Made by a program: the position numbers and the translations under genes. The notes beneath the pieces are model-generated. The model did no database searches, was not told the origin of the DNA, and saw nothing but the letters and a program-made list of their open reading frames with translations. From Escherichia coli (GTDB lineage Bacteria > Pseudomonadota > Gammaproteobacteria > Enterobacterales > Enterobacteriaceae), in the NCBI RefSeq assembly GCF_048403405.1, contig NZ_CP183129.1: a stretch of 64,000 nt of DNA; one strand, 5' to 3'. Positions 1-64,000 of the stretch are shown one piece after another; within the stretch, counting starts at the first letter, position 1, and each line of letters starts with the position of its first letter.

Positions 1-1919
1 CGCTCACGCTCCAGCAACTGTTGCAGATATTCAGTGACGTCCTGGCTGGAGGTGAACTCTTCGCCGCACTGTTCGCTCAACTGGTTGAGACTGTTTTGCG
101 CTGCCAGCCAAACCGGCGCACGCTGCATCAAACTCTGAATGCGAGACTGCAGCTGTTCCTGTTCCTGGCGCAGTGCCATGCGCTCTTCGCGGGCGTTAGA
201 CACGCTATCGGAAAGAGAGGCAATGCGTGCTTCCAGCTCCTGATGCAGAGCTTCCAGTTCATCAATATCAAAATTCTTGCCCTGACGTTTGCAGAAATCT
301 GCCAGCAGGCGTTCGGCTTCTTGCTGCTCGCGCAGACGCTGTTCCAGTTCGCTTAAGCGCATCCGCAACGGTTGAACCTGCTCTGCCAGGTGACGCTGAT
401 CGACCCCTTCGCGCAATAGTTCGCGAGCGACATCCCACGCCTCGTTACGCGCCAGCGGGCCATTAATTGCCACCACCAGCTGATAAGCCTGCTCAAACTG
501 GCTGTGTGCGGTTTGCGCCATGCTCATTTTCTGCTCAAGAGAGAGCATTTTTTCAGTCGCTTCCAGCTCTTTCGCCTGGAAGGTTTCCAGCCATTCGGCG
601 GCGCTGTCGGCGGTTAAGTCCGGCAGATGGCACAGTTCTTTGGCACGATTAAGCGCAGCAATCGCCTGGTTATACTGGATCGCGCGCGTTTGCTGGACGT
701 CCAGCGCCTGCTGATAGTCAGCAAGCTGGCTTTTCAGCTCGTCCACTTCCAGTTCGGCAGCTTCCGCACGAGCCTCGTTCTCTTCCTGGCGTTCGATGGC
801 TTCTGCCACCACTTCGTTTTGCTCTTCCAGACGGATCTGCAGCTCATCGAGATCCGCTTCGTAACGTTCGATCTTCTCCTGCTGACGCAGTGCGGTTTGC
901 ACCAGGTTCAGGTGATCGCTGGCCGCCTGATAATCCGCTTCCAGATCGCCTTCGGCACCGTTGTGCTCTGCCAGCTCACGCGCCATATCGACGTGTTTGT
1001 ACTGCTCAGCCGCCAGTTGCTGACGCGAAGTGTGTAGCTCGCGACGAAACTCCAGGGCTTTGTCGAGATGGACACGGCGCTCGTTGGCGTGACGCATGTA
1101 GTCCGCCGCCACGTAGTTGGTGGCTTCGCTGATCAGATGCTTAAACAGGTCACGGTCCGACTGGGTGACACGAATCGCTTCCAGCGTCATGCGGTTTTCG
1201 CGCAGCGCCGCTTCCATGTCCTGGAACGCTTTCCGCACGCCGCTGTTTTCCGGCAACAGGTAGTCGCGCAGAGAGCGCGTAATGGCGCTGGAGATCCCGC
1301 CGTACAGCGAAGCTTCGATCAGACGATAGAATTTGCTACGGTCAGACGCTGAGCGCAGACGACGCGCGATGATGCCCAGATCGAACATCAGCGAGTGGTA
1401 ATCGGTAATGGAGTTGAACTGCTTAAACTGCACGCCTTCCATCGCCTCGAGCTTGTCTTTCAGCTCGTTCAGCGGCAGTACACGCGCCTGGCGTTCGTTG
1501 AGGGTTTCGGTCACCAGCTGCGTCGGCAGCACCGACATCGGCAGGCCCTGAATGGCAAACGGTTTGATATCGACTTTACGATCGCGTCCGGCAACCTGTT
1601 GCAGACGCACACCGACCACCACACGCTGGTGGCGCGAGTTAATGGTGTCGAGCATCGAATAACAGACACCCGCTTTCAGCTTACCGTGCAGACCTTTATC
1701 GCGCGAACCGCTGGTGGCCCCGGCTTCCGTGGTGTTACGGAAATGCAGCAGGGTCAGGTCGGGGATCAGCGCCGTAACGAACGCCGCCATGGTGGTGGAT
1801 TTACCCGCCCCGTTACCGCCGGAGAGCGTCGTAACCAGCTCATCGAGGTCAAAAGTTCGGGCAAAAAAGCCGTTCCAGTTAATCAGCGTCAGTGAGCGAA
1901 ATTTACCGCGTTCAATCAT
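1..1919 (-). CDS. mukB: chromosome partition protein MukB, N-terminal portion (continues beyond window start)
   Basis: Minus-strand frame starts ATG ATT GAA CGC (MIER) at 1919-1917, overlapping the mukE stop (TAATG); Walker A GGNGAGKS encoded near 1797-1823; runs off the window. Confidence 0.85.
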
Positions 1920-2623
1920 TATTCTTCCTCTCCGCTATCTGGCTGACTCTCTTCGGTTTCATCGTTGAGTTGCAGATGATTTTCAATCGGCATTGCTTCG
2001 CCATCACGAATCAGGCGACGCTGTGCTTCACGGGGATCGTCGCCAGCACGCACATCGGCTCCGAAGCGGAACACCGATTCGGTAATGCGGAACTTGCTGC
2101 TGTCGTGGCCCATAAACCACACCATGCCCAAACGACGCAGACGGTTGAGCGAAGAACGTACTTTCTCCTGCAACTTCTGCCGGTCAACGTCTGAACCGGT
2201 TGAACGGTTGTTCACCAGTTTCAGCAGTTTCGCTTCATCGGCCAGGGTGAGCAGTTCGTCGTACAGTTCCTGTTGAGTAAAAATCCCCTCATTCGCCAGC
2301 CGTTCCGGGCTGAGATAGAGATAACAGAGGATTTTCCCGACCATCATATCCAGTTCCGACAAGACAGAACGAGGGATCAGCGTGGTGGAACGTGGGCGTA
2401 AATAGAAGAACCCTTCCGGTGCACGAATAAGCTCAACGTTATAACGCGCGTAAAACTCTTCCAGATATTCCTGAAAATCCATCAGGAATGCATGATTATC
2501 CAGTTCGTCGAGGCCAATATGGCGGCCTGAACGTAAGGCGCTATCCAGCGCCGGAAATAACGGATTCGCCAGCGCCTGCGCCAGCTTAACCGGCATCACT
2601 TGTTCAATATTTGTCGATGACAT
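1919..2623 (-). CDS. mukE: chromosome partition protein MukE
   Basis: ORF track 1919..2650; protein matches MukE; start placed at ATG 2623-2621 ([12 protein letters not shown]...), which is 234 aa as recalled. Confidence 0.9.
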
Positions 2624-3926
2624 GCGCCTGTACCTTGGCTCCGTAATCATTAATCGGCTGCCATTTCGCTGGCAGTCCGGTGAAATCTGCTTGCGCTACG
2701 CCAAGACGTACCGCCTGATCAATAACAATGCGCGCAACGTCAAAGTGACGTGCACGCGGATACTGTGACAGATATTCGCGTACCACCAGACCAAGATCCA
2801 GCGGCACTTGTCTGGTTTTGTACACGGCGAGTTGTTCTTCGATGATCGCCGCCAGCTGTTCGCGGATCTCGTTAAACTCTTCGTATTCCAGATCCTCAGG
2901 AAGTTCCCCAGTCACTTCTTCATCGCGCAGTGCCATCTCTTCGTCACGCATATCCAGCAGACGATCGGCATTGGCATAAGTTAGCGCCCACGGCTCATCA
3001 AAATAGGTTTGTACCGACTGACGTAACCGCTGAGCAAAGACACGGTTTTTATCCATATCGATAGCGGTACGGATAAATTTATGTACGTGGCGGTCGTAGC
3101 CAATCCACAAATCGATGGATTGCTGGCCCCAGCTGATAATACGGTCAAGTTTGCTCTGCAGATCGAATACCAGACGATCGACAAAATGCAGATCGTCATG
3201 GGTCATCGTCGCATCCTGAATGCGCAACAGATTAGCCTGCAATTTGTCGCCTGCCGCTTCCAGCGTATCCTGCAATTCACGCAGCGTTCCGGAAGTTTCC
3301 GAAAGCAACAATTCACAGCTGGAGATCGCCGCCCGCCAGTCTTTGTTCAGCAACTGGGCGATATCGTCCTTCACCTGCTGCTGCTGTTCGTCCATCAGAC
3401 GTTGCGTCAGGTCGATACTGTCGAAAATTTCTGCTACCGAATATTTCAGTGGCGCATAAACATTACGGTGCCAGTGAAATTCATCACCGCCCTCTTCGGC
3501 GGCATCTGCCGCGCGTTTGAGCTCACCCGCCACAATCGACAACTGCATAGAAAGGCGCAGCGTAGAAAACTCGCGCTGACGGATGTAATAGTCAGTAATG
3601 CCGATGCCGAGCGGCGTCAGACGGTAAATTGCGTTCCCTTCCGCCTGCTCGCTGGTAAAGCGGTTCAGCAGACGTTGACGCACCATGTCGTTGATCGCGT
3701 TGTTGGCGCGCACGCCGATGGTTTCGCTGGTTTGCTCAAACGCATCACTCACATGGCGGAATGCATCCACCAGCTCGCCTTCACTCATCTCACCATCCAG
3801 ACGCTCGCCGTTCAGCGTGGCAACCGCCAGCAGAAAAGAGAGTCGGTCTACCGGCAGCGAGATGGAGAAGTCATTTTTTCTGGCCCAGGCAACCAGTTCG
3901 GGGACTGTCTGGGAAAATTCACTCAT
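2604..3926 (-). CDS. mukF: chromosome partition protein MukF (kleisin)
   Basis: 440-aa ORF; sequence recognised as MukF; sits between mukE and smtA in the expected order. Confidence 0.93.
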
Positions 3927-4708
3927 ACTTTATCCTTGCTCTGCGGTTTGCGCGCGGTGACATGAATATAACGCCCCAGGGTAATATACGGTTCCTGACG
4001 GCAATAACGCGTTTCTAATTCAAGTAATGCTTCATAGCAGTCGCGCTGCTGGTGCTTCTCGCGCAGATAATCATGAAACACGCGAACGCCTGTCTTACCC
4101 ATAATTTGCCAACCAGCTTCTTCCAGCCACAGATAAACCTGCGCCGGGTCGCGTGGATAATCTGGCGAAAGCGTCCGTTTTTTCTTTTTCGGCATTCCCG
4201 CCTGCACGTAATCAAAATTCCCGGCGACCATGTTATGCATCAGCAAGCCGTGCGCATTGTAGAACATTAACGACAACACACCGCCTGGACGCAACACTGA
4301 CCACAGGGTCTGTAATACGCTGCGGGGATCGGCCACCCACTCGAGCACCGCATGGAACAATATCAGATCAACGGGCGTTTCCAAATGCGAAGCAACATCC
4401 TGAGCGGCGCAATGTATAAATTGCATGTTGTCGCTCACACCTTTTGCTTCTGCCGCCTGTTTTGCGCGGTCGATCATCTGCGCAGAAAGATCGCATAAAA
4501 TGACCTGATGCCCACGCTCGGCCATTTTGATTGCGGTCTGCCCTTCTCCACCGCCAGCATCCAGCACACGCAGTTTTTGCGGGCCCATTTCCGCCAGCAC
4601 GCGATCGAGATCCTGCCACAGAATAGCCTGTCGAAGCTGCCCTTTGGTGGTGCCGTAAATGTTACGGGAAAACTTTTCCGCAATATCATCAAAATTGCGA
4701 TCCTGCAT
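3923..4708 (-). CDS. smtA: SAM-dependent methyltransferase SmtA/CmoM
   Basis: ORF 3923..4720; methyltransferase motif VLDAGGGEG; start placed at ATG 4708-4706 (MQDRNFDD...), 261 aa. Confidence 0.9.
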
Positions 4709-4843
4709 TGCTTTCTCCACCGGTTGGCTAAGACGTTTTCTGATAAAGACGCTATTTTGTCACAGCCACGGCGAGAATGAACCCGTCTGGTGTAATATCG
4801 CTGGCGATCCCTTGCTATATGGTTAAAAAAGGAACCAGAAAGG

Positions 4844-5623
4844 ATGCTTTTTACACTGAAAAAAGTGATTGGCAATATGTTGCTGCCACTTCCGCTGATG
4901 TTGTTGATTATTGGCGCTGGCCTGGCGCTGCTGTGGTTTAGCCGTTTTCAAAAAACCGGGAAGATTTTTATTAGCATTGGGTGGCTGGCGCTCTTGTTAT
5001 TGAGTTTGCAACCGGTAGCCGACCGCCTGCTGCGTCCCATCGAAAGCACCTATCCGACATGGAATAATTCGCAAAAAGTGGACTATATCGTGGTGCTCGG
5101 AGGTGGTTATACCTGGAACCCGCAGTGGGCACCAAGCTCGAATTTAATCAATAACAGTCTGCCCCGCCTGAATGAAGGTATTCGCTTATGGCGCGAAAAT
5201 CCGGGATCAAAACTGATCTTCACGGGAGGCGTAGCAAAAACCAATACGGTGAGTACAGCCGAAGTAGGTGCCCGAGTTGCGCAATCGCTGGGCGTGCCGC
5301 GCGAGCAAATTATCACTCTGGATTTGCCAAAAGATACCGAAGAAGAAGCTGCGGCAGTGAAACAGGCGATTGGTGACGCCCCTTTCCTGCTGGTGACATC
5401 CGCGTCTCATTTGCCGCGGGCGATGATCTTTTTTCAGCAGGAAGGGTTAAATCCGCTGCCAGCCCCGGCGAATCAGTTGGCCATCGACTCGCCGCTTAAC
5501 CCGTGGGAACGGGCAATCCCTTCTCCGGTCTGGTTGATGCATAGCGATCGTGTTGGCTATGAAACGCTTGGCCGTATCTGGCAGTGGCTAAAAAGTTCGT
5601 CAGACGAGCCACGGCAAGAGTGA
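4844..5623 (+). CDS. elyC: envelope biogenesis factor ElyC (DUF218 membrane protein)
   Basis: 259-aa ORF with N-terminal TM helix; matches ElyC/YcbC as recalled; position next to smtA. Confidence 0.88.
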   Translation: MLFTLKKVIGNMLLPLPLMLLIIGAGLALLWFSRFQKTGKIFISIGWLALLLLSLQPVADRLLRPIESTYPTWNNSQKVDYIVVLGGGYTWNPQWAPSSNLINNSLPRLNEGIRLWRENPGSKLIFTGGVAKTNTVSTAEVGARVAQSLGVPREQIITLDLPKDTEEEAAAVKQAIGDAPFLLVTSASHLPRAMIFFQQEGLNPLPAPANQLAIDSPLNPWERAIPSPVWLMHSDRVGYETLGRIWQWLKSSSDEPRQE

Positions 5624-6493
5624 TTTTGATGCCAGATCGAAGTTGCGCCGACTAAATCGTCCGGTATTAACCAGTTGCGCAACTTCATCCCATAACACAT
5701 ACAACCAACGCCGCCAGATGAATGACTCCGCCACTGGCGCGCGTTGCAGGTAACTCCAGAGCAAATCTTCCGCCAGAGAATTATCCATTAGTCGGAACAG
5801 TTCGTATTCTCGCGGTGCCCAAAGCATTAGTCCCGGCCCGACCATCGCCAGTAACTGATCGCTGCGCGAATCTTTCAGCATGCTGCGTAAACAGAAGTTA
5901 CCGTGAATCAGCACACAATTGTCGTTAAAGCCTTCAAATAATGCCGGGAGACATTCGCGAGTACGAAACAGGATCCGCTTATCCTGCATCGTTAGCCCGG
6001 TGTTATTGAACTGATTGAGCGTAGTCCATAGCACTTCAACATGTTGCCGGTACCATGAGGGCCAGAAATTTTCCTGAGTATTGTCGACCGCGCCGACGCA
6101 ACCGCGACTGTCCTGACGGTGCCAGGCCAGTAAGGCTTCAACGATTTGATCTTTGAGTTGTTCCCAGCGTTCTGGTGTTCGGGCTGGTGCCTCCACCGAA
6201 ACACCACGCATCCGCTCCAGTAGCAGGACATCGGGGCCGGGGTGTTCTTCATGCGTCATCACACCATAAATAGTCGGCATACGGACAGTTCCACTTCTTG
6301 CCAGCATGGTGGTTTTCCATGCCAGTTGTCGGGCTTTTCCGGGCGTACTAAAGCTTCTTGCCATTAACGGCATTGGGTTTCCCTGGCTGTCATACAAAGC
6401 CCACAACGCCGTATCCGCTTTTTCATTGACGCACTCAATACGACTGAGTTTTTCGCCCAGTAAATGGCTTAATTCGGCACGCAGCTGTTCCAT
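5600..6493 (-). CDS. ycbJ: putative phosphotransferase/kinase-like protein YcbJ
   Basis: 297-aa ORF; synteny between elyC and kdsB. Confidence 0.85.
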   Translation of the reverse strand: MEQLRAELSHLLGEKLSRIECVNEKADTALWALYDSQGNPMPLMARSFSTPGKARQLAWKTTMLARSGTVRMPTIYGVMTHEEHPGPDVLLLERMRGVSVEAPARTPERWEQLKDQIVEALLAWHRQDSRGCVGAVDNTQENFWPSWYRQHVEVLWTTLNQFNNTGLTMQDKRILFRTRECLPALFEGFNDNCVLIHGNFCLRSMLKDSRSDQLLAMVGPGLMLWAPREYELFRLMDNSLAEDLLWSYLQRAPVAESFIWRRWLYVLWDEVAQLVNTGRFSRRNFDLASKSLLPWLV

Positions 6494-6646
6494 TCAGATT
6501 ACCCTCATAAAAGCTACTGCTTTCATAATGAGCGCCAATATAAAAGATGTCACCTGAATGAGATCAATTGTTGAAAAGAAAAATTGAGGAAAATCGTAAC
6601 GGTACGACACTCCTCCCAAAATTGGCTGGAGTGTCGTGAAGTGAAA

Positions 6647-7572
<926 letters not shown>

Positions 7573-7623
7573 AGTTCCTCCAGATGGATCGGGTTATGAA
7601 TGCATAAATCTTATCATAATCAT

Positions 7624-8856
7624 TTATGCGACGGGGTCTATTTCCCAGCCGGTGCGGCAATCAGTAAAGAGGCCTTGCGGGCAGCGTCCTAATGTCACCC
7701 GCGTTGCCTGCTGCCAGTTAGCGAAATCAGTAATCGCCTGACGTAACCCTTTTTGCAGCGTTGTCGTTGGTTTAATGCCTTCTTGTAACCACAGAGAGAT
7801 AACTTCAAGGATGCCTGTCTGGCGATGCATTTTGGCATCCATTCGCCCAACTAATTGCCCACGATGTAATAACGGCAGAACAAAATAGCCATACTGGCGT
7901 TTCGGCGCTGGGGTATAGCACTCCAGCCGGTAGCTAAAATCAAAAAGCTGCTCTGCGCGTTTGCGATCCCAGACAACAGGATCAAAAGGCGAAAGTACCG
8001 CGCTGTGCGTTGCAGTGAGCTTTCCGGCCAGCGCACGCTCGAGTAGCGGCAGCAAATCAGCATGCAGCCAAAGATTGCCCAATTTTTCAACATGCACAGC
8101 AATGATTTGCTGCTGTTCAGCCCTCGCTTCGCGCCAAACCGCCAGTGCCGGACGTTTCAGCCGATAGTAATCTGCCAGCCACTGTTCGCGGAATATGCCA
8201 AGGCTACGCGCACTGTTATCCAGCATGATGATTTCTGCTTCTGTTTGCGAAACGAGATCGCGCTCATCATCCCAGTCAGGCATGACACGATGGGTTAAAT
8301 CATAAACGCGCTGGAAGTTGCGCCGTTCAATCACCATCACTTTCCCGGCAGTAAATAAACCTTCCAGATGCCGTTTATGCGGCTTCCATTCCCACCAGCC
8401 GCTTGCACCTTTACGAGGATGCTCAAAATCGGCTGAACGTACCGGCCCCTTATCATGAATATGCTGAATTAACTGTGCAATTTCCGCCGCATGTTCCTGC
8501 ATCCAGGCGTCTTTGTATTTCCAGCCCATTTTTTCAGGTGCCAGCATGCGGTGGCGAATAAGACGAAAGTCGCTACGCGGCATAAAGCAGGCTTCATGCG
8601 CCCAGTATTCCATTAATTCGCCACGCGCCAGAGACTCATCCAGCCACTGGGCAGGATAATTTCCCAGACGACTGAAAAGCACCAGATATGGACTACGGGC
8701 AACAATATTAATGGTATCGATTTGCAGCAAGGACATTCGGGAGATCGTTGCCGGAATATCCTCCAACGACGCTCGACGGCGGGGTTTGTTTAACAGGCCT
8801 TGCGCGGCGAGGTGAAGATTACGCGCATCAGCAAGAGAGAGGTGCGGCAGCGACAT
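7624..8856 (-). CDS. ycaQ: winged-helix DNA-binding protein YcaQ
   Basis: 410-aa ORF; synteny between ycaR and lpxK. Confidence 0.87.
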   Translation of the reverse strand: MSLPHLSLADARNLHLAAQGLLNKPRRRASLEDIPATISRMSLLQIDTINIVARSPYLVLFSRLGNYPAQWLDESLARGELMEYWAHEACFMPRSDFRLIRHRMLAPEKMGWKYKDAWMQEHAAEIAQLIQHIHDKGPVRSADFEHPRKGASGWWEWKPHKRHLEGLFTAGKVMVIERRNFQRVYDLTHRVMPDWDDERDLVSQTEAEIIMLDNSARSLGIFREQWLADYYRLKRPALAVWREARAEQQQIIAVHVEKLGNLWLHADLLPLLERALAGKLTATHSAVLSPFDPVVWDRKRAEQLFDFSYRLECYTPAPKRQYGYFVLPLLHRGQLVGRMDAKMHRQTGILEVISLWLQEGIKPTTTLQKGLRQAITDFANWQQATRVTLGRCPQGLFTDCRTGWEIDPVA

Positions 8857-8892
8857 TCATGACTCCATCAATCGAACGCTGCCGCGGCGTAA

Positions 8893-9879
8893 CTAGTTGC
8901 CAGAAGCCAGCGAGGTTAGTTGCGCAAGCAGTTTCGCTGGTTCATCACCTGAAAGCTGTGCGTCTACAGGCAAATACCACCAATTTTCTTCTGCAAAGGC
9001 CCGGCATTTCACCGCATCTTTTTCAGTCATTACCAGCGTTTGCCCGGCGTTTACCAACGCACTAACATCCGCATGGTTCAAAGACTGATGATCGGCCAGT
9101 GGTACACATTTTTCCGGTTGTACGCCGCACATCTTCAGCGTGGCAAAAAAGCGCGGCGGATGCCCAATCCCTGCCATCGCCACCACATGTTCAAGCTGAG
9201 CAACGTCACAACGCATACCGGTACGCAAATTCACCGCCTGACCCGGCAGCAGATGCATGGGGATTTCACCGCTGCGTGGGACACCGCCGTTGACGATTAC
9301 CGCATCAACCGACTTTAAGCGCCCCGCTCGCTCACGCATTGGCCCCGCCGGCAACCACCAGCCATTGCCAAAGCGACGCACACCATCAATAACGACGATT
9401 TCCATATCACGCGCCAGACGATAATGCTGTAAACCGTCGTCGGTTACGATGATCTGCACATCAGGGTGTTGCGCCAGAATGGCTTTTACCGCATCAGAAC
9501 GCACGGGAGAAACCGCAACAGGCGCATCAGTGCGTTGATAAATCAACACAGGTTCATCACCCGCCTGTGCTGTGGTGGTATCTGCCGACAATAACAGCGG
9601 ATAAGATTCAGCCTTACCACCATATCCCCGCGATACGACCCCCACGCGAATACCGCGCTGTTGCAGCTGTTCCACCAGCCAGATAACGACCGGGGTTTTT
9701 CCGTTGCCGCCTGCGGTGAGATTACCAACCACGACAACCGGTACGGGGGCACGCCAGGCGCGCTTCAGTTTTAGTTTATAGCAAAGACGGATCGCGCCAC
9801 TCACCAGGCCATACAACCAGGAGAGTGGCAGCAATAGCCGCCACAAAGGGGATTCACCAGACCAGATTTTTTCGATCAT
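8893..9879 (-). CDS. lpxK: tetraacyldisaccharide 4'-kinase
   Basis: 328-aa ORF with P-loop [12 protein letters not shown]; overlaps msbA stop. Confidence 0.94.
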
Positions 9880-11624
9880 TGACCAAACTGCATTTTGTGA
9901 AGTTGCGCGTAAACGCCACGGTGCTCAAGCAAATCGTTATGCGTACCGCGTTCCACAATGACACCATCCTCGACGACCACGATTTCGTCTGCCTTTTCAA
10001 TGGTAGACAAGCGGTGGGCAATCACCAGAGAGGTACGGTTTTTCTGCAACTCATCCAGTGCCGCCTGAATCGCACGTTCGGATTCGGTATCCAACGCCGA
10101 GGTAGCTTCGTCCAGAATCAGAATCGGGCTATCACGCAACAAGGCTCGAGCGATAGCAATACGCTGACGCTGACCGCCAGAGAGCAGCACGCCGTTTTCA
10201 CCAATCACTGTATCGAGACCGTTATCCATCTTATTGATGAAGTCCATGGCGTAGGCCATACGCGCCGCTTCTTCAATTTGCTCACGGCTGTACTGTTCAG
10301 TCCGTGCGTAAGCAATGTTGTTAGCAACCGTATCGTTAAACAGATGGACATTCTGCGACACCAGAGCAACCTGGTTACGTAACGACGCCAGGGTATACTC
10401 GCGCAGATCGTGACCATCCATCAGAATTTCGCCTTCATCAATATCGTAAAAACGCGTGATCAGGCTGGCGATGGTTGATTTACCCGAACCAGAGCGTCCA
10501 ACCAGAGCAACCGTCTTCCCTGCCGGAATTTTCAGGTTGATGTTACGCAATGCGGGTACGTCACGTCCCGGATAAGTAAAGGTGACATTGCGGAATTCCA
10601 CGTCGCCAGTCGCACGCTCGATCACGCGCTTACCTTCGTCTTTCTCCTGCTCACTGTCCAGAATGGTAAACAGCGTCTGACAAGCCGCCATACCGCGCTG
10701 GAACTGGGCGTTAACGTTGGTCAGCGATTTCAGCGGACGCATCAGTGCAATCATTGAAGAGAAAACAACGGTAATCGTACCGGCAGTCAGGTTATCCATA
10801 ACACTTGGGAAGCTCGCCGCATACAGAACAAACGCCAGCGCCAAAGAGGCGATCAGCTGAATGATCGGATCAGAGATGGAAGAGGCTGAAACCATTTTCA
10901 TCCCCTGAAGACGCATTCGGTTACTGACTTTATCGAAGCGTTTCGTTTCCACTTCCTGACCACCGAAAATCAATACTTCTTTGTGGCCCTTCAGCATTTG
11001 TTCTGCGCTGGTGGTTACCTGCCCCATGGTGTTCTGCATGTTTTTACTGATATTGCGAAAACGCTTCGATACAACGCGAATCGCAATCGAAACAATCGGT
11101 GCCAGCACAATCAAAATGATCGACAGTTGCCAACTGTAATAGAACATCATGATGAACAGGCCGATGATCGACGCACCTTCACGCACAACAGTAATCAGTG
11201 CGCCGGAAGAGGAAGAAGCAACCTGTTCGGAATCGTAGGTGATACGTGACAACAGCGTACCCGTTGACTGTTTGTCAAAGAATGAAACCGGCATTCCCAT
11301 CATGTGACCAAACAGGCGGCGACGCATGGTCATTACCACCTTTCCTGATACCCAGGAGATACAGTAGCTGGAGACATAGCTGGTGATACCACGTAAAATC
11401 ATCAGCCCGATCACCACCAGCGGCATCCACACCAGCACGGAGCGATCTGTTTTACCAAAGCCATCATCAAGAAGTGGCTTAAGGAGCGATAACATGAAGG
11501 TATCGCTGGCTGCGTTGAGGATTAACGCTACGCCCGCCACGATCAGACCCGCTTTGAAAGGCGCAATGGTTGGCCACAGTCGGCGGAATGTCTGCCACGT
11601 AGAGAGATCTTTGTCGTTATGCAT
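9876..11624 (-). CDS. msbA: lipid A export ABC transporter ATP-binding/permease MsbA
   Basis: 582-aa ORF; Walker [13 protein letters not shown] signature LSGGQRQR, N-terminal TM domain. Confidence 0.96.
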
Positions 11625-11660
11625 TCAAAAAACCAGCATTTGTTGAAATAGCCGCATATT

Positions 11661-13925
11661 CTACCCGTTATCCACTGGCACGCCAAACCACTGATGATAC
11701 CAACGAGGTAAAATTTGCTCCCTGAAGCTGCTAATCCGCCAGCCTTGCGCTGAAAAATTGACCGTCATTTGCCCCTGATGAGGAGTATCAAGCCACTTAT
11801 AACCCTGTTGTTGATAGCGATGTTTAACTTTGCTTGAGGGCAGTCGCCATGCGTTATAGCGCGATGCCGATGCGAGTGCCACTTTTCCATTCACTCGCTG
11901 AATTAATGGCAACGATGATGAGGTATTACTGCCATGGTGAGGTACCTGAAGTAATGTTGCCTGCATTTGCTGCCAGTAACGGCTTAGCATCTTTTGTTCA
12001 GCGGGGGCTTCAATATCACCGGTTAGAAGAATGCTATTCGTCCCGTCATCAATCTTAACCACACAGGAATGGTTATTTCCTTTATCGTTGCTACCTTGTA
12101 AAGGCCAGTGCGCGCTGAAACTCAATCCTTGCCATTGCCACGCTTCGCCACGCACACAGGGCTGATGATGTTCCCAGTTTAACGGACTTCTGATCCATAA
12201 CATCGGCCATGTATGCAATATTGAGTCCAGCCCTCCCCGGTGATCCAGATGTTCATGACTCAGAATAACGCCTTCCGGTTCAAGATTATGCCAGTGGAGC
12301 CAGGGGATAATCAGTTGTTGCCCACTATCCCCTTCGGGCCAGGCCAGTCCCGTGTCATAGAGAATCGCTTTGCCGTTTCTGGCTATCACCATTGCCAGCC
12401 CTTGCCCGACATCAAGCATGTACACTTGCCACTCGTCAGGTCGAGGTTTTTGCCACAGCGGCCAGCACATCAGCAAGCCTACAGCCACACACATTGCTGG
12501 CAACGTTCGCCAGGCGTTTAATCGCCATACCACCAGTAAGAACCATGGGGAAAATGTTAGCCATTGCCAACGTTCAGCAATGTTGATCCACCCTTCCGGC
12601 AAACTCTTTAACCCCCAGAAAAGTAAAGCCAAAGACCGGTCGGCAAGAAACCATAATCCTTGTTCCAGAATAAGCGGCCCGCTTAAATGCACAACCATCG
12701 CGGCGAGGATCAACGGAACCGTGATAAATGTCACCAGGGGAATTGCAAAAAGATTTGCAATAAACGAGGTCAGACTAATGCCATGAAATATGACGATTTG
12801 CACGGGCATAAGCAGGAGGGTGATTCCCAGTTGCAGATGGATGAGGGAAACAACCGCACGCAATACCGGCGGCAGCTGCCACTCAGGACAGGGAAACCAC
12901 TGATACCAAAAAATCAGTGCCGCGACCGCAGCGGCAGAGAGCCATAAACTTTGCGAGAGAATGGCAACAGGATCCATCAACAAAATTGCCGCCAGACAAC
13001 ATATCCATACATCCCAGCCACTCCATTGTCGCCCACTTAACTTAAGCATTCCCCACATGGCAAGCGCCACCACGGTACGCAATGCAGGAGGTTGCATCCC
13101 AGTCAGCCAGGCATAAAAAGCAGCACAGCAGATTCCGCCAATTAATGGCATTTGCCATTGGATCCAGCGCCCGGGCAGAAAAACTTGCCCACCGCGAATG
13201 AGTCCGGCAGCCAGCAACGCCGCAAAAGCGATATGCAATCCCGATATCGCCATTAAATGCGCCGTTCCAGTATCGCGCATGATATTTTTGATTTCTTTGG
13301 GAACGGATAACCGTTCCCCCATACCTAAACCAAGAATAACCGCATTCCACATATAGGGTTGCAGCGTTGTTTGTAGTGACGCCAGATACTGTGCACGCAG
13401 GCTACAATTCGGTTCAATGACACTTGCCTGCAGAAATCGGCCGGTGAGCGGCTGATGCTGGGCAATGGCATAACGCTGGCTATCAAAGCCGCCATCATTA
13501 AGTTGGCCATGAACTGCACGAACTTTGAGTTTCATTGACCACAGTTGTCCAGCACAAACCGCTTGCGGAAGATATTCGCCATACAGCACGAGGCCTGGCG
13601 CAGGGAATATACGTCGACCTTGTAGATGAGTAATTTGACCGTAATGAGTGGTCATACCGTCAGTAGCAGTGATCTCAACAATTGCATCCTGCGTCGCGCC
13701 AGTTAACGTTTCTCCTGCCCACAAAATTTGCTTTGCTGCTAATATGCCCCAAACGAAAAACAGCAACGTCAGCGCGATATAACGGACAGTTTTAAAAGGG
13801 ATAAATACCAGTACGCAGGCGAAGACGGTCAGAGACGCAAGGGTTAATGTCCCAGGCAATTGTGGCAAAACCAGCAACGGAAAAATTCCGCAAATTATGC
13901 ATACGCCGACTGTCGTTATTTTCAT
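11661..13925 (-). CDS. ycaI: ComEC/Rec2-family inner membrane protein YcaI
   Basis: ORF 11661..14003; polytopic membrane N-terminus plus C-terminal metallo-beta-lactamase-like HxHxDH region; start placed at ATG 13925-13923 (MKITTVG...), 754 aa. Confidence 0.88.
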   Translation of the reverse strand: MKITTVGVCIICGIFPLLVLPQLPGTLTLASLTVFACVLVFIPFKTVRYIALTLLFFVWGILAAKQILWAGETLTGATQDAIVEITATDGMTTHYGQITHLQGRRIFPAPGLVLYGEYLPQAVCAGQLWSMKLKVRAVHGQLNDGGFDSQRYAIAQHQPLTGRFLQASVIEPNCSLRAQYLASLQTTLQPYMWNAVILGLGMGERLSVPKEIKNIMRDTGTAHLMAISGLHIAFAALLAAGLIRGGQVFLPGRWIQWQMPLIGGICCAAFYAWLTGMQPPALRTVVALAMWGMLKLSGRQWSGWDVWICCLAAILLMDPVAILSQSLWLSAAAVAALIFWYQWFPCPEWQLPPVLRAVVSLIHLQLGITLLLMPVQIVIFHGISLTSFIANLFAIPLVTFITVPLILAAMVVHLSGPLILEQGLWFLADRSLALLFWGLKSLPEGWINIAERWQWLTFSPWFLLVVWRLNAWRTLPAMCVAVGLLMCWPLWQKPRPDEWQVYMLDVGQGLAMVIARNGKAILYDTGLAWPEGDSGQQLIIPWLHWHNLEPEGVILSHEHLDHRGGLDSILHTWPMLWIRSPLNWEHHQPCVRGEAWQWQGLSFSAHWPLQGSNDKGNNHSCVVKIDDGTNSILLTGDIEAPAEQKMLSRYWQQMQATLLQVPHHGSNTSSSLPLIQRVNGKVALASASRYNAWRLPSSKVKHRYQQQGYKWLDTPHQGQMTVNFSAQGWRISSFREQILPRWYHQWFGVPVDNG

Positions 13926-14080
13926 GCACCCCTCCCTGTTTATGGAAAGTGTGCAACTTTGTTGAGCGGTTGTCTGGTGGGAGTTTTGCGTTCCCCGAGG
14001 CACGTTCAGAAGAATTTAACGAGAGGGTGAAAACTGTTCAAAACTCTGCGAGGCTGCTTCCAGTTCCAGATTAGAGAAAT

Positions 14081-14103
14081 GAAAAAAGCACCCGACAGGT
14101 GCT
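14081..14103 (-). terminator. intrinsic terminator hairpin downstream of ihfB
   Basis: Inverted repeat AGCACC / GGTGCT with U-run on the minus-strand transcript, 30 nt after the ihfB stop. Confidence 0.55.
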
Positions 14104-14131
14104 TTTCTCGCGTTCAAGTTTGAGTAAAAAC

Positions 14132-14416
14132 TTAACCGTAAATATTGGCGCGATCGCGCAGTTCTTTACCTGGTTTAAAGTGAGGAACGTATTTTCCTTC
14201 CAGTTCTACTTTATCGCCAGTCTTCGGATTACGTCCGGTACGTGGTGCGCGGTAGTGCAAAGAGAAACTGCCGAAACCGCGGATTTCAATACGCTCGCCC
14301 TGCGCAAGAGTCGAGGCCATATGCTCCAGCATCTCTTTTACTGCATCTTCAACCGTCTTGGCGGGAATGTGCGATTGCTGGGTGGCAAGTCTTTCTATCA
14401 ATTCTGACTTGGTCAT
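14132..14416 (-). CDS. ihfB: integration host factor subunit beta
   Basis: 94-aa [14 protein letters not shown]...; matches IHF-beta. Confidence 0.97.
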
Positions 14417-14470
14417 GATTCCTCCGGTTCCTTAAAGGCAAATTAAGCGGCTGCTGTTGCTGCATTGATT

Positions 14471-14492
14471 AAGGGCGGCCGTAGCCGCCCTT
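14471..14492 (-). terminator. hairpin in rpsA-ihfB intergenic region (candidate partial terminator)
   Basis: Perfect inverted repeat AAGGGCGGC-cgta-GCCGCCCTT downstream of rpsA stop; no strong U-run. Confidence 0.4.
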
Positions 14493-14575
14493 AGTGCTTG
14501 ATTACAGGACGAAACCTGCAATCTGTCAAGTAAACTCAACAAACTTCGGAATAAAAATCCCGAAGAGTCAGAGAA

Positions 14576-16249
14576 TTACTCGCCTTTAGCTGCTTTGAAA
14601 GCTTCAGCCATTGCGTTGTTGGAGAAGTTTGCATCTTCCTGTTTGTTAACAGTTGCGATTGCATCTTTCTCGTCAGCTTCGTCTTTCGCACGAACAGACA
14701 GGCTGATTGCGCGGTTTTTACGATCAACGCCGGTGAATTTAGCTTCAACTTCGTCGCCAACGCTCAGAACCAGGGTAGCGTCTTCAACGCGGTCACGGGA
14801 TGCTTCAGAAGCACGCAGGTAACCTTCAACGCCGTCAGCCAGTTCTACGGTTGCGCCTTTAGCGTCAACTGCAGTTACTTTACCGGTTACGATAGCGCCT
14901 TTCTTGTTCAGAGCAACCCAGTTGTTGAACGGATCTTCTGCGAGCTGTTTAACGCCCAGGGAGATACGTTCACGTTCTGCGTCAACCTGCAGAACAACTG
15001 CAGCGATTTCGTCGCCTTTTTTGTATTCACGAACTGCTTCTTCGCCTGCAACGTTCCAGGAGATGTCAGACAGGTGAACCAGGCCGTCGATGCCGCCGTC
15101 AAGGCCGATGAAGATACCGAAGTCAGTGATAGACTTGATTTTACCTTCAACACGGTCACCCTTGTTGTGGGTTTCCGCGAACTGCTGCCACGGGTTAGCT
15201 TTGCACTGTTTCAGACCCAGGGAGATACGACGACGTTCTTCGTCGATATCCAGAACCATAACTTCCACTACATCGCCAACGTTAACAACTTTGGACGGGT
15301 GGATGTTTTTGTTGGTCCAATCCATTTCGGAAACGTGTACCAGGCCTTCAACGCCTTCTTCGATTTCAACGAAGCAGCCGTAGTCGGTCAGGTTGGTCAC
15401 GCGACCAGTCAGTTTGGTACCTTCCGGATAACGTTTAGCGATAGCTACCCACGGATCTTCGCCCAGCTGTTTCAGGCCCAGGGATACACGGGTACGTTCG
15501 CGGTCGAACTTCAGCACTTTAACAGTGATTTCGTCGCCAACGTTGACGATTTCGCTCGGATGCTTAACGCGTTTCCAGGCCATGTCAGTGATGTGCAGCA
15601 GGCCGTCAACGCCGCCCAGATCAACGAATGCACCGTAGTCAGTGAGGTTCTTAACGATACCTTTAACTTCCATGCCTTCCTGCAGGTTTTCCAGCAGCTG
15701 ATCGCGCTCTGCGCTGTTTTCGGATTCGATAACGGCACGACGAGAAACAACAACGTTGTTGCGCTTCTGATCCAGCTTGATTACTTTGAATTCAAGCTCT
15801 TTGCCTTCCAGGTGCAGAGTGTCACGCACCGGACGAACGTCTACCAGAGAACCTGGCAGGAACGCACGAATACCGTTCAGCTCAACAGTGAAGCCGCCCT
15901 TAACTTTGCCGTTGATAACACCGGTAACAGTTTCAGCATCTTCGTAAGCTTTTTCCAGCGTGATCCAGGCTTCGTGACGTTTAGCTTTCTCACGGGACAG
16001 CAGAGTTTCACCGAAGCCGTCTTCTACTGCGTCCAGAGCAACGTCAACTTCGTCACCTACCTGGATTTCCAGCTCGCCCTGGGCGTTTTTGAACTGCTCA
16101 GCCGGGATGGCGGACTCAGATTTCAGACCAGCGTCAACCAGTACTACGTCTTTGTCGATAGCAACAACAACGCCACGAACGATAGAACCCGGGCGGGTTT
16201 CGATTTCTTTTAAGGACTCTTCAAAGAGTTGAGCAAAAGATTCAGTCAT
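14576..16249 (-). CDS. rpsA: 30S ribosomal protein S1
   Basis: 557-aa ORF with repeated S1 domains; [27 protein letters not shown]-terminus. Confidence 0.97.
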
Positions 16250-16359
16250 GTTTAATCTTCAGGTTTATATTTAACGTCCACCTGGCTCCATGCCGGATGG
16301 GGTTGTTTAACATACCCGCTGTCATTCCATTGCAACGGGGGTACTGCAAATTCGGTCGC

Positions 16360-17043
16360 TTATGCGAGAGCCAATTTCTGGCGCGCGTATTGTAGCGCTT
16401 TTTCAATCACTTGCTCAATGCTTAAGGTGGTGGAATCCAACACTAAAGCATCGGCTGCCGGAACCAGTGGCGCTACCGCTCGGTTACGATCGCGGTCGTC
16501 GCGTTCTTTGATCTCGGCCAAAAGGCGCTCAAAGTTAACACTAAAGCCCTTCTCCTGCAACTGTAGCATGCGGCGATGCGCACGTTCTTCCGAGGAGGCG
16601 TCAAGGAAAATTTTCACTGGCGCATCAGGGAATACCACCGTTCCCATATCGCGGCCATCGGCAATCAAGCCTGGTAATTCGCGAAACGCGCGTTGGCGAC
16701 GCAATAATGCTTCACGAACGCGTGGGAATGCCGCGACTTGTGAAGCAGCATTCGCCACTTCCTGAGTACGAATTTCGCCGCTGACATCTTCCCCTTCGAG
16801 GATCACTTCCAGATTGCCATTGGTCGACACAAAACGTACATCCAGATGGGATGCCAGCGGCACGAGCGCATCTTCCGATGCAACATCAACATGGTGATGT
16901 AATGCCGCCAGTGCCAGTACGCGATAAATTGCACCCGAGTCCAGCAGATGCCATTGCAACGCTTCCGCCATAGCCTTACACAAGGTGCCTTTCCCTGCAC
17001 CGCTTGGGCCATCAATGGTAATAACCGGGGCAATTGCCGTCAT
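16360..17043 (-). CDS. cmk: cytidylate kinase
   Basis: 227-aa ORF; P-loop GPSGAGKGT. Confidence 0.96.
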
Positions 17044-17215
17044 CTTTATCTCCTTAAAACAGGCGTACCGTTAACATAACCGCGCGCATTATACGCGCCG
17101 ACGCCCCAAATCGTTAACGTTGTGTGCAAAAACCAGTTTTGTCTGTATTCAGATGGGGATTTATTGCGCAATTATAGCGGGCTGGCAGAAGACCAGCCCG
17201 AAAGATGACAATGAT

Positions 17216-17980
17216 TTACTTACCAGAGGCGATACGATCACGGATGTGTTGCGCACGCTCTGTTGATGGTGGGTGAGAGTCAAACATGGACTGGGTACGA
17301 CCGCCATCCAGGCTGGCCAATTTTTCAAAGCTGCCAACCAGCCCCTGGGTGCTGATGCCACGTTTCTTCAACAGATCAAAGGAGAAATCATCTGCTTCGG
17401 ACTCTTTATCGCGGGAGTATTTAGCATTGATCGCGCCTTCTGCGATATCACCTAATTGTGAGCGAGAAAGCTGGGAAGCCACACCGCTGGTAGCGGAAAT
17501 CGCATCACGTGCGGCAACGATCGCATAAGAAGCTTTCATTTCAGCCAGCGAGTGACCCAACGCGACGTGGCCCAGTTCATGACCCAGAACGCCTTCAATT
17601 TCGTTGTCGTTCATCATGTCCATCAGGCCACTGTAGACACGAACACAGCCGTTCGCCATCGCCCATGCGTTGACGTCGCTGGTCATATAAACCTTATAGT
17701 TGACCGGCGTGCCATTAATATTGTTACCCAATGCTTTGGCGATTTTTGCCAGACGTTTACCGTACTTGCTGGATTTACTTGCGACTTTATTGCCGCTGTC
17801 CATTTCGACACAGCCCTGATTGGCAATCGCTTTTGCATCAGCATCGCTTAACGTTGCTGCTTTATAGGCATTTAAACCTGAGCTGATAGCCATATTGGTA
17901 TCAATACCGTGGGTATTTTGACACCCTGTCAGTAATGCTGCAGAGGCCGCAATCGCCAGCAGTAATTTAGTATTCTTCAT
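17216..17980 (-). CDS. ycaL: M48-family metalloprotease lipoprotein YcaL
   Basis: ORF 17216..18004; lipoprotein signal with LTGC lipobox, HELGH zinc motif; start placed at ATG 17980-17978. Confidence 0.88.
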   Translation of the reverse strand: MKNTKLLLAIAASAALLTGCQNTHGIDTNMAISSGLNAYKAATLSDADAKAIANQGCVEMDSGNKVASKSSKYGKRLAKIAKALGNNINGTPVNYKVYMTSDVNAWAMANGCVRVYSGLMDMMNDNEIEGVLGHELGHVALGHSLAEMKASYAIVAARDAISATSGVASQLSRSQLGDIAEGAINAKYSRDKESEADDFSFDLLKKRGISTQGLVGSFEKLASLDGGRTQSMFDSHPPSTERAQHIRDRIASGK

Positions 17981-18148
17981 GTGAATCATCCGTTGATTAA
18001 TCATATATAAATATTATGTATCAACAACTTACATTGACAAGCGACGCTACCATTAATCAAAATGACTCACAAGGTCCGAAAAAAAACGCCGACAATGTGC
18101 CGACGTTTTGATAAAGAAAGATTTGGCTATTTATTGCCCGTTGTTCAT

Positions 18149-19432
18149 TCAGGCTGCCTGGCTAATCCGCGCCAGCTGCTCGAAATAATCCGGAAATGTT
18201 TTGGCCGTACATTTGGGATCAAGAATCGTCACTGGTGTATCTGACAACGCCACCAGCGAGAAACACATCGCCATCCGGTGATCATTGTATGTCGCGATCT
18301 CGGCAAAGTTCAGTTTTTCCGGTGGAGTGATACGAATGTAATCGTGCCCCTCTTCTACTTCCGCACCAACTTTACGCAGTTCTGTTGCCATCGCAAACAG
18401 GCGATCGGTCTCTTTAACACGCCAGTTATAGATATTGCGCAGCGTGGTGGTGCCTTTTGCAAATAACGCCGCCGTGGCAATGGTCATCGCCGCATCGGGA
18501 ATATGGTTCATATCCATATCAATAGCGTTCAGTTCACCACGCGTGCAGGAAATATAATCGTCGCCCCAGCAAATAGTCGCGCCCATTTTTTCCAGCACAT
18601 CAGCAAAGCGAATATCACCCTGCATACTGTTGCGTCCAATGCCGGTCACTTTTACAGTGCCGCCTCTGATTGCTGCTGCTGCCAGGAAGTAAGAAGCCGA
18701 AGATGCATCGCCTTCGACCAAATAAGTACCCGGAGACTGATAAGACTGCCCGCCTTTTACGACAAATTGTTGATAGTGCTGATTTTCAATTTCAACACCA
18801 AACGTCTTCATCAGATTGAGTGTGATGTCGATATAAGGTTTAGAAACCAGATCGCCTTTAATACGAATAACCGTATCTTCCGGCGCAAGAGGCGCAGTCA
18901 TTAATAGTGCGGTGAGGAACTGGCTGGAAACGGAGCCATCAACGTCAACGTTGCCGCCAGTAAAGCCGCCCTGTAAACGCAATGGTGGATAATTTTCTTG
19001 TTCCAGGTAAGTGATCTTCGCTCCGCCCAGGCGCAGCGCATCCACCAGATGACCAATCGGGCGCTCTTTCATACGCGGCTCACCAGTCAGCACAATATCA
19101 TTGCTACCCAGACAAAGAGCTGCCGCCAGCGGGCGCATTGCCGTTCCGGCGTTTCCGAGGAACAACTCCAGGGCACCTTCTGCGTGTAATGGACCGCCGT
19201 TACCGATAATTTCGCAACGCGTACGATCAGCTGAAAGCGTATAGCTTACCCCTAACGCTGTTAATGCATTCAGCATATGGCGCACGTCATCGCTATCCAG
19301 CAGATTGGTTAATACTGTTTTGCCGTGTGCTAATGCCGCCAGCAATAAAGCGCGGTTAGAAACGCTCTTGGAACCGGGCAGATTAATAGTGCCATCGACA
19401 CGAGCGATGGGTTGTAACGTCAGGGATTCCAT
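18149..19432 (-). CDS. aroA: 3-phosphoshikimate 1-carboxyvinyltransferase (EPSP synthase)
   Basis: 427-aa [38 protein letters not shown]... Confidence 0.97.
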
Positions 19433-19454
19433 GAACTCAACTCTCTACAACAGA

Positions 19455-19483
19455 AATAAAAACCCCACAGGCTGGCTGTGGGG
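19455..19483 (-). terminator. intrinsic terminator/attenuator between serC and aroA
   Basis: Hairpin CCCCACAG-ccagc-CTGTGGGG followed by U-run on minus-strand transcript just after serC stop. Confidence 0.55.
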
Positions 19484-19502
19484 ATTATGCAAAATTTCGA
19501 CA

Positions 19503-20591
19503 TTAGCCGTGACGGCGTTCGAACTCAATCATGAAGTCTGTCAGCGCTTTAACGCCTTCCAGTGGCATGGCGTTATAAATGGACGCGCGCATTCCGCCGA
19601 CCACACGGTGACCTTTCAGTGCATGAAGGCCAGCAGCAAAAGACTCTTCAAGGAACAATTTGTCAAGCGCACTGTCCGCCAACTGGAACGGCACGTTCAT
19701 CCGCGAACGGTTAGCTTTCGCCACGTCATTGCGGTAGAAATCGCTGTTATCAATCACCCCATACAGCAGTTCTGCTTTTTGCTGATTGATTTTATCCATT
19801 GCAGCTACACCGCCGTTCGCTTTCAGCCATTTAAAGACCAGACCAGACAGATACCAGGCAAATGTCGGCGGCGTGTTAAACATGGAGTCGTTATCGTTGA
19901 GAATGGAATAATCCAGAATCGACGGACACGCGATATTCGCTTTGCCCAGCAAATCTTCACGAACGATGACGATTGTCAGGCCAGCCGGGCCGATATTTTT
20001 CTGCGCGCCAGCGTAAATTACACCATAACGGCTGACGTCAATCGGACGGGAAAGAATGGTTGAAGAGAAGTCGGCGGCGACCACCACATCTTTGCCGAAG
20101 TCTGGCGTTTCGTCGATAGCGATACCGTCGATGGTTTCATTCGGGCAGTAATGCATATAAGCAGCATTATCAGAGAGTTGCCATTCGCGCATTGGCTTAA
20201 CCGCGCGCAGACCATCAACAGTCACTTTGGCGTCGAAGACATTAGGCGTGCAATATTTTTTCGCTTCTTTAATGGCACTTGCCGCCCAGTAACCGGCATC
20301 AACATAATCTGCGGTGGTTTTATCACCGAGAATATTCAGCGGAACAGCAGCAAACTGACCGCGACCGCCGCCATGGCAGAACAATACCTTGTAGTTGGAG
20401 GGGACATTAAGAAGATCGCGAAAATCCTTCTCGGCTTCCTCTGCAACCTGAATGAACTCTTTGCCACGGTGACTCACTTCCATCACCGACGTACCAAGAC
20501 CGTTCCAGTCGCGCAGTTCCTGTTGAGCCTGTTTAAGCACCTCTGCCGGTAGCATTGCCGGACCAGAACTAAAATTGAAGATTTGAGCCAT
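19503..20591 (-). CDS. serC: phosphoserine aminotransferase
   Basis: 362-aa [22 protein letters not shown]... Confidence 0.97.
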
Positions 20592-20789
20592 TTCCCCTCA
20601 CCACGTTGCGTTGCTATTAACCCGCGGTCAATCGATTGCGACCACAGGTAATACATTATTCCTGTGGCTATCGGTTTTATCATTCAGTGACACACATCGC
20701 AATGAGTAAAACCGTTGAGGGCAAAAATGTGGCTTGCATCACACAAAAGAATCTCTTGGATTATTAGCAAAAAGCCGATGTTTTTACTG

Positions 20790-21482
20790 TCACGTCACCC
20801 GTTTTGCCCGACTTGCCTTCGTCCATTCTGGATTTGCACAGCGCGGACATAATTGTTTTTCCCCCGCGTTCATATGAATGATTTCACTGCAACGAATGCA
20901 GGCATAGTCCGCCGACTCGGGTACCACTTTGTAACGCTGAGTACAGTCACTGGGTAAAATAAGTAAGCCCGGTTTCACCTTGTCATCTTCAAAGAAATAG
21001 ACACTGATTTGCCCGTTGGTTTCGAGAATCGCCAGACGTACTTGCCCCAACTGCTCTACACCGCGCAATCGTAGCTCCATAAAGAACTCAAATTCCGTCA
21101 TGTTGGAGTTATTGAGTTTCGACCAGGCCAGCTCGCCATCTTCAATAATGACAACCGGCTTACCTTCCAGAAGATCTTCCAGTTTTTCACTGTGTGCCAT
21201 CAACCACATTACCAGGCGGTATAACAACGCCAGAGTAATAAAGACGATAAGTACCGGGACCATCGGCACATCATCATAAAACGCCACATCTCCCGCCGCT
21301 GATCCCAGCGTCAGAATGATTAACACTTCAAAAAGCGACATCTGCCGCACACCGCGTCTTCCGGTCATTTTGAGGAACAAAAAAACCAGTACAAAGGTAT
21401 AAAGACTACGTAGTGCCACTTCGCCAAGGAAATCAAAAGGCACTTTATCAAATGCCATACGGTGGAGATCAAACGCCTTCAT
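20790..21482 (-). CDS. ycaP: DUF421-family inner membrane protein YcaP
   Basis: 230-aa ORF with TM helices; synteny between serC and ycaO. Confidence 0.85.
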   Translation of the reverse strand: MKAFDLHRMAFDKVPFDFLGEVALRSLYTFVLVFLFLKMTGRRGVRQMSLFEVLIILTLGSAAGDVAFYDDVPMVPVLIVFITLALLYRLVMWLMAHSEKLEDLLEGKPVVIIEDGELAWSKLNNSNMTEFEFFMELRLRGVEQLGQVRLAILETNGQISVYFFEDDKVKPGLLILPSDCTQRYKVVPESADYACIRCSEIIHMNAGEKQLCPRCANPEWTKASRAKRVT

Positions 21483-21611
21483 TTTTATGCTCTTATCGTG
21501 GTTTATCCACTAAAAGCATAGTCAACAGTTCATCGGCATGGCGGCGGTGATAGCGCCTTTGAGATAAAACCCGTATTATTGCGCGCTTTCCGTACGACTA
21601 AAGTGATTTTC

Positions 21612-23372
21612 ATGACGCAAACATTTATCCCCGGCAAAGATGCCGCACTGGAAGATTCCATCGCTCGCTTCCAGCAAAAACTTTCAGACCTCGGCTTTCA
21701 GATTGAAGAGGCCTCCTGGCTGAATCCGGTGCCTAACGTCTGGTCTGTACATATTCGCGACAAAGAGTGCGCACTGTGTTTTACCAACGGTAAAGGCGCA
21801 ACCAAAAAAGCGGCGCTGGCTTCTGCACTCGGTGAATATTTCGAGCGTCTCTCAACCAACTACTTTTTTGCTGATTTCTGGCTGGGCGAAACCATCGCCA
21901 ACGGTCCGTTCGTGCATTATCCCAACGAAAAATGGTTCCCACTGAGCGAAAATGACGATGTGCCAGAAGGGCTGCTCGATGACCGTCTGCGCGCATTTTA
22001 CGATCCGGAGAATGAATTGACCGGCAGTATGCTGATTGACCTGCAATCCGGTAACGAAGATCGTGGTATTTGCGGTCTGCCGTTTACGCGCCAGTCCGAC
22101 AATCAGACCGTTTATATTCCGATGAATATCATTGGTAACCTGTACGTTTCTAACGGTATGTCCGCTGGCAATACCCGCAACGAAGCACGCGTTCAGGGGT
22201 TGTCCGAAGTTTTCGAACGCTACGTGAAAAACCGCATTATTGCTGAAAGCATCAGCTTGCCGGAAATCCCGGCAGACGTGCTGGCGCGTTACCCAGCGGT
22301 GGTTGAAGCCATCGAAACGCTGGAAGCAGAAGGTTTCCCAATCTTTGCTTATGATGGTTCGCTTGGCGGCCAGTATCCGGTGATTTGCGTGGTACTGTTT
22401 AATCCTGCTAACGGCACCTGCTTTGCCTCTTTCGGTGCGCATCCTGATTTTGGCGTAGCACTGGAACGTACCGTGACCGAGCTGCTGCAAGGTCGTGGCC
22501 TGAAAGATTTGGATGTGTTTACTCCGCCAACCTTCGATGATGAAGAAGTTGCTGAACATACCAACCTCGAAACGCACTTTATCGATTCCAGCGGTTTAAT
22601 CTCCTGGGACCTGTTCAAGCAGGATGCCGATTATCCGTTTGTGGACTGGAATTTCTCCGGCACCACGGAGGAAGAGTTTGCTACGCTGATGGCTATCTTC
22701 AACAAAGAAGATAAAGAAGTTTATATTGCCGATTACGAGCATCTGGGCGTTTATGCTTGCCGAATTATCGTGCCTGGCATGTCCGATATTTATCCGGCTG
22801 AAGATCTGTTGCTGGCGAATAACAGTATGGGCAGCCATTTACGTGAAACGATTCTTTCGTTACCAGGCAGCGAGTGGGAAAAAGAAGATTACCTGAACCT
22901 CATCGAGCAACTGGATGAAGAAGGTTTTGATGACTTTACCCGCGTGCGTGAGCTGTTGGGTCTGGCGACCGGGTCGGATAACGGTTGGTACACCCTGCGT
23001 ATCGGTGAATTAAAAGCCATGCTGGCGCTGGCTGGTGGCGATCTGGAACAGGCTCTGGTCTGGACCGAATGGACGATGGAGTTTAACTCATCAGTATTTA
23101 GTCCGGAACGCGCCAACTATTATCGCTGCCTGCAAACGTTGTTATTACTGGCGCAGGAAGAAGATCGCCAGCCGCTGCAATATTTGAATGCGTTTGTTCG
23201 CATGTACGGCGCAGATGCCGTGGAAGCCGCCAGTGCGGCAATGAGCGGCGAAGCGGCGTTTTATGGCTTGCAACCAGTAGATAGCGATCTGCACGCGTTT
23301 GCAGCACATCAGTCGTTGTTGAAGGCCTACGAAAAGCTGCAGCGCGCCAAAGCAGCATTCTGGGCAAAATAA
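21612..23372 (+). CDS. ycaO: YcaO-domain protein (ribosomal protein S12 methylthiotransferase accessory factor)
   Basis: ORF 21579..23372; start placed at ATG 21612 (MTQTFIPGKD...), 586 aa. Confidence 0.9.
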   Translation: MTQTFIPGKDAALEDSIARFQQKLSDLGFQIEEASWLNPVPNVWSVHIRDKECALCFTNGKGATKKAALASALGEYFERLSTNYFFADFWLGETIANGPFVHYPNEKWFPLSENDDVPEGLLDDRLRAFYDPENELTGSMLIDLQSGNEDRGICGLPFTRQSDNQTVYIPMNIIGNLYVSNGMSAGNTRNEARVQGLSEVFERYVKNRIIAESISLPEIPADVLARYPAVVEAIETLEAEGFPIFAYDGSLGGQYPVICVVLFNPANGTCFASFGAHPDFGVALERTVTELLQGRGLKDLDVFTPPTFDDEEVAEHTNLETHFIDSSGLISWDLFKQDADYPFVDWNFSGTTEEEFATLMAIFNKEDKEVYIADYEHLGVYACRIIVPGMSDIYPAEDLLLANNSMGSHLRETILSLPGSEWEKEDYLNLIEQLDEEGFDDFTRVRELLGLATGSDNGWYTLRIGELKAMLALAGGDLEQALVWTEWTMEFNSSVFSPERANYYRCLQTLLLLAQEEDRQPLQYLNAFVRMYGADAVEAASAAMSGEAAFYGLQPVDSDLHAFAAHQSLLKAYEKLQRAKAAFWAK

Positions 23373-23380
23373 AATCAAAT

Positions 23381-23399
23381 AGCCTACGCAATGTAGGCT
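23381..23399 (+). terminator. hairpin downstream of ycaO
   Basis: Inverted repeat AGCCTAC-gcaat-GTAGGCT 9 nt after ycaO stop; weak T-run. Confidence 0.4.
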
Positions 23400-23777
23400 T
23401 AATGATTCGTCTGAGTTATATTACGGGGCGTTTTTTTAATGCCCCGCTTTACATATATTTGCATTAATAAAATAATTGTAATTATAAAGTTAAATGTCGG
23501 TAATTTGTATTTAATAAATACGATCGATATTGTTACTTCATTCGCCTGGTGCTCCCTTTTAATTAACTGTTTTAGCGGAGGATGCGGAAAAAATTCAACT
23601 CATTTGTTAATTTTTAAAATTTATTTTTATTTGGATAATCAAATATTTACTCCGTATTTGCATAAAAGCCATGCGAATTACGGGCCTATAAGCCAGGCGA
23701 GATATGATCTATATCAATTTCTCATCTATAATGCTTTGTTAGTATCTCGTCGCCGACTTAATAAAGAGAGAGTTAGT
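23400..23777 (+). promoter_or_regulatory. focA-pflB multi-promoter regulatory region
   Basis: 378-bp AT-rich non-coding leader upstream of focA; FNR-like half-site pair ATGAT-ctat-ATCAA at 23704-23717 and TATAAT at 23725-23730; the pfl operon is known to be FNR/ArcA controlled. Confidence 0.5.
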
Positions 23778-24635
23778 GTGAAAGCTGACAACCCTTTTGA
23801 TCTTTTACTTCCTGCAGCAATGGCCAAAGTGGCCGAAGAGGCAGGTGTCTATAAAGCAACGAAACATCCGCTTAAGACTTTCTATCTGGCGATTACCGCC
23901 GGTGTTTTCATCTCAATCGCATTCGTCTTCTATATCACAGCAACCACTGGCACAGGAACAATGCCCTTCGGCATGGCAAAACTGGTTGGCGGCATTTGCT
24001 TCTCTCTGGGGCTGATTCTTTGTGTTGTCTGCGGAGCCGATCTCTTTACTTCCACAGTGTTGATTGTTGTTGCTAAGGCGAGTGGGCGAATCACCTGGGG
24101 TCAGTTGGCGAAAAACTGGCTAAATGTCTATTTTGGCAACCTGGTCGGCGCACTGCTGTTTGTACTTTTAATGTGGCTTTCCGGCGAGTATATGACCGCG
24201 AATGGTCAATGGGGACTAAACGTCCTACAAACCGCCGACCACAAAGTGCACCATACTTTTATTGAGGCCGTCTGCCTTGGTATCCTGGCAAACCTGATGG
24301 TATGTCTGGCAGTATGGATGAGTTATTCTGGCCGCAGCCTGATGGATAAAGCGTTCATTATGGTGCTGCCGGTCGCGATGTTTGTTGCCAGCGGTTTTGA
24401 GCACAGTATCGCAAACATGTTTATGATCCCGATGGGTATTGTAATCCGCGACTTCGCATCTCCGGAGTTCTGGACCGCTGTCGGTTCTGCACCGGAAAAT
24501 TTTTCTCACCTGACCGTGATGAACTTCATCACTGATAACCTGATTCCGGTTACGATCGGTAATATTATCGGCGGTGGTTTGTTGGTTGGGTTGACATACT
24601 GGGTCATTTACCTGCGTGAAAACGATCACCATTAA
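23778..24635 (+). CDS. focA: formate channel FocA
   Basis: ORF track frame 23439..24635; N-terminus VKADNPFDLLLPAAMAKVAEEAG; start placed at GTG 23778, 285 aa. Confidence 0.92.
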   Translation: MKADNPFDLLLPAAMAKVAEEAGVYKATKHPLKTFYLAITAGVFISIAFVFYITATTGTGTMPFGMAKLVGGICFSLGLILCVVCGADLFTSTVLIVVAKASGRITWGQLAKNWLNVYFGNLVGALLFVLLMWLSGEYMTANGQWGLNVLQTADHKVHHTFIEAVCLGILANLMVCLAVWMSYSGRSLMDKAFIMVLPVAMFVASGFEHSIANMFMIPMGIVIRDFASPEFWTAVGSAPENFSHLTVMNFITDNLIPVTIGNIIGGGLLVGLTYWVIYLRENDHH

Positions 24636-24689
24636 TGGTTGTCGAAGTACGCAGTAAATAAAAAATCCACTTAAGAAGGTAGGTGTTAC

Positions 24690-26972
24690 ATGTCCGAGCT
24701 TAATGAAAAGTTAGCCACAGCCTGGGAAGGTTTTACCAAAGGTGACTGGCAGAATGAAGTAAACGTCCGTGACTTCATTCAGAAAAACTACACTCCGTAC
24801 GAGGGTGACGAGTCCTTCCTGGCTGGCGCTACTGAAGCGACCACCACCCTGTGGGACAAAGTAATGGAAGGCGTTAAACTGGAAAACCGCACTCACGCGC
24901 CAGTTGACTTTGACACCGCTGTTGCTTCCACCATCACCTCTCACGACGCTGGCTACATCAACAAAGCGTTGGAAAAAGTTGTTGGTCTGCAGACTGAAGC
25001 TCCGCTGAAACGTGCTCTTATCCCGTTCGGTGGTATCAAAATGATCGAAGGTTCCTGCAAAGCGTACAACCGCGAACTGGACCCGATGATCAAAAAAATC
25101 TTCACTGAATACCGTAAAACTCACAACCAGGGCGTGTTCGACGTTTACACTCCGGACATCCTGCGTTGCCGTAAATCCGGTGTTCTGACCGGTCTGCCAG
25201 ATGCTTATGGCCGTGGTCGTATCATCGGTGACTACCGTCGCGTTGCGCTGTACGGTATCGACTACCTGATGAAAGATAAACTTGCACAGTTCACCTCTCT
25301 GCAGGCTGATCTGGAAAACGGCGTAAACCTGGAACAGACTATCCGTCTGCGCGAAGAAATCGCTGAACAGCACCGCGCTCTGGGTCAGATGAAAGAAATG
25401 GCTGCGAAATACGGCTACGACATCTCTGGTCCGGCTACCAACGCTCAGGAAGCTATCCAGTGGACTTACTTCGGCTACCTGGCTGCTGTTAAGTCTCAGA
25501 ACGGTGCTGCAATGTCCTTCGGTCGTACCTCCACCTTCCTGGATGTGTACATCGAACGTGACCTGAAAGCTGGCAAGATCACCGAACAAGAAGCGCAGGA
25601 AATGGTTGACCACCTGGTCATGAAACTGCGTATGGTTCGCTTCCTGCGTACTCCGGAATACGATGAACTGTTCTCTGGCGACCCGATCTGGGCAACCGAA
25701 TCTATCGGTGGTATGGGCCTCGACGGTCGTACCCTGGTTACCAAAAACAGCTTCCGTTTCCTGAACACCCTGTACACCATGGGTCCGTCTCCGGAACCGA
25801 ACATGACCATTCTGTGGTCCGAAAAACTGCCGCTGAACTTCAAGAAATTCGCTGCTAAAGTGTCCATCGACACCTCTTCTCTGCAGTATGAGAACGATGA
25901 CCTGATGCGTCCGGACTTCAACAACGATGACTACGCTATCGCTTGCTGCGTAAGCCCGATGATCGTTGGTAAACAAATGCAGTTCTTCGGTGCGCGTGCA
26001 AACCTGGCGAAAACCATGCTGTACGCAATCAACGGTGGCGTTGACGAAAAACTGAAAATGCAGGTTGGTCCGAAGTCTGAGCCGATCAAAGGCGATCTCC
26101 TGAACTACGATGAAGTGATGGAGCGCATGGATCACTTCATGGACTGGCTGGCTAAACAGTACATCACTGCACTGAACATCATCCACTACATGCACGACAA
26201 GTACAGCTACGAAGCCTCTCTGATGGCGCTGCACGACCGTGACGTTATCCGCACCATGGCGTGTGGTATCGCTGGTCTGTCCGTTGCTGCTGACTCCCTG
26301 TCTGCAATCAAATATGCGAAAGTTAAACCGATTCGTGACGAAGACGGTCTGGCTATCGACTTCGAAATCGAAGGCGAATACCCGCAGTTTGGTAACAACG
26401 ATCCGCGTGTAGATGACCTGGCTGTTGACCTGGTAGAACGTTTCATGAAGAAAATTCAGAAACTGCACACCTACCGTGACGCTATCCCGACTCAGTCTGT
26501 TCTGACCATCACTTCTAACGTTGTGTATGGTAAGAAAACTGGTAACACCCCAGACGGTCGTCGTGCTGGCGCGCCGTTCGGACCGGGTGCTAACCCGATG
26601 CACGGTCGTGACCAGAAAGGTGCAGTAGCCTCTCTGACTTCCGTTGCTAAACTGCCGTTTGCTTACGCTAAAGATGGTATCTCCTACACCTTCTCTATCG
26701 TTCCGAACGCACTGGGTAAAGACGACGAAGTTCGTAAGACCAACCTGGCTGGTCTGATGGATGGTTACTTCCACCACGAAGCATCCATCGAAGGTGGTCA
26801 GCACCTGAACGTTAACGTGATGAACCGTGAAATGCTGCTCGACGCGATGGAAAACCCGGAAAAATATCCGCAGCTGACCATCCGTGTATCTGGCTACGCA
26901 GTACGTTTCAACTCGCTGACTAAAGAACAGCAGCAGGACGTTATTACTCGTACCTTCACTCAATCTATGTAA
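24690..26972 (+). CDS. pflB: pyruvate formate-lyase (formate C-acetyltransferase 1)
   Basis: 760-aa [18 protein letters not shown]...; glycyl-radical motif RVSGYAVRF near C-terminus. Confidence 0.97.
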
Positions 26973-27012
26973 TTAGATTTGACTGAAATCGTACAGTAAA
27001 AAGCGTACAATA

Positions 27013-27040
27013 AAGGCTCCACGAAAGTGGGGCCTTTTTT
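27013..27040 (+). terminator. pflB intrinsic terminator
   Basis: GC hairpin GGCTCCAC-gaaa-GTGGGGCC followed by TTTTTT, 40 nt after pflB stop. Confidence 0.6.
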
Positions 27041-27165
27041 AGCACGAGAGCCTTTTTTGTCAGCTATCTATACTTTAAGGTGACTGCCAAAACAGACTCG
27101 ACGTAGCCTTCGAGCTGCGCACCAACACGGCCTCAGATGGGCCACATCTGGAGAAACACCGCAAT

Positions 27166-27178
27166 GTCAGTTATTGGT
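27166..27178. repeat. prophage attachment-site core, left copy (attL)
   Basis: GTCAGTTATTGGT identical to 62788-62800; preceded here by the native pflA ATG (27164-27166). Confidence 0.75.
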
Positions 27179-27253
27179 GACATTTTTTGATATCTAATTA
27201 CATGAAATAAAAGGATTTATTTCTTGTCACGTCCACACATTGACCACATCGAC

Positions 27254-27282
27254 AAAAAAGCCCCTCGACTGAGGGGCTTTCT
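27254..27282 (-). terminator. bidirectional hairpin terminator downstream of ogr
   Basis: AGCCCCTC-gact-GAGGGGCT flanked by A-run/T-run. Confidence 0.5.
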
Positions 27283-27290
27283 GTTTGTAA

Positions 27291-27509
27291 TTACATCCAC
27301 ATAATTTGCTGTCCTGATGGCAACGGGTGCGGCCTTACGGCGTGGACTTCTCCCGGCTTCACGATGTATCGCTGTACCGACTCATAAGTGATGAACGTGG
27401 CGCTGCAATTCACGTTCTGGCACTGATGATAACGCTCTTTTGTCGTGTCAGTGATATAGCGACTTGTACGCGCATGTGCGGCATGCTGGCATAAAGGACA
27501 ATGAAACAT
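27291..27509 (-). CDS. ogr: late-gene transcriptional activator Ogr (zinc finger)
   Basis: ORF 27291..27572; MFHCPLCQHAAHARTSRYITDTTKERYHQCQNVNC matches P2 Ogr; start placed at ATG 27509. Confidence 0.9.
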   Translation of the reverse strand: MFHCPLCQHAAHARTSRYITDTTKERYHQCQNVNCSATFITYESVQRYIVKPGEVHAVRPHPLPSGQQIMWM

Positions 27510-27590
27510 CGCGAGCACCTCTTCCGGTTTTGTTGATGGTGCCATTTTAGTTAATTTATCCTTACAAAACAAACAGATAAAACAAAAACA

Positions 27591-28754
27591 TCACTCATCA
27601 TCTTCTGTTTCGTACTCCACATCAGAAAGCCTGACCTCAAGCTCTAAGGACGTCGTGAAGCCGCTATTATTCAGAAAATGTGTCACCTTAGTGATTGTCC
27701 AGTCCTGCTCGTCTATGACGCGCTTAAAGCCAGACACTTTGACCGGTGTTTCCGTGTAAATATCTGCCCGACCGGTAGCCAGGCTGATGGAGAACTCCGC
27801 AACGCCCCGTTGCAGTTTATCCCACTTCGCCTGAGCGGCGCGCATGGCCTGCGCTTTCGTGGCATATACCGTGGTCAGGGCAAAAACGTTGTCAGCCTCA
27901 CCGGCCATGTATTCACCTTCACGCGCTTCCGGTACTTTAGGCGCTTTCTTCTGCCTGACCGGTTTCGCTTTCGGGTGCTCCAGTGCGCGCAGGTGTTTCT
28001 CTTTCTTTTTGCGTTTCAGTTTTACCTTCTGCTTTTGAGGCTTCGGGTCTTTGGTGTGTAGCCATTTTGCCGTTACACCGGTGTAGGCTCCACGGTCAGC
28101 AATCGCAAAATGATGGCGGTCGCCGTCGCTGCGGGTTATGGTGACCTGCGGGATTTTTTTACCGCTGGCCGTCACTCCCTGCCCCGCTTTGAGAAACAAC
28201 AGTTTTCCCATTTTTACCGACACCTCCCCGCCGTTGCGTTCAGCAAGGCGGGTCAGGAATTTTGCATCAGACTCCTGCGACTGGTCGATGTGCGGGATTT
28301 TAATTCCGGCCAGTGACGGCGCGACACTGGCTTCCAGCCTGTTACGGGAGGCTATCACCTCAACAATCGCACCGAGCGTGGTGTCATGCCAGGAGCCTTC
28401 ACTGCGGGAATTGAGCGTCCCGCGAAAATCTGCACTCCGGGCGCGGATGGTAACCACATCCGGCGCGCCCCGGTGTTCAACCTCATCAACGGTAAATTTC
28501 CCTTTGCATACCAGGGCAAAACCTTTCCAGCCGATATACACCGTCAGGACAGCGCCACGAACCGGCAGCCCGACCTGCCCGTCGGCATCGTTCAGTTCAA
28601 TATCAAGCTGGTCAGCCTCAAAGCCCCGGTTATCCGTCAGGGTCATGCTCATCAGACGGTCGCTGATATTGCCGGTAATATCCCTGCTGTCGAGCATCAG
28701 CATGTAATCCGGCGTCAGCGTACTGCCTGCATCAAATGTCAGCGCATCCAGCAT
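27591..28754 (-). CDS. D: tail protein D (late control D)
   Basis: 387-aa ORF; P2 gene order and size. Confidence 0.85.
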   Translation of the reverse strand: MLDALTFDAGSTLTPDYMLMLDSRDITGNISDRLMSMTLTDNRGFEADQLDIELNDADGQVGLPVRGAVLTVYIGWKGFALVCKGKFTVDEVEHRGAPDVVTIRARSADFRGTLNSRSEGSWHDTTLGAIVEVIASRNRLEASVAPSLAGIKIPHIDQSQESDAKFLTRLAERNGGEVSVKMGKLLFLKAGQGVTASGKKIPQVTITRSDGDRHHFAIADRGAYTGVTAKWLHTKDPKPQKQKVKLKRKKKEKHLRALEHPKAKPVRQKKAPKVPEAREGEYMAGEADNVFALTTVYATKAQAMRAAQAKWDKLQRGVAEFSISLATGRADIYTETPVKVSGFKRVIDEQDWTITKVTHFLNNSGFTTSLELEVRLSDVEYETEDDE

Positions 28755-29233
28755 TATCCCGCCCCCGTCATACCCGTGAATCTGGTCGCCATACTGCCAG
28801 CCTTACCGATGAGCGATTCCGCCTGTTTACCGATATCGCCATAAAGCGCGGCCAGTGATTCATCAACGCGGGTGAGCGACAGCGTAAAATCAATTTTCCG
28901 GGGTGTGCCGTCTGCAAAGAAAATACTCCCTGTTTCACTCACCCTGCTGATGACATACATGCCGTAAATCATGCCGGTGCCATCCAGCAACGGCCACGCC
29001 CGACCTTCCTCTGCCATCAGCCTGAGCGTGGTCATCGTCAGCTTTCCGCCTGTCAGTTCGGGATAAAGCACACCGGCAAGCGTAATGTTTTCCTCACCCA
29101 CACCGAGAAACTGAAAGGCATCCCGTTTACCGATACGGGAATTTGACGGCCAGCGATAATCTGATTCACGCTGCATGGTCTGGTGTGGCAGCGTCTGGCG
29201 CATAAAAACAAACATACCTAACGCGAGCATCAT
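28754..29233 (-). CDS. U: tail protein U
   Basis: 159-aa ORF; position between T and D. Confidence 0.85.
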   Translation of the reverse strand: MMLALGMFVFMRQTLPHQTMQRESDYRWPSNSRIGKRDAFQFLGVGEENITLAGVLYPELTGGKLTMTTLRLMAEEGRAWPLLDGTGMIYGMYVISRVSETGSIFFADGTPRKIDFTLSLTRVDESLAALYGDIGKQAESLIGKAGSMATRFTGMTGAG

Positions 29234-29247
29234 TTTTCGTCACCTCC

Positions 29248-31695
29248 TTAACCGTCATGCATCATGCTGGCACGGGCGCGCGCACGTTTATCCCGCTCGT
29301 ATTTTTCGAGCGCATCCTGTAACTGGCGGTCGAGCTGAGTCCCCGGTGCAGTACCGCCCGTCAGACTGATGTGATATTCGTTTTTACTCTGGTCCACATA
29401 AGAGCGGCCAGCCGGTGCCGTAACCGGCTGATAAGCCTGATAGCCTGCATAAGAGCTGGTCGCCGGAATATAACCACCGCTGCCATACGTGGCGGCTTGA
29501 GTTCTGGCGGCGGTCTGGTCAAGTGCGTCAGACTCTTTGTTGATGACCCCGAGCTTTTCCAGTACCCAGTCAATACCGCTGCGCAGTTTGTTGAACGCAT
29601 TAAGCGGCAGCATCAGCGCGTCAGCCAGTGCCTGCCCGAACATGACGCCCGTGTCACGGCAACGATTCAGGGTGTCCTGGGTGGCTTTAACCGGGGCAAT
29701 CAGGTTTTTAAACCACTGCCACGCGGCCTGTAACTTTTCGCCCAGCCAGTCAAACACCGGTTTCAGTGGCGTGAACAGCTCCCCCACCGGCGCAAATGCC
29801 GCTTTCAGCCCTTCAACCACACCGCCAAAGAATGCGCTGACAGGCTCCCAGTATTTACGGATAAGCAACGCCCCGGCGACAATGGCAGCCACCACGGCCA
29901 CAACCGGCCAGCTAATCGCCCCGATGGCCGTCATAATGGCACTACCAACCGTCGTGAAGATTGCACCCATTGCGCCTGCTGCCGCGATGATGGCATTGAT
30001 GCCGGTGATAACCGGCCAGGCTACGAGGCCAATGGCACCGATGACACCAGTCAGCGCCAGTGCACCACCGACAATGATGCCGATGGTTGACGCCAGTGAT
30101 TTGTTTTTCTGTATCCAGCCGTCGAGTTTTAACACATACTTTGTGGCCGTCTGCGTGAGCTTACGCAGCGCGCCTTCCTGCTGGTCAAACAGGTCAGTCC
30201 CCACCGCCTCATAAGCGGACTGAAACTCCTTAAAGTCACCGCCGAGGTTGTCCTGCATGATATTTACCAGCTCCGCGGTCTTCCCGTCTGAGGCTTTAAA
30301 CGCAGCGGTCAGTTTGTCCAGCTTTCCGGTTGAGGCGGCAGTCATCAGCACGGCGGCGGCTGAGCTGGCCTCCTCCCCGAAAATGGTTTTCATGTATTCA
30401 GCCTGCTGGGCAGTACCGAGCCGGTTTTTCTCAAAACTGGCCTGCATTTCTTTCAGAATTGTAAATACTGGTCGGGTGTTTCCCTTGCTATCTGAGGTTT
30501 TCACTCCAAGCTCTTTGAGTGCATCCCATGCTTTTCCCGTCGGTGCCTGCAGGCGACTTAACACGGCACGGCTTCCCGTCCCCGCCATTGAACCGGTAAT
30601 TTTTGCATCATGCAGCGCCCCGACCATTGCGGCGGTTTCTTCAATGCTGACACCGGCATTTTTTGCCACAGGTGCGGCATAGGTCAGCGCATCGCTCATA
30701 CCGTCAAAATCGGCGGCGGTTTTGTTCATCGTCATGGAGAGAACATCCCCGATATGAGCGACCTTATCGTTTGAAAGCTGAAAGGCGGATTTCATCCCCA
30801 TCAGCAGGGCGGCGTTTTCTTCCATCGTGCGACGGTTCGCCAGCGCCATATTCAGCGTGACCGGCGTTGCCGCCTGAATGGCATCAACATCCCCACCGGC
30901 TTTCGCAATAATAATCTGAGCACCGGCTGCATCATCTGCCGAGGCTGCGGTATTGTCGCCGAGCTGGCGCGCCTGCTTGCGGAGCGCGGCCATTTCGGCG
31001 GAGTCTTTTGCCACACCGAGCACGGCCTGCAATTCTGAGTTTTTCTGCGCAAACTCATAACCGGGCATCAGCAACTTAACTCCGGCCATCGTTCCCGCAG
31101 CAGCAATCCCCACACCGGCAGCGCCCACTGAGGCCATATTTCCGGCCAGTTCCTTTCCGGCCTGATAACGCTGTTTGACTGCGTTAAGTTTTGCCTGTTG
31201 CGCACTGACACGCGCCAGCGCGTCACGCTGCCGGTTAAGCTGGGCGGTGGTTTCACTGATACGGTTTTTCAGTCCCTGCTCATCATGTGCAAGATTGCGG
31301 GTATTAATTCCCACAACGGCCAGTTCCCGCTGCTGGCGTTTAACGGAATCCGTCAGGCGGTAATATTTCGCCTGTAAGTCCTCCGCCGCACGCTTCGCGG
31401 ATTCCAGCACTTTCGCCTTAGCACGTGTCGGACGTTCGGTGTTTTTAAACTGTGTTGCAAGGGCTTCGGCCTCCTGCCGTGCCTTTTCAAGTGCATGACC
31501 AGTCACGGCGAGCTGTGCACTGGTCTTGCGAAATCCCTCAATACGGGATGCGTGACCGTTCAGCTCGCGCAGTGATTTTTGTGTTTCCCGGATATCCCCC
31601 GACAGCGATTTGCTCGCTGTGCGGATGGATTTAAACGGGCGGGATGCCTGGTCAACAGCCCTGAGCAATACCTGTAATTTTACATTGTTACTCAT
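29248..31695 (-). CDS. T: tail tape-measure protein T
   Basis: 815-aa Ala/Gly-rich coiled-coil protein with TM stretch; P2 T size. Confidence 0.88.
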   Translation of the reverse strand: MSNNVKLQVLLRAVDQASRPFKSIRTASKSLSGDIRETQKSLRELNGHASRIEGFRKTSAQLAVTGHALEKARQEAEALATQFKNTERPTRAKAKVLESAKRAAEDLQAKYYRLTDSVKRQQRELAVVGINTRNLAHDEQGLKNRISETTAQLNRQRDALARVSAQQAKLNAVKQRYQAGKELAGNMASVGAAGVGIAAAGTMAGVKLLMPGYEFAQKNSELQAVLGVAKDSAEMAALRKQARQLGDNTAASADDAAGAQIIIAKAGGDVDAIQAATPVTLNMALANRRTMEENAALLMGMKSAFQLSNDKVAHIGDVLSMTMNKTAADFDGMSDALTYAAPVAKNAGVSIEETAAMVGALHDAKITGSMAGTGSRAVLSRLQAPTGKAWDALKELGVKTSDSKGNTRPVFTILKEMQASFEKNRLGTAQQAEYMKTIFGEEASSAAAVLMTAASTGKLDKLTAAFKASDGKTAELVNIMQDNLGGDFKEFQSAYEAVGTDLFDQQEGALRKLTQTATKYVLKLDGWIQKNKSLASTIGIIVGGALALTGVIGAIGLVAWPVITGINAIIAAAGAMGAIFTTVGSAIMTAIGAISWPVVAVVAAIVAGALLIRKYWEPVSAFFGGVVEGLKAAFAPVGELFTPLKPVFDWLGEKLQAAWQWFKNLIAPVKATQDTLNRCRDTGVMFGQALADALMLPLNAFNKLRSGIDWVLEKLGVINKESDALDQTAARTQAATYGSGGYIPATSSYAGYQAYQPVTAPAGRSYVDQSKNEYHISLTGGTAPGTQLDRQLQDALEKYERDKRARARASMMHDG

Positions 31696-32115
31696 TCGTG
31701 TTTCCGCTTCGCCGGAGCGCCTTTTCGCGCCATGTGATGAGTTCGGTCAGGCTCATGGGATACAGTTCTGATGGCGGCCAGTGAAATATCACTGCCACAT
31801 CCGCCATCAGGTCATCGACCGAGAGATTTTTCGGAAACGTCACTGCACCGAGTTCGGTGACAAAAAACCGACCACCTTACCGGCCAGCGCCACAAGGTCA
31901 GGCAGTTCCAGTGCGGCGACTTCCTGCTCGGTCAGCATCGGTGCCGTCATGCGCGGCAACACCTTAATCAGTGCATCGACTTCGGAGTTTGCGACCGCTG
32001 CCAGACTGACACCGCGCAGCGTCCCGGCACTGGGTTTCATCAGCGTGACCTGTTCGATAACCTGCTCACCACGTTTGACCGGATTGTCCAGGGTAATCAC
32101 ATTTTCTTTGTTCAT
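31688..32115 (-). CDS. E: tail assembly chaperone E and frameshift product E+E'
   Basis: E = 31840..32115 (91 aa). Slippery heptamer T_TTT_TTG on the minus strand at 31867-31861; the -1 frame continues to TAA at 31690-31688, overlapping the T start. Confidence 0.8.
31861..31867 (-). other. programmed -1 ribosomal frameshift site (E/E')
   Basis: mRNA heptamer UUUUUUG about 20 nt before the E stop; the -1 frame stays open for 59 codons. Confidence 0.7.
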
Positions 32116-32171
32116 GGTTTTCTCACTTATGAATCGGGGTTAACCGGTCAGCCAGGCTGACCGGATGAAAA

Positions 32172-32690
32172 TCACAGGCCGATATTGCGGCGGTGTTGCT
32201 CCAGCCGGTCGACGCCGTTCACCTTCTCAATCATGTTGATGGTGTCGATTTCGACCAGCTCCTTACCGTCCATCGTCAGCCGGAAATAGGTGCAGACCAC
32301 GGAGATTTTCGACTCGGTGTCTTCTCCCTGTTTACCCTCGCCGGTGTCGATTTCTTTCTGACGTCCACGCATGACCACCTCGACGGCCACCGTTTCGCCG
32401 GTATCGTCACGCTGGTAAGAGCCTGCAAAACGAATCGGCACAGCATCCACACCGGTTGCGGCGTAAAGCTCCCAGATAACCGAATCCGGGAAGCCACCCA
32501 GCGACCACTCCATTGACAGCGCATCGTCATCAAGGCCGAGGTCTACCGGTGCGCTGCCGTTCATTCCCGCACCGCGATAGTTTTCGAGCTTACGGGTCAG
32601 TTTTGGCAGCGTGACGGACTTTGCAACGCCCTGATAGCTGTAGCCGTTCAGAAAGACGTTCATTAATTTGAGTTTGCGCGGCATTGCCAT
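32172..32690 (-). CDS. FII: tail tube protein FII
   Basis: 172-aa ORF; matches P2 FII. Confidence 0.9.
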   Translation of the reverse strand: MAMPRKLKLMNVFLNGYSYQGVAKSVTLPKLTRKLENYRGAGMNGSAPVDLGLDDDALSMEWSLGGFPDSVIWELYAATGVDAVPIRFAGSYQRDDTGETVAVEVVMRGRQKEIDTGEGKQGEDTESKISVVCTYFRLTMDGKELVEIDTINMIEKVNGVDRLEQHRRNIGL

Positions 32691-32702
32691 CGGTCAGGCT
32701 CC

Positions 32703-33893
32703 TTAATTGCTGTTAACCGAGGTGACCAGATTTGCCAGGTATTTATCGGTAATACGCTGGCGCAGGGTCAGGTTTTCGAGAGGAGGCACCGGTGTATAGT
32801 CGTAGTCGATATACAGTTTTCCGGCCTTGAGGGTTTCCGCATCGTTGGATTCTTCGCTGAACCAGCAGGTCGCATCCACGATATAGCCGTTTGTTTTCAG
32901 CTCACGGAATTTGGCATTGATACCGTCAACGATGTCGCGAATCAGCGTTGCGGTGATGGGCTTGTCCACCGCCCACATGTGCGCCTCAGCCATCGTGTCG
33001 GCCAGCACCTGCGCGGTGCGGGTGTAGTTTTCAAAGAGGAACAGCGGGTCATCAGAGCAGGTACGGTTACCCCAGAAGCGGAAACCGTCGCGGCGAATCA
33101 GCGTAGTGACGCCTGACTCGTTAAGCAGGTCAGCATCGGTGCCGGACTCCTGCAAATCCCAGAATACAGATGCACTGATGCCGGTAACACCGTTCACCCC
33201 AACGTTGGACAGCGTTTTATGCCAGCCCTGCTCCTGGTCGATTTTAGCGCGCAGCCCCAGCGCACGGGCAGTGGCATACGCGGTGGCGGTGGTACTGGTG
33301 ACCGTATCCCATGCGAGGAAATCCGGCCAGATGACCATCAGCTCACGCTGGCTGAAATTCTGGCGGTAGGCTTTCACCTCAGAAATGGTTTTACAGCCCC
33401 ATGCGCTGATATACCCGAAAGCGCGCAGCTTCTGACAGACTGATGCCAGTGCAACAGCCACCTCTTTGGTATCCAGTCCCGGCACGCCGAGAATACGCGG
33501 TTTAACACCGGTTACCGACTCCGCCGCCAGCAGGGCTTTCAGTCCGGTGTACTGACCGTTTTCGTCGGTGGTACCGATGATATTGGAAACGGTCTGCGCA
33601 AGTTTCGTTTCTTCGTCGTCGCCGGTGCCGTCTTCCACGCGCACAACAACGGTGACCGGTTTTGACTGGTCAGCGATGGCCTGTAACGACGCCGCCAGCG
33701 TGCCTTTTTTACCGGCCTTTGCAATTGCGCTCTGCACATTGGTAATCAGCACCGGTTTATTGAGGGGGAAGGTTTCCGCATCTGCATCGCTGGCCGTGCA
33801 GACCATGCCGACAATGGCAGTGGATACGGTGGAAATGACGCGGGTGCCGTCGTTAATCTCCAGCACCTGCACGCCGTGATGATAGTCACTCAT
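32703..33893 (-). CDS. FI: contractile tail sheath protein FI
   Basis: ORF 32703..34007; start placed at ATG 33893 (MSDYHHGVQVLEINDGTR...), 396 aa. Confidence 0.9.
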   Translation of the reverse strand: MSDYHHGVQVLEINDGTRVISTVSTAIVGMVCTASDADAETFPLNKPVLITNVQSAIAKAGKKGTLAASLQAIADQSKPVTVVVRVEDGTGDDEETKLAQTVSNIIGTTDENGQYTGLKALLAAESVTGVKPRILGVPGLDTKEVAVALASVCQKLRAFGYISAWGCKTISEVKAYRQNFSQRELMVIWPDFLAWDTVTSTTATAYATARALGLRAKIDQEQGWHKTLSNVGVNGVTGISASVFWDLQESGTDADLLNESGVTTLIRRDGFRFWGNRTCSDDPLFLFENYTRTAQVLADTMAEAHMWAVDKPITATLIRDIVDGINAKFRELKTNGYIVDATCWFSEESNDAETLKAGKLYIDYDYTPVPPLENLTLRQRITDKYLANLVTSVNSN

Positions 33894-34353
33894 CCGTCTA
33901 ACTCCGTGGTTAATGGGTGAGTGGTATTTTCTGTTGTGCAGAGCATGAGACGCTATTTGACCTGGCTGGTCAGTGGATGAAACAACAGATAAAGAAAAGG
34001 CGGACAATCCGCCCGCCTGTCATGATTTGTACTCACTTATTTCCCGACTGACAATTTACATAGCCAAAACGCTATCAAATCTGACAGTCTGCTTTGAGCG
34101 AGGAGCGGAAGTTAAGGGGCGGTTTAGTATCTAACATGATCTATATGAAATAGTGATTCTTGGCGTATTGCTAATACAACCCCGATTTGATGTAACTCTT
34201 GTCCACTTTCATCTAACTTCCTCTTGTTCAGGTTCATTTTTAACTGCTAATATGCAGTATATAAAGGAACATGGGTTTACCGTTGTAAGATGCTGCTGAA
34301 AGGTAAGCATAATTATATTGTTAGGTGTCTTTTTATTTTTAAAGGCTTTAAAC

Positions 34354-35460
34354 ATGTCTAAAACACGCGATGATTTCAGCTCAAAAACTGTAAGAGCTCT
34401 AGCACTACGGGCTGGTTATAGGTGCTCATTCCCCGGTTGTAATCAGCTTACAGTTGGCCCCAGTGATGAATCCTTAACATCTATCACAAATATTGGGGTA
34501 GCTGCGCACATTCATGCCGCAGCTCCTGGGCCATTAGCAAGACGATATGATCCTAATCAAACACCAGATGAAAGGAAAGATATAAATAATGGCATCTGGA
34601 TGTGTGTTAATCACAGCGTTGAAATTGATAGAGATGAAATTAGATATACAGCAGAAATTCTTAAAGAAATGAAGAAAGCCCACGAAGAAGAGATTAAAAA
34701 AGAGGTGAGCAATGGTTCTTCATCAACCAAACATAATGATTTCATTGCAATAGGTATAGACATTATCGTTTTCGGAGAGCTTACCGGAATCTCAACCAAT
34801 GAGTGGACTATAAAATTTGCAAACTTCTTTACTGGCGATTTATCTAAGTTAATATCTTTCAACGAAAGATTCCACTCCATCCCTACCGAAGAAAAATTTA
34901 TTCTAGTTAATCAACTTGGTGAGGGGCGTTTGTTATCAGCACCAATAAAATTAAATAAATTACCAGATAGCTATGAAGTAATCGTCCCTGTTGAAATAGA
35001 CACTCCGCGCATCAATTGCAATAGCCTCCCAATGGATTTAGATATTTTCACGACAGGCGATTTATTTGTAAATAGTTCTGGTGATATAGCTACGATATCG
35101 GGGTTTGAAGCTTTACCACAAAAAATATATACTTCCCTTTCCACCATTAGAGGTGAGATTTATTCCCATCCAACATTGGGTTCCAGAATAAGACAGTTCT
35201 TCCATGACTTTGAAGGAACAATGTGGCTAGACAAATTAGTTAAATTAGAAGTTATACGCTTATCTTGTATACCAATTTTTGATTCAATCACAAAAAACAA
35301 ATACACTCCATTACATTGTGTAAAAAATGTCAAAAATATTCGGGTGATACCAACTGAATATAAAGATAGCAAATTACCTATTGAGTTCACCCTTGATATT
35401 GAAGGTTTCGGCATCTGGTCCAAAGAAATAAGTGTTTTCTCACCTAAATACGATGAATAA
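34354..35460 (+). CDS. accessory (moron) protein with N-terminal HNH-nuclease-like motif; function unknown
   Basis: ORF 34318..35460 (TTG); probable ATG start 34354 with AAAGG SD. Motif RCSFPGC...AAHIHAAAPG...NNGIWMCVNHSVEID fits the HNH pattern; AT-rich; at the P2 Z/fun variable position. Confidence 0.6.
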   Translation: MSKTRDDFSSKTVRALALRAGYRCSFPGCNQLTVGPSDESLTSITNIGVAAHIHAAAPGPLARRYDPNQTPDERKDINNGIWMCVNHSVEIDRDEIRYTAEILKEMKKAHEEEIKKEVSNGSSSTKHNDFIAIGIDIIVFGELTGISTNEWTIKFANFFTGDLSKLISFNERFHSIPTEEKFILVNQLGEGRLLSAPIKLNKLPDSYEVIVPVEIDTPRINCNSLPMDLDIFTTGDLFVNSSGDIATISGFEALPQKIYTSLSTIRGEIYSHPTLGSRIRQFFHDFEGTMWLDKLVKLEVIRLSCIPIFDSITKNKYTPLHCVKNVKNIRVIPTEYKDSKLPIEFTLDIEGFGIWSKEISVFSPKYDE

Positions 35461-35932
35461 AATTGAAGTTCTTGAACCGCTATATTTGGCTCCGGTATTT
35501 ACTCCGTGAGTGGTATCCTAGGGCCCTGTGCGGAGGATTTCATTGTAATGCTCATACGCTGTAGCCAGGTTCATGTTTCTTCAGCAAGGCCATTTGGGCT
35601 AGTGGCCTGCTCCCCATTGCTCCACACAAAAAATTATTCGTTACGTCCGCTCCTGGCACACAGTAGACATCGAGAGACAGCTTCGAGCGATAATCAGAAG
35701 TTCGCAATTGTCATCACCCAAAAGTTGTTTATAACTTGTAGCAAGGTGCATTGTTCAACGTTGAGTTGGTCAAGTTCAGTTAATGATCGGACGATATCTC
35801 ACTCTGCCCAATAGCACATCTGTTTTACGGGAAGTGAGTTTCAACATCACGAGCTTTGTTAGTAAACATCACTTATTTATTAAGAATATGTTTCATAGAA
35901 CAGGGCCGGAGAACTTAATTTCATATTCTAAA

Positions 35933-35954
35933 AAGTGATGCGCAGACATCACTT
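35933..35954 (-). terminator. hairpin downstream of the 353-aa cargo gene
   Basis: AAGTGATG-cgcaga-CATCACTT about 30 nt after the stop at 35984. Confidence 0.35.
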
Positions 35955-35983
35955 TAAACTTTTTAAAGCGCGAAAACCCTACG

Positions 35984-37045
35984 TCAGAATTTGACAGTAG
36001 GAACGGTTGGCCAGATTCTAGCAATAGACTTAAACATAGTCTCCACAATATATTCGAGAACCTCATCATCAGGCTCTTTCATTAATGCTTTTACTTTATT
36101 TATTCTATCCTGAAGTGAAGGGTGAGATTTTGAAAAACCCCAGTTGTTTTTACCTAACATAGTAACGCTGAATAATGCACAGTATATAGAAAGTCTTCTT
36201 TTCCTGCTCACCAACACACGGTCATACATAGACTCTTCACAGTAATTATCTATATGGTCAAGGATGAATTTATTTGCAAACTCATCACATGAGAACTCTT
36301 CATTATGAGCTTGTTCTTGTGTGAATTCATTCATATCATAACTGGTACCTTCCTGCTGATGAATGATATGTCGGACTTCATGCAAAAATGCCCAAGCAGC
36401 AGCAATAATTGCTAATTCAGCTGTTGCTCTTTTAACTGGTTCGATTTTACTGTCAGGCATGGTGCCAGGTTCAGGAATTCCTATTGGTAGTGGTTTTTCA
36501 TCCGGTACCTCATCTTTAGCCGTGTTTTCAAAAGCGCAGATTAACTGTTCAAAGTTTACGAAGTCTGCCGAACTGAAATCAGCAAGTTCTTCCTGTAGCT
36601 CCTCGAGTAAAACATGTAATTCTGACTCGGTTGAGACTAATGATATTTTCTTTGAGTCAAAAAGATCTAAAATAGAATCCCTTTTATCGATAATGTCTTC
36701 AATTTTTTTATTTTGCTCAGTGTTTATTGCTTCGTAGCCCGCCATTGCAGCAAATGTTCCTATCCAGAACGTGCGCAAAACACGATGATTGAAGCGGATA
36801 AATCGATACATCCCCGCATCAAAAATAAATTTACCGTCTGTATGATTATCGCTATGATTTTGGAAGGTCATGTTAAATTTAGACCAGAACTCATCCAGTT
36901 CATTCTGACGCTCTGGAATAGAGGCTAAAAACATTTTTCTTACGCTGTCCTGAACTGTTTTATCTTCATTATGCTCTTCAAACATTTGCTCACCTATATT
37001 GCTGTTAATTTTATCTAATGATGAACCGAGTGGGTTGTTTACCAA
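35984..37045 (-). CDS. accessory (moron) protein with HEXXH motif (putative zinc metallopeptidase-like); function unknown
   Basis: ORF starts at TTG 37045; more likely ATG 36985 with AGGTGA SD. Motif FLHEVRHIIH; AT-rich; convergent with the HNH gene. Confidence 0.5.
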   Translation of the reverse strand: MVNNPLGSSLDKINSNIGEQMFEEHNEDKTVQDSVRKMFLASIPERQNELDEFWSKFNMTFQNHSDNHTDGKFIFDAGMYRFIRFNHRVLRTFWIGTFAAMAGYEAINTEQNKKIEDIIDKRDSILDLFDSKKISLVSTESELHVLLEELQEELADFSSADFVNFEQLICAFENTAKDEVPDEKPLPIGIPEPGTMPDSKIEPVKRATAELAIIAAAWAFLHEVRHIIHQQEGTSYDMNEFTQEQAHNEEFSCDEFANKFILDHIDNYCEESMYDRVLVSRKRRLSIYCALFSVTMLGKNNWGFSKSHPSLQDRINKVKALMKEPDDEVLEYIVETMFKSIARIWPTVPTVKF

Positions 37046-37248
37046 GCCTCATGTTACATGTTTTTTGCTTTCCGAATATTTAAGCGTTAGAAGCAAGTAG
37101 GAAAAACGTAGAGCAGTTAACCAAGGCTTTCTACAGGCAGATTAACATAACTTGGTCAGGAATGTCCGCTCTTGGCACATAGCGGACTGTCAGATTAGGC
37201 TTTACTCTGTGCTATAGATATGTAAGCTCACACCAGAGATCATACAAC

Positions 37249-37776
37249 TTATTGCGGCATTTCCGGCCATTCGGGATTTGCAGGATCCACACGACTGACC
37301 AGAACGCTGTAGCGTTCCCATGCTTCCAGTCGGCTGCGTTCCTCATCCGTCGCCATATTCAGCCTGACAGCGCGTTCCAGCGGCAAAATCACGGATTCAG
37401 CTTCGGAAAGTAAAGCTGCCTTTTGTGATTCTGCCTGTTGCTCCTGTTCATCTGCCGTATAAATCCGCTTAATCACGGCACCATCCTTAAACATCCATTT
37501 ACCTGAGTCATCAGCACGTCGGTTGGAGGTAATATCAGGAACCTCGACAACGCTGAAACCTTCAGGGTTAAGCGTTGAAGCATCTCTGGTGATGCCGACA
37601 ATTATATTATTCTCGTCGTAAACAATCTTTATCGTGTCTTCCTGAAAATTACTTACTTCCTCATACCAGTTTTTTCCCTCTTCGGACCATAACCAGATAA
37701 CATCAAAATTTTTTGTCAGTTGATATTGGGCAACAGTTTTTGGATTACCCGCAGTAATATTTTTTAAATGCTGCAT
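37249..37776 (-). CDS. G: tail fiber assembly protein G
   Basis: 175-aa ORF; matches P2 G. Confidence 0.88.
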
Positions 37777-37779
37777 AAA

Positions 37780-39825
37780 TTACACCTGTGCGACGTTATA
37801 CCATGTGCCATTGATGTATTTTTGTATTGGCCTGAATACTGCGGGGTCATCACCATCGACTTCACCGACAATACCAAGCCCGGTAATTACGTGCCCTGCT
37901 TTCTCATACATCACCCCTTTCTGCATGGTCTGGACAACACGTGTGCCAAGTCTGATATCTCTCACATAGCGGGAATCAAAGTTACCGTAATCCGAGGGAT
38001 TAACACGCCCCGTAATATTTATGGTCTTATTACTTTGAATGCTTCCGGAAACAAAGCGCATAACATGGACGTTATTAGCATAAACATCCAGATTACCATC
38101 GCCATTTTGTTTAAATCCGGTGTCGTTATCACCAAGAACAATAGAGTTCCCACCCAACGCGTTATTCGTGCCAAGTGCCAGCCCGCCATCAATCCTGGCA
38201 CCATTACCAACAGACACAACTCCTGTTCTTAAGTTGATGCCGAATGGCCTTAATGGCCCAATATCTCCATTTTCACCCTCATTTTCTCGTGTAGGAATGA
38301 TATACAGGTTTTCTTCAGAACGGCGAAAAATAGCACCAAAAGATGAATTAAATATCCTCAGCGCATTGACTGTAGATATTTTTACTTCACTGCTGAAAAG
38401 GGCTTTAACAAGAACATACAGAGCATCCCATTTAAGATTCATCAGGTCTTTTGTTGTGGTGCTCTGGCGACTTCTCCATTTGAAATATTCATTGCCGTTA
38501 TCCCCCGTTTCAAACCACATGTATGAATCAGTGTCACCATCGGCATCATTTTTAAATCCAATCTTCGCCCAGTCAGTATTTCGAATCCAGGCAAGGATTG
38601 AGTCGTTTTCAAAAGTAAGTCCACCGGACAAGGTATCGCCATTTTTTTGCACGGCGTTCCCGGCTCGGTTTACCGTTTCCTGTAAACCGAGATATTCGAT
38701 AACGGCGGCAACGGTCGATTTAGCCAGAATATCCCGCCCGACTTTTGTCAGGGTCGCCAGGCTGGCAACATCATTCCCCGTAAAATACGGAAACCTGTCT
38801 GCCGCAGTAGCAAGCCCCGCCAGCGCCGTCAAAGTGGCATCTTTCGGTTGCTTACCCGCAAGCGCATTAGTCATGGTGGTAGCAAAATTCGGGTCATTGC
38901 CCAGCGCCGCCGCCAGCTCGTTCAGCGTATTCAGTGCGTCAGGCGACGAGTCTACAAGGGCGGCAATCGCGGCCATAACGAAAGCCGTGTTTGCGATCTG
39001 AGTATTATTCGTTCCCTGTCGCGCAGTTGGCGTCGTTGGCGTTCCGGTCAGTGCAGGGCTGTTTAATGGCGCTTTCTTGTTCGTTTCATCCATTACCGTC
39101 TTAACGGCTTTTGGTGTTGCGGCGAGCGTTTCAGACGTGCTGTTGGTCGCACTACTGAGCTGGACAAGGCCTTTTCGCGCTATGGTGGCGTCCTGTGCGG
39201 TATATTTCCCGTTAGCAAGGTCATACGCGGCCTTTACCGCTTTCGGCGTTGCGGCCAGTGTTTCAGACGTGCTGTTGGTCGCACTGCTTAACTGAGTAAA
39301 ACCTTTTGCGGTCAGCGAGGCGTCAGGGTGACGTCGTGACTGTTCATGTTCTGCAATTTTGTCATCAACGTAATCCTGCGTTGCCATCACCGTTGTGGTG
39401 TCAATGGTCAGCTCCACTGAGGCCACACTGCTGACGATGATGACCATGCGGCAGGTCTGCGAACGCCCTGAGCCTTCGGCAAGGGCTGGCTTATAACTTT
39501 CGGCCATGTTCGCCACGGCAATTAGCGTTCCCGCATCATCGTACAGGCCAAGTTCACGCATCCAGAAACCGCCCACCTCCGGCGGAATAACCAGCTCTGC
39601 GATAATATAATTACTGTTTCGTTTGTCCTGGCTGATTTTGTTCAGCGCATGTCGCCAGACTTCGTGGATAAGCCCGGTCTGTCCGGCATCCGGGACAGGC
39701 AATTTACCACCGCCATCCCCGACGGCCATCGTGGTAATGTTGACCTTCCGCCCTCCCGGTGCGGTTGCCGCTGCCAGCTTTGCTGCACCGGCAGTGGTGA
39801 TAACGGTTTTGAATTTTGTGCTCAT
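37780..39825 (-). CDS. H: tail fiber protein H
   Basis: 681-aa ORF; conserved N-terminus MSTKFKTVITTAGAAKLAAA; internal repeat QLSSATNSTSETLAATPKAVK. Confidence 0.9.
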   Translation of the reverse strand: MSTKFKTVITTAGAAKLAAATAPGGRKVNITTMAVGDGGGKLPVPDAGQTGLIHEVWRHALNKISQDKRNSNYIIAELVIPPEVGGFWMRELGLYDDAGTLIAVANMAESYKPALAEGSGRSQTCRMVIIVSSVASVELTIDTTTVMATQDYVDDKIAEHEQSRRHPDASLTAKGFTQLSSATNSTSETLAATPKAVKAAYDLANGKYTAQDATIARKGLVQLSSATNSTSETLAATPKAVKTVMDETNKKAPLNSPALTGTPTTPTARQGTNNTQIANTAFVMAAIAALVDSSPDALNTLNELAAALGNDPNFATTMTNALAGKQPKDATLTALAGLATAADRFPYFTGNDVASLATLTKVGRDILAKSTVAAVIEYLGLQETVNRAGNAVQKNGDTLSGGLTFENDSILAWIRNTDWAKIGFKNDADGDTDSYMWFETGDNGNEYFKWRSRQSTTTKDLMNLKWDALYVLVKALFSSEVKISTVNALRIFNSSFGAIFRRSEENLYIIPTRENEGENGDIGPLRPFGINLRTGVVSVGNGARIDGGLALGTNNALGGNSIVLGDNDTGFKQNGDGNLDVYANNVHVMRFVSGSIQSNKTINITGRVNPSDYGNFDSRYVRDIRLGTRVVQTMQKGVMYEKAGHVITGLGIVGEVDGDDPAVFRPIQKYINGTWYNVAQV
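39101..39311. repeat. imperfect direct repeat (about 80 bp, two copies) inside tail fiber gene H
   Basis: Copies at 39101-39179 and 39233-39311 share an identical 26-nt core GTTTCAGACGTGCTGTTGGTCGCACT. Confidence 0.8.
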
Positions 39826-39835
39826 TATTCCTCAC

Positions 39836-40366
39836 TTATCCGGGGTAAACCGTAATTACATCGCCGTCATAAGCCACACCACCGACGAACAGGTAGCCGG
39901 GAATGTCCCGGGTAATGTTCAGGCCAATAAGGTGGCGGCTTGCAGGTTTGGCATCAGCAATCAGCCGTTCCATTTCCTGATACATTGCCTCTGTGATACC
40001 GCTTTCCAGTACACCAATATCAAGCCGGAAGGTGCCGGGCGGGTCACTGGTTTCCCACCACTCCGTCACGTTGATGAGATAGCCCAGCGGCTCCACCACA
40101 CGCCGGATTGCACCTATAGTGCCTTTATGACAGTGGATGAAATAGGCATCGCGAATAACGGCGCGTTTGGTCGCTTCCGGCCACTTTTCATCCCATCTGT
40201 CGACCGAAAACGCCCACGCCAGCCACGGCAGCAGATTTGCCGGGCAGGTGTCCGGGTTCCACAGCTCACGAATACTGACCGGCGTTTTTTCAATTTCCGC
40301 ACAGGCTTTTGCAGCGGCGACTTCAAGCGGTGATGAGCCGGTCGGCAGCAGGCGCGAATCACTCAT
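39836..40366 (-). CDS. I: baseplate assembly protein I
   Basis: 176-aa ORF; P2 order. Confidence 0.85.
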   Translation of the reverse strand: MSDSRLLPTGSSPLEVAAAKACAEIEKTPVSIRELWNPDTCPANLLPWLAWAFSVDRWDEKWPEATKRAVIRDAYFIHCHKGTIGAIRRVVEPLGYLINVTEWWETSDPPGTFRLDIGVLESGITEAMYQEMERLIADAKPASRHLIGLNITRDIPGYLFVGGVAYDGDVITVYPG

Positions 40367-41267
40367 CCGAGCCTCCGGTCACGACGCGGTATTCGGTACA
40401 GAAAGACGCCTGCGTACTGTTGAGCACGATGTCGGCCAGCGGTGCAGCCAGTTCGACACGCTGCACGCCTTCCACATGCAAAGCGGCATAAATGGCAGAC
40501 AGTCGGATGTCGCGCCCCAGCCGGTGCTGTGCCGTGATATACGCTTCCAGTTTTTTCACGGCGGCAGCGCGAATGGGTTCGCTTTTGGGGCCAGGGTAAA
40601 GGTAAAGCATGGCATTTATCTGGTATTCAACGATGGCGGCAGACTGCACGGTCACACGGTCGGCCACCGGTCTGACGTCCTCGCCATTCAGGGCGTTGCG
40701 CACCACAGCCAGCAGGTCTTCAGATGCCACACCGTTATTTTCACGTGACAGCACAGAGATGGTGACACAGGCCGGAGACGGACTGGTGACAGAGATATCC
40801 GCGACACGCCCGTCGGCACTGCGACCATGATACTGATAGGCTCCCACCGACCCGGCGACGCTTAAGCCTTCAAACGCCTGCTGAATACGCAGACGATAAT
40901 CGGTGTCAGACTCCATCACTGCCGGTGTCGGCGGGATAGTCGAATCATCTGCCGGGGTGATAGTCAGGCGCGTGGTGTTGTAATTGGCACCAATCACATC
41001 AAGGTCATTACCGGCTGCACAGGCCAGCATCACCGCCCGTGCAGCCTCATTCACACGCTGACGCCAGATAAGCTCGCGATACGCATTTTCCTCCAGCAGT
41101 TTGACGAGAGGCTCGGATTCCAGCGTCAGGGTACGGGCGACCGCCTCCTGCTGGTCTTCCGGGTAAAGGGAAATCAGTGTCGCCTTGCGTTCGGCAAGAA
41201 TGGTTTCAAAGTCCAGCTCCTCGACCACATCCGGTGCGGGTAGCTGGTTCAGGTCGATAATCGGCAT
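40359..41267 (-). CDS. J: baseplate protein J
   Basis: 302-aa ORF; P2 order. Confidence 0.87.
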   Translation of the reverse strand: MPIIDLNQLPAPDVVEELDFETILAERKATLISLYPEDQQEAVARTLTLESEPLVKLLEENAYRELIWRQRVNEAARAVMLACAAGNDLDVIGANYNTTRLTITPADDSTIPPTPAVMESDTDYRLRIQQAFEGLSVAGSVGAYQYHGRSADGRVADISVTSPSPACVTISVLSRENNGVASEDLLAVVRNALNGEDVRPVADRVTVQSAAIVEYQINAMLYLYPGPKSEPIRAAAVKKLEAYITAQHRLGRDIRLSAIYAALHVEGVQRVELAAPLADIVLNSTQASFCTEYRVVTGGSDE

Positions 41268-41271
41268 GGTT

Positions 41272-41619
41272 TCAACTCACAGGGATGGTTAATGAAAGTG
41301 GCTGGCCGGTGTCGTTGTGCTGGCCGGTTAACGTGACCGTCATTCGCCCGTCAAAGCTGCGCGCCGTGGTAACGGATGACAGGGTGACGCGGGGTTCCCA
41401 TTTCAGCACCGCCATGTAACAGGCGACCTTAATCTGCAACTCAAGCGCCGGGGTCTGCGGCTGGTCAATCATTGACGCCAGCAACGAGCCGTAATCACGA
41501 CGCATCACCCGTGAGCCGACCGGCGTGCGCAGGATATCGCCGATACTCTGGCTGATATGCTCAAGGTCAGTGACAGTCAGGCCATCACTGCGATTCATTC
41601 CGAGATAACGCGCTGTCAT
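41272..41619 (-). CDS. W: baseplate wedge protein W
   Basis: 115-aa ORF; P2 order. Confidence 0.85.
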   Translation of the reverse strand: MTARYLGMNRSDGLTVTDLEHISQSIGDILRTPVGSRVMRRDYGSLLASMIDQPQTPALELQIKVACYMAVLKWEPRVTLSSVTTARSFDGRMTVTLTGQHNDTGQPLSLTIPVS

Positions 41620-42257
41620 TTTGTCCCCTGCGTCCAGTTGTCACCTGACTTAACACCACCGTGACCGTGGTCATCCACCTGAACGCCGTTAGAAGTGAAT
41701 TTCCCGTCGGTATGCTCGATGTTGCCGTGCATCTTCCCGCCCTTCTGCACTTCCAGCGTGCCGGTAATCAGCCTGTTGGTGCAGACCACCTCCGGTGTGT
41801 CCAGGGTGACGCGGGTTGATGCTTTCACCATGACCACCGGCACCGTGGCAGTAACAGAATCAGAAGCCGTCACGCTGGCTGTTTTAATTCCGCTTACCGT
41901 GAGTGCACTGGTTTCGGGTTCATATTCAATCACCGCCCCGTCAGGGAAACGGATATGCAGGGCATCCGCCGACGCAGACGGCGCGGGGTTATCGCCGGAA
42001 TAAATCCCCGGCAGAACGAACGCCGTGTCGAGTTCACCGCCCACGGCCAGAATCAGCACCTGCTCCCCCACGGAAGGTGCCCACCATGTGCGCGAACGAC
42101 CGGCACGATGGGTCAGCCACTGAAGCCAGTCAGTGCACATGCCGCCGGTCTGCACACGGCAGCGACCGGCGTTAAGGTCGGTTTCGACGATAATGCCGGT
42201 GCGAATCATGTTGCGCAGTGCGCGCGCGAGTTCCTGAATATTTGCGAGAGTGTTCAT
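41616..42257 (-). CDS. V: baseplate spike protein V
   Basis: ORF 41616..42275; start placed at ATG 42257 (MNTLANIQELARAL...). Confidence 0.87.
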   Translation of the reverse strand: MNTLANIQELARALRNMIRTGIIVETDLNAGRCRVQTGGMCTDWLQWLTHRAGRSRTWWAPSVGEQVLILAVGGELDTAFVLPGIYSGDNPAPSASADALHIRFPDGAVIEYEPETSALTVSGIKTASVTASDSVTATVPVVMVKASTRVTLDTPEVVCTNRLITGTLEVQKGGKMHGNIEHTDGKFTSNGVQVDDHGHGGVKSGDNWTQGTK

Positions 42258-42340
42258 GCATGTGAGATTGCACAATATATAAAAGTTATGCTATCTGGAT
42301 TCATTTGTAGAACTACCAGACAACATTCAAGGAGAGCGTA

Positions 42341-43126
42341 ATGGTCAGCTATAATGTGACTAATGTGTGGGGGCTAATCGTTTTTTTCCTTTGTAGCTTT
42401 GCAGTATTAGCATTTTTTAGCTTTGGTAAAAGTAACCTTATGAGGCTTATTGCACATTATTTCAATTTTGGATATTCAGACAAAAAATTAAAAAGACTTG
42501 ACCGCGAGTGGCGCGACATTCAACTATTTAAAATAATTAATGGAATCAATGTATCAGGCATTGAAAATGTGAGAATGATACAGCAGGGACTGATTGATGG
42601 AAAACTAAAAACATCGTATTTTTTCCTTACTCGCATCTGGGGTGACATAACAAAACCACCACACATAATTAAAACAATAATTGTAATTCTGGCCAGTATT
42701 TTTTACATTCTCCTCGCATGTTACATACACAACGAACAATCCGTTATAGTAAGGGATGCCATAGGCATACCATATAAAAACATGATGTACTATGTTTATA
42801 GTGACAAAGTTCTTTTATCCTTCAAAAATAAAGCAGTTGAATTTAATAAAACTTATAGCCTTGCCGATTGCAAGAGACTGCAAAACGTATTTATAAAAGA
42901 CACACTTCCTGAGATCGCCTGCAATAAGCTCTTACAGCTAAACGAGGAGGACTCCGAATGGTTAAGCCAGGAGATTAAAGATAATAACAGTCACAAAAAA
43001 GCATTATTAATACTATCCCTCGTCTATTTCACTTCAGGTCTGGTTATATTCCTGTCATATACAAAATTCTTTTACGCCAATAAGAAGGTTTTAGAATACA
43101 AAGCATCAAATAAAAATCACTCATAA
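42341..43126 (+). CDS. accessory membrane protein (3 predicted TM helices), function unknown
   Basis: 261-aa ORF with strong SD AAGGAGAG; very AT-rich; opposite strand to flanking V and S; at the P2 orf30 position. Confidence 0.6.
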   Translation: MVSYNVTNVWGLIVFFLCSFAVLAFFSFGKSNLMRLIAHYFNFGYSDKKLKRLDREWRDIQLFKIINGINVSGIENVRMIQQGLIDGKLKTSYFFLTRIWGDITKPPHIIKTIIVILASIFYILLACYIHNEQSVIVRDAIGIPYKNMMYYVYSDKVLLSFKNKAVEFNKTYSLADCKRLQNVFIKDTLPEIACNKLLQLNEEDSEWLSQEIKDNNSHKKALLILSLVYFTSGLVIFLSYTKFFYANKKVLEYKASNKNHS

Positions 43127-43197
43127 ACCTCTAAACATTGAGCGACCAGCATGGCCGCTCAATGTTTAATTGCGCATCAGCCTCTGCCTGGATAAAA

Positions 43198-43650
43198 CTA
43201 ACGCTCAAGGTGAGTCAGGATAATCTCTTCAATCATCTGCACATCCTCACCGGTAAAGCTGAGCAGAGGACGCGCCGGATAATCAATTTTCTTACCGTCT
43301 TTCCGGGTTTCTTCCGACAGACCGAACTGATGCACACTGGCGATTTTCGGCGACTTCCCGCCGTAAAATTCCATTGATGCCTGTTCCGGGCTGGCGCGGA
43401 TATGCAAAAAACGACTGGTGATAAGTTTCGCAAACATTTTTCGCTTAACACGACCGGTCTTTTTTCTGGCGCTCTGCTGCTGGCGTGGCGCGTAGGGTGT
43501 GCCGTCCGGGGCTTTCTGTGCCATCACCCGACGCTGCTGACTCTGCCGCAGACGCTTCGCCAGCTCTGCACTCAGCCGCCGACGCCCTGACGGTGACAGC
43601 GACTCAATCAGTCCGGTCAGCCGGTCTTCAAAACGCTTAAACTCATTCAT
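43198..43650 (-). CDS. S: tail completion protein S
   Basis: 150-aa ORF; P2 order. Confidence 0.85.
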   Translation of the reverse strand: MNEFKRFEDRLTGLIESLSPSGRRRLSAELAKRLRQSQQRRVMAQKAPDGTPYAPRQQQSARKKTGRVKRKMFAKLITSRFLHIRASPEQASMEFYGGKSPKIASVHQFGLSEETRKDGKKIDYPARPLLSFTGEDVQMIEEIILTHLER

Positions 43651-44110
43651 CCCACTTGCTCACCAGTTCGCCATTGATATAAAGCTCCATCGGGCGGGTG
43701 ACCGGCTCCGGCGGCGGGGGTTCCGGGATATTCTTCACATGCAGTGCGCCGTCCACCTCACTGACCAGCGTTCGCTCGGTCAGCATCAGGCTGATGCTGA
43801 TATCAAAGCTGCTGTCATTGTTGATGTCCGCATAAAACGTGAAGCCCTTTTTCTGGCCTGCGTCGGTGGTCATGATGTCGGGCTGATTTTCCCGCAGCCA
43901 CGCCAGCACCGGCACAATGAGCAGGTCAAAATCACCGGTAAAGTCGGTCACAATCACATTGAGCGTGTAACGCTTTTCGAATGACAGCGACGTCGCCAGT
44001 GTGGAGGCAATACTCCCGTTATCCACGAATATCCGCAGCATATCGGGGTTAGTTTTCAGCACCGTGACGGCATCAGTCAGCGCCCTGCGCAGGCTGTCGG
44101 GTTTGAGCAT
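43643..44110 (-). CDS. R: tail completion protein R
   Basis: 155-aa ORF; P2 order. Confidence 0.85.
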   Translation of the reverse strand: MLKPDSLRRALTDAVTVLKTNPDMLRIFVDNGSIASTLATSLSFEKRYTLNVIVTDFTGDFDLLIVPVLAWLRENQPDIMTTDAGQKKGFTFYADINNDSSFDISISLMLTERTLVSEVDGALHVKNIPEPPPPEPVTRPMELYINGELVSKWDE

Positions 44111-44363
44111 CGTTTTCGTCCTGACAGTGTTTAATCATTTTTACCTGGCTGGCACAGCGTGCCAGCGCGTTCTCAAGCTGCCGGATATCGGCACTTAAAT
44201 CGCCGTTCGTCTCCGGGTCACTGCCCGGCATCGGGCAAAGACTCACTTTCGGGCAGGCGTTGTGGACAATCACTGGCGTCAGTGCAGGCCGGACGCTGGT
44301 GCAACCGGCGCACAGCATCAGGCAGGTCAGCGCCATACCAGCGGCGAAAATCTTCGTTTTCAT
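44073..44363 (-). CDS. lysC: LysC (Rz1-like outer-membrane spanin lipoprotein), nested in lysB
   Basis: Frame inside lysB; MKTKIFAAGMALTCLMLCAGC lipobox; start placed at ATG 44363. Confidence 0.7.
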   Translation of the reverse strand: MKTKIFAAGMALTCLMLCAGCTSVRPALTPVIVHNACPKVSLCPMPGSDPETNGDLSADIRQLENALARCASQVKMIKHCQDENDAQTRQPAQGAD

Positions 44364-44652
44364 TGAGTAACCTCGTGATGGTTTTCTCGCGCTGTGCTTC
44401 ACGCTTCGCGGCGTTCTCCAGTTCCTGACGCAGTGCCACCTGCGCCAGCTCGTTTTTGTCTGCCCTGGTGAGCGCAACATGAAGCTGATTTTTCAGCATG
44501 GTGATGGTCGTCTGCTGCCCGCTGGCGACGTTGTTCGCCCTGTCCAGCGAGGCGCGCAGGCTGGCATTTTTGTGTTTCACCAGAAACAGACCGGCCACCG
44601 CCAGTGATAACAACACAACCAGCACAGTCATCAGCCTTGACATGGTTCCCAC
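44218..44652 (-). CDS. lysB: LysB (Rz-like inner-membrane spanin)
   Basis: 144-aa ORF, N-terminal TM then coiled coil. Confidence 0.8.
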   Translation of the reverse strand: MGTMSRLMTVLVVLLSLAVAGLFLVKHKNASLRASLDRANNVASGQQTTITMLKNQLHVALTRADKNELAQVALRQELENAAKREAQREKTITRLLNENEDFRRWYGADLPDAVRRLHQRPACTDASDCPQRLPESESLPDAGQ

Positions 44653-45056
44653 CCCTCAAAACGCTGACAGCAGGCCGTACGTATCAACCGGAAGAACACC
44701 GATGCCACAAGATAAATCAGCGCGGTAAAAATCCACCCGGCAGCGACCAGCGAGATAAACGTCGCCACCACCACTACCAGAGCCACTGCCCGTCTGCGCC
44801 ACGGCACCGGCTGCAAAAACAGCGACGTGACAATCTTCACGGCCAGCGATTCCGGCGGCAGCTCCCGTCCGTAGCGTTCCAGTACATACTCAGTGGCATA
44901 CATGCCGACACCACCGGCAACCACACAGATAACCGTCGCCAGAATCGCCCAGGTGGCGACAAAACTGACGGCCACGCTCTGCGGGTAAATCAGGGACAGT
45001 GCCAGCATCAGCGCCAGCGACACGTTCAGCATCAGTGAAAGGGATAATTTCTTCAT
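44631..45056 (-). CDS. lysA: LysA lysis-timing membrane protein
   Basis: 141-aa polytopic membrane ORF between K and lysB. Confidence 0.8.
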   Translation of the reverse strand: MKKLSLSLMLNVSLALMLALSLIYPQSVAVSFVATWAILATVICVVAGGVGMYATEYVLERYGRELPPESLAVKIVTSLFLQPVPWRRRAVALVVVVATFISLVAAGWIFTALIYLVASVFFRLIRTACCQRFEGWEPCQG

Positions 45057-45070
45057 GGTGTTTACTCCGT

Positions 45071-45568
45071 TTAAGCCGGTACGCCGCCAGCGGTACGCCA
45101 GACGGTGACCAGTTTTTCCAGTGAATGCTCACGCTGACCGTAACCGGCACCCGGCAGGGACGCCCAGATATTGCGACAGCGTGAAATGGCGCGTTCAATG
45201 CGTCCCGCCCGGATGTCATCCAGTGCACCGCGTTCGCGGATCAACTGAATGGCGAGTCTGTCCTGTGACAACGGACTGAAATCCGGCAGGGCAAGCTGTT
45301 TGCGGTAATGCGGCCAGAACAGGTAAAGCTGCTGATAGCGACCGGAGGCCGTTGATTTTTCACCGCGACGGTTAAACACCTTCGCCGGTCGGCCATGTGC
45401 GAACGGGTGGTCACTGTAGTCGGTGAAAATTTCCGGCTTTCCGTCCAGTCCGGTGACTATCACGTCATAGCCCCGGTTTTTCGTCAGCGGATGATTCGCC
45501 GTCCCTTCGGACACGGCCAGCATGTCGAGAAAGGCGGCGATATTCTGATGCGTGTTAATTACCGGCAT
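45071..45568 (-). CDS. K: endolysin K (lysozyme)
   Basis: 165-aa ORF MPVINTHQNIAAFLDMLAVSEGT...; matches P2 K. Confidence 0.9.
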   Translation of the reverse strand: MPVINTHQNIAAFLDMLAVSEGTANHPLTKNRGYDVIVTGLDGKPEIFTDYSDHPFAHGRPAKVFNRRGEKSTASGRYQQLYLFWPHYRKQLALPDFSPLSQDRLAIQLIRERGALDDIRAGRIERAISRCRNIWASLPGAGYGQREHSLEKLVTVWRTAGGVPA

Positions 45569-45849
45569 TACGGTTTCCCCCTGCCCTTAAAGCGGCGCTG
45601 AATGGCAATCTCAATCACCTGATAACCGGCGATACCCAGCATGGAGCCGATGCCGCACACCGCAGGCAGTGACAGGTCAGGAAACTGCACCAGAACAACA
45701 CCGGCAACCATCGAGACAAAACCACCGAGTAACATGCGCCCGATAAACAGACGCGGGGTGATGGGTTCACCACCGGCAAGCACCTTGCCGACAACAATCA
45801 GCACCCCAATCATGAAAAGCGACAGGACGCTTTTTTCTTCTGCTGTCAT
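45568..45849 (-). CDS. Y: holin Y
   Basis: 93-aa membrane ORF directly upstream of K. Confidence 0.85.
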   Translation of the reverse strand: MTAEEKSVLSLFMIGVLIVVGKVLAGGEPITPRLFIGRMLLGGFVSMVAGVVLVQFPDLSLPAVCGIGSMLGIAGYQVIEIAIQRRFKGRGKP

Positions 45850-45852
45850 GCG

Positions 45853-46056
45853 TTACTCCCACAGATTGACAGTTTCAGCCACGGGCGCGGTCTGAACGTC
45901 GGGCAGTTCGACGGCGGTGCCGTGCGGCAGCACCGCACCCAGTTCAGCCAGTCCCGGATTTGCGGCGAGCACGGCCTCGACCACGCCCTCAGTGCGCCCG
46001 TAATACCGGACACAGATGGCGTCGAGCGTGTCGCCCTGTAGCGCAAAGGTCTTCAT
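45853..46056 (-). CDS. X: tail protein X
   Basis: ORF 45853..46125; start placed at ATG 46056 (MKTFALQGDTLDAICVRYYG...), 67 aa. Confidence 0.85.
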   Translation of the reverse strand: MKTFALQGDTLDAICVRYYGRTEGVVEAVLAANPGLAELGAVLPHGTAVELPDVQTAPVAETVNLWE

Positions 46057-46565
46057 CAGATTTGACTCACAATGCAGCGCGGCTTGTCCTGGATTCGCGC
46101 CACTGCCCAGCGCATATCCCGCCACAGCTCATCAATGGTGCTGTCAATGCTGTCGGCCTTCTTGTCGCCTTTGGCACTGGCATCCACGCCGCGATAACGC
46201 TCATAAAGCGACGCGGTCGCCATCGCACACACGGCGCGCTCGTAGTAAAAAACTTTGATGCTTTCACCGTCGATGTCGTCCGCCGGGACTTCCGCCAGAC
46301 ACGTAAAACCGGCGGCAATTTTCTGTTCGCGGTACTCGTACAGCTCCGCATTCGTCTCCGCCATGCCTGACTTGATGGCCTCACGCAGACGGGCGGGGGC
46401 GACGGTCTGCTCAAGGCGCATACGTTCCCGGACGCGCTTCGGGTCGATATCGGGAAAAAAGAACGTGTTTTTAATCACCGGCTCGTCGCCTGCCGGTTGC
46501 GGGATGACCACCGTACCCTCACCGGACACGGGAGCCTCCTTTCGCGGAATAATCAGCGTCATCAT
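46056..46565 (-). CDS. L: head completion/stabilisation protein L
   Basis: ORF 46056..46625; start placed at ATG 46565 (MMTLIIPRKEAP...), 169 aa. Confidence 0.85.
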   Translation of the reverse strand: MMTLIIPRKEAPVSGEGTVVIPQPAGDEPVIKNTFFFPDIDPKRVRERMRLEQTVAPARLREAIKSGMAETNAELYEYREQKIAAGFTCLAEVPADDIDGESIKVFYYERAVCAMATASLYERYRGVDASAKGDKKADSIDSTIDELWRDMRWAVARIQDKPRCIVSQI

Positions 46566-46664
46566 GACTACCTCTGAAAAGTCGGGCGGTGGACGCCGGT
46601 GCAGTGTCAGGTGATTCACCCTCACTGACCGGCGTGCCGCCCTGGCGCGGGGCGCATTCGGTTG

Positions 46665-47408
46665 TTAACTGGCTTTCTTTTTCGGGCGTCCACGTTTTGC
46701 CGGTGTCACGCTCCGGGTCTTACGCGGGGCGCGGGTGGCCGCTTTGGGCTGCGGCTCCGGCTTCGGTTTCAGCTCCCGCTCCAGTCGTTCAATCTCTTTT
46801 TTGACGCCTGCCTGACAGTCGAGCTGTGTCGCACGTTGCAGGTGCGCCAGCGCGCCGGCGGCATCACCAGCGTCACGCAGAAACAGACCGGTGATTTTGT
46901 GCAGCTTTGCGCGCACTTCATCAGGCATGTCAGCCGTGGCGGTCAGTTCAAGGGTGTCCGTCAGCAGGCGGGGATCCACAGACTCACCGGCAGCGTGAGC
47001 GCGCATGGCCGCAAGCGCCACCTCCTCGGTGAACATGTACGGCGGGGTGCGGCGGTGTTTCCCCGGCATGGTCAGACCATACTTCAGGGCATAACGGGCA
47101 ATCTCCAGCGCACCGGCAATATCGCCGGTATCCAGACGCCACAGCATGACCGTCATCAGAATGTCATCCTGTGCACCTTTGCCCTGCTCCAGCACGCCGT
47201 TCACCCACGGCAACCAGAACGGCAGCAGTTCGCGTTTTTTCGCGGCCTTCAGCTCTTTTGAATAAATCGCTTTCAGTGTGCGCTGGTCTGCGGCCAGCTT
47301 GACCAGCATCTGCTCATAGACAGTTGCATGTCGCAGCGGGGCGGCTTCCCGCTGCGCGGTCATCGCTGCCGAGACCCGCATCATGTGGCGCTGTGCGGGA
47401 CTCGTCAT
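46665..47408 (-). CDS. M: terminase endonuclease subunit M
   Basis: 247-aa ORF; P2 order. Confidence 0.87.
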   Translation of the reverse strand: MTSPAQRHMMRVSAAMTAQREAAPLRHATVYEQMLVKLAADQRTLKAIYSKELKAAKKRELLPFWLPWVNGVLEQGKGAQDDILMTVMLWRLDTGDIAGALEIARYALKYGLTMPGKHRRTPPYMFTEEVALAAMRAHAAGESVDPRLLTDTLELTATADMPDEVRAKLHKITGLFLRDAGDAAGALAHLQRATQLDCQAGVKKEIERLERELKPKPEPQPKAATRAPRKTRSVTPAKRGRPKKKAS

Positions 47409-47411
47409 CGG

Positions 47412-48485
47412 TTACGCTCCCGGCTCTGCGGTCGCTTTAGCCGGTGTGGAGAAATCACCGACCTTAATTTTTTCCACCAGACAACCGGCGGCGTAGTCTT
47501 CCACCACGTAATCAATGTTCATTGACTCGTAGTTCTCCACGCGGTCGAGTTTCGGGTTTTCCACAATCACGCGGCGATGGCTGTCATCCATGTAGTAGAT
47601 GGACAGGTTTTCCAGCTTCGTGATGAGCATCGCATCCGCCGGGAAGTACGGGACGCGTACCGCCGGCAGGTTGCCGATGCGTTTCTGGCTGATGATGACG
47701 TCAGCGGCCAGCATCTCGCTGTTGTCCTGCTCCTTGTTAACGATGGGGAAATACTTGTCCGCCAGTAGCTGACGCCCCACAATCACCACAAGGTCAGGGT
47801 CTTCCTGATACCACGGCTCAATCAGGTTGTTGGTCGCATCCATCACCAGTGCATCGAGGCTGGCATAATCACCACCCTTACCCACGCGGATGACCTCAGA
47901 GGTGGTGTGACCTTCCTCGTCAGTAACCTTGCTCATCACGCGCGCCGGGGCTTCATTGCGGTATTTCTGCAGCCAGCCGACCGCCACATCCTGCAGCATC
48001 GGATTGCTGCTGCGGTCAGAGGTTTCGGCACGCTTCACGCCGTTAAAACCGGCCATGATGAAATCAAGGGACTGGCGTTTGATAATGGCGTTACGGATAC
48101 GGAGCTGGAAATCCTGATAACGCGCCCACAGGTCCAGCGTTTTGTAGCGGATATAAAAATCGAAGTTAATCTGGTCGCATTCGTACTTGTTTGACGCCAG
48201 CTTCGAGAAGTCCTTCGGCTGACGCTCGGTGCCACCGGCGGTGTCGGTGGTGCTGGCGATGGAGCCGGTGACACCAATACCAATTTTTTCCCCTTTCATT
48301 TCGCTGACCGGCACAATGTTGATGCGGGTCAGAAAATCAGAGGACTCCTGCATGGTGTTCATCAGGATCTGGGTGACCGACGGTTCAACGGTGAATTTTT
48401 TCGACACATCACCGGCGTCGATGCCGTTCAGTTCGGCAACACGGGACAGGTAGGCATTAAATTTAAAGCGGGTTTCCTGGCGCAT
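47412..48485 (-). CDS. N: major capsid protein N
   Basis: 357-aa ORF; P2 order. Confidence 0.9.
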   Translation of the reverse strand: MRQETRFKFNAYLSRVAELNGIDAGDVSKKFTVEPSVTQILMNTMQESSDFLTRINIVPVSEMKGEKIGIGVTGSIASTTDTAGGTERQPKDFSKLASNKYECDQINFDFYIRYKTLDLWARYQDFQLRIRNAIIKRQSLDFIMAGFNGVKRAETSDRSSNPMLQDVAVGWLQKYRNEAPARVMSKVTDEEGHTTSEVIRVGKGGDYASLDALVMDATNNLIEPWYQEDPDLVVIVGRQLLADKYFPIVNKEQDNSEMLAADVIISQKRIGNLPAVRVPYFPADAMLITKLENLSIYYMDDSHRRVIVENPKLDRVENYESMNIDYVVEDYAAGCLVEKIKVGDFSTPAKATAEPGA

Positions 48486-48543
48486 AGTTTTTCCTGAAAT
48501 TAAGGGTTAATCGTGAAGGTTTTCCCGGACTGACTGACGCCGG

Positions 48544-49398
48544 TCAGCAGTTCGTCATCAGGGCGTCACCGCCACCGCCGGTGGCCTTGCTGCGGCGCTG
48601 CTGGGTCAGACTTTCGGTGTGGTCGAGGCTGTTTTTCAGGCGGGTGAATGCCTGGCTGGTTTCATCCGCCCTGTCAGTCACCTCCTGCTTAAGTGCGGAA
48701 AAGGCGGTTTCCATCTCAGCGAGGCGCTGCTCAGTGGCGCTCAGTTTTTCCTGCACATGTTCAGCAACAGCGGTCACCGCTTCATGCACGTCATTCAGAC
48801 GGGCGTCATCGCTGGCCTGTTTGCGGCCAAAAATGGATTTCACCTTTTCGGTCAGGGCGGTGAACACGGTTTCAGGCAGGTCTTCAAATTCCAGCTCAAC
48901 AGGCGTTGCCACTGAAATCAGGTTTTCAGGGCTTAATTTGAAGCGGTTCAGGGGGTTGTGTTTTGCCGTGCGGCAGAATTCCAGGTATTCCGTGCCGAGG
49001 CTTGCCGGGTCATCGGTGACGGCCAGACCCACCAGATAACATTTGCCGGTATTGGCAAAGTTCGGCTGAATTTCCATTGAGGTATAGACCTTCTGCGCGG
49101 CCTTGTTCATCGCGATAAGGTCATCGGTCGGGGTGATTTTCGCAAACAGCGCCCATTTGCCTTTCAGCGCCGAATCATCGTCAATCTTTTCGGCCTTCAG
49201 TTCGACCACATCGCCATAACGCTTAAAAATGCCGTCAGGCAGGATGCCGCGCAGATGTTCCAGGTTAATGCGGCAACCATAGACTCGCGGGTCAAAGGTT
49301 TCGGCCATTTCCTGAATATCCTGCGCACTGATGACACGCCCGTCACAGGTGTCACCCTCAACGCCGATACGAAAGAATTTTGAGACTTTTTTTGCCAT
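48544..49398 (-). CDS. O: capsid scaffolding protein O
   Basis: ORF 48544..49464; start placed at ATG 49398 (MAKKVSKFFRIGVEGDT...), 284 aa. Confidence 0.88.
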   Translation of the reverse strand: MAKKVSKFFRIGVEGDTCDGRVISAQDIQEMAETFDPRVYGCRINLEHLRGILPDGIFKRYGDVVELKAEKIDDDSALKGKWALFAKITPTDDLIAMNKAAQKVYTSMEIQPNFANTGKCYLVGLAVTDDPASLGTEYLEFCRTAKHNPLNRFKLSPENLISVATPVELEFEDLPETVFTALTEKVKSIFGRKQASDDARLNDVHEAVTAVAEHVQEKLSATEQRLAEMETAFSALKQEVTDRADETSQAFTRLKNSLDHTESLTQQRRSKATGGGGDALMTNC

Positions 49399-49571
49399 TG
49401 TCAGGAGTCCTGAATAGTGATTAGAGGAGTCACATGTCGGCATCAGTTTCCCGACGATGCGCATCCTCCGCCATCAGTCCCGGATGGCTTATCACTGACA
49501 CAACAGCACCTTAGCGAATCGCAGGGCGCGACTCAGTAGCCTTGCCGTGTATTCATCACGGCGAGGTATTC
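49399..49571. promoter_or_regulatory. divergent late promoter region between O and P
   Basis: 173-bp gap between divergent late operons; dyad GCCGTG-tattcat-CACGGC at about 49533-49553; P2 late promoters are Ogr-dependent. Confidence 0.4.
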
Positions 49572-51344
49572 ATGACCATCACCACAGACACCACTCTTTT
49601 ACACGACCCGCGTCGTCAGGCGGCGCTGCTGTACTGGCAGGGGTTTTCCGTGCCGCAGATTGCCGCCATGTTGCAGATGAAACGCCCGACGGTGCAGAGC
49701 TGGAAACAGCGCGACGGCTGGGACAGCGTTGCCCCCATCAGCCGTGTCGAAATGAGTCTGGAAGCGCGGCTGACCCAGCTCATCATCAAACCGCAGAAAA
49801 CCGGCGGTGACTTCAAGGAAATTGACCTGCTGGGACGCCAGATTGAACGACTGGCACGGGTCAACCGCTACAGCCAGACCGGCAACGAGGCAGACCTTAA
49901 TCCGAACGTCGCTAACCGCAACAAAGGCGGGCGGCGCAAACCGAAAAAGAATTTTTTCAGTGACGAGGCCATCGAAAAGCTGGAGCAGATTTTCTTTGAG
50001 CAGTCTTTCGAATATCAGTTGCACTGGTATCGCGCCGGGCTTGAGCACCGCATCCGCGATATCCTGAAATCCCGCCAGATTGGCGCGACGTTTTATTTTT
50101 CCCGCGAGGCGCTGCTGCGCGCCCTGAAAACCGGTCATAACCAGATTTTTCTGTCGGCCAGTAAAACGCAGGCGTATGTGTTCCGCGAATACATCATCGC
50201 CTTTGCCCGTCTGGTTGACGTTGACCTGACCGGTGACCCGATTGTCCTGGGCAATAACGGCGCAAAACTGATTTTTCTCGGCACCAACTCCAACACCGCG
50301 CAGAGCCATAACGGCGACCTGTACGTCGACGAGATTTTCTGGATCCCGAATTTTCAGGTACTGCGTAAGGTGGCATCAGGTATGGCCTCACAGAGTCACC
50401 TGCGCTCGACCTATTTCTCCACCCCGTCCACGCTGGCACACGACGCCTACCCGTTCTGGTCGGGTGAACTGTTCAACCGGGGACGCGCCAGCGCCGCCGA
50501 ACGCGTGGAAATCGACGTCAGTCATAACGCCCTTGCCGGTGGGCTTCTCTGTGCGGACGGCCAGTGGCGACAGATTGTCACCATTGAGGACGCCCTGAAA
50601 GGCGGCTGCACGCTGTTCGACATTGAGCAGCTCAAACGCGAAAACAGCGCCGACGATTTTAAAAACCTGTTCATGTGTGAATTTGTTGACGACAAGGCGT
50701 CGGTGTTCCCGTTTGAGGAGCTGCAACGCTGCATGGTCGACACGCTGGAAGAATGGGAAGACTATGCGCCGTTTGCCGCAAATCCGTTCGGCTCCCGACC
50801 GGTATGGATTGGTTACGACCCGTCACACCGTGGCGACAGCGCAGGATGCGTGGTACTGGCACCGCCGGTGGTGGCCGGTGGCAAATTCAGGATCCTTGAG
50901 CGTCACCAGTGGAAAGGCATGGACTTTGCCACTCAGGCTGAATCCATCCGCAAACTCACCGAAAAATACAACGTCGAATACATCGGTATTGATGCCACCG
51001 GCCTCGGTGTCGGCGTGTTCCAGCTCGTGCGCTCGTTCTATCCCGCCGCGCGCGACATCCGCTACACGCCGGAAATGAAAACCGCAATGGTGCTCAAGGC
51101 AAAAGACGTCATCCGCCGTGGCTGTCTGGAATATGACGTCAGCGCCACCGACATCACCAGCTCGTTTATGGCTATCCGCAAGACCATGACCAGCAGCGGA
51201 CGCAGCGCCACCTATGAGGCCAGCCGCAGCGAGGAAGCCAGCCACGCCGACCTCGCCTGGGCGACCATGCACGCCCTGTTAAATGAGCCACTCACCGCCG
51301 GTATCAGCACCCCGCTGACATCCACCATTCTGGAGTTTTACTGA
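49572..51344 (+). CDS. P: terminase ATPase (large) subunit P
   Basis: ORF 49542..51344; start placed at ATG 49572 with GAGGT SD (MTITTDTTLLHDPRRQAALLYWQ...), 590 aa. Confidence 0.9.
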   Translation: MTITTDTTLLHDPRRQAALLYWQGFSVPQIAAMLQMKRPTVQSWKQRDGWDSVAPISRVEMSLEARLTQLIIKPQKTGGDFKEIDLLGRQIERLARVNRYSQTGNEADLNPNVANRNKGGRRKPKKNFFSDEAIEKLEQIFFEQSFEYQLHWYRAGLEHRIRDILKSRQIGATFYFSREALLRALKTGHNQIFLSASKTQAYVFREYIIAFARLVDVDLTGDPIVLGNNGAKLIFLGTNSNTAQSHNGDLYVDEIFWIPNFQVLRKVASGMASQSHLRSTYFSTPSTLAHDAYPFWSGELFNRGRASAAERVEIDVSHNALAGGLLCADGQWRQIVTIEDALKGGCTLFDIEQLKRENSADDFKNLFMCEFVDDKASVFPFEELQRCMVDTLEEWEDYAPFAANPFGSRPVWIGYDPSHRGDSAGCVVLAPPVVAGGKFRILERHQWKGMDFATQAESIRKLTEKYNVEYIGIDATGLGVGVFQLVRSFYPAARDIRYTPEMKTAMVLKAKDVIRRGCLEYDVSATDITSSFMAIRKTMTSSGRSATYEASRSEEASHADLAWATMHALLNEPLTAGISTPLTSTILEFY

Positions 51345-52363
51345 TGAGCAAGAAAAAAGGGAAAACACCGCAACCTGCGGCAAAAAAAATGACCGCCAGC
51401 GCCCCGAAAATGGAGGCATTCACCTTTGGCGAGCCGGTGCCGGTACTCGACCGCCGTGACATTCTGGATTACGTCGAGTGCATCAGTAACGGCAGATGGT
51501 ATGAGCCGCCGGTCAGCTTTACCGGTCTGGCGAAAAGCCTGCGTGCTGCCGTGCATCACAGCTCGCCGATTTACGTCAAACGCAATATTCTGGCCTCGAC
51601 ATTTATCCCGCATCCGTGGCTTTCCCAGCAGGATTTCAGCCGCTTTGTGCTGGATTTTCTGGTGTTCGGTAATGCGTTTCTGGAAAAGCGTTACAGCACC
51701 ACCGGTAAGGTCATCAGACTGGAAACCTCACCGGCAAAATATACCCGCCGTGGCGTGGAGGAGGATGTTTACTGGTGGGTGCCGTCCTTCAACGAGCCGA
51801 CAGCCTTCGCGCCCGGCTCCGTGTTTCACCTGCTGGAGCCGGATATCAATCAGGAGCTGTACGGCCTGCCGGAATATCTCAGCGCCCTTAACTCTGCCTG
51901 GCTGAATGAGTCGGCCACGCTGTTCCGCCGCAAGTATTACGAAAACGGCGCTCATGCCGGATACATCATGTATGTCACCGATGCCGTGCAGGATCGCAAC
52001 GATATCGAAATGCTTCGCGAAAACATGGTGAAGTCGAAAGGCCGCAACAACTTTAAAAACCTGTTTCTCTATGCCCCACAGGGGAAAGCCGACGGCATTA
52101 AAATTATCCCCCTCAGTGAAGTGGCGACGAAGGACGATTTTTTTAATATCAAAAAAGTCAGCGCCGCAGATCTCCTGGACGCACACCGCATCCCCTTTCA
52201 GTTGATGGGCGGTAAGCCGGAGAATGTCGGGTCACTAGGAGATATTGAAAAAGTGGCAAAGGTCTTTGTCCGCAATGAACTCACTCCATTACAGGAGAGA
52301 ATAAAGTCAATAAATGAATGGTTAGATATGGAAGTCATAAAATCCCTTGATTATAACTTATAA
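51344..52363 (+). CDS. Q: portal protein Q
   Basis: 339-aa ORF overlapping the P stop; P2 order. Confidence 0.88.
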   Translation: MSKKKGKTPQPAAKKMTASAPKMEAFTFGEPVPVLDRRDILDYVECISNGRWYEPPVSFTGLAKSLRAAVHHSSPIYVKRNILASTFIPHPWLSQQDFSRFVLDFLVFGNAFLEKRYSTTGKVIRLETSPAKYTRRGVEEDVYWWVPSFNEPTAFAPGSVFHLLEPDINQELYGLPEYLSALNSAWLNESATLFRRKYYENGAHAGYIMYVTDAVQDRNDIEMLRENMVKSKGRNNFKNLFLYAPQGKADGIKIIPLSEVATKDDFFNIKKVSAADLLDAHRIPFQLMGGKPENVGSLGDIEKVAKVFVRNELTPLQERIKSINEWLDMEVIKSLDYNL

Positions 52364-52375
52364 GTAAATATATAA

Positions 52376-52402
52376 AGTTGGCGGAATGCAATCCCGCCAA
52401 CT
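52376..52402. terminator. bidirectional terminator hairpin between Q and the convergent RT-module
   Basis: AGTTGGCGG-(loop)-CCGCCAACT between convergent genes. Confidence 0.5.
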
Positions 52403-52405
52403 TAA

Positions 52406-53113
52406 CTATATATACTTCCTTTTTACTCTACTTAATTCTATCACTGATGAGGAGTGACAAAATGACAAATTAATAGTATCGATATAATCCAAAATTTGAC
52501 TCTCAACCTCAATAAAAATATTTTTGGGCCCATTACTAATCGATATACCGATTTCATCCAAAACAGCCATCATTTTTCTCTGATGAGTTTTATATTTATA
52601 GTCTTTATTTTCCTCTGTAATATGTGCATTGGCTTCCTCAATAACACATTTGATTCTAGATATTATTTCTAGATAATCTCTCGAAACAGATATATCACCG
52701 CCTTGCGCTTCAGGGAACATAACCCTATACCATCTAAAAAAATTAACTTTCTCTGGATAGATGCTACTTCTTTTAGTTAACTCAGCACTTGCAAATTCTC
52801 TAAACATCGTCAGATGACTAGTGTAATTACTATTATTATTATTTTTAACTCCAGCGTTATATGTCATCAAAGCAATCATAACACCAAAAACGGTAACAAA
52901 AGTTGTTATAAGCCATCCAAACGCCTGAAAATACATTACTATACCAGATGTTTTTTCCGCAAAAAATTTTAAGCACTGGCTATCGAAGCATATATCACGC
53001 TCATATAGCTTTTCATTCTGAATAGTTTCAAAAAGAGAAATTAGCGAAAAAATCAAAAAAAGAGCTGACGACACACCGACAATATATTTGAGAAGTCTAA
53101 TATTTGCATTCAT
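52406..53113 (-). CDS. 2-TM membrane protein, translationally coupled to the upstream reverse transcriptase (candidate effector)
   Basis: 235 aa; start ATG overlaps the RT stop (ATGA at 53113-53110); two N-terminal hydrophobic helices; AT-rich. Confidence 0.6.
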   Translation of the reverse strand: MNANIRLLKYIVGVSSALFLIFSLISLFETIQNEKLYERDICFDSQCLKFFAEKTSGIVMYFQAFGWLITTFVTVFGVMIALMTYNAGVKNNNNSNYTSHLTMFREFASAELTKRSSIYPEKVNFFRWYRVMFPEAQGGDISVSRDYLEIISRIKCVIEEANAHITEENKDYKYKTHQRKMMAVLDEIGISISNGPKNIFIEVESQILDYIDTINLSFCHSSSVIELSRVKRKYI

Positions 53114-54384
53114 AATGGTTTTAAAGATGCCAATCTAGATTTAAAACACTCCAGTTTTTCTTTAAATGATTCAGAGCGAGTAAGAATAATCATCTTATAT
53201 CTCGTCAAATCATATTTTCTTTTATACCAATGTTTATTTTGATTACCTTTCGAATACGACAACTCTAAACTTTTTATAGCTGCATCAATCACAGCAACAT
53301 CTCTTTTAGATGGCATCGGTTTTATTGCCTGCAACTGTTTCTTGAATGATTCATATTTTTCATGCCCAACACGGCCAAGCTTATTCACTCTCCCCATACA
53401 TCTATTGAATTCTTTTCTGTATGCAACACTTGTTTTTGTGTTATTTTTTGCCGCCAGTAATTTCAAATTATGTATAGATGCCCTGATTCTTTTGACTTCA
53501 TCGGATGGTAGTCGAGGTGAGTCATAGTCAACTCTTAAACCATGTACTTTTATAGGTTCAGATGAACAGTGAAATATTTTTGTTTTGTGCTTATTTATCG
53601 GCAAGTCATGCTCAGAAAGCATCCTCTCTATATGGCTTTGCATTTGAGAAAAATCATAATTACTTATTTTAGATGACACGGTAATATCATCTACCAAACG
53701 CGTATAAACAAGTCCTTTCCTCTGCGCACGTCTTACCACATCCCCTTCAACAGCGAATAAACACAAAGTTGCTATATAGCTTGATGTTAAGGCCCCCTGT
53801 ACGACAAAATCATCCTTAGTACATATATCCACCAAGTATTCAAGAGCCTCATCCTTAATATGCAATATCTCCTCAAACACGCTCCTAACCAGATCTCTAT
53901 GGATATTATCGAAAAAATTACTTATATCCACCTTGAGAACTGTTTTTGCTCCACAATGAGCCTTTGCACATGAAACATAGTCACGTTTGACATTAGAATT
54001 TAAAACATCATTTTTACTGGGAACTGAACCAAACAAAAATGAAGGAAAAACAACCAATTCCTTAAAAATACGTTTATTAATTCTACTCTGTAATAATCTC
54101 ATTTTAGGATGTAGGGAGTAGACAATCCGTTTGCTTCCGTCAATTTTGGGAATTTCTTTTAGAGTATATTTCTCATCTAATGATAATTCTGCAATAGCTT
54201 TAAGCTCTTCAACAGAAATCGATAAAGCCTTTGACAACTTTTCAAGTGTTGTGATAGGAGCATTGGATTTGCTGTATGGTTTAAATTTATCCATAAACAT
54301 ACCATTCAAATTCAAAGTTACGTACGGTCTTCCCATACTCAAGGGTGGAACAGCAGAGATGCTTACATCAACAATTGTCAGCAA
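53110..54384 (-). CDS. retron-type reverse transcriptase with about 100-aa C-terminal extension
   Basis: RT motifs IPKIDGSKRIVY, CAKAHCGAKTVLKVDISNFFDNI, QGALTSSYIATLCL, YTRLVDDITV (YxDD), IKVHGL. Track start is TTG 54384; in-frame ATGs at 54336, 54300, 54294. Confidence 0.75.
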   Translation of the reverse strand: MLTIVDVSISAVPPLSMGRPYVTLNLNGMFMDKFKPYSKSNAPITTLEKLSKALSISVEELKAIAELSLDEKYTLKEIPKIDGSKRIVYSLHPKMRLLQSRINKRIFKELVVFPSFLFGSVPSKNDVLNSNVKRDYVSCAKAHCGAKTVLKVDISNFFDNIHRDLVRSVFEEILHIKDEALEYLVDICTKDDFVVQGALTSSYIATLCLFAVEGDVVRRAQRKGLVYTRLVDDITVSSKISNYDFSQMQSHIERMLSEHDLPINKHKTKIFHCSSEPIKVHGLRVDYDSPRLPSDEVKRIRASIHNLKLLAAKNNTKTSVAYRKEFNRCMGRVNKLGRVGHEKYESFKKQLQAIKPMPSKRDVAVIDAAIKSLELSYSKGNQNKHWYKRKYDLTRYKMIILTRSESFKEKLECFKSRLASLKPL

Positions 54385-54625
54385 CAGCCTCTGCTATCTT
54401 TCGACCGTACGTAATGTCGTCGGCTACGGCACCATCGTAGTTGACGACGGTGGGGCCTCGCTGATAGGTCCATAGTGGACGCTTTTTTGTAAAAGCAAAA
54501 ACTGACAATTTAATGTTGTTGACTGCCGCATACCAAGCGAATCGCTGGTGCGCTAAGAATAATGCAACAAAAAAATAAGAATTTCAACCGGGTAACTGCA
54601 AGCCAGCGACATCGTTTAGCGCGCA

Positions 54626-54644
54626 GTGCTTTCCCCGCCTCGCC
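54626..54644. other. phage cos site (19-nt cohesive-end sequence)
   Basis: GTGCTTTCCCCGCCTCGCC is the reverse complement of the P2 cohesive end GGCGAGGCGGGGAAAGCAC as I recall it; located between Q and the A-side genes as in P2. Confidence 0.7.
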
Positions 54645-54805
54645 CGCCCGCTTCGTGGGGCGGTTTTAATGCAGGTGCAATACCGCTTTTGAGCCACGCC
54701 CGTCCTGGCGGACGCACGGCCGGAACATGCAACTCCGGCACATGCAAAACCATGCACATATTGCACGCAGAAAGATAAATGCCAAAATACCTAAATCAAC
54801 TTCCA

Positions 54806-56644
54806 TTAATCAGCCAGATAAGGTTCAACTTTATCTTCCCATACACTAAATAAAGGCAAACAAGTTAAATAAAAGATAAAGACACAGGCAAAAACTGAAG
54901 TTGGTTGATAACAATGATTTACAGTATACCTGCCATGAGCCATCGTGTGTCTAATTGCAGCACCACCTTTCATATTGAACAATAAATCCATAGTCAATAC
55001 ATGATCACTATCAAAAACACCTTCCATTTCACTCCTATAATTTGCAAGCATTTGAGATAGGCTAGTAGCCTCCTCAAAAAGCGACACATCTATTTTCGTT
55101 GTTTCTTTTCTTCTTAATTCTAAAATCCATCTAATTGAATTCTCCAATTGCGGCAATAACAAATAACAGGCAGACACATAATCTCCCTGCCAAAGCTTAT
55201 AAAACCCCAAAGAAAATATTTCTGCATACCCAGGTGGAACAAATGCACTTTGTTGTGAGATTGGGTCAAATGTATTTTCATTTAATGAATACCTAGCCAA
55301 CACACTTTGCCTAACGACTTCAAACTCACCACAAACATAGACCTGATGCTCAATGTTACTAGTTCTTAAATAATTTGCACAAGCATCATTTAAACTTATA
55401 TCCCCCGCAGGATCCAAAGGTGAACGACTTGCTACAACGCGCCCTCTATCATCATAAACAACCGTTTCACTCATATTAAGAAAAAAATGTTTTTTAGCAT
55501 CGGAACGAGCTCTTTCCATAATTTCACTGGCACTTACAATCTTAAATCTAGCAATTAAAGTTTTAATTACCCTTGAGAAATCCAATTGATTATAAACATG
55601 CTCTTTCTGAGCGATAACATCACTAAGATCCATTGGTATTGCAAAGAAGTGCATTTCATCATTGATTTGATCTCGAATAGAATTCAATTCCTCTCTAATC
55701 TTTTTAATTTCTTCATTCATTCCACCAATTGCTCTAAATTCGCCAAGAGCAACTCTTAACCAATGAGCCTTCAATATTGAAGATGAAGACTGTTCAAATT
55801 GAGCCAATGTTATTTCTGACGCTTTAATTCTGCACCGTCTTCCTTGCTCTTCCATATCGTTTTTAACATATAATTCAGACGCAAAATAAAACAATTTTTT
55901 CACTGCATCAAAATAAGACGCTCCACAATGCTCATCAGCTATCTTTTCTGCATTCTCAGCCAATTGCAAGGGACACAATAAATTATTCTTATAAAGAATT
56001 TCAGAAACTCTTAATACACCGGTGAATATACCAGAGTCTATTAATACATGATATAACCTTAATGTCGAATCAACTATCCCCCCTTGTAGTTGTTTTTTCC
56101 TGCCAATAAGCATGCGCGATATTGCGATACCTCTATCCAAGCAGTCAACAACATCAAAAATATGGATATCACCTGACTCTTGTTTTTCTATTAAAGTATC
56201 GCAAGCATCATTAACCATTAGAGAATATGACTCTATTGCTTTATTGGCAGAGTCTATATCCTTACGGTTATTTATCCATAAAACATCACACACCCTAGAT
56301 ATAATATAAGGATTATCGGAGTTTTCTTTAATACAAGTTAATATTGTTGAAAAACTCTCCTTATAATCTGAAGGCCTATAGCCCCTCTCAGGATAGAGAA
56401 TGATTTTTGGCTCAAAACCGATAATATCACCAGACCTAGAAAATTTAAAATTAAACAACGCACGTAATAAATAGCAAAGCCGCCAAGAACTTACATCGTT
56501 TTTTAGCTTGTAAGATGACAACAACTGAACAAAATAAGACTCCATATCAAAATGAGAATAACTTCTTGGCGATGATAATATACTGGCGTATTCACTTTTT
56601 TTAAAATCATCAACTGAAATAGAAAAAACATCAAACTCGCTCAT
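54806..56644 (-). CDS. large accessory protein of unknown function (612 aa) at the P2 tin/old position
   Basis: ATG 56644 with strong SD AGGTGAGGA; no Walker A or other recognised motif except a possible Rx4H (IRHTMAHGRY) near the C-terminus; AT-rich. Confidence 0.6.
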   Translation of the reverse strand: MSEFDVFSISVDDFKKSEYASILSSPRSYSHFDMESYFVQLLSSYKLKNDVSSWRLCYLLRALFNFKFSRSGDIIGFEPKIILYPERGYRPSDYKESFSTILTCIKENSDNPYIISRVCDVLWINNRKDIDSANKAIESYSLMVNDACDTLIEKQESGDIHIFDVVDCLDRGIAISRMLIGRKKQLQGGIVDSTLRLYHVLIDSGIFTGVLRVSEILYKNNLLCPLQLAENAEKIADEHCGASYFDAVKKLFYFASELYVKNDMEEQGRRCRIKASEITLAQFEQSSSSILKAHWLRVALGEFRAIGGMNEEIKKIREELNSIRDQINDEMHFFAIPMDLSDVIAQKEHVYNQLDFSRVIKTLIARFKIVSASEIMERARSDAKKHFFLNMSETVVYDDRGRVVASRSPLDPAGDISLNDACANYLRTSNIEHQVYVCGEFEVVRQSVLARYSLNENTFDPISQQSAFVPPGYAEIFSLGFYKLWQGDYVSACYLLLPQLENSIRWILELRRKETTKIDVSLFEEATSLSQMLANYRSEMEGVFDSDHVLTMDLLFNMKGGAAIRHTMAHGRYTVNHCYQPTSVFACVFIFYLTCLPLFSVWEDKVEPYLAD

Positions 56645-56798
56645 TCCTCACCTTTAAAGCACTTAACAAACAATCATGGTAAACAATACCAAACTGCAAG
56701 CAACGATTAAATACAGAAAACTCTTTCTGTCGAGATTTTTCAATAACACTAAATATATACAGTACGAAATTATCTAATATTGCGTGAATTTTTGCCAT
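56631..56798 (-). CDS. small hypothetical protein (55 aa) coupling gene A to the 612-aa gene
   Basis: ATG 56798-56796 overlaps the A stop (TAATG); its 3' end overlaps the 612-aa gene start by 14 nt. Confidence 0.35.
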   Translation of the reverse strand: MAKIHAILDNFVLYIFSVIEKSRQKEFSVFNRCLQFGIVYHDCLLSALKVRNERV

Positions 56799-59083
56799 TA
56801 TGTCCACTCCATTACTGTTGAGAATCCCGGCCACTCATCAATGACCGGATACGTGAATTTTTTCCCGCCATAATTTATGGTCGCTCCCCGAGCCAGCGCC
56901 TCAAGCTCCCATCGCTGTGGCCTGATACCGTTCTGAGCAAGGTCAACGCGGATACGGGTAATTTGCATTCGTTCCGACCGGGTCAGTCTGGCCGATGGCG
57001 CTATTTCATGCGGTTTTAACGGGCTTCCGTTTCTTTGCTGACGGTTTGGTCTTCTCAGACCGTGTTTTAATGCACCTCTGAGCGCCCTCACGACCTCCTG
57101 GTCATTCCATTCGATAACACCGTCATCTACCAGATTAAGCACTGCTACGGCGTGTTCAGAAGGCGTGGGAGCCGGTGACGAAGTATCACCACCGGTGAGC
57201 TTTCCACAGTTATTGACAGGACTCCGAGGCGCGGCGATGCCGCTTTTTAAAGTCAACGGCTCAACGACCGGAACTTTCGGCACAATGCGCCAGTCCGTCG
57301 TTCTGGTGATATGAATATGACGCGTGCCGAGATGCGGCGCGTAAATGCCGACCACTCTCTCGACTTCTTCCTCGTACTCGTTAACGTCATCCGACGGGCT
57401 ACGGGCGACCCTGACAGTCTGACAATCGCGCGGGACATTTGCCCCGCCCTGCGCGCTGATATACAACGCAAAATCACCACTGTCTGCGGCGGCGCGTGCA
57501 GCCTCGACGCGTTCGTCAAACTCATCAGCAATGCTGACGCCGCGAGGCAATTTGCGTAGTTCACGGTAAGCCCCCATTGTCGGCAGGCCAACCGTTTTAA
57601 ATTGCGGGATACGCCACGTTGACGCCCATGCGGTAACAGCCGCTGCAGTGTCTTTCAGCGGCCTGCCGGTATCGTTATCGAGCTGACCATCCAGTGCATA
57701 GCCGTCGATATTTTTTGAGATGTATTTCGCGATATATCCCGCAGCACCGCCCCGGTTAAGGTGTTTCGCCTGAAAACGGTTTCGCGCGGCTCCTCTTTCG
57801 TCGCCATCCTCTTTGAGCGCATAGCGACGCATGATTTCGATAATCTGGTTACGCTGGCGTGGATTACAAAAAAGCATCATATGCCAGTGCGGCGTTCCGT
57901 CGTGGTGTGGCTCGACGACTCGCAAACCGTAGACCTGTAAATCATTATCCTTGAATGCCGTGCGCATCAGGCTCCAGATACGGCAGAGATAACGCTGCGC
58001 ATCCTTCGGATTAAATGCCTCATCATTCCAGCCGTGATTAAGCTGCACGGTTTTACTTTCTCCTTTTCCGACCTGACGTGTCGGGTGATACTTTGACGGC
58101 GCGGTCAGCGTGATAAACATCCCCACATCACCCTCTGCGGCGGCGTAACGCTCAATACCGGCGATGGTGTTCATCAGCTCCATCCGGCGAATTTCAGGAT
58201 TAGAAATACTGCCCATCACCTTACTGATAAGGTCGATGCGCTCGCCGGTTTCCCTGTTTTCGAGGTCACACGATTTAAGAAATTCCAGATTTGCCTGGCG
58301 GCGTGCACGCACATCACGAATGGCGTGTTTACTGGCATAAGGAGAACGATCTTTATTGACCTCCCCGACAGCAATCAGTAACGCCTCATGCCAGCGCATA
58401 CGCTGGCCTTTAAGCTGATGAGTCCACCACTCATCGTTAAACAGGCGGGCAATGGCAGAATATGCCTGCCTCGTGGTCATCTGTCCTTTACGGTATTTTT
58501 TCCAGTAGAGCGGGGAAATATTGAAAGCACGTGCAGCGCCAGCAACATGACTATACAGGTGAGCCTGCGCCTCATCCGTAAACAGCGATTCTTTTTCGCC
58601 ATGCGCATCCACCCAGGCATCGCTGAGTTCCTCATACATCATGAAAAGCTGCGATGAGATACGGGCGGCAAACTTTTTCAGCTCCTTGTCATTCATTCCA
58701 GGCAGGCGCGCATAGTGGTCACGCTCTGCCAGAAACAGCAACGACGCGTCGGTGTTCATTTCATGGCGCTGATTCACGCGCTCAATGCGCGGCCATAAAC
58801 GACGCTGAAAAGTGGATGTGAGGAAATAAAACCCGTGTACCGGGCTTTTATTGCGCCGGATGTAGTCATAGCGTGAAGTAAACAGCGAGCGCAAAAAGTA
58901 AGGCAGGCGGTTAATCGTGGATAAAACCCCTTGCACCTGACGCATCTCGTCACGTGTAAGGGGTCTTTCGCGCCCGACGGCCTCGCGTGGCGCGTTCCAT
59001 GCATAAGCACCGGTAAACGTCTTACCGGTGCCTGCGGCAAATGCTGACGGAGGGACAAAACGCCCGGAGGCTTTAACGGCCAT
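56798..59083 (-). CDS. A: replication initiation protein A (rolling-circle nickase)
   Basis: ORF 56798..59125; start placed at ATG 59083 (MAVKASGRFVPP...), 761 aa; catalytic region YIAKYISKNIDGYALDG. Confidence 0.9.
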   Translation of the reverse strand: MAVKASGRFVPPSAFAAGTGKTFTGAYAWNAPREAVGRERPLTRDEMRQVQGVLSTINRLPYFLRSLFTSRYDYIRRNKSPVHGFYFLTSTFQRRLWPRIERVNQRHEMNTDASLLFLAERDHYARLPGMNDKELKKFAARISSQLFMMYEELSDAWVDAHGEKESLFTDEAQAHLYSHVAGAARAFNISPLYWKKYRKGQMTTRQAYSAIARLFNDEWWTHQLKGQRMRWHEALLIAVGEVNKDRSPYASKHAIRDVRARRQANLEFLKSCDLENRETGERIDLISKVMGSISNPEIRRMELMNTIAGIERYAAAEGDVGMFITLTAPSKYHPTRQVGKGESKTVQLNHGWNDEAFNPKDAQRYLCRIWSLMRTAFKDNDLQVYGLRVVEPHHDGTPHWHMMLFCNPRQRNQIIEIMRRYALKEDGDERGAARNRFQAKHLNRGGAAGYIAKYISKNIDGYALDGQLDNDTGRPLKDTAAAVTAWASTWRIPQFKTVGLPTMGAYRELRKLPRGVSIADEFDERVEAARAAADSGDFALYISAQGGANVPRDCQTVRVARSPSDDVNEYEEEVERVVGIYAPHLGTRHIHITRTTDWRIVPKVPVVEPLTLKSGIAAPRSPVNNCGKLTGGDTSSPAPTPSEHAVAVLNLVDDGVIEWNDQEVVRALRGALKHGLRRPNRQQRNGSPLKPHEIAPSARLTRSERMQITRIRVDLAQNGIRPQRWELEALARGATINYGGKKFTYPVIDEWPGFSTVMEWT

Positions 59084-59348
59084 ATGAGCCAAAAGCCTCT
59101 GAACAACGCTTGCTGAGTTGCTCAACCTGCGCGTTTAAATCAGCAAAAGACTTTGCGCTTCCGGTCAGAATATCGTGATGCATCAGGCCGGAAACGAGCT
59201 GGCTTAATTTCGGGTAATAACCAACCACCGCCAGCCATTCCTGACCGGCGTTTTTACCGCTTTCCGCTCTCTTTTTCTCGTGGAGAATAAACTGAAAGCT
59301 GTCACTGGTAACGACATAACGTTCGCCAATTTCAATACGAATGCTCAT
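59073..59348 (-). CDS. hypothetical early protein (P2 orf83 position)
   Basis: 91-aa ORF in early operon upstream of A. Confidence 0.6.
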   Translation of the reverse strand: MSIRIEIGERYVVTSDSFQFILHEKKRAESGKNAGQEWLAVVGYYPKLSQLVSGLMHHDILTGSAKSFADLNAQVEQLSKRCSEAFGSYGR

Positions 59349-59569
59349 GCCATTCTCCGGTAATGTTTGTTTTTTGCTTCAAAGACTGACTGACAGGAAA
59401 CACAACGCGTGGCTGACGGATAAGCCGCACGACGGGCAGCAGGTATTGGCGCGTCACACTCTTCGCAAACCAGCGCAGAAGCACCGCAATGTTTTACCCT
59501 TGCCGCGTTAATCTGGCGCTCCAGTAATTCAGCCTGTTGTTCCTGAATAAAATCTACGTTGTCCGGCAT
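59345..59569 (-). CDS. DksA/TraR-type C4 zinc-finger protein (P2 orf82 position)
   Basis: 74 aa with CEECDAPIP...CVSC four-cysteine motif. Confidence 0.7.
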   Translation of the reverse strand: MPDNVDFIQEQQAELLERQINAARVKHCGASALVCEECDAPIPAARRAAYPSATRCVSCQSVFEAKNKHYRRMA

Positions 59570-59571
59570 TA

Positions 59572-59874
59572 TCAGCTCCTTTTATCGTTAAGTTTCCTGG
59601 ATACATCAGCGCAATAACTGGCAAGTTCTGTCGTTAATTTTGTCAGTTCATCCACTGAGGAAATTTGCTTGTGGAATACAGCGCGTTTAACAAGTAAATT
59701 GACCACATCAGACAGGAGGTTTAATTCATTCTGATAAATCGCGATAACAGATTCAGTGATGTCGCGTTTTTCTTTATCAAGACAAAGTTGAATAAGAGAC
59801 AAATCGCCATTTTTCATAACGGCGATTTTTAAGGCGTTATTCAGTAATACAACTGAATGAGAACAGGACATCAA
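59572..59874 (-). CDS. hypothetical early protein (P2 orf81 position)
   Basis: 100-aa ORF, abutting neighbours. Confidence 0.55.
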
Positions 59875-60095
59875 AGTACCTCCCCGCGAGACAATCCGAT
59901 ATTGTGAAATTTTTCCGACTCCTGACTGAGCAGCTCGACTATCTCCACGCGGGATAACTCCGCCTTTGTGATATGGCGAATCATGGCGTCAAGATGAGAA
60001 GAAAAGCGCGTCGCAGCGTCGGCCTGTGCTTCGGTTCTGGCCTGTTGCAGCAGTAATGCGTATTTACCGCACTGATTTTCAGAAACTGTATGCAT
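59871..60095 (-). CDS. hypothetical early protein (P2 orf80 position)
   Basis: 74-aa ORF, abutting neighbours. Confidence 0.55.
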
Positions 60096-60158
60096 GACTT
60101 TCTCCAGGCAAAAAGAAGCCCCGCACGATTAAGTGCGTTAAAAACTCTGGTTAATTAC

Positions 60159-60659
60159 TTAATGCAGATATTGCTCTGGTTTTACCGACGTCAGAATTGT
60201 CGGTGCATACTCAAACAGACTGAATAATTCACGTAATGCACGGAATAAAGCATCACGCCAGTAACATGATTCTTCATTAATTCGCCAGTATGGCTGGTTA
60301 AATTCTTTTTCTGTCAGTCGTGCGTGCATAAATAAAGTGCGACGCTGACTGACTGTTAAAAAACTAATATATGCATACTCACTTGCGCCAACCTGACGGC
60401 GTTTTGAGAATGCCCCACGCAATTCATCAATTGCACAAACCAGCCGTTCACGTTCGACGTCGTTCATTTCTTCAAAACGCATCGTTGCGTGACGCTGTTT
60501 TAACTGCGCATGGAAGCAAACCGTTAGCCGTTCACGTTCCATCATCTGATTATAATAATCGCATGTCTCCTGCCAGCGAGGGACGGCCAGATGCTTACCA
60601 ATTATCCGGCGCATAGCTGCTGGCTGTTTTTCAACAAGATTGAGCGTCATCACTGTCAT
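60159..60659 (-). CDS. B: replication protein B (helicase loader)
   Basis: 166-aa ORF; size and position match P2 B. Confidence 0.8.
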   Translation of the reverse strand: MTVMTLNLVEKQPAAMRRIIGKHLAVPRWQETCDYYNQMMERERLTVCFHAQLKQRHATMRFEEMNDVERERLVCAIDELRGAFSKRRQVGASEYAYISFLTVSQRRTLFMHARLTEKEFNQPYWRINEESCYWRDALFRALRELFSLFEYAPTILTSVKPEQYLH

Positions 60660-60916
60660 TTCCAGACCCTCCGGCTTTTCAGAAAGGTCAGAGCCTTCTT
60701 TAACGGACTCTGTTTTTTGGTGCGGATAATGATTCCCTTACGCCCCTTACCGTGGGTAATGGTGAAGTCAATCGCCCTTGGGCTTTCGTTACGCAATAAC
60801 TGAGCAATACAACGAGGCTCGTTCATCCTTTCCACCTTAAGCCGCACGGCCATGTCTTGATTTGCTGTAACTAATGCGATTTTTCCAGTCATGCCATTAT
60901 GTCGGAGCTTCATCAA
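60656..60916 (-). CDS. hypothetical early protein (P2 orf78 position)
   Basis: 86-aa ORF between cox-like gene and B. Confidence 0.55.
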   Translation of the reverse strand: MMKLRHNGMTGKIALVTANQDMAVRLKVERMNEPRCIAQLLRNESPRAIDFTITHGKGRKGIIIRTKKQSPLKKALTFLKSRRVWK

Positions 60917-61175
60917 CTAGCTGGGCTGCGTACTTGTCCCACTCACGGCGATTAATCCATAACTCAGCATGACCGCCCGGCTTTAATGGGTCCGTCATAT
61001 AAAAGGCTGGTAACTTGCCTGCTTTCGCCATTTCAGCAACAGCGCGAGGCGTCTTACCGATGTAAAGAGCAAAACCCTCTTTCGAGAGCAAATCCGACGG
61101 TGCGGCTGCAAGTTTGATGTCACATTTTTTACTTTTTGTGAGATCAGATACTTTTTCTCCAACATCGTTATTCAT
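60897..61175 (-). CDS. cox: Cox-like excisionase/transcriptional regulator
   Basis: ORF 60897..61223; HTH-like segment ALYIGKTPRAVAEMAKAGKLPAFYMTDP resembles P2 Cox; start probably ATG 61175 (about 92 aa), uncertain. Confidence 0.65.
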   Translation of the reverse strand: MNNDVGEKVSDLTKSKKCDIKLAAAPSDLLSKEGFALYIGKTPRAVAEMAKAGKLPAFYMTDPLKPGGHAELWINRREWDKYAAQLVDEAPT

Positions 61176-61297
61176 TTCTGATCCAATACTCATTTTGATA
61201 TCCTCAACTTTGGTGCCATTCAACCAGAGCTATTTGAAGCCGCTCTGCGTTGTTCTGGCGTGTCGCATACAACATAAATTACGAGATACGACAATTC
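61176..61297. promoter_or_regulatory. lysogeny/lysis switch region (divergent Pe/Pc promoters and operators)
   Basis: Intergenic region between divergent cox-like and C genes, as in P2. Confidence 0.5.
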
Positions 61298-61609
61298 ATG
61301 TCAAATACACAAATCACATCTCAAGCAGAGAAACTCGCACTTATTCGGGAATCAGAAAGAATGACAAGGAAGCAAGTTGCTGAATTAACTGGAATTAACT
61401 ACAACACCTATGCTGGATATGAGCAGGGAAAAGTAAAGATGTCTTTTGACGCAGGTATGAAATTTTTCAAGCCAGAAAGATTTCGCAAGTACCGTGACTG
61501 GTTCATGTTTGATGAAACTGATCCCGCTGGCGGACAAATAGCCCCGGCGCTCGCGCACATTGGGCAAGACTCAACAACCTTGCACCACTCAGACCAAAAG
61601 ACTGGCTGA
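61298..61609 (+). CDS. C: immunity repressor C (HTH)
   Basis: ORF 61250..61609; start placed at ATG 61298 (MSNTQITSQAEKLALIRESERMTRKQVAELTGINY...); C-terminus GQIAPALAH...SDQKTG resembles P2 C. Confidence 0.8.
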   Translation: MSNTQITSQAEKLALIRESERMTRKQVAELTGINYNTYAGYEQGKVKMSFDAGMKFFKPERFRKYRDWFMFDETDPAGGQIAPALAHIGQDSTTLHHSDQKTG

Positions 61610-61702
61610 CGATTTATTCAGCATATGTGTGCAGTAAATGTACGAAAGAAAATTGCATTAATTTTCAAGTAGTAGAAGTAAACAGCGTCATCGGAGGGCT
61701 TT

Positions 61703-62698
61703 ATGTCTATTAAAAAGCTCGATGATGGTCGTTATGAAGTGGACGTCAGACCGCAGGGTGCAGATGGAAAACGTATCAGGCGGAAATTTAAAACTAAAGG
61801 TGAAGCTCAAGCATTCGAACGTCATGTGCTGGTTAACTACCACAACAAAGAGTGGCTGGAGAAGCCAGCCGACCGCCGAACTCTTACAGAGTTGTTAGGC
61901 AGATGGTGGATATATCACGGAAAATCACATGAGCGTGGAAATATTGAACGGGGGCGTTTGACGACAATAATCGCCAAATTTGCAGAAATGGGGGTGTCCA
62001 GAGCTGACCAGTTAACAAAGAAAACGATAACTGATTATCGAGTTGTAATGATGAACGATGGTCTAAAACCAGCCAGCGTAAATCGGCATCTGGCAATAAT
62101 GAGCGGGATGTTCACCAAGTTAATTGACGCCGGTGAATACCACTCTCACAACCCGTTCCGTGAGGTTAAGCGGTTACGTGAAGCTGTTACAGAAATGGCT
62201 TTTTTGTCCAGTGAAGAGATTACGCGGCTGTTATCCATGCTTGATGGTGATGAGTTAAATGCAACTCTGGTCTGCCTTTCTACTGGTGGACGCTGGAGTG
62301 AAGTGTCTAATTTGAAAGCTGAACACATCATTAACCAGATGGTTACGTTTATGAAAACTAAAAACGGAAAGCGCAGGACAATTCCCGTTTCGCAGGACCT
62401 GATTAAAAGGATCAAGACCAAAAATTCAGGCAGGCTTTTTAATGCCAGTTACTACAAAGTGCGTAACGCTCTCAGGGAAGTAAAACCCGATTTACCTGAC
62501 GGACAAGCAGTACATGTTTTGAGGCATACATTTGCCACACATTTTATAATGAATGGAGGTAACATAATCACATTGCAGCGCATCCTGGGTCATTCTAACA
62601 TTCAGCAAACTATGACCTACGCACACTTTGCACCGGATTTCTTACAAGATGCTGTGACTCTTAACCCGGTGTCAGGAATGTCCATAATGCGTCCATAA
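61703..62698 (+). CDS. int: tyrosine integrase
   Basis: 331 aa; MSIKKLDDGRY N-terminus; catalytic HVLRHTFATH and TYAHF; adjacent to attR. Confidence 0.9.
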   Translation: MSIKKLDDGRYEVDVRPQGADGKRIRRKFKTKGEAQAFERHVLVNYHNKEWLEKPADRRTLTELLGRWWIYHGKSHERGNIERGRLTTIIAKFAEMGVSRADQLTKKTITDYRVVMMNDGLKPASVNRHLAIMSGMFTKLIDAGEYHSHNPFREVKRLREAVTEMAFLSSEEITRLLSMLDGDELNATLVCLSTGGRWSEVSNLKAEHIINQMVTFMKTKNGKRRTIPVSQDLIKRIKTKNSGRLFNASYYKVRNALREVKPDLPDGQAVHVLRHTFATHFIMNGGNIITLQRILGHSNIQQTMTYAHFAPDFLQDAVTLNPVSGMSIMRP

Positions 62699-62729
62699 AC
62701 CAGAGTTAACTAGAGCCAATTGAAGCGAT

Positions 62730-63527
62730 ATGAGTAATTTAACTAATTGTAATACAACAGAAAATACCGCTACGGCGGGGGCTACCAAGTCAGTTATTGG
62801 TCGCATTCACTCCTTTGAATCCTGTGGAACCGTAGACGGCCCGGGTATTCGCTTTATCACCTTTTTCCAGGGCTGCCTGATGCGCTGCCTGTATTGTCAT
62901 AACCGCGACACCTGGGACACGCATGGCGGTAAAGAAGTTACCGTTGAAGATTTAATGAAAGAGGTGGTGACCTATCGCCACTTTATGAACGCTTCCGGCG
63001 GCGGCGTTACCGCATCCGGCGGTGAAGCAATCCTGCAAGCTGAGTTTGTTCGTGACTGGTTCCGCGCCTGCAAAAAAGAAGGCATTCATACCTGTCTGGA
63101 CACCAACGGTTTTGTTCGTCGTTACGATCCGGTGATTGATGAACTGCTGGAAGTAACCGACCTGGTAATGCTCGATCTCAAACAGATGAACGACGAGATC
63201 CACCAAAATCTGGTTGGAGTTTCAAACCACCGCACGCTGGAGTTCGCCAAATATCTGGCGAACAAAAATGTGAAGGTGTGGATCCGCTACGTTGTTGTCC
63301 CAGGCTGGTCTGACGATGACGATTCAGCGCATCGCCTCGGTGAATTTACCCGTGATATGGGCAACGTTGAGAAAATCGAGCTTCTCCCCTACCACGAACT
63401 TGGCAAACACAAATGGGTGGCGATGGGTGAAGAATACAAACTTGATGGTGTTAAACCACCGAAGAAAGAGACCATGGAACGCGTGAAAGGCATTCTTGAG
63501 CAGTACGGTCATAAGGTAATGTTCTAA
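62730..63527 (+). CDS. pflA: pyruvate formate-lyase activating enzyme with phage-derived N-terminal extension
   Basis: Radical-SAM motif CLMRCLYC; matches PflA from [11 protein letters not shown] onward; the native ATG is absent here (AAG TCA GTT) and the only in-frame start is ATG 62730, adding about 19 residues. Confidence 0.85.
62788..62800. repeat. prophage attachment-site core, right copy (attR), inside pflA 5' coding sequence
   Basis: GTCAGTTATTGGT identical to 27166-27178; continues into pflA codons (CGC ATT CAC ...). Confidence 0.75.
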
Positions 63528-63538
63528 TTTCCCCGTAA

Positions 63539-63570
63539 AGCGGCAACTTTTTTGAGTTGCCGCTTTTTTA
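63539..63570 (+). terminator. pflA intrinsic terminator
   Basis: AGCGGCAAC-(loop)-GTTGCCGCT followed by TTTTTT, 12 nt after pflA stop. Confidence 0.65.
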
Positions 63571-63736
63571 TTCCGCTCTGCATAAATAATTCAGAGCTCT
63601 ATTTCTAACGCCCTTACAGCACAGCTTCCAAATGTATTACCCAAACCGCCAGTATATGTCCTGCGGCTTACGCGCATTTCTCGATTATGTAAAAACGGGT
63701 CAGATCTGCCAGAGTCAGCGTCACCGACCACAATAA

Positions 63737-64000
63737 TTATTTACCATTCGCTTTACGCGCCAGCAGCGGGAATATCAGTCCTAATCCTACCAACACAAAC
63801 GGCGTTGCAACATTCAGCGCCAACTGGAAGGTCCACTCTGCAGTGAAGGCTTCCATTTTCGGGAAAATACCAGTCAAACAGGCAAAGGCGGTAAAGGCAA
63901 AACACCAAATCCCGACGGTCATTGCCAGAGGCTTATTACGAATAAAGACATATTCTGGTTTATATTTCTGCGCCAGGCGAACGACTGCAATAAATGCAAC
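63737..64000 (-). CDS. membrane (transporter-like) protein, C-terminal portion; gene start lies beyond window end
   Basis: Minus-strand frame open from the window end to the stop at 63737; hydrophobic helices; convergent with pflA. Confidence 0.5.
   Translation of the reverse strand, partial: VAFIAVVRLAQKYKPEYVFIRNKPLAMTVGIWCFAFTAFACLTGIFPKMEAFTAEWTFQLALNVATPFVLVGLGLIFPLLARKANGK

Follow-up and report, generated by a model that had tools for sequence, protein, structure and literature searches.

The FNR site of the focA-pflB leader in an Escherichia coli genome and its probable relation to two overlapping promoters

In the leader of focA, a near-consensus binding site for the anaerobic regulator FNR is followed closely by a perfect TATAAT hexamer. 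This arrangement raises the question of whether the hexamer is the -10 element of the promoter that FNR activates or belongs to a promoter of its own, with the FNR site serving a start elsewhere. The question is examined here in an E. coli genome (contig NZ_CP183129.1), in a stretch of 64,000 nucleotides that is referred to below as the window. A first-pass annotation, made from the letters of the sequence, had recorded the FNR site and the hexamer as a pair and had linked them to the anaerobic control of focA-pflB, mainly because the downstream activase gene pflA seemed to be disrupted.

The window contains the gene block aroA-serC-ycaP-ycaO-focA-pflB and is collinear with the chromosome of K-12 MG1655 over 20744-27178, at about 98% identity. 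The two genes that follow the leader are:

23778-24635, + strand: focA, with a GTG start, 285 aa, no amino-acid differences from K-12, intact
24690-26972, + strand: pflB, 760 aa, intact, three amino-acid differences from K-12

The 405-bp spacer between ycaO and focA, which is found in 5423 of 5426 complete E. coli genomes, carries seven substitutions relative to K-12, none of which falls within 23680-23800. Because the latter segment is identical to that of MG1655, data obtained in K-12 transfer to it base for base; a K-12 coordinate in NC_000913.3 equals 978244 minus the window position, and the U00096.2 coordinate is the NC_000913.3 value minus 777. A terminator-like hairpin of its own lies after pflB, and the FNR site is therefore not expected to drive pflA directly.

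The site itself is the FNR-like 14-mer ATGATCTATATCAA, which is centred at 23710.5 and agrees with TTGAT-N4-ATCAA at 9 of 10 positions. Both its coordinates and its closeness to the consensus are exactly as the first-pass annotation had given them.

23704-23717, no strand assigned: FNR binding site ATGATCTATATCAA (consensus match, K-12 identity, ChIP data of Myers 2013, and conservation)

In the supplement of Myers 2013 (PMC3688515), the focA motif is TTGATATAGATCAT at 953750 (U00096.2) and is marked as bound. TTGATATAGATCAT is the reverse complement of ATGATCTATATCAA, and its coordinate converts exactly to 23704-23717, which makes the 14-mer the FNR site mapped for focA-pflB. The FNR ChIP-seq summits of the same study lie at 953741 and 953746, 10-15 bp from the motif, and ATGATCTATATCAA ranks among the high-scoring genomic FNR motifs in its supplement (Myers 2013; PMC3688515). 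focA is also among the FNR targets found by ChIP-chip (Grainger 2007). Anaerobic occupancy of the site by FNR in vivo is thus documented, by ChIP-seq and ChIP-chip data from K-12, through the identical K-12 sequence. Comparison with mapped pfl promoters and FNR ChIP data had been proposed as the check on the annotation, with mapped sites elsewhere in the leader as the outcome that would speak against it; the K-12 ChIP-seq site coincides with the 14-mer. Table 1 of Myers 2013 (PMC3688515) places focA-pflB among the operons that FNR activates directly and records a rise in both sigma-70 occupancy and expression under anaerobic conditions. In addition, promoter 6 of this operon is inhibited when FNR is inactivated (PMC3181329). 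The focA-pflB FNR site is accordingly ordinary, already known biology, a textbook site. A CRP site was considered at 23704-23717 and rejected, as the half-sites TGAT/ATCA are of the FNR type and not of the TGTGA/TCACA type.

For conservation, 80 focA loci were collected across different Enterobacteriaceae species; an alignment of the 180 nt that precede focA was built from 77 of them and the window (n = 78). All 78 sequences agree at 23703-23709 and at 23714-23717, and positions 23710 and 23712 of the central spacer vary, which is the signature expected of a dyad. Within the ycaO-focA spacer, ATGATCTATATCAA is the only good FNR match, the next best having three mismatches. A second good FNR site, which Myers 2013 counted, was sought in the same spacer, where all other candidates have at least three mismatches.

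As a bare pattern, the 14-mer is within the range of chance: the 64-kb window holds five FNR-like 14-mers with at most one mismatch where 2.7 are expected, and five or more turn up in 11 of 100 shuffles. The other one-mismatch matches lie at 258-271, 34547-34560, 34625-34638, and 55001-55014; the last three are located in a prophage (see below), inside long ORFs, and look like chance matches. This lack of enrichment would suit the reading that the focA 14-mer, too, is a chance match and has no regulatory role in this strain. We give that reading next to no credence, as the identical K-12 sequence is occupied in ChIP experiments, the half-sites are invariant while the spacer between them varies (in the 78 Enterobacteriaceae sequences and in five further lineages), and the intergenic region offers no other good match; for practical purposes, the ChIP and conservation data refute it. 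It is the context that makes the pair of FNR site and TATAAT real, namely the sole good match in the spacer, the invariant half-sites around a varying N4, and the identical site bound in K-12 ChIP-seq.

The hexamer that follows the site is present as the first-pass annotation had stated, but it was placed at 23725-23730, 2 nt from its true position (23727-23732). TATAAT occurs 19 times in the window, the two strands taken together, and this copy is accompanied by a mapped transcription start.

23727-23732, + strand: TATAAT, probable -10 hexamer of the upstream promoter (Kim 2012 start 9 nt downstream; conservation)
23741, + strand: transcription start (A), probably used with TATAAT (Kim 2012, converted through the K-12 alignment)

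The TSS-seq supplement of Kim 2012 (PMC3415461) gives for focA a start at 953726 (U00096.2, minus strand), with 56 reads and a 37-nt 5′UTR, and an upstream sequence that ends in ...TATAATGCTTTGTTA. This start is the A at window position 23741, 9 nt after TATAAT. The cultures in that study, for which no oxygen status is given, were grown in M9-glucose and shaken ("constant agitation"), and the strongest start was kept within 10 bp; a single listed focA start is therefore expected, because the filter drops weaker starts within that distance (Kim 2012; PMC3415461). With a 6/6 match at 23727-23732 and a mapped start downstream, the hexamer has the features of a sigma-70 -10 element. With respect to a start at 23741, the FNR site is centred at -30.5, where it covers the -35 region and the spacer; 9 bp separate it from TATAAT, and the best -35 candidate at 17-bp spacing, ATGATC (23704-23709, 3/6), is the left FNR half-site. 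A location at -30.5 is a non-activating position for this start. Taken with the published start that lies 10 nt further downstream, this geometry argues against TATAAT serving the FNR-activated start. The hexamer is probably the -10 element of an upstream, overlapping promoter that is FNR-independent, which we take to be of the type labelled '6A'.

The downstream start follows from published distances. Table 1 of Myers 2013 (PMC3688515) places the top focA FNR site at -40.5 from the known TSS, and in the same study 19 of 23 activated promoters have a site at -41.5 +/- 4 nt. From the site centre at 23710.5, a distance of -40.5 leads to an activated start at about 23751 (23752 if the distance is -41.5); the start is back-calculated in this way. 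The supplement of Myers 2013 gives no TSS coordinate. By this distance, the site occupies the class II position (about -41.5 from a mapped start). The -12 to -7 region of a start at about 23751 contains the hexamer TAGTAT (23740-23745), with a TG upstream at 23737-23738, as expected of an extended -10 element; the spacing suggests that TGtTAGTAT is the extended -10 of the FNR-dependent promoter, P6.

23737-23745, + strand: TGtTAGTAT, predicted extended -10 of P6 (Myers 2013 geometry; invariant in 78/78)
23751-23752, + strand: predicted P6 start (-40.5 or -41.5 from the site centre; G23752 invariant)

Two distinct starts, 10 nt apart, are thus on record at this locus, of which 23741 is directly mapped and the other is implied by the published distance. 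Relative to the latter, TATAAT falls at -25 to -20, and the first-pass annotation's implied assignment of this hexamer to the FNR-activated promoter does not hold. A generic sigma-70 scan detected neither of the proximal focA promoters. Both lack a good -35 element, so that they are missed by such a scan, as expected for activator-dependent or -35-less promoters. Taken together, it is very probable that FNR activates the proximal focA-pflB promoter, which we take to be promoter 6 in Sawers' numbering, from the site at 23704-23717 and that TATAAT belongs to a second, overlapping promoter.

Both core promoters are also overlain by binding heptamers for NarL. These are listed as focA sites in Table 3 of the MotifAdjuster study (PMC2718512), which took them from Kaiser & Sawers 1995, and were located in the window sequence.

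23712-23718, + strand: NarL heptamer TATCAAT, overlapping the right FNR half-site (MotifAdjuster Table 3, PMC2718512; located in the sequence)
23729-23735, + strand: NarL heptamer TAATGCT, overlapping TATAAT (MotifAdjuster Table 3, PMC2718512; located in the sequence)

In the alignment of 78 sequences, the bases that separate the FNR site from TATAAT vary. All 78 share the 19-nt block 23728-23746 (ATAATGCTTTGTTAGTATC), and T23727 is present in 77. This block is more uniform than the two -10 hexamers alone require; also within it are a NarL heptamer, the TG dinucleotide that extends the -10 element, and the start at 23741. A more distant set, consisting of Hafnia, Edwardsiella, Serratia, Yersinia ruckeri, and one member of the Erwiniaceae, has unchanged half-sites and no indels between the elements. 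In these five lineages, TATAAT is replaced by TATACT, with T1, A2, and T6 kept, and the extended -10 is kept as TGnTAG(T/A)(A/C)T, where n is T or C in Serratia and Yersinia and the hexamer is TAGACT in the Erwiniaceae. An FNR-operated layout of two promoters may be ancestral to all Enterobacterales. Conservation backs both hexamers and their spacing, not which of them FNR uses, which is decided by spacing and TSS data, and the roles of the two hexamers are inseparable by conservation from the overlapping NarL heptamer.

Two simpler readings of the locus have to be weighed against a pair of promoters. In the model implied by the first-pass annotation, the FNR site and the adjacent TATAAT form one FNR-activated promoter. 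focA-pflB is indeed activated by FNR, and TATAAT is a perfect and nearly invariant hexamer with a mapped TSS 9 nt downstream; this model nonetheless appears quite improbable and is already disfavoured. With its centre at -30.5 from 23741 and only 9 bp to the hexamer, bound FNR would cover the -35 region and the spacer of the promoter that it is supposed to activate. The activating position is -41.5 +/- 4 nt in 19 of 23 promoters, and the focA site has its -40.5 from the start 10 nt downstream (Myers 2013); a start at about 23751 has the separate, equally conserved TGtTAGTAT at a suitable distance.

The other simpler reading also retains a single promoter: 23741 and about 23751 could be the same 5′ end, which methods or databases place 10 nt apart, or else a processing product could account for one of them. 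Work by Sawers from 2005/2006 is said to describe the focA-pflB mRNA as heavily processed, which would count for this reading, as would the facts that the downstream start is derived from a published distance and that TSS-seq gives only one start. We judge it very improbable. Primary 5′ ends are enriched in the TSS-seq protocol, whose filter also discards weaker starts within 10 bp (Kim 2012; PMC3415461), so that a lone entry is no surprise, and a start at 23741 alone would leave class II activation by FNR unexplained. There are, moreover, two well-placed -10 elements, both invariant across a large evolutionary distance, and the title of Kaiser & Sawers 1997 (Microbiology 143:775) speaks of "overlapping promoters". 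The start at 23741 would correspond to the second promoter of that paper.

If the leader contains an FNR-dependent proximal promoter overlapped by a TATAAT promoter, its operation can be pictured as follows. In the absence of oxygen, a dimer of [4Fe-4S]-FNR would bind the inverted repeat at 23704-23717. The centre of this repeat lies 40.5-41.5 bp ahead of the start at about 23751/2, in the class II position, from which FNR would substitute for a -35 element and recruit RNA polymerase to TGtTAGTAT (23737-23745). The TATAAT promoter, with its start at 23741 one helical turn upstream of that of P6, would have the left FNR half-site as its -35 region, and FNR bound at -30.5 would thus occlude it while activating the downstream promoter. 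When FNR is inactive, basal transcription of focA-pflB would come from the TATAAT promoter. Both the pairing of each hexamer with its start and the repression of the TATAAT promoter by FNR are suggested by this geometry. In the presence of nitrate, NarL bound at the heptamers 23712-23718 and 23729-23735 would repress both core promoters, and the location of these heptamers accounts for the lower expression of focA-pflB in nitrate.

Further elements lie upstream in the ycaO-focA spacer:

23448-23476, + strand: far-upstream sigma-70 promoter TTTACA-17-AATAAT (scan; table of Shimada 2014)
23465-23518, no strand assigned: ArcA binding region (ChIP and motif, supplement of Park 2013; K-12 953949-954002, U00096.2)
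23637-23649, + strand: IHF-consensus-like AATCAAATATTTA (WATCAANNNNTTR), between the upstream and proximal promoters (read from the sequence)

The far-upstream promoter is the only one found by the generic sigma-70 scan and is given as a constitutive focA-pflB promoter by Shimada 2014. An anaerobic sigma-70 ChIP peak at 954032 (U00096.2), approximately window position 23435, lies about 20 bp from it (Myers 2013; PMC3688515). The promoter begins directly after the hairpin of the ycaO terminator (23425-23447). The ArcA region carries two substitutions relative to K-12 (23488 and 23496), one of which turns the direct-repeat GGTTAA into AGTTAA. A search against Rfam returned no RNA family in 23300-24000. 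Involvement of IHF at pfl is reportedly a finding of Sirko and co-workers from 1993.

Downstream of pflB, the first-pass annotation had described pflA as disrupted. The gene is interrupted beside pflB, and a complete, conserved ORF is re-formed at the far end of the inserted DNA, at 62730-63527, through the integration of a P2-like prophage. The collinearity with K-12 ends at 27178, after the fifth codon of pflA, and is restored from 62786 onward.

27164-27178, + strand: pflA stub, first five codons (MSVIG), beside pflB and ending in the att core
27179-62788, - strand: P2-like (Peduovirus) prophage, ~35.6 kb (collinearity break, Pfam, phage identity, and att alignment)
62730-63527, + strand: re-formed pflA, 265 aa, consisting of 20 phage-derived N-terminal residues and PflA residues 2-246

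At its left end, the prophage carries ogr, D, U, and T on the minus strand, and at its right end C and int on the plus strand. Pfam domains within it include Ogr_Delta, Phage_GPD, Phage_P2_GpU, a tail tape measure protein, and a tyrosine integrase, and the int-C region is 98-99.8% identical to that of the Peduovirus phages pro147 and pro483 and of Yersinia phage vB_YpM_46. A four-way alignment of the free-phage attP, the K-12 attB, and both window junctions (attL and attR) reveals a 13-bp att core, GTCAGTTATTGGT, at 27166-27178 and again at 62789-62801. The gene set, the tyrosine integrase at one end, the duplicated core, and the reciprocal recombinants attL and attR identify a P2-like prophage, which is integrated at the start codon of pflA by clean site-specific recombination. 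Of 5426 complete E. coli genomes, 404 (about 7%) have the same int-pflA junction.

In the re-formed gene, phage DNA adjacent to attP supplies an ATG (62730) and 19 further codons in frame, and the native ATG has become AAG at 62787. Residues 21-265 of the product are identical to K-12 PflA (245/245), all 12 nucleotide differences from K-12 in the body of the gene are synonymous (12/12), Pfam recognizes Radical_SAM and Fer4_12 domains, and RefSeq annotates a 798-nt pflA (WP_000067979.1). Judged by its sequence, pflA therefore appears to be intact as a full-length radical-SAM ORF under purifying selection. Downstream of the gene (63583-63624), the window lacks ycaK and most of ycaN, which in K-12 span ~1.5 kb. 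This absence was considered as part of the prophage event and rejected, because the resulting pflA-ycaM junction recurs in 1021 of 5426 complete E. coli genomes and is thus a common polymorphism among lineages.

What has changed for pflA is the DNA in front of it. Since the phage replaces the 5′ end of the gene (start codon, ribosome-binding site, and promoter side), the expression signals as well as the coding sequence there are phage-derived. In K-12, a sigma-70 ChIP peak lies upstream of pflA (Myers 2013; PMC3688515); in the window, the native promoter region of pflA now faces the prophage. The re-formed gene follows int on the same strand after 32 nt, an arrangement in which read-through from the prophage into pflA is possible. 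It is conceivable, although on balance we think it unlikely, that synthesis of the PFL-activating enzyme, and hence activation of PflB, is set by prophage transcription (C-int read-through) and not by the native pflA promoter, which would couple anaerobic formate metabolism to lysogeny. A text search of the literature found no paper that describes a P2-type attachment site in pflA or tests expression of the fusion.

With its FNR site intact, the strain should induce FocA and PflB normally under anaerobic conditions, and to call pflA "disrupted" would wrongly predict a PFL-negative strain. More generally, a gene truncated at a prophage boundary may reflect a clean integration event by which the gene is restored at the opposite end of the prophage, and a perfect TATAAT beside an activator site is not necessarily the -10 element of that activator; at focA, the spacing rule (-41.5) and the published starts point to an overlapping promoter, one that FNR would shut off.

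e14 and phage 21, both of which integrate in icd, are examples of temperate phages whose insertion into a host gene brings a substitute for the end of that gene. The prophage at pflA resembles them in that integration occurs within a gene and DNA adjacent to attP restores a complete ORF. It differs in that the replaced part of pflA is the 5′ end, with a net addition of 19 residues.

The FNR site in the window is orthologous to that of promoter 6 of K-12 focA-pflB: the 14-mer, its distance to focA, and the flanking order ycaO-focA-pflB are the same, and the core promoter is without differences, whereas further upstream there are seven substitutions, two of them in the ArcA region. The overlapping promoters at focA-pfl (Kaiser & Sawers 1997) would be the same arrangement as that seen when the data of Myers 2013 and Kim 2012 are combined, two starts 10 nt apart with one FNR site. 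Among other class II promoters, narG and dmsA share with P6 an inverted repeat about 41 bp upstream of the start, the lack of a usable -35 element, and an (extended) -10, and focA at -40.5 stands alongside class II FNR promoters in Table 1 of Myers 2013 (PMC3688515). Unlike narG and dmsA, focA has a nested promoter with a perfect TATAAT one helical turn upstream, together with interleaved NarL heptamers, so that a single bound dimer of FNR is placed to switch on one start while blocking the other.

Follow-up and report, generated by a model that had tools for sequence, protein, structure and literature searches.

Phage 21/e14 in icd and the tRNA- and tmRNA-targeting phages 186 and Fels-2 carry a substitute for the gene end that they displace, and in these phages it is a 3′ end that is replaced by a near-duplicate, so that the target gene keeps its function. 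Integration into icd is cited in PMC3603311. Target-restoring integration into a protein-coding gene has also been described for the dusA-specific integrases of prophages and genomic islands (Farrugia et al. 2015, PMC4482086), where the replacement rebuilds a structural beta-strand. Canonical P2 uses intergenic sites, for example locI (PMC3448106), and for the P2-type phages PhiD145 and PhiD160, summarised by Nilsson and Haggard-Ljungquist 2011, an attB is listed at MG1655 position 950293 (Table 1 of PMC3448106, which uses old K-12 numbering, as calibration with ileY showed); that summary gives the coordinate only and mentions neither pflA nor a replacement N-terminus.

Here, we analysed a 64,000-nt stretch of Escherichia coli DNA (the window) in which a P2-like prophage occupies the 5′ end of pflA. 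With a probability of roughly 0.85, we read this locus as a P2-like phage integrated at the PhiD145/PhiD160 pflA site, with a phage-borne ATG and leader replacing the 5′ end of the gene, which would remain expressed and yield an active enzyme. Differently from phage 21/e14, 186 and Fels-2, here the 5′ end is replaced together with start codon and promoter, and the substitute is unrelated sequence. The dusA system shares the restoration of a protein gene, but its integrase family and target are unrelated, and at pflA only Met1 is replaced and a non-homologous 20-residue tail is added. The features at the two junctions are as follows.

24690-26972, plus strand: pflB, formate C-acetyltransferase, intact, upstream of attL (ORF list; RefSeq of a strain identical at both junctions)
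26973-27163, plus strand: native pflB-pflA intergenic region, collinear with the MG1655 attB-left region and now cut off from pflA
27164-27190, plus strand: orphan stub MSVIGDIF-stop, native pflA codons 1-5 joined to phage DNA
27166-27178, plus strand: attL core GTCAGTTATTGGT, with CATT at 27181-27184
27230-27248, minus strand: two directly repeated candidates for P′ arm-type Int sites, TGTGGACG and TGTGGTCA, with 11-bp spacing and a match to the consensus
27257-27280: G+C-rich hairpin, the ogr terminator on the minus strand, with its T-run on that strand
62679-62697, minus strand: two directly repeated candidates for P arm-type Int sites, TATGGACA and TATGGACG, with 11-bp spacing and an overlap with the int stop
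62730-62789, plus strand: phage-encoded leader, ATG plus 19 codons, the last base of the final codon being the first core base
62730-63527, plus strand: 265-aa chimeric pflA, in which native residues 2-246 come after the 20-residue leader from the phage
62789-62801, plus strand: attR core, with CATT at 62804-62807
63537-63566, plus strand: intrinsic terminator after pflA, the first plus-strand terminator-like site downstream of C

With an offset of +777 from old to new K-12 numbering at the pflA position, which we take to apply, 950293 becomes 951070, that is, nt 11 of pflA (950340-951080), within the core. By this coordinate and the assumed offset, the site matches the published PhiD145/PhiD160 attB, and the specificity would be of the PhiD145 type. 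The two phages were reportedly treated by Karlsson et al. in 2006 (J Bacteriol 188:3923) and Mandali et al. in 2010 (Virology 408:64), and partial PhiD145 int sequences are presumably those under AM158280 and AJ298559. The likeness between PhiD145/PhiD160 and our prophage lies in the coordinate and in the shared P2-type phage organization, C/Cox switch, P2-type integrase and arm-site consensus tgTGGaCa (PMC3448106). The original prediction had implied that a P2-like att site inside pflA would be new, which has to be withdrawn in view of the PhiD145/PhiD160 attB, its use in ~7% of complete E. coli genomes and the RefSeq record WP_000067979.1. A search for literature linking pflA to a P2-like phage, a prophage, an integration site, attB or an integrase returned nothing relevant, and pfl is unmentioned in Bobay et al. 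2013 and in a 2026 survey of P2-like phages. The arrangement is already catalogued, with a mapped and commonly used site, a common prophage and a fused gene that RefSeq annotates correctly, and for the window alone it matters little.

The prophage comprises the following parts.

27179-62788: prophage body between the core copies, P2-like (Peduovirus), 35.6 kb
27291-27509, minus strand: ogr, late-gene activator, annotated ogrK, the first phage gene beside attL
34354-36985: cargo at the Z/fun position, two proteins on opposite strands (PADLOC, PHROGs and RefSeq names)
34354-35460, plus strand: first Z/fun cargo protein, a nuclease-like N-terminus plus DUF2634
35984-36985, minus strand: second Z/fun cargo protein, Lit-family protease-like
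52406-56644, minus strand: cargo at the old/tin position (PADLOC and RefSeq names)
52406-53113, minus strand: retron Ec48-family (type IV) 2TM effector (PADLOC 2TM_IV, 4e-85)
53110-54384, minus strand: retron reverse transcriptase (PADLOC RT_IV, 1e-176)
54806-56644, minus strand: PDC-S39/DUF7380 protein (PADLOC PDC-S39, 2e-68)
56798-59083, minus strand: gpA replication endonuclease (phrog_91 'nicking at origin of replication', E = 0; RefSeq)
60897-61193, minus strand: cox, early repressor and excision directionality factor (RefSeq 'Cox family DNA-binding protein'; PF10743 on the Klebsiella copy)
61298-61609, plus strand: C, HTH protein (RefSeq)
61703-62698, plus strand: int, tyrosine integrase of 331 aa and of the type that targets pflA at the PhiD145 site (phrog_1, 2e-80; PF24624, PF00589)

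Counting one core copy, the phage genome is 35,623 bp long. In the RefSeq annotation the P2 gene order is complete, starting beside attL (ogr, D, U, T, E, FII, FI, cargo, G, H, I, J, W, V) and running on to attR (orf, S, R, lysis genes, X, L, M, N, O, P, Q, cargo, A, B, cox, C, int), and the window region 27179-52000 is ~97% identical in nucleotide sequence to phage P2 (AF063097) across 86% of its length, which covers most late genes and bears out the assignment to the P2 family made in the original prediction. The P2 late-gene set and order that define Peduovirus (Q P O N M L X Y K R S V W J I H G FI FII E T U D ogr) are present, together with the gpA endonuclease, gpB, a divergent C/Cox switch and int downstream of C. 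Cox, the HTH protein C and the integrase have the order and orientation of a P2-like switch in RefSeq, the role of C being taken from PMC1904263. PHROGs matches in the prophage include the major head protein, tail fibre, gpA nickase and integrase, and PF10743 Phage_Cox and PF26815 Phage_RepB were matched on an identical Klebsiella copy. The prophage is complete and probably viable. A scan of the whole window at Rfam gathering thresholds gave no match to a retron msr/msd or another known RNA.

The integrase sets this prophage apart from canonical P2. It is 100% identical to the Int of phage pro147 and at least 99% identical to those in 20 phage records, and the next types are the Int of P88 (61%) and those of P2 and Wphi (~55%). 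Identities of 99.4-100% were found in pro147, pro483, P24A7b, P24E6b, D8, 11W, 12W, S164 and the Yersinia phages vB_YpM_46/115, all Peduovirus. With pro147, P24A7b, vB_YpM_46 and their kin the prophage shares P2-like late genes and an identical attP including the leader mini-ORF and the core, but it is ~3 kb larger than these sequenced phages and differs from them in cargo (the Ec48-type retron, PDC-S39 and the pair of nuclease and Lit-like protein). Phage P88 resembles the prophage in int-to-end geometry but has neither the leader nor a pflA-like core and therefore uses a different site.

The 13-bp core occurs on the plus strand of the window exactly twice, at the two junctions listed above; ~0.04 copies are expected by chance, and two or more copies were seen in 0 of 100 shuffled sequences. 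In a four-way comparison of attL, attR, the empty K-12 MG1655 site and the attP of the free phage P24A7b, attL consists of attB-left plus attP-right and attR of attP-left plus attB-right, an exact reciprocal exchange with an identical core at both junctions, as in Campbell-type integration. This alignment with the uninterrupted pflB-pflA locus of MG1655 confirmed the predicted crossover within pflA codons 1-5 and the CATT two bases past the core, which is present at both copies. The attB core comprises pflA nucleotides 3-15, and strand exchange within it keeps codons 2-5 intact. On each side of the core lies a pair of candidate arm-type repeats spaced by 11 bp, which are sequence matches against a background of 1.8 per kb. 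Int-mediated site-specific recombination between attP and attB would thus have inserted the phage into pflA.

This geometry leaves little room for the alternative that the 13-bp repeat is coincidental, or that the extended N-terminus is ancestral and the K-12 form derived. Besides the exact att alignment, over 5,000 E. coli genomes have an uninterrupted site, int and the extension form one contiguous stretch in free phage genomes, where the leader opens a 27-codon mini-ORF spanning attP, and an int remnant precedes the extension in Salmonella and Citrobacter. We regard this alternative as refuted by the alignment and the free-phage mini-ORF.

On the attL side, the collinear MG1655 attB-left region has remained beside pflB, and pflA has been separated from its native start and promoter, as predicted. 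Within the intergenic region lie the terminator of pflB and the native 5′ region of pflA with its Shine-Dalgarno (SD) sequence GGAG, for which pairing with the anti-SD amounts to -6.4 kcal/mol; Sauter and Sawers are said to have placed the native pflA promoter within this region in 1990. The native promoter, Shine-Dalgarno and ATG would thus stay behind at attL, heading a stub of 8 codons that reads ATG TCA GTT ATT GGT GAC ATT TTT TGA from 27164, the fusion to phage DNA that had been recognised from the sequence. The hairpin next to ogr may also stop transcripts from the orphaned pflA promoter.

On the attR side, the phage sequence keeps the pflA reading frame open, and the frame is held in every lineage examined. 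The int stop codon lies at 62696-62698, and the phage ATG was correctly located at 62730, at a distance from the stop of 31 nt and not of 30 nt as first given. An in-frame TGA directly upstream (62721-62723) makes an earlier start impossible, and the next in-frame ATG, Met51 of the chimera (native Met32), lies past the first of the CX3CX2C cysteines, and a start there could therefore not yield an active enzyme; ATG 62730 thus stands as the sole usable in-frame start. The 20 codons of the leader take the place of Met1, a net gain of 19 residues and in line with the predicted extension of about 19. Residues 21-265 of the chimera are 100% identical to residues 1-245 of the crystallised PFL-AE in PDB 3C8F/3CB8, and RefSeq names the extended protein pflA (WP_000067979.1, 265 aa) and does not call it a pseudogene. 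An AlphaFold2 run on an alignment of 13 native and leader-bearing PflA sequences gave a poor model (mean pLDDT 54.7, residues 1-68 all <50) and says nothing specific about the leader, which is probably a disordered tail.

The genes C, int and pflA are co-directional, and no plus-strand terminator was found from C up to the pflA terminator. We infer from the sequence that pflA is transcribed by read-through of the lysogenic Pc-C-int transcript and translated from ATG 62730, and that the extended enzyme is active. A weak promoter in the int 3′ end might assist the read-through. However, promoter-like hexamers near the int 3′ end did not exceed the shuffled-sequence frequency in a consensus scan and showed no positional conservation between the phage and the Salmonella fossil; since the scans were not enriched over shuffles, no promoter is claimed. 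Translation would begin in an unstructured region with almost no Shine-Dalgarno: SD pairing ahead of ATG 62730 comes to -2.1 kcal/mol, the same as the mean for random sequence, so translation could be weaker than in non-lysogens, and the start region is unusually unstructured (-2.7 kcal/mol), which favours SD-independent initiation.

The loss of the native promoter and Shine-Dalgarno, a replacement ribosome-binding region without a real SD and a promoter signal that stays at background would also be expected if integration were a knock-out or strong knock-down, with a poorly transcribed or translated chimeric ORF or an inactive enzyme and with PDH or TdcE/PflD-type routes used instead. We consider this improbable, given that at least 1,000 contigs and ~400 complete genomes carry the same unbroken ORF, which none of the inspected rows lists as a pseudogene, that the unstructured start region favours initiation and that Salmonella and Citrobacter have long had this type of 5′ end alone, with int decayed, yet conserve the pflA body at 93-99%. 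The weak SD is also compatible with an expressed pflA whose leader is untranslated; a non-canonical codon close to the junction, such as ATT 62796, would then serve as the start and yield a nearly native N-terminus. The G-rich GCGGGGG (62775-62781) upstream of this ATT could speculatively serve it. Such a start appears more doubtful still, as ATT starts are extremely rare in E. coli, the ATG with its upstream sequence and first codons is conserved in nearly every lineage seen, and no fossil has lost the open 60-nt frame although the int next to it has decayed, a pattern that an untranslated leader would not lead one to expect. Expression from the phage-borne ATG 62730 therefore remains the reading that we prefer. 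If the extended enzyme is active, an important gene of anaerobic metabolism would serve as a landing site at little cost, a clean case in which integration at the 5′ end of a gene important for metabolism comes with a phage-borne substitute start, without duplication of the target.

Both junctions were found in 402-404 of 5,426 complete E. coli genomes (~7.4%), and the same int and leader, with the phage occupying pflA, are present in K. pneumoniae (336 contigs) and E. albertii. Anaerobic PFL activation in ~7% of E. coli and in many Klebsiella would then depend on phage-derived signals for expression tied to the lysogenic operon. The active phages are too nearly clonal to reveal phage-level selection on the leader ORF; when IMG/VR was scanned for the leader motif, all matches belonged to this E. 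coli-type phage, and none was a live phage with a Salmonella- or Citrobacter-type leader.

In Salmonella (subsp. enterica, arizonae and diarizonae) and Citrobacter (freundii and portucalensis), the native pflA 5′ region is gone, and in its place stand a decayed int 3′ end (68-70% nucleotide identity, with indels) and a homologous leader that provides the sole pflA start. These fossil leaders have 40-60% amino acid identity and always 20 codons, in frame and without indels or stops, ahead of a PflA body that is 93-99% identical. Nearly every lineage seen has kept the ATG together with GAAGCGAT before it and MSNL as its first four codons, and one leader variant from an unknown taxon (P0036) reads MSNT. 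In Salmonella the fossil adjoins sopD2, and of the phage the islet there retains just the leader and the terminal 215-260 nt of int, with no phage DNA found on its pflB-proximal (attL) side. The scan of genome contigs with an exact 21-mer did not pick up the representatives of S. enterica subsp. enterica and S. bongori and therefore does not establish fixation across Salmonella; in subsp. enterica the fossil was recovered from protein fragments. Both genera are mixed-acid fermenters that rely on PFL, so a phage-type leader and phage-derived upstream DNA would suffice for PflA function there, and judged by their sequences the fossils argue that the chimeric pflA works.

These findings suggest that in Salmonella and Citrobacter PflA synthesis has come to rely for good on a phage-derived start, and that an old P2-like att site is marked by the sopD2 islet. 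Going one step further, we lean towards the view that the attP-left arm is a portable gene-repair cassette that was domesticated for PflA in these genera after an ancient P2-like integration at this site, with sopD2 at the former prophage position in Salmonella. No description of such a domestication was found in the searchable literature, in which the matches to sopD2 together with pflA were false hits to 'pFLAG'. If confirmed, the fossils would be useful for understanding the origins of effector islets and for correct annotation of pflA start sites. As proposed, the cassette would comprise promoter activity, a start region without Shine-Dalgarno, the ATG and the 20-codon leader. The constant leader length of 60 nt could instead reflect the spacing between arm and core in attP, and not a coding constraint.

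The 64-kb window holds two copies of the 13-mer GTCAGTTATTGGT and no more, one at 27166-27178 and one at 62789-62801, compared with a chance expectation of ~0.04 matches when one mismatch is allowed. The left junction (attL) reads ...cgcaATG TCA GTT ATT GGT gaC ATT TTT TGA, i.e., foreign DNA takes over after the ribosome-binding region and codons 1-5 of native pflA, with a stop after eight codons, in agreement with the original prediction that the native start at 27164 is fused to phage DNA. We aligned attL and the right junction (attR) with the empty pflB-pflA locus of MG1655 (attB, NC_000913.3) and the contiguous attP of the isolated Peduovirus P24A7b (LR595887). In this four-way alignment, attL consists of the left part of attB and the right part of attP, attR of the left part of attP and the right part of attB, and only the 13-bp core plus CATT is common to attB and attP. 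This exact reciprocal pattern is that expected of site-specific integration, and comparison with the uninterrupted locus thus verified the predicted crossover core within the first codons of pflA, of which codons 2-5 are unaltered. On each side of the core lie two direct repeats with 11-bp spacing (62679-62697 and 27230-27248), candidate arm sites whose sequence matches the P2-type consensus tgTGGaCa (PMC3448106) and whose arrangement would correspond to the attP layout described for P2.

At attR, pflA is continued by a reading frame that begins in phage DNA, at the following positions:

61703-62698: int, integrase of 331 aa (stop codon at 62696-62698)
62721-62723: in-frame TGA
62730-63527: ORF from the phage ATG through the core into the remaining pflA, 265 aa

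The TGA precludes any start further 5′, and the ATG at 62730 is the only usable in-frame start, as predicted; its position after the int stop was also correct, apart from the distance, which is 31 nt and not 30 bp. Over residues 21-265, the product matches the crystallised E. coli PFL-activating enzyme (3C8F/3CB8) at 100% identity, hence the replacement of Met1 by a 20-residue phage leader is the sole protein change, a net gain of 19 residues as anticipated. The separation of pflA from its native promoter was found as well: the promoter region, Shine-Dalgarno sequence and ATG all remain at attL, heading the stub MSVIGDIF*, with the ogr terminator hairpin (27257-27280) 67 nt 3′ of it. In the unintegrated phage genome, a mini-ORF of 27 codons starts at the counterpart of ATG 62730 and runs through the attP core (7793-7876 in L017, the IMG/VR copy of a vB_YpM_46-like genome). 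Its tail is exchanged for pflA upon integration, and its last three codons and stop become the end of the orphan stub. The integration is confirmed and its initial interpretation supported; the remaining interest lies in the phage-supplied replacement start of pflA and in the apparent domestication of this start in Salmonella and Citrobacter, described below. Phage 21 and e14 integrate in icd and other phages target tRNA genes, a loose resemblance; unlike these, the pflA prophage duplicates nothing homologous but replaces one codon and adds an unrelated tail.

C, int and pflA share the same orientation, and the + strand shows no terminator-like site from C up to the terminator that follows pflA (63537-63566). 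Transcription of pflA would come from read-through of the lysogenic Pc-C-int transcript. Promoter activity in the 3′ end of int may add to pflA expression; promoter consensus matches were not enriched over shuffled sequence, and we therefore claim no specific promoter. Translation would begin at ATG 62730, where Shine-Dalgarno pairing is essentially none (-2.1 kcal/mol, equal to the random mean, versus -6.4 at the native site) and the start region is very unstructured (-2.7 versus -16.5 kcal/mol, positions -35 to +35).

Both junctions are present in 402-404 of the 5,426 complete E. coli genomes (~7.4%), and RefSeq annotates the fused gene as pflA (WP_000067979.1, 265 aa) with its start at the phage ATG; the exact protein is found on at least 1,000 contigs. 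The same pflA site carries int (99.7-100% identity) and the leader in Klebsiella pneumoniae (L009-L011), whose variant is recorded for 336 contigs, and in E. albertii (type strain NBRC 107761, L012), indicating that phage type and att site are common to Escherichia and Klebsiella. We take the offset between old K-12 numbering and NC_000913.3 to be +777 at 0.95 Mb. For the P2-like coliphages PhiD145 and PhiD160, the host site was given as MG1655 coordinate 950293 (Nilsson and Haggard-Ljungquist 2011, PMC3448106, Table 1), in a table that evidently uses older K-12 numbering, since its ileY coordinate lies 1,978 bp below that in NC_000913.3. With the assumed 777, this coordinate becomes 951070, nucleotide 11 of pflA (950340-951080, complement) inside the 13-bp core, matching the PhiD145 integration specificity to ours by coordinate. 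We conclude that the att site was previously mapped and that the arrangement is routine in databases; no mention of pflA in the context of P2-like integration was found in the searchable open-access literature. The novelty implied originally for a P2-like att site inside pflA did not hold up: the site is known, the prophage is common and databases already annotate the fused gene correctly.

Other 265-aa forms came from the 90%-identity PflA cluster. In Salmonella (L006 1395-3060, L008 1360-3040, and the arizonae and diarizonae type strains L013 and L014), pflB and a terminator are followed by sopD2, which lies on the opposite strand, then by ~570 bp and pflA. Within this interval, sopD2, an SPI-2 effector gene, has 34% G+C versus 50% for pflA, no integrase is called, and pflA has lost its native promoter and ribosome-binding region. 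What precedes the Salmonella ATG for 215-260 nt is the decayed 3′ portion of int, which contains frame-breaking indels and is 68-70% identical to window 62516-62735 at the nucleotide level (E from 1e-12 to 1e-18), and in C. freundii M-21 (L015 6070-7075) a 43-aa Int fragment (56% identity) is still detectable upstream. Directly 3′ of the remnant, GAAGCGAT-ATG is present in every lineage, and the leader that it opens is always 20 codons long.

Leader-junction sequences of the fossil loci
Salmonella enterica, no subspecies assigned (L006): MSNLNDCIKKENTAAAAEKK-PIIGR
S. enterica subsp. enterica (L008, fragments P0031-P0033): MSNLT(D/N)CITNESVAVTADKK-PVIGR
S. enterica subsp. arizonae: MSNLTDCIKKENIAVTADKN-PLIGR
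S. enterica subsp. diarizonae: MSNLTNCITKENVAVTADEK-PVIGR
C. freundii: MSNLMPNTETESAVVADDKK-PTIGR
C. portucalensis (P0104): MSNLTHCKDKENTAITAPVK-AVIGR

By sequence, the Salmonella interval seems to be the relic of an insertion at the pflA att site, and the phage-type leader forms the only pflA start in the loci examined. On the attL side of the sopD2 islet no phage DNA is left; sopD2 may have been cargo of the presumed prophage. An exact 21-mer had no match in the species representatives of S. enterica subsp. enterica and S. bongori. The fossil leaders share 40-60% aa identity with the E. coli phage type, the next 100 PflA residues 93-99%, and none of the 60-nt leaders contains an indel or stop. 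With the frame kept, the leader sequence not, and the adjacent int decayed, the reading frame itself was preserved, as would be expected if Salmonella and Citrobacter translate pflA from the leader ATG; the constant length may partly stem from the attP geometry of ancestral phages. Both genera perform PFL-dependent mixed-acid fermentation, so PflA can evidently function with upstream DNA of phage type and a 20-residue leader. No description of this apparent domestication was found in the searchable literature.

That the 13-bp repeat is coincidental, or the long pflA form ancestral, is excluded by the four-way alignment, the free-phage attP ORF and the int-remnant fossils. Insertional inactivation or strong knock-down of pflA would fit the lost promoter and weak Shine-Dalgarno sequence but is improbable, given the intact chimeric gene conserved in hundreds of genomes and the Salmonella and Citrobacter fossils. 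Use of a non-canonical start codon close to the junction is likewise unlikely, as the ATG, upstream octamer and first four codons (MSNL) are kept in nearly all lineages seen, the one exception to MSNL being MSNT in variant P0036 (taxon not assigned).

The 35.6 kb between the cores are a complete P2 genome, and in all features tested the prophage is a member of the P2-like phages. Window 27179-52000 is ~97% identical to P2 across 86% of its length, and for a strain with identical sequence at both junctions RefSeq annotates the full set of P2 late genes in their order as well as gpA, B, Cox, C and Int; PHROGs confirmed major head, tail fibre, gpA nickase and integrase. Int matches the integrase of phage pro147 at 100% identity, and 20 deposited phage genomes, among them phages propagated on Yersinia pestis, encode it at 99% identity or above; the next types are those of P88 (61%) and P2/Wphi (~55%). 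Further genes are:

42341-43126, + strand: phrog_2407 ORF without assigned function, 261 aa, between baseplate V and tail-completion S on the opposite strand, in the position of P2 orf30
52406-54384, - strand: retron Ec48-family (type IV) system in the old/tin cargo position
54806-56644, - strand: 612-aa protein of candidate defence family PDC-S39 (2e-68; DUF7380 in RefSeq), adjoining the retron

The retron comprises a reverse transcriptase (PADLOC RT_IV, 1e-176) and an intact 235-aa effector (2TM_IV, 4e-85); beside it lie ~420 nt of non-coding DNA (54385-54805), and Rfam detected no msr/msd RNA. Strain 4621 has the effector split over two CDSs and a prophage that differs in length by 1 nt. 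Two cargo genes (34354-36985) occupy the P2 Z/fun position between FI and G, the first encoding a 368-aa protein with a DUF2634 C-terminus and an N-terminus resembling nuclease domains of CBASS/Shedu-type effectors (PDC-M68A 1e-23, SduA 1e-16), the second a Lit-family protease-like protein (weak PADLOC match, 1e-9; 'phage exclusion protein Lit family' in RefSeq).

Compared with MG1655 (L004), ycaK and ycaN are absent 3′ of pflA (window 63528-64000), where RefSeq has a partial hypothetical gene followed by ycaM; this is a strain-level difference without apparent connection to the prophage. Several complete RefSeq E. coli chromosomes (TUM1226, OX030728, CPF6, LR-72, CE0011b, E2 and others) have the gpA start (window 59083, - strand) as their first base, which leaves the prophage divided between the two ends of the record, presumably because an assembly-rotation tool took gpA for a replication-initiator gene.

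Follow-up and report, generated by a model that had tools for sequence, protein, structure and literature searches.

A probable hybrid attachment site of a P2-like prophage in the first codons of Escherichia coli pflA, and the reciprocal junction at which the gene is rebuilt

Positions 27041-27290 of the stretch of Escherichia coli DNA analysed here (64,000 nucleotides, hereafter the window) very probably form one of the two hybrid attachment sites of a P2-like temperate prophage of the pro147/P24A7b type. Recombination by a tyrosine integrase at a 13-bp core within codons 1-5 of pflA would have created both junctions. At the junction next to ogr the host half would consist of the pflB terminator, the pflB-pflA intergenic region, and the ribosome-binding site and ATG of pflA; the phage half would be the P arm of attP, comprising the IHF-site position, two Int arm-type repeats and a bidirectional intrinsic terminator. 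The 8-codon frame that straddles this junction, which an earlier note on the same DNA had singled out together with an antisense link to ogr, is in all likelihood a passive recombinant, the automatic reciprocal product of integration, a judgement that we make jointly with that of the segment as a whole as an integration scar.

In alignment with K-12, host sequence runs through position 27178, diverges beyond it and picks up again at 62789; the matching part at the ogr side is the entire pflB-pflA intergenic region plus codons 1-5 of pflA. Both junctions carry the 13-bp core, GTCAGTTATTGGT, followed by two mismatches and then CATT, so that the same core stands at both ends of the prophage, and the K-12 attB is continuous across it. 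The attB is likewise uninterrupted in about 93% of complete E. coli genomes. A 16-mer around the start codon has two matches in the 64-kb window, exactly the two junctions, against 0.05 expected. The corresponding attP is present in free phages: the P24A7b and vB_YpM_46 records have the order int, leader, core, P arm, hairpin and ogr, in which the int stop is followed by 31 nt, an ATG opening a 27-codon ORF that ends in SVIGDIF and a stop, an A/T-rich stretch, two repeats, the hairpin and then ogr. The gene for a tyrosine integrase, int, is adjacent to the second junction, and the integrase region is 98-99.8% identical to those of pro147, pro483, P24A7b, P24E6b, S164, D8, 11W, 12W and several Yersinia pestis phages. 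The features are collected in Table 1.

Table 1. Features of the two prophage-host junctions and their surroundings, in window coordinates
Feature	Position	Strand	Remarks
pflB (formate C-acetyltransferase), host gene 5' of the junction	24690..26972	+	760-aa ORF; PGAP pflB in the identical strain GN02461
pflB intrinsic terminator	27012..27040	+	11-bp stem, GAAA loop, U6 tail
Host pflB-pflA intergenic DNA	27041..27163	+	native pflA 5' UTR, Shine-Dalgarno GGAG at 27150-27153; identical to K-12
Micro-ORF (MSVIGDIF, stop)	27164..27190	+	ATG 27164, TGA 27188-27190; 8 codons
att core copy 1, GTCAGTTATTGGT, crossover region	27166..27178		13 bp
P2-like (Peduovirus, pro147/P24A7b-type) prophage body	27179..62788	-	35.6 kb; ogr, D, tail genes to cox, C, int
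A/T-rich segment at the P2 IHF-site position	27188..27221		from P2 annotation; near-identity to P2 from about 27203
Predicted Int arm-type sites, P arm	27225..27252		near-identity to P2 'Int P arm', 1 mismatch in 28
Bidirectional intrinsic terminator	27257..27288		between ogr and att site; hairpin 27257-27280 (earlier note, 27254-27282)
ogr, late-gene activator, Ogr/Delta zinc finger	27291..27509	-	72 aa; Pfam Ogr_Delta, E=1e-21
C-type immunity repressor gene	61298..61609	+	upstream of int, co-oriented; PGAP HTH protein; 'C protein' in phage records
Tyrosine integrase, int	61703..62698	+	331 aa; Pfam Int_N + Phage_integrase
Promoter-like match TTAACC-16-CATAAT	62661-62688		faces pflA; overlaps Int arm-type repeats
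Predicted Int arm-type repeats, P' arm	62680..62697		GTCCATA twice, 11 bp apart; overlaps int 3' end
Phage start codon and leader	62730..62788	+	ATG + 19 codons, in frame with pflA codon 2, directly after int
pflA'	62730..63527	+	265 aa (native, 246 aa); PGAP pflA, WP_000067979.1; Pfam Radical_SAM + Fer4_12
att core copy 2, GTCAGTTATTGGT	62789..62801		13 bp
Native pflA terminator	63537..63566	+	first terminator-like site 3' of int on the + strand

The phage half of the ogr-side junction could be read against P2. Window positions 27203-27299 are nearly identical to the annotated P-arm stretch of the P2 reference record, which lists on the ogr side of attP a rho-independent terminator (24265-24288), an Int P-arm site (24293-24320), an IHF site (24324-24357) and the core (24356-24383); this near-identity gives the segment putative arm-type Int sites and a putative IHF site. 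The direct repeats of the P arm, GTCCACA (27231) and GACCACA (27242), are 11 bp apart, and the combined arm-repeat pattern occurs in the 64 kb at the two att arms only, against 0.01 expected. The junction thus has more in it than the earlier note had allowed in placing only a hairpin between the micro-ORF and ogr, since the P arm lies there, with its IHF-site position and two Int arm-type repeats. That note's label for the junction, attL, suits the orientation of the window; in P2 nomenclature the ogr-side junction, with the P arm, is attR.

The order of terminator, Int arm repeats, IHF position and core is that of the ogr-side junction of P2, and as in P2 the Int repeats of the other arm overlap the 3' end of int, with int and ogr convergent. 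The differences lie in the core sequence and the integrase, and hence in the target: here the core is within the first codons of a host gene, and where P2 has its Cox-binding stretch there is an open reading frame that is joined to pflA. As far as sequence can tell, all the features that define a P2-type attachment junction are present.

Direct reading of the + strand around the micro-ORF, ctGGAGaaacaccgcaATG TCA GTT ATT GGT GAC ATT TTT TGA, agrees with the frame MSVIGDIF of the earlier note and with its stop, and the native pflA start has indeed been kept at the junction, the match to K-12 covering the GGAG Shine-Dalgarno sequence, the ATG and codons 1-5. Comparison with attP accounts for the remainder: host codons 1-5 are joined to the last three codons and stop of the 27-codon phage ORF. 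An 8-codon ORF is in itself statistically unremarkable; what is non-random is the identity of this one to the native 5' end of pflA and the repetition of the 13-bp core at 62789-62801. An RNA hairpin at 27163-27184, considered as a possible occluder of the micro-ORF start codon, was rejected, being merely the inverted repeat of the att core.

Phages of this type are already known, deposited and named, and the hairpin is a known terminator. The integrase is at least 99% identical to those of pro147/pro483, Peduovirus P24A7b/P24E6b, Yersinia phage vB_YpM_46 and their relatives, and these phages also share the attP, including the 27-codon ORF, the P arm and the terminator. The clade is discrete in the phage collection: the closest integrase outside it, that of P88, is 61% identical and is associated with a different attP, and the many Peduovirus-type integrases listed are about 55% identical. 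Our literature search found no paper on pflA as a P2-like attachment site or on a swap of its 5' end, and the paper on pro147 gives no att site for that prophage.

It is in their cargo that these relatives differ; here it consists of a retron Ec48-type pair, a DUF7380 protein and a Lit-family protein. Part of it lies between the replication and portal genes, at the position of old/tin in P2 (52406-54294 and 54806-56644, both on the - strand), and is annotated by PGAP in the identical strain as a reverse transcriptase, a 'retron Ec48 family effector membrane protein' and then a 612-aa DUF7380 protein. Two more proteins are encoded in a second spot, 34354-36985, which lies between the tail-fibre assembly and tail sheath genes and corresponds to Z/fun in P2: a DUF2634 protein (34354-35460, + strand) and a Lit-family phage exclusion protein (35984-36985, - strand). 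Beyond the prophage, at 63600-63740, the order in the identical strain is pflA, a LysR-family regulator fragment (annotated as incomplete) and ycaM, whereas in K-12 ycaK comes directly after pflA; the difference suggests that a deletion has occurred beside the att site region.

The int-pflA junction, which the earlier note did not mention, is where the phage rebuilds pflA. All DNA 5' of pflA codon 6, including whatever promoter serves the gene, is left at the ogr-side junction, and the consequence of integration at the int side would be a pflA that is intact but parted from its own promoter and start codon. In their place, as the sequence is read, the phage provides an in-frame substitute, and pflA appears intact as the longer pflA'. 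Codon 20 of the leader (AAG, 62787-62789) takes the place of the native ATG of pflA, its last base being the first base of core copy 2. Read directly, the sequence contains no ATG, GTG or TTG in frame between the phage ATG and native Met32, so that in E. coli the phage ATG is needed; the Shine-Dalgarno sequence before it, GAAG at a spacing of 4 nt, is weak. An extension of this kind is plausibly tolerated, since natural PflA homologues with N-terminal extensions of similar length exist, one of them (L008) directly after pflB.

Phage 21 and e14, in icd, and the phages that target tRNA genes reconstitute the target gene upon integration, replacing its 3' end. The pflA prophage resembles them in supplying a substitute gene end, in leaving the gene intact in the lysogen and in the small remnant at the other junction. 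It differs from these classic cases in that there promoter and start codon are untouched, whereas here it is the 5' end that is swapped, and promoter, Shine-Dalgarno sequence and start codon are displaced; it is this replacement of the 5' end that accounts for the existence of an orphan promoter and a micro-ORF at the ogr side.

How the rebuilt gene might be transcribed is suggested by its surroundings. The lysogenic operon of P2 consists of C and int and is transcribed from Pc, which is annotated in the P2 record. Here C, int and pflA' are co-oriented, and no terminator-like site was found between int and pflA' on the same strand. Read-through from C-int would be the simplest source of pflA' mRNA. 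Another might be the promoter-like match at 62661-62688, which by itself does not rise above chance; the -10-like hexamer in the arm site could be a phage-supplied promoter, occluded by Int binding. The hexamer is the spacer between the P'-arm repeats: E. coli has CATAAT there, and the relatives in Yersinia, Serratia and Rahnella have a perfect TATAAT.

The junctions are common. The int-leader-pflA junction is found in 404 of 5426 complete E. coli genomes (about 7%) and the pflB-ogr junction in 392 of the same 5426; the dozen or so genomes by which the counts differ may hold prophages rearranged or truncated at the ogr end. Int was aligned against one genome per species, which gave 11 loci. 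A homologue of Int lies directly 5' of pflA in E. albertii, Yersinia alsatica, Y. vastinensis, Y. nurmii, Serratia proteamaculans, Rahnella ecdela and an Enterobacterales MAG, with 62-100% identity and leaders equal in length; the same int-leader-pflA layout, with an Int 79% identical, was found separately in Citrobacter portucalensis. The leader ATG is 31 nt past the int stop in all but Serratia, and in Serratia and Rahnella the native ATG is present after the leader. Three Int homologues, those of Erwinia psidii and two Rahnella species, are not adjacent to pflA. A 99%-identical fragment of the integrase in a Clostridia assembly, on a Terrisporobacter mayombei contig of 513 bp and very low coverage (0.84), is almost certainly contamination.

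A scan of IMG/VR with Int gave 80 near-identical loci; almost all of them are cut off at the stop codon of int, and no diverged attP was among them. When the 62 N-terminal residues of the fusion were used in a word-index protein search, most of the matches were short PflA fragments, and only P0001 gave a phage junction; P0018 is a native pflB-pflA locus, and near P0049 there is no integrase.

That pflA' has lost the native promoter, Shine-Dalgarno sequence and ATG, and starts behind so weak a ribosome-binding site, could be taken to mean that integration simply inactivates the gene: the fusion would not be made, or not be active, lysogens would be without active pyruvate formate-lyase, and the ORFs at the junctions would be scars. 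We consider this unlikely. The reading frame of pflA' is intact and annotated as pflA; the junction is carried by the 404 E. coli genomes just mentioned, and an in-frame leader with its start codon has been kept in eight other species; nothing resembling a terminator separates int from pflA'; and the natural homologues with extended N-termini likewise argue against loss of function. Reconstitution of pflA by the prophage is the reading that we retain.

At the ogr-side junction, the earlier note had proposed that the stranded pflA promoter drives transcription antisense to ogr, coupling anaerobic induction of pfl to events at the prophage end. The geometry of this proposal stands: the host promoter region, Shine-Dalgarno sequence and ATG are all directed at the 3' end of ogr, which is on the - strand and ends at 27291. 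The regulatory coupling is not supported, and what lies between is one reason. The hairpin consists of GCCCCUC, a 4-nt loop and GAGGGGC, with a folding energy of -20.3 kcal/mol on the + strand and -23.7 on the -, z-scores below -4 on both strands and no shuffled sequence as good. Its U-rich tails are UUUCUGUU on the + strand and UUUUUUGU on the -, giving a stable GC-rich hairpin with a U-tract on each strand, as expected of an intrinsic terminator, and a terminator scan detects it on the + strand. In the P2 record the same hairpin, identical in sequence in the alignment, is labelled 'rho-independent terminator for ogr transcript and F operon'; a search of Rfam gave only sub-threshold terminator-like matches. 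What had been described as only a hairpin before ogr is a P2-annotated terminator, U-rich on both sides, that is expected to stop most + strand transcripts.

It resembles the bidirectional terminators found between convergent genes in having a GC-rich stem flanked by an A-tract and a T-tract, and differs from them in that its + strand function would here pass from the C-int transcript to transcripts from the host pflA promoter. In the free phage the hairpin lies between the convergent int and ogr genes and is the only terminator-like element available to the C-int transcript, which suggests a real function on the + strand. The + strand U-tract is interrupted (UUUCUGUUUGU), so that some read-through is likely. 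Annotated as a terminator, U-rich on both strands and placed between convergent genes, the hairpin can nevertheless be expected to end most + strand transcripts, and hence most of those from the pflA promoter would be expected to stop before ogr. After integration this same + strand terminator would face the stranded host promoter; the resulting transcript would be a short RNA with at most 8 codons translated, ending mostly at 27280-27288, and only the fraction that reads through would be antisense to ogr. Such read-through RNA might have a small or weak regulatory effect on ogr. We saw no sign that the sequence is adapted to, or conserved for, a cis-antisense role: the P arm and terminator are almost base for base those of P2, which integrates at other loci, and the host side is unaltered.

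The other reasons concern the promoter itself, usually assumed to be in the pflB-pflA intergenic region. A consensus scan found no sigma-70 promoter in 27041-27160; its one hit, at 26983-27011, was set aside, being upstream of the pflB terminator and no more than chance would give. The aerobic mid-log map of K-12 transcription start sites, in which coverage of this locus is very low, has none in the intergenic region (Kim et al. 2012). The sole start sites that it assigns to pflA, 950923 and 950929 (7 and 5 reads), lie within pflB, at about positions 26544 and 26538 of the window, 620 and 626 nt 5' of the pflA ATG.

As to anaerobic control, a passage of PMC8683613, citing Sauter & Sawers 1990, describes expression of PFL-AE (pflA) as constitutive, and in a genome-scale FNR study the operon is focA-pflB, without pflA. 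The pflB terminator, whose fold (27000-27060) has an energy of -21.3 kcal/mol and a z-score of -2.9, would block FNR-driven transcripts coming from upstream. With pflA reportedly constitutive and so strong a terminator before it, anaerobic coupling is unlikely. An imperfect U-tract makes some read-through plausible, but in view of the annotated bidirectional terminator, the P2-like phage side and the absence of a consensus promoter in 27041-27160, we think it very improbable that functionally relevant antisense transcription across ogr places the prophage end under the control of anaerobic pfl induction.

The leader, the phage part of pflA', calls for separate comment. Its frame is open in all nine lineages, the +1 frame being closed in all nine and the +2 frame in seven. 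One reverse-strand frame over the leader (62730-62789) is also free of stops in nine of nine lineages, which weakens the argument from openness alone. Differences between lineages are distributed over the three codon positions as 113/169/195, a weak pattern, against 89/32/119 in the neighbouring int codons. The leader region also matches the Cox-binding stretch of P2 in position, which points to a constraint at the level of DNA. We had considered the open frame as proof of selection and have downgraded it: the geometry of the intasome also needs a fixed spacing, and the reverse frame is equally open. On balance the comparison favours selection against stops over selection for a particular peptide, in a manner suggestive and not decisive.

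That the micro-ORF or its parent 27-codon phage ORF is a functional small peptide, or a translated leader that regulates RNA downstream, is scarcely credible: the native pflA Shine-Dalgarno sequence and ATG are kept and the leader frame is open across diverged lineages, as such a role would have it, but the micro-ORF has only 8 codons, its tail, DIF and stop, is fixed by attP beside the core and shows no conservation beyond what the att site explains, the distribution of leader differences is, unlike that of int, not that of a conserved peptide, the native ATG after the leader in two lineages makes the leader dispensable there, and Rfam holds no family match.

In the integration reading little importance attaches to the micro-ORF or to an antisense link to ogr; they are the expected scar of a site-specific integration, insulated by a known terminator. 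The reciprocal junction is the more notable. The target, pflA, is of central importance to anaerobic metabolism, and a prophage common in E. coli is inserted in its first codons; the prophage appears to keep the gene whole by giving it a new start codon and leader while removing its own promoter. Annotators should expect a PflA of 265 aa in these strains. More tentatively, we put forward a broader view, in which a clade of P2-like integrases in Escherichia, Citrobacter, Yersinia, Serratia and Rahnella swaps the 5' end of pflA. In the roughly 7% of complete E. coli genomes concerned, the activase might then be made only as a phage-host fusion, transcribed from the prophage by C-int read-through or from the element at 62661-62688, with the displaced host promoter capped by the phage bidirectional terminator and activation of PFL dependent on the state of the prophage. 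If this is true, it would be a clear case of gene reconstitution at the 5' end, rarer than the familiar cases at the 3' end; and if PflA in lysogens does depend on phage transcription, the state of the prophage would affect mixed-acid fermentation in a considerable share of strains.

What the first reader, a model, noticed from the sequence alone, without database searches (positions are those of the whole stretch)
31688..32115. Conserved E/E' programmed -1 frameshift is intact
The slippery heptamer UUUUUUG lies about 20 nt before the E stop, and the -1 frame stays open for 59 codons to a stop that overlaps the T start. This supports a functional tail-assembly module and hence a probably inducible prophage.
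Basis: partly seen in the sequence, partly recalled or inferred. Interest (0 to 1): 0.25.

Follow-up and report, generated by a model that had tools for sequence, protein, structure and literature searches.

The report
Phage P2 E/E′ tail-chaperone frameshift site
This is the already-characterised programmed -1 ribosomal frameshift of phage P2 tail genes E and E′, sitting intact in a near-P2 prophage of E. coli; it is real but ordinary, and it does not by itself show that the prophage is inducible.

Summary
On the minus strand, gene E (32115-31840, 91 aa) contains the heptamer T TTT TTG (31867-31861) in the X XXY YYZ phase, 18 nt before the E stop. The -1 frame then runs 57 more codons to a TAA (31690-31688) that lies 8 nt inside gene T, giving a 142-aa fusion. 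The stretch is 98.2% identical to phage P2, whose record annotates this very site. gpE is 100% identical, and the fusion differs from P2 gpE+E′ (UniProt O64312) by one residue (A87T). Across 16 divergent relatives (about 29-78% protein identity) a phased slippery heptamer is always present, against synonymous-codon expectation. No conserved downstream RNA structure exists. An upstream SD-like motif is explained by the encoded peptide. The prophage (27166-62801, inserted in the 5′ end of pflA) has every essential P2 gene full length, an exact cos end and att repeats, so it looks intact. "Probably inducible" does not follow. The switch is P2-type (short C repressor plus Cox), with no Tum, no 186-type CI and no LexA box, and P2 is the classic non-SOS-inducible phage. 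However, phage pro147, with a 99.8% identical immunity module, was recovered after mitomycin C treatment. Already known; low interest.

The parts
31840..32115 (-). Gene E (gpE, 91 aa): tail assembly chaperone, the zero-frame product
   Evidence: ORF. Pfam Phage_TAC_7, residues 7-85, E=1.5e-12. 100% aa identity to P2 gpE.
31861..31867 (-). Slippery heptamer T TTT TTG, the site of the -1 shift
   Evidence: In X XXY YYZ phase. Identical to the P2 site annotated 'site of -1 translational frameshift'. Present in 80/80 close relatives. A phased heptamer is present in 16/16 divergent relatives, against synonymous-codon expectation.
31688..31861 (-). E' extension: -1 frame read after the slip (57 codons plus TAA), giving the 142-aa gpE+E'
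   Evidence: Pfam Phage_P2_GpE, fusion residues 104-139, E=1.2e-21. The P2-allele fusion with Val at the junction is exactly AAD03292.1/O64312. The window allele has A87T, from TCG>TCA at 31858.
29248..31695 (-). Gene T, tape measure protein (815 aa); its start overlaps the E' end by 8 nt
   Evidence: Pfam PhageMin_Tail, E=1.8e-45. 98.0% aa identity to P2 gpT over the full length.
32172..32690 (-). Gene FII, tail tube protein (172 aa), immediately upstream of E
   Evidence: Pfam Phage_tube, E=2.3e-60. 100% aa identity to P2 gpFII.
32703..33893 (-). Gene FI, tail sheath protein (396 aa), first gene of the F operon
   Evidence: Pfam sheath domains. 98.7% aa identity to P2 gpFI.
33959..33987 (-). 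pF late-promoter activator-site region, placed by alignment to P2 17555-17583. The interior has diverged, but the TGT-N12-CCA half-sites (33984-33967) are kept.
   Evidence: Alignment to the P2 annotated site. Function not tested.
28754..29233 (-). Gene U, tail protein
   Evidence: Pfam Phage_P2_GpU. 100% aa identity to P2 gpU.
27591..28754 (-). Gene D, tail/baseplate hub protein, last gene of the FETUD operon
   Evidence: Pfam Phage_GPD. 99.0% aa identity to P2 gpD.
27291..27509 (-). ogr, late-gene activator needed to transcribe the F operon
   Evidence: 100% aa identity to P2 Ogr. PGAP calls it 'OgrK'.

Best explanation
This is the phage P2 E/E+E' programmed -1 ribosomal frameshift, in a P2-family (Peduovirus) prophage of E. 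coli. Most ribosomes translating E stop at TGA and make the 91-aa gpE. A minority slip back one base on T TTT TTG: tRNA-Phe in the P site moves from UUU to UUU, and tRNA-Leu in the A site moves from UUG to UUU. These ribosomes then read GUC ACC GAA... and make the 142-aa gpE+E'. The reported frequency in P2 is 2-3 times that of lambda G/GT, or about 10% by my recollection of Christie et al. 2002. By analogy with lambda gpG/gpGT, the shared N-terminal chaperone domain binds the tape measure protein T, and the E' domain recruits the tube protein FII, so the fixed ratio set by the slip is needed for tail assembly. Shown here: the sequence anatomy, near-identity to the experimentally characterised P2 site, family membership of both halves, and nucleotide-level conservation of the heptamer. 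Inferred from the literature: that the shift happens, how often it happens, and the chaperone role. No 3' RNA stimulator is involved.
For: The heptamer is in the correct phase within a 34-nt overlap, and the -1 frame stays open to a stop inside T. The fusion matches Phage_TAC_7 plus Phage_P2_GpE. The stretch is 98.2% nt identical to P2, whose record annotates E+E' and the frameshift site. The heptamer and all flanking bases are identical except one synonymous-in-E change 3 nt downstream. The Val-junction fusion of the P2 allele is exactly AAD03292.1/UniProt O64312, 'Tail assembly protein E''. The literature states that the P2 -1 shift occurs at TTTTTTG and gives 91-aa E and 142-aa E+E' (PMC3091744), and that its efficiency is 2-3 fold higher than lambda's (PMC5009743). 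The two-frame architecture is seen in 400 of 418 phage records. An in-phase TTTTTTG is present in 13/16 divergent loci, TTTTTTC in 2 and AAATTTT in 1. Hosts with GC3 of 0.9 still use GGT TTT TTG, and P(any heptamer | amino acids) is 0.001-0.1 per sequence. Of 80 close relatives, 80 keep the heptamer, and 78 of the 78 complete loci have the same 91 aa + 57 codon layout. The gene order FII-E/E'-T matches the conserved tail-chaperone position.
Against: Nothing in the sequence argues against it. The limits are as follows. No expression data exist for this strain. The primary paper (PMC135442) was not held, so the ~10% figure and the essentiality of E' rest on a citing review and on my own recollection. 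The window allele has Thr instead of Ala at fusion residue 87, which is rare (2 of 80 relatives), and its effect is untested. The identity of the junction residue (Leu-Val) follows the reference annotation and has not been measured here.
Confidence: 0.95

Rival explanations
1. E' is an independent small gene. It would start at the GTG (31843) that overlaps the E stop (GTGA) and be translated by termination-reinitiation coupling as a 51-aa protein, as PGAP annotates it. No frameshift would be needed.
For: PGAP annotates a stand-alone 'GpE family phage tail protein' at 31688-31843. That exact 51-aa sequence is called on about 1000 contigs. The GTGA overlap is a plausible coupling signal.
Against: The GTG is not conserved even in close relatives. 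The homologous -1-frame codon is TTA in Kp4884-2, GTA in BIS20 and CTG in ENT4. Annotated E' starts in other phages sit at varying positions. The position of the E stop varies from 6 to 66 nt after the heptamer, while the heptamer itself is fixed. In P2 the curated product is the 142-aa fusion. From my recollection of Christie et al. 2002, fusion polypeptides showed translation as an extension of E.
Confidence: 0.03
2. The frame change is made mainly by RNA polymerase. Transcriptional slippage on the T6 run would insert one extra U, so a subset of mRNAs encodes the fusion directly, with Phe-Phe at the junction (GFFVTE...).
For: A homopolymeric T6 run is the kind of sequence on which RNA polymerase can stutter. 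A one-base insertion would place downstream codons in the same -1 frame. Transcriptional slippage is used in other bacterial genes (reviewed in PMC5009743). Two relatives have TTTTTTC and one has AAATTTT. AAATTTT is not a homopolymer and so argues for tRNA re-pairing rather than polymerase stutter.
Against: What is conserved is the phased X XXY YYZ pattern, including Z and the codon phase (17/17). Polymerase slippage would not need that pattern. The run never lengthens beyond six in 96 relatives, although longer runs slip far better. The A AAT TTT variant cannot work by homopolymer stutter. The literature treats the P2 site as ribosomal.
Confidence: 0.04
3. The site is a fossil. The prophage is defective, the tail operon is never expressed, and the intact frames reflect only recent acquisition.
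For: No expression or induction data exist for this strain. P2-type prophages are not SOS-inducible. The pF activator site has diverged from P2 in its interior.
Against: All essential P2 genes are full length, mostly at 91-100% aa identity (H, int, C and cox are divergent alleles). The exact 19-nt cos end is present, as are the att repeats. PGAP flags no pseudogene inside the element. pro147, with the same immunity module and the same retron-cos layout, forms plaques.
Confidence: 0.05

Closest known systems
Bacteriophage P2 genes E and E+E' (AF063097/NC_001895; gpE+E' = AAD03292.1, UniProt O64312; Christie et al. 2002, J Bacteriol 184:6522)
   Same: Same genes, same heptamer T TTT TTG in the same phase, and the same 18-nt distance to the E stop. 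Same 91-aa and 142-aa products and the same 8-nt overlap with T. 98.2% nt identity; gpE is 100% identical.
   Different: One base differs 3 nt after the heptamer (TCA vs TCG). It is silent in E and gives Thr instead of Ala at fusion residue 87. The surrounding prophage differs from P2 in int/C/cox (53/48/40% aa), in the C-terminal part of tail fibre H, and in both cargo loci.
Phage lambda G/GT tail assembly chaperone frameshift, and the conserved dsDNA-phage tail-chaperone frameshift (Levin et al. 1993; Xu, Hendrix & Duda 2004)
   Same: Two overlapping ORFs between the major tail (tube) gene and the tape measure gene. A -1 slip near the end of the first ORF, and a short plus a long product sharing the N-terminus (PMC5009743; PMC3091744).
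   Different: No detectable sequence similarity to lambda G/T. The heptamer differs (lambda G GGA AAG; my own knowledge). P2-type efficiency is reported as 2-3 fold higher. The tail here is contractile (sheath FI plus tube FII).
Phage 186 orf51/orf52 (P2 E/E' homologues) and the 186 SOS-inducible switch
   Same: 186 carries the homologous pair, annotated 'probably produced by a translational frameshift'. The 186-like BIS20 locus has the same GGT TTT TTG TCA context.
   Different: 186 is SOS-inducible through the LexA-controlled Tum acting on a 192-aa CI. The window prophage has none of these, so 186 is not a model for its induction.
Escherichia phage pro147 (KR073660) and the P2-EC46 prophage of ECOR46 (AJ512680, AM157366)
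   Same: pro147: the int/C/cox module is 99.8% identical, and the retron-cos-Q region is 99.6% identical. P2-EC46: the Z/fun-slot cargo is 99.8% identical and the tin/old-slot gene 99.9% identical.
   Different: Neither single record covers the whole element. The window prophage combines the pro147-type switch and retron with the P2-EC46-type cargo.

Membership tests
P2-type E/E+E' tail assembly chaperone -1 programmed frameshift | Two overlapping ORFs located between the tail tube gene and the tape measure gene | tested here: met
   Order FII (32690-32172), E (32115-31840), E' (to 31688), T (31695-29248), with Pfam assignments.
P2-type E/E+E' tail assembly chaperone -1 programmed frameshift | Slippery heptamer X XXY YYZ in the zero-frame phase, inside the overlap of the two frames | tested here: met
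   T TTT TTG at 31867-31861 with phase verified. The overlap is only 34 nt.
P2-type E/E+E' tail assembly chaperone -1 programmed frameshift | Homology of the N-terminal part to gpE (Phage_TAC_7) and of the -1 extension to GpE' (PF06528) | tested here: met
   47.8 bits (cut-off 25) and 76.4 bits (cut-off 23). One residue differs from O64312.
P2-type E/E+E' tail assembly chaperone -1 programmed frameshift | The downstream ORF lacks a conserved start codon of its own | tested here: met
   The GTG that PGAP uses here is TTA, GTA or CTG in close relatives. Annotated E' starts elsewhere vary in position.
P2-type E/E+E' tail assembly chaperone -1 programmed frameshift | Heptamer conserved across the family at nucleotide level, beyond what the protein requires | tested here: met
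   17/17 sequences have a phased heptamer. Synonymous resampling gives P = 0.001-0.1 each.
P2-type E/E+E' tail assembly chaperone -1 programmed frameshift | The fusion protein is actually produced at a set fraction (~10%) and E' is essential for tail assembly | not testable with these tools
   Known for P2 from the literature (and my recollection of Christie et al. 2002). No expression data exist for this strain.
SOS-inducible 186-type (Eganvirus) prophage switch | Long CI repressor with Apl and CII, plus a LexA-controlled Tum antirepressor | tested here: not met
   tblastn with 186 Tum, CI, Apl and CII found no hit better than E=0.03. There are no CTGT-N8-ACAG sites in the window. The best CTG-N10-CAG site has 8 mismatches to the LexA 20-mer.
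P2-type (non-SOS-inducible) C/Cox switch | Short (~99 aa) C repressor divergently transcribed from a Cox-family gene, next to int | tested here: met
   A 103-aa HTH protein at 61298-61609 (+), 48% identical to P2 C. A Phage_Cox protein at 60897-61193 (-), E=3e-26. int is at 61703-62698. Whether this allele is truly non-inducible was not tested.
Complete Peduovirus (P2-like) prophage | All essential P2 genes full length, plus a cos site and flanking att repeats | tested here: met
   38 of 42 P2 proteins are matched. The only ones missing are the non-essential fun(Z), orf91, tin and old. The exact 19-nt cohesive end is at 54644-54626. The 13-nt att core is at 27166 and 62789.

The most novel reading that the evidence does not exclude
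The purine-rich, Shine-Dalgarno-like element AAGGTGG (31879-31873), which ends 4 nt 5' of the heptamer, is a functional modulator of the P2-type shift. It could work by pairing with the 16S rRNA 3' end and holding the ribosome with UUU in the P site. This might explain how P2-like phages reach about 10% frameshifting without any 3' RNA structure. The element shows a sharp positional peak of anti-SD complementarity across 17 divergent loci. However, most of that signal is accounted for by the conserved K/E-V-V/I peptide (synonymous resampling P about 0.07). Its spacing is also shorter than the 10-14 nt known to stimulate -1 shifts in dnaX (my own knowledge).
Probability: 0.1. Interest if true: 0.3.

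Novelty: already known. Interest (0 to 1): 0.07.

Why it matters
It matters little as a discovery. The E/E′ frameshift was described for P2 in 2002 and belongs to the textbook tail-chaperone frameshift conserved in long-tailed phages. The practical value is in annotation. Automated pipelines, including PGAP for this genome, do not model the slip; they call E′ as a stand-alone 51-aa GTG-started gene on about a thousand contigs, so the real 142-aa product is missing from protein sets. The check also corrects a reasoning error: intact structural genes, even with their recoding signal, indicate a complete prophage, not an inducible one. For P2-type prophages the switch (C/Cox, with no SOS input) is what decides that.

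Tried and rejected
(1) Downstream stimulatory RNA structure. The 60-nt and 80-nt stretches after the heptamer fold no better than shuffles (z = -0.3 and -0.4). The 120-nt stretch gives z = -2.35 because of a hairpin about 50 nt downstream. RNAalifold on 17 divergent sequences predicts 0 conserved pairs. I rejected it, in agreement with PMC3091744.

(2) Upstream SD-like stimulator. The positional peak is real, but it is not significant once the amino acids are fixed (P about 0.07). I kept it only as the low-probability novel case.

(3) SOS link. There is no LexA box and no Tum or 186-type switch proteins.

(4) A missing cos site. I suspected this because P2 homology stops inside Q. The exact cohesive end was then found at 54644-54626, with a retron between it and Q, and the same layout occurs in plaque-forming pro147.

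(5) The first viral-contig scan returned only relatives that were at least 99% identical. These were useful for population counts but not for deep conservation, so I used a protein-mode search of phage genomes instead.

(6) The primary paper PMC135442 is not held. No PDB sequence relative of the fusion exists. There is no Rfam family in the prophage.

(7) A quick heuristic to map pF gave a spurious site. I replaced it with a direct alignment.

(8) I tested a Phe-junction version of the fusion, which was one possible reading of the GenBank misc_feature coordinate. It is not in the protein collection, whereas the Val-junction version is the reference protein.
Full report
**The observation.** The feature lies on the minus strand. 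Gene E runs from ATG 32115 to TGA 31842-31840 and encodes 91 aa. Near its end the zero frame reads GGT TTT TTG TCA CCG AAC TCG GTG CAG TGA. The heptamer T TTT TTG therefore occupies 31867-31861, and its first base is the third base of a codon, which is the X XXY YYZ phase needed for tandem tRNA slippage. Eighteen nucleotides separate it from the E stop.

The -1 frame is closed until 31876. It overlaps the E frame for only 34 nt, and the heptamer sits inside that stretch. The -1 frame then stays open to TAA at 31690-31688.

The heptamer alone is not remarkable: it occurs 40 times in the window. The significance comes from its position, its phase and its homology.

**What it is.** The predicted fusion (142 aa) matches Pfam Phage_TAC_7 over residues 7-85 and Phage_P2_GpE over residues 104-139 (E = 1.2e-21). 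The neighbours are the tail tube protein FII upstream and the tape measure protein T downstream, followed by U and D.

The 601-nt stretch is 98.2% identical to bacteriophage P2. The P2 GenBank record annotates E, a joined CDS E+E′ ([quoted passage not shown]), and a misc_feature "site of -1 translational frameshift". A base-by-base alignment shows the heptamer and its flanks are identical. The one exception is a single base 3 nt downstream (TCA here, TCG in P2), which is silent in E and changes Ala to Thr at residue 87 of the fusion.

An exact-sequence look-up shows that the P2-allele fusion with Val at the junction (…GFL-V-AELG…) is AAD03292.1 / NP_046780.1 / UniProt O64312, "Tail assembly protein E′". 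A Phe-junction alternative is not in the collection. gpE itself is 100% identical to P2's.

A citing paper states that in P2 the -1 shift occurs at TTTTTTG and yields the 91-aa E and the 142-aa E+E′, with no downstream hairpin (PMC3091744). The Atkins et al. review states that the efficiency in P2 and its relatives is 2-3 fold higher than lambda's G/GT (PMC5009743). The primary paper was not available to me. The ~10% figure and the demonstration that E′ is essential come from my recollection of its abstract.

**Comparative evidence.** A tblastn search of 50,697 phage genomes with the fusion found 418 records. In 400 of them the match covers at least 80% of the fusion, and nearly all listed hits were joined from two pieces, meaning two reading frames. 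The hosts range from Escherichia to Burkholderia, Ralstonia, Pseudomonas, Vibrio and Aeromonas.

I fetched 16 loci spanning roughly 78% down to 29% identity. Every one has a phased slippery heptamer just upstream of the E stop: T TTT TTG in 13, T TTT TTC in 2 and A AAT TTT in 1. The distance to the E stop varies from 6 to 66 nt. The residue before Phe-Leu varies (G, T, P, D, S), but its third base is always T. Hosts with GC3 near 0.9 still use GGT TTT TTG.

I resampled synonymous codons with the amino acids fixed and GC3 matched. This gives a probability of 0.001-0.1 per sequence of obtaining any phased heptamer. The sequences are not phylogenetically independent, so the summed log-probability overstates the case.

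Among 80 near-identical viral contigs (71 distinct sequences), all keep the heptamer, and all 78 complete loci have the 91 aa + 57 codon layout. The window's Thr allele is a minor variant, seen in 2 of 80.

**Mechanism.** The best-supported mechanism is ribosomal tandem slippage on T TTT TTG with no 3′ stimulator. The 60-80 nt after the site fold no better than shuffled sequence, and an alignment fold of 17 sequences predicts no conserved pair.

An SD-like AAGGTGG ending 4 nt upstream gives a striking positional peak of anti-SD complementarity across the divergent set. Once the conserved K/E-V-V/I peptide is held fixed, the excess is marginal (P about 0.07), so I do not claim it as a stimulator.

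The chaperone role is inferred from the lambda G/GT model described in PMC5009743: the shared domain would bind the tape measure T, and the E′ domain would recruit the tube protein. It is not tested here.

**Rival explanations.**
- Independent initiation of E′ at the GTG used by PGAP. That codon is not a start codon in close relatives.
- Transcriptional slippage on the T6 run. What is conserved is codon phase and the X XXY YYZ pattern, including a non-homopolymeric A AAT TTT variant. The run never lengthens.

**Context and the "inducible prophage" inference.** The window is E. coli chromosome and matches strains 4621 and MS 69-1. It differs from strain 4621 at only four positions across 40 kb.

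The prophage spans 27166-62801 between pflB and pflA, bounded by a 13-nt direct repeat, GTCAGTTATTGGT. Evidence that it is complete:
- It is about 97% identical in nucleotide sequence to P2 over the structural and replication regions. Every essential P2 gene is full length. Only the non-essential fun(Z), orf91, tin and old are absent.
- ogr is 100% identical to P2's.
- The pF region is present, with the TGT-N12-CCA half-sites retained although the interior has diverged.
- The exact 19-nt cohesive end is present at 54644-54626.

So the element looks complete, and "functional tail module" is reasonable at the sequence level.

Inducibility is a different question. Int, C and Cox are only 53%, 48% and 40% identical to P2's, but they are of the P2 type: a 103-aa HTH repressor and a Cox-family protein. 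There is no homologue of 186 Tum, CI, Apl or CII and no LexA box. P2 is not SOS-inducible whereas 186 is, and the short repressor marks the P2 type (PMC9826266).

Against that, phage pro147 has a 99.8% identical int/C/cox module and a 99.6% identical retron-cos-Q region. It was obtained as a plaque-forming phage from a culture treated with mitomycin C (PMC5285337). The passages I read do not report an untreated control. The fair statement is that the prophage is probably viable, and that SOS inducibility is undetermined and doubtful by analogy with P2.

**Verdict.** The extrapolation to inducibility is not justified. The feature is already known and carries one conservative amino-acid difference from the reference. 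Interest is low.

Noticed in passing
window 27163-27190 and 62730-62801: The prophage is integrated in the first codons of pflA (att core GTCAGTTATTGGT at 27166-27178 and 62789-62801). The original pflA start is left as an 8-codon stub at the ogr end. At the int end the phage supplies a new ATG (62730) and 20 codons ([20 protein letters not shown]), fused in frame to SVIGRIH.... PflA therefore becomes 265 aa and is cut off from its native upstream region by about 35.6 kb.
   Followed up: partly
window 52406-54610: A type IV (Ec48-family) retron: a 2TM effector at 52406-53113 (-) (PADLOC 2TM_IV, 4e-85); an RT at 53110-54294 (-) (RT_IV, 9e-177); and a candidate msr/msd region at 54295-54610 with perfect inverted repeats 54318-29/54403-14 and 54373-81/54502-10. 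It lies between the cos site (54626-54644) and gene Q, not in the tin/old slot. GC is 0.35. The same layout is present at 99.6% identity in phage pro147. No Rfam hit.
   Followed up: partly
window 52736-52742: Homopolymer length difference inside the retron effector gene. The window has A7 and a single intact 235-aa ORF. Strain 4621 (NZ_CP103479) has A8, and PGAP annotates two 'retron Ec48 family effector membrane protein' fragments there. This could be a sequencing error or real on/off variation.
   Followed up: partly
window 34000-37248: The P2 fun(Z) slot between G and FI holds low-GC (0.38) cargo. One gene is a 368-380-aa protein (34318/34354-35460, +) with an N-terminal HNH-like endonuclease domain, similar to PDC-M68A, CBASS/SAVED-HNH effectors and SduA. 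The other is a Lit/peptidase-U49-family protein (35984-36985, -; weak: Pfam 27.3 bits, PADLOC 9e-10). The region is 99.8% identical to the P2-EC46 fragment AJ512680.
   Followed up: partly
window 54806-56644: A 612-aa DUF7380 protein matching the candidate defence family PDC-S39 (2e-68) occupies the tin/old slot between gene A and cos. GC is 0.34. It is 99.9% identical to P2-EC46 AM157366.
   Followed up: partly
window 31688-31843: Annotation artefact. PGAP calls E′ as a separate 51-aa 'GpE family phage tail protein' starting at a GTG that overlaps the E stop, instead of the 142-aa frameshift fusion. The identical 51-aa sequence is recorded on about 1000 contigs, while the window's true fusion is absent from the protein collection.
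   Followed up: yes
window 31873-31879: An SD-like AAGGTGG sits 4 nt upstream of the heptamer. Anti-SD complementarity peaks at this position across 17 divergent E genes (mean -6.2 vs -0.8 kcal/mol). This is largely explained by the conserved K/E-V-V/I residues (synonymous resampling P about 0.07).
   Followed up: yes
window 37783-39825: The tail fibre gene H is the most divergent structural gene relative to P2. Nucleotide homology breaks at P2 14158-14543, and the C-terminal 195 residues are only 52% identical. G is 92% identical. This suggests a different receptor specificity.
   Followed up: no

Follow-up and report, generated by a model that had tools for sequence, protein, structure and literature searches.

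Several described systems resemble, by analogy, the arrangement reported here: MITE-flanked composite units, integron cassette arrays with their attC sites and the pdif modules of Acinetobacter. In these systems, as in the hotspot described below, short imperfect palindromes stand between single genes, n genes go with n+1 palindromes, and the same gene occurs together with its flanking half-sites in unrelated replicons. For phage P2 itself, inverted repeats flanking the Z/fun region were reportedly described by Nilsson, Karlsson and Haggard-Ljungquist in Mol Biol Evol 21:1 of 2004. P2 hotspots are reservoirs of defence systems, and the pathway by which these are exchanged was left open (Rousset et al. 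2022, PMC9122126). Two kinds of mobile element are relevant for comparison. The first are the IS-derived MITEs of bacteria, such as Correia/NEMIS of Neisseria and ERIC of enterobacteria (PMC3184786, PMC11602168). The second are IS3-family elements of the IS2 type, of ~1340 bp, which have a terminal repeat that starts with TGA and an orfB that closes with the codons for the C-terminus (...HYNE..PH.ALGY...) of their DDE transposase.

Here, we analyse the DNA between two convergent genes of a P2-like prophage of Escherichia coli, contained in a window of 64,000 nucleotides of contig NZ_CP183129.1, the positions of which are used throughout. The gap sits in the Z/fun hotspot of the prophage (Table 1) and comprises 523 bp (35461-35983) between ORF2 on the plus strand and ORF1, a Lit homologue, on the minus strand. 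No annotated feature lies within it, either in RefSeq (PGAP) or in GenBank entry AJ512680 ('P2-EC46 proviral Z-region, ORF1 and ORF2'), to which the 3.2-kb cargo is 99.8% identical. An earlier note, made from the letters of this DNA, had described about 520 bp of non-coding DNA of intermediate GC content between two AT-rich convergent hotspot genes, and both statements hold: the GC content is 42.4% in the gap against 36.5% in ORF2 and 37.4% in Lit. The excess is confined to 35464-35772 (45-48%), and the remainder of the gap has 37%. The combination of ORF2 and Lit is rare, being present in five of 5426 complete E. coli genomes, in AJ512680 and in two IMG/VR contigs. All copies of the exact cassette are ~100% identical, so that constraint within the gap was judged only from the more distant loci L011, L012 and L013.

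The gap resolves into four parts, namely the end of an insertion sequence, a short junction, a decayed MITE and the 3' flank of Lit. Very probably, it is a non-functional mosaic of mobile-element remains at the seam of two independently acquired single-gene defence cassettes. What each piece consists of, which of the flanking genes it is inherited with, its neutral divergence and the lack of signals of an RNA gene are direct observations; the order of events (IS insertion, deletions, cassette joining) was reconstructed from only four related loci.

Table 1. Features of the Z/fun hotspot and of the gap between ORF2 and Lit, in window positions.
Feature	Position	Strand	Remarks
Tail sheath gene FI	32703-34007	-	gene on one side of the Z/fun hotspot
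FI-side hotspot boundary, half of a short-type MITE, hairpin TCTGCTTTGAGCGAGGAGCGGA	34046-34113	-	arm profile 34086-34113, E=3.3e-4
ORF2, 368 aa	34354-35460	+	N-terminal HNH-type nuclease region and weak gp25/sheath-initiator-like C-terminal part
IS3-family (IS2-like) right-end relic	35464-35575	-	terminal inverted repeat and last ~30 codons of an orfB pseudogene
102-codon ORF, GTG start	35506-35814	+	spans IS relic, MITE and Lit flank; judged spurious
Junction, 27 nt	35576-35602		between IS relic and MITE
Decayed MITE, 170 nt	35603-35772		terminal repeats and two degenerate arms
Lit 3' flank	35773-35983	-	inherited with the Lit gene
Hairpin, 9-bp perfect stem (AAAGTGATG N6 CATCACTTT)	35932-35955		28 nt after the Lit stop; sole terminator-like site in the gap
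ORF1, Lit-family (Peptidase_U49) phage-exclusion protease homologue, 333 aa	35984-36985	-	Pfam, PADLOC, PGAP name
G-side hotspot boundary, short-type MITE, initial ~16 nt of the terminal repeat missing	37140-37230	+	arm profile 37140-37188, E=6.4e-8
Tail-fibre assembly gene G	37249-37776	-	gene on the other side of the Z/fun hotspot

The part adjoining ORF2 consists of a terminal inverted repeat (TGAAGTTCTTGAACCGCTATAT, 35464-35485) and the remnant of an orfB pseudogene (35488-35575, minus strand), with a GC content of 48%. A sensitive nucleotide search matched 35488-35575 at 76-79% identity to many IS3-family transposase genes of E. coli and plasmids, always at their 3' end. Its best intact relative, an IS carried by a plasmid of C. 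freundii (L007), is 84% identical over 88 nt; the proteins of this IS score highest with the IS2 TnpB/TnpA models of NCBIfam and also pass the model for the IS3 family. Alignment with the intact copies L003 and L007 matched the IS terminus TGATCTTGACCCGCCATAT to 35464-35485 at 15 of 19 positions and revealed that the relic has lost 37 bp of subterminal DNA. A 1-nt deletion and stop codons interrupt the transposase frame; the manually repaired peptide matched Pfam rve_3, the C-terminal portion of the integrase core domain, with E=6e-4 and 20 bits, below the cut-off of 26.5. The degraded third gene that the earlier note had considered for the gap is supported, but what remains is the end of an IS3-family transposase gene and not of a defence gene.

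Like IS2-type elements, the relic has a terminal repeat starting with TGA, in keeping with the 5'-TG start of the IS3 family, and the orfB 3' end that follows it. Unlike them, it retains only ~110 bp, with one end, ~30 orfB codons and none of the rest of the DDE (rve) orfA/orfB pair: the left end has been lost at this locus, as have orfA and the catalytic domain. Judged by these features, it is a fossil and not an element capable of transposition. The same relic, with the same junction, follows the stop codon of the ORF2 homologues in L011 (84% amino acid identity) and L012 (81%). Nucleotide identity over 35400-35571 is 83% and 77%, respectively, and identity of the relic compares with that of third codon positions as 73.9% vs 78.5% (L011) and 66.7% vs 68.2% (L012). 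The relic thus diverges about as third codon positions do, which marks it as a neutral passenger of ORF2. In L010 the relic is absent, and a plain hairpin-T terminator follows the ORF2 homologue in its place.

ORF2 itself was matched by PADLOC to PDC-M68A (9.6e-24), to CBASS HNH effectors and to the N-terminus of SduA; its match to Pfam Sheath_initiator (9e-4) is below cut-off. The protein is full-length and was not truncated by the IS insertion; its 275 homologues of 360-390 aa cover 98-100% of the query. The family is widespread and mostly unnamed, its members in Proteobacteria and metagenomes reaching down to ~40% identity, and ORF2 looks like an uncharacterised single-gene defence candidate. 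As to its start, the mechanical list of open reading frames gives a TTG at 34318 (380 aa), and GenBank and PGAP give the ATG at 34354 (368 aa), in agreement with the lengths of the homologues. An 82% identical homologue lies next to replication gene A in the other variable region of P2 (L010, 3-2172), without MITE arms, so that the same defence gene is present in both P2 hotspots. Upstream of this homologue and in the same orientation is an unrelated 333-aa gene; it was considered as a possible Lit homologue and is not one. In L011, a contig of 1.9 kb, a direct repeat of ~45 nt (gatgcttcagaaa...gtctcaggaaaa.aaactgg; 1-60 and 1810-1870) flanks the ORF2 homologue outside the MITE pieces.

At the other end of the gap, the flank downstream of Lit has a different history. 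ORF1 is recognised by Pfam PF10463 (27.3 bits, cut-off 23.9) and by PADLOC as Lit (9.4e-10). From 37100 down to 35685 the window is 90% identical to positions 4886-6300 of L013, an island outside P2, and this match covers ~115 bp upstream and ~300 bp downstream of Lit. The downstream portion (35685-35983) is 85.9% identical, with a single indel of 1 nt, compared with 86.5% for the third codon positions of the Lit coding sequence, so that this flank, too, is neutral. A further Lit homologue, in L014, is entirely without the flank, and searches found no match to 35690-35990 in plasmids and none to the Lit 3' flank in other E. coli DNA. The islands in which these two homologues reside are of the defence type. 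The one in L013 (592-4470) encodes a 546-aa reverse transcriptase, a 251-aa gene product and an SLFN/AlbA_2 protein, and the one in L014 (6352-10482) an OLD-like TOPRIM/AAA_15-AAA_21 ATPase together with a P4-type integrase next to the tmRNA gene.

Within the Lit flank lies the hairpin listed in Table 1, which is kept in L013 with one change in the loop. Three of its nine stem pairs are G-C, and on the Lit strand the T-run TTTTTAG lies partly inside the stem. It is likely to be a rather weak intrinsic terminator of Lit, and it would also be the only terminator-like site available for read-through from ORF2. Pairing was also noticed between 35461-35472 and 35910-35921, a 12-nt inverted repeat that was considered as the two ends of one element. 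This was rejected, since L013 has the right copy within its Lit flank although it has no IS2-like relic.

The earlier note had also raised the possibility of a small RNA, which here would regulate ORF2 or Lit or serve as an antitoxin to one of them. RNA partners are common among toxic abortive-infection effectors, 523 bp is a long distance between convergent genes, and the 300 bp next to Lit were inherited with Lit in L013. The signals of an RNA gene, that is its own promoter and terminator, a conserved structure or membership in a described family, were however not found. Rfam gave no family for the gap at E<=10, no sigma-70-like promoter was detected in it, and its two strands fold no better than shuffled sequences (whole-gap z=-0.74 and +0.38). 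Moreover, the Lit flank evolves at the synonymous rate, the Lit homologue in L014 does without it, and the ORF2 homologue in L010 is followed by a tail of 50 bp that holds the terminator only. A scan of the gap for tRNA and tmRNA found none, and ToxI-like tandem repeats or retron-like a1/a2 repeats were represented in the gap by short chance pairs only, in a cassette without a reverse transcriptase. A small RNA in the gap is therefore unsupported on present sequence comparisons, and we consider it very improbable. This does not concern transcripts that may run across the gap, for example antisense read-through between the convergent genes.

Even less credible is a third protein encoded by the gap, for which the 102-codon frame is the foremost candidate, with other short frames besides. 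The frame is indeed open for 102 codons, and the note's description of it as weak and without a Shine-Dalgarno sequence proved accurate: it starts with GTG, and the bases before this codon (ggtatttactcc) contain no such motif. It has no match in Pfam or PADLOC, was called neither by PGAP nor by the depositors of AJ512680, and overlaps the transposase pseudogene on the opposite strand. In addition, it crosses three segments of different ancestry, each of which is found elsewhere without the others. We judge it to be a chance frame across three pieces of unrelated origin.

The centre of the gap links its two sides. The left arm of the decayed MITE (35603-35669) consists of a terminal repeat (TGGCCTGCTCCCCATTGCT) and a degenerate hairpin, and the inverted right arm (35676-35772) of a degenerate hairpin and a terminal repeat on the minus strand (TGACCAACTCAACGTTGAA). 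Compared with the consensus TGACCTGCTCCCCGTTGAT, the two repeats have three and five mismatches in 19 positions. A profile built from 15 arms recognised the left arm at 35604-35669 with E=3.6e-10 and the right arm at 35676-35702 weakly (E=0.45). The right arm is very degenerate (14 of 19 positions in its terminal repeat) and was recognised mainly by its collinearity with L013 and with full copies. The element folds no better than shuffled sequences (z=+0.79), whereas the intact copy in L096, from C. freundii, forms a single long hairpin of -59.4 kcal/mol (z=-6.6).

Several other islands (L004, L005, L006 and L014) have intergenic DNA, without annotation, that matches window positions 35581-35701. 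The left arm resembles the G-side MITE of another P2 Z-hotspot, in L004: 35581-35663 is 76% identical to L004 2501-2584, starting ~22 nt before the MITE terminus, and most of the junction (35581-35602, TCAGCAAG...CTAG) is thereby common to the flank of the L004 element. The right arm is collinear with L013. With the left arm linked to ORF2 and the right arm to Lit, the seam falls inside the MITE. In substance, this is the scar of cassette exchange that the earlier note had thought possible: the left part of the gap is inherited with ORF2 (L011, L012), the right part with Lit (L013), and the decayed MITE holds the seam between them. Two other interpretations of the central sequence were tried. 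The core ...TCCGCTCCTGGCAC... was considered as the remnant of a tRNA 3' end or att site, which was rejected for want of a T-arm. Segment 2 was considered as a further part of the IS2-like transposase pseudogene, since its minus-strand translation (VPGADVTNNFLCG...) looked conserved; this was rejected, as its substitutions have no third-position bias, it occurs in no annotated transposase, and it corresponds to an IS end plus 5' leader.

The better-preserved MITE copy in L014, used as query, revealed related sequence at 1977 unannotated places in 1491 of the 5426 E. coli genomes. Among the neighbours of these places are restriction-modification systems, relics of IS elements and the edge of the pks island. 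Copies are sharp-ended, with the inverted terminal sequence TGACCTGCTCCCCGTTGAT and a hairpin CCGCT-N8-10-AGCGG in each arm. A scan of one genome per species for the terminal sequence yielded, in Enterobacterales, two classes with the same terminal 23 nt: an IS3-family IS of 1.19-1.22 kb, in which orfA begins 72 nt from the end, and a short element of 149-181 nt. These shared ends identify the short element as a MITE of the longer IS, which is found in 494 of the 5426 E. coli genomes and whose left end is identical to the consensus TGACCTGCTCCCCGTTGATTAAC. Intact MITE copies measure 149 nt (L096), 150 nt (L087), 174 nt (L098) and 181 nt (L015), and copies were also found in Citrobacter, Klebsiella, Kosakonia, Atlantibacter, Pantoea, Lonsdalea, Silvania and Superficieibacter.

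The family thus shares with the IS-derived MITEs described before a size of 150-180 nt without transposase coding capacity, an intergenic location in dispersed multiple copies, terminal inverted repeats that are the same as in an autonomous IS, a distribution across Enterobacterales and, in intact copies, folding into one long hairpin. It differs from them in that both ends are of the left-end type of the IS and that target-site duplication, which would be proof of MITE transposition, is inconsistent, with GAT duplicated at L015/L016 and no duplication seen at L087, L096, L098 or the window copy, which is moreover decayed. To our knowledge, its sequence is unrelated to ERIC. Rfam, applied at a permissive threshold to six loci with intact copies, returned nothing relevant. 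We found no name for the family in the searchable literature, and a text search of papers for the terminal repeat gave nothing relevant.

The insertion at L015/L016 (3502-3682) is present in two E. coli strains; left halves and flanks are 98% identical, but the right halves differ greatly, which looks like a swap of the right arm by recombination at the central hairpin. About 500 nt from this full copy, beside a type I restriction-modification system, the Rfam families c4-a1b1 and isrK match L015 2937-3011 below their cut-offs, with 40.9 bits (46.7 required) and 42.3 bits (50 required), respectively.

Pieces of the same MITE family also form the boundaries of the Z/fun hotspot in the window (Table 1). 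The G-side piece ends 18 nt from the stop codon of G and is homologous to L004 2527-2620 and to a copy in Kosakonia (L045). AJ512680 annotates inverted repeats on both sides of the cargo, and these contain the boundary MITE halves: its right repeat corresponds to window 34020-34110, with the FI-side half, and its left repeat to 37161-37273, with the G-side half. Nothing is annotated inside the cargo of that entry, and it records neither the internal MITE nor the link to an IS3-family IS, nor the copies that accompany Lit and ORF2 outside P2. Boundary pieces occur likewise in P2, Wphi, L-413C and eight further hotspots, and their terminal-repeat ends face the cargo.

Each of the four distinct two-gene cargos examined has a further MITE that separates its two genes, namely those of the window, of L004 (1458-1531, between an M48 protease and AbiGi), of L108/L113 (4504-4624) and of L112 (4230-4380, between a DUF3800 protein and a hypothetical protein). 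The seven single-gene cargos (P2, Wphi, L-413C, L109, L110, L114 and L115) have boundary pieces only and no internal MITE; in L114 only the G-side piece was detected. Outside P2, arms bracket the Lit homologues of L013 (4794-4845 and 6213-6308) and L014 (4804-4851 and 6105-6215), and the ORF2 homologue of L011 has hairpin pieces on both sides. The arm profile is nearly silent on shuffled controls, with one match at E<=1 in 640 kb.

It is tempting to propose that the MITE copies are working joints, in other words that defence genes travel as cassettes bounded by MITE arms and are inserted, lost or swapped within MITEs, in which case the gap would be the linker of a two-cassette array. This proposal, to which we give distinctly less than even chances, draws on the arrangement of boundary and internal copies (P2, Wphi, L-413C, L004, L108-L115 and the window) and on the arm-bracketed homologues outside P2. 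Homology breakpoints at the MITE centre, at 35685 for the window and L013 and at the right halves for L015 and L016, point in the same direction. The route of recombination could be homologous, could involve the related IS3-family transposase or could depend on an unknown hairpin-specific recombinase.

Several observations speak against it. The sample is small, comprising 12 distinct hand-picked hotspots. Most boundary copies have no terminal repeat, and a transposase could therefore not use them now. Arms of 65-100 nt with 75-90% identity are a poor substrate for RecA. Neither an empty site nor a circular intermediate was seen; small P2-like phages, searched for a Z site without cargo, had single-gene cargos only. 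L111, with one gene and a 52-aa HNH fragment, has no internal MITE, and arms are absent from the second P2 hotspot, the one beside gene A (L010). MITEs may also merely pile up in the only non-essential intergenic DNA that is available. The likeness to integron and pdif arrays is one of architecture only; the hotspot contains no integrase gene, and no Xer-type 28-bp site is evident. In its broader form, the same idea would hold that the Z/fun hotspot and defence genes of other enterobacterial islands are cassettes delimited by one IS3-derived MITE family, which are joined, exchanged and stacked at its hairpin-bearing centre; we put this forward as a tentative generalisation that may well prove wrong.

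The reading of the gap as a neutral mosaic at the seam of two cassettes suggests the following history. An IS3-family (IS2-like) IS once inserted behind ORF2, its transposase gene running antisense to that gene; ~110 bp of it survive, and its right terminus lies 3 bases past the stop codon. The 170-nt MITE, now past folding, is a transposase-less derivative of a different IS3-family IS, of 1.2 kb. ORF2, the IS relic and the MITE may once have formed one cassette. A Lit cassette with MITE arms of its own, as in L013, would then have been joined to it by recombination within the MITE, and this joining would have left the chimeric element seen here, with an L004-like left arm and an L013-collinear right arm. 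We would assign to the present-day gap a role limited to transcription termination and insulation between the convergent genes.

In this respect the gap itself is ordinary, and the part worth following is the MITE family around the defence cassettes. For the prophage, the analysis means that ORF2, with its HNH and gp25-like parts, and the Lit-type protease are separate single-gene systems, with no hidden third component between them; for cloning, they can be treated separately, provided that the hairpin at 35932-35955 is kept. If the MITE pattern holds at scale, it would offer a testable account of how phage defence hotspots gain and swap their cargo, as well as a sequence tag for cassette boundaries that could lead to new single-gene defence candidates in enterobacterial genomes. 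Should MITE copies indeed act as joints, they would provide a concrete mechanism for hotspot turnover.
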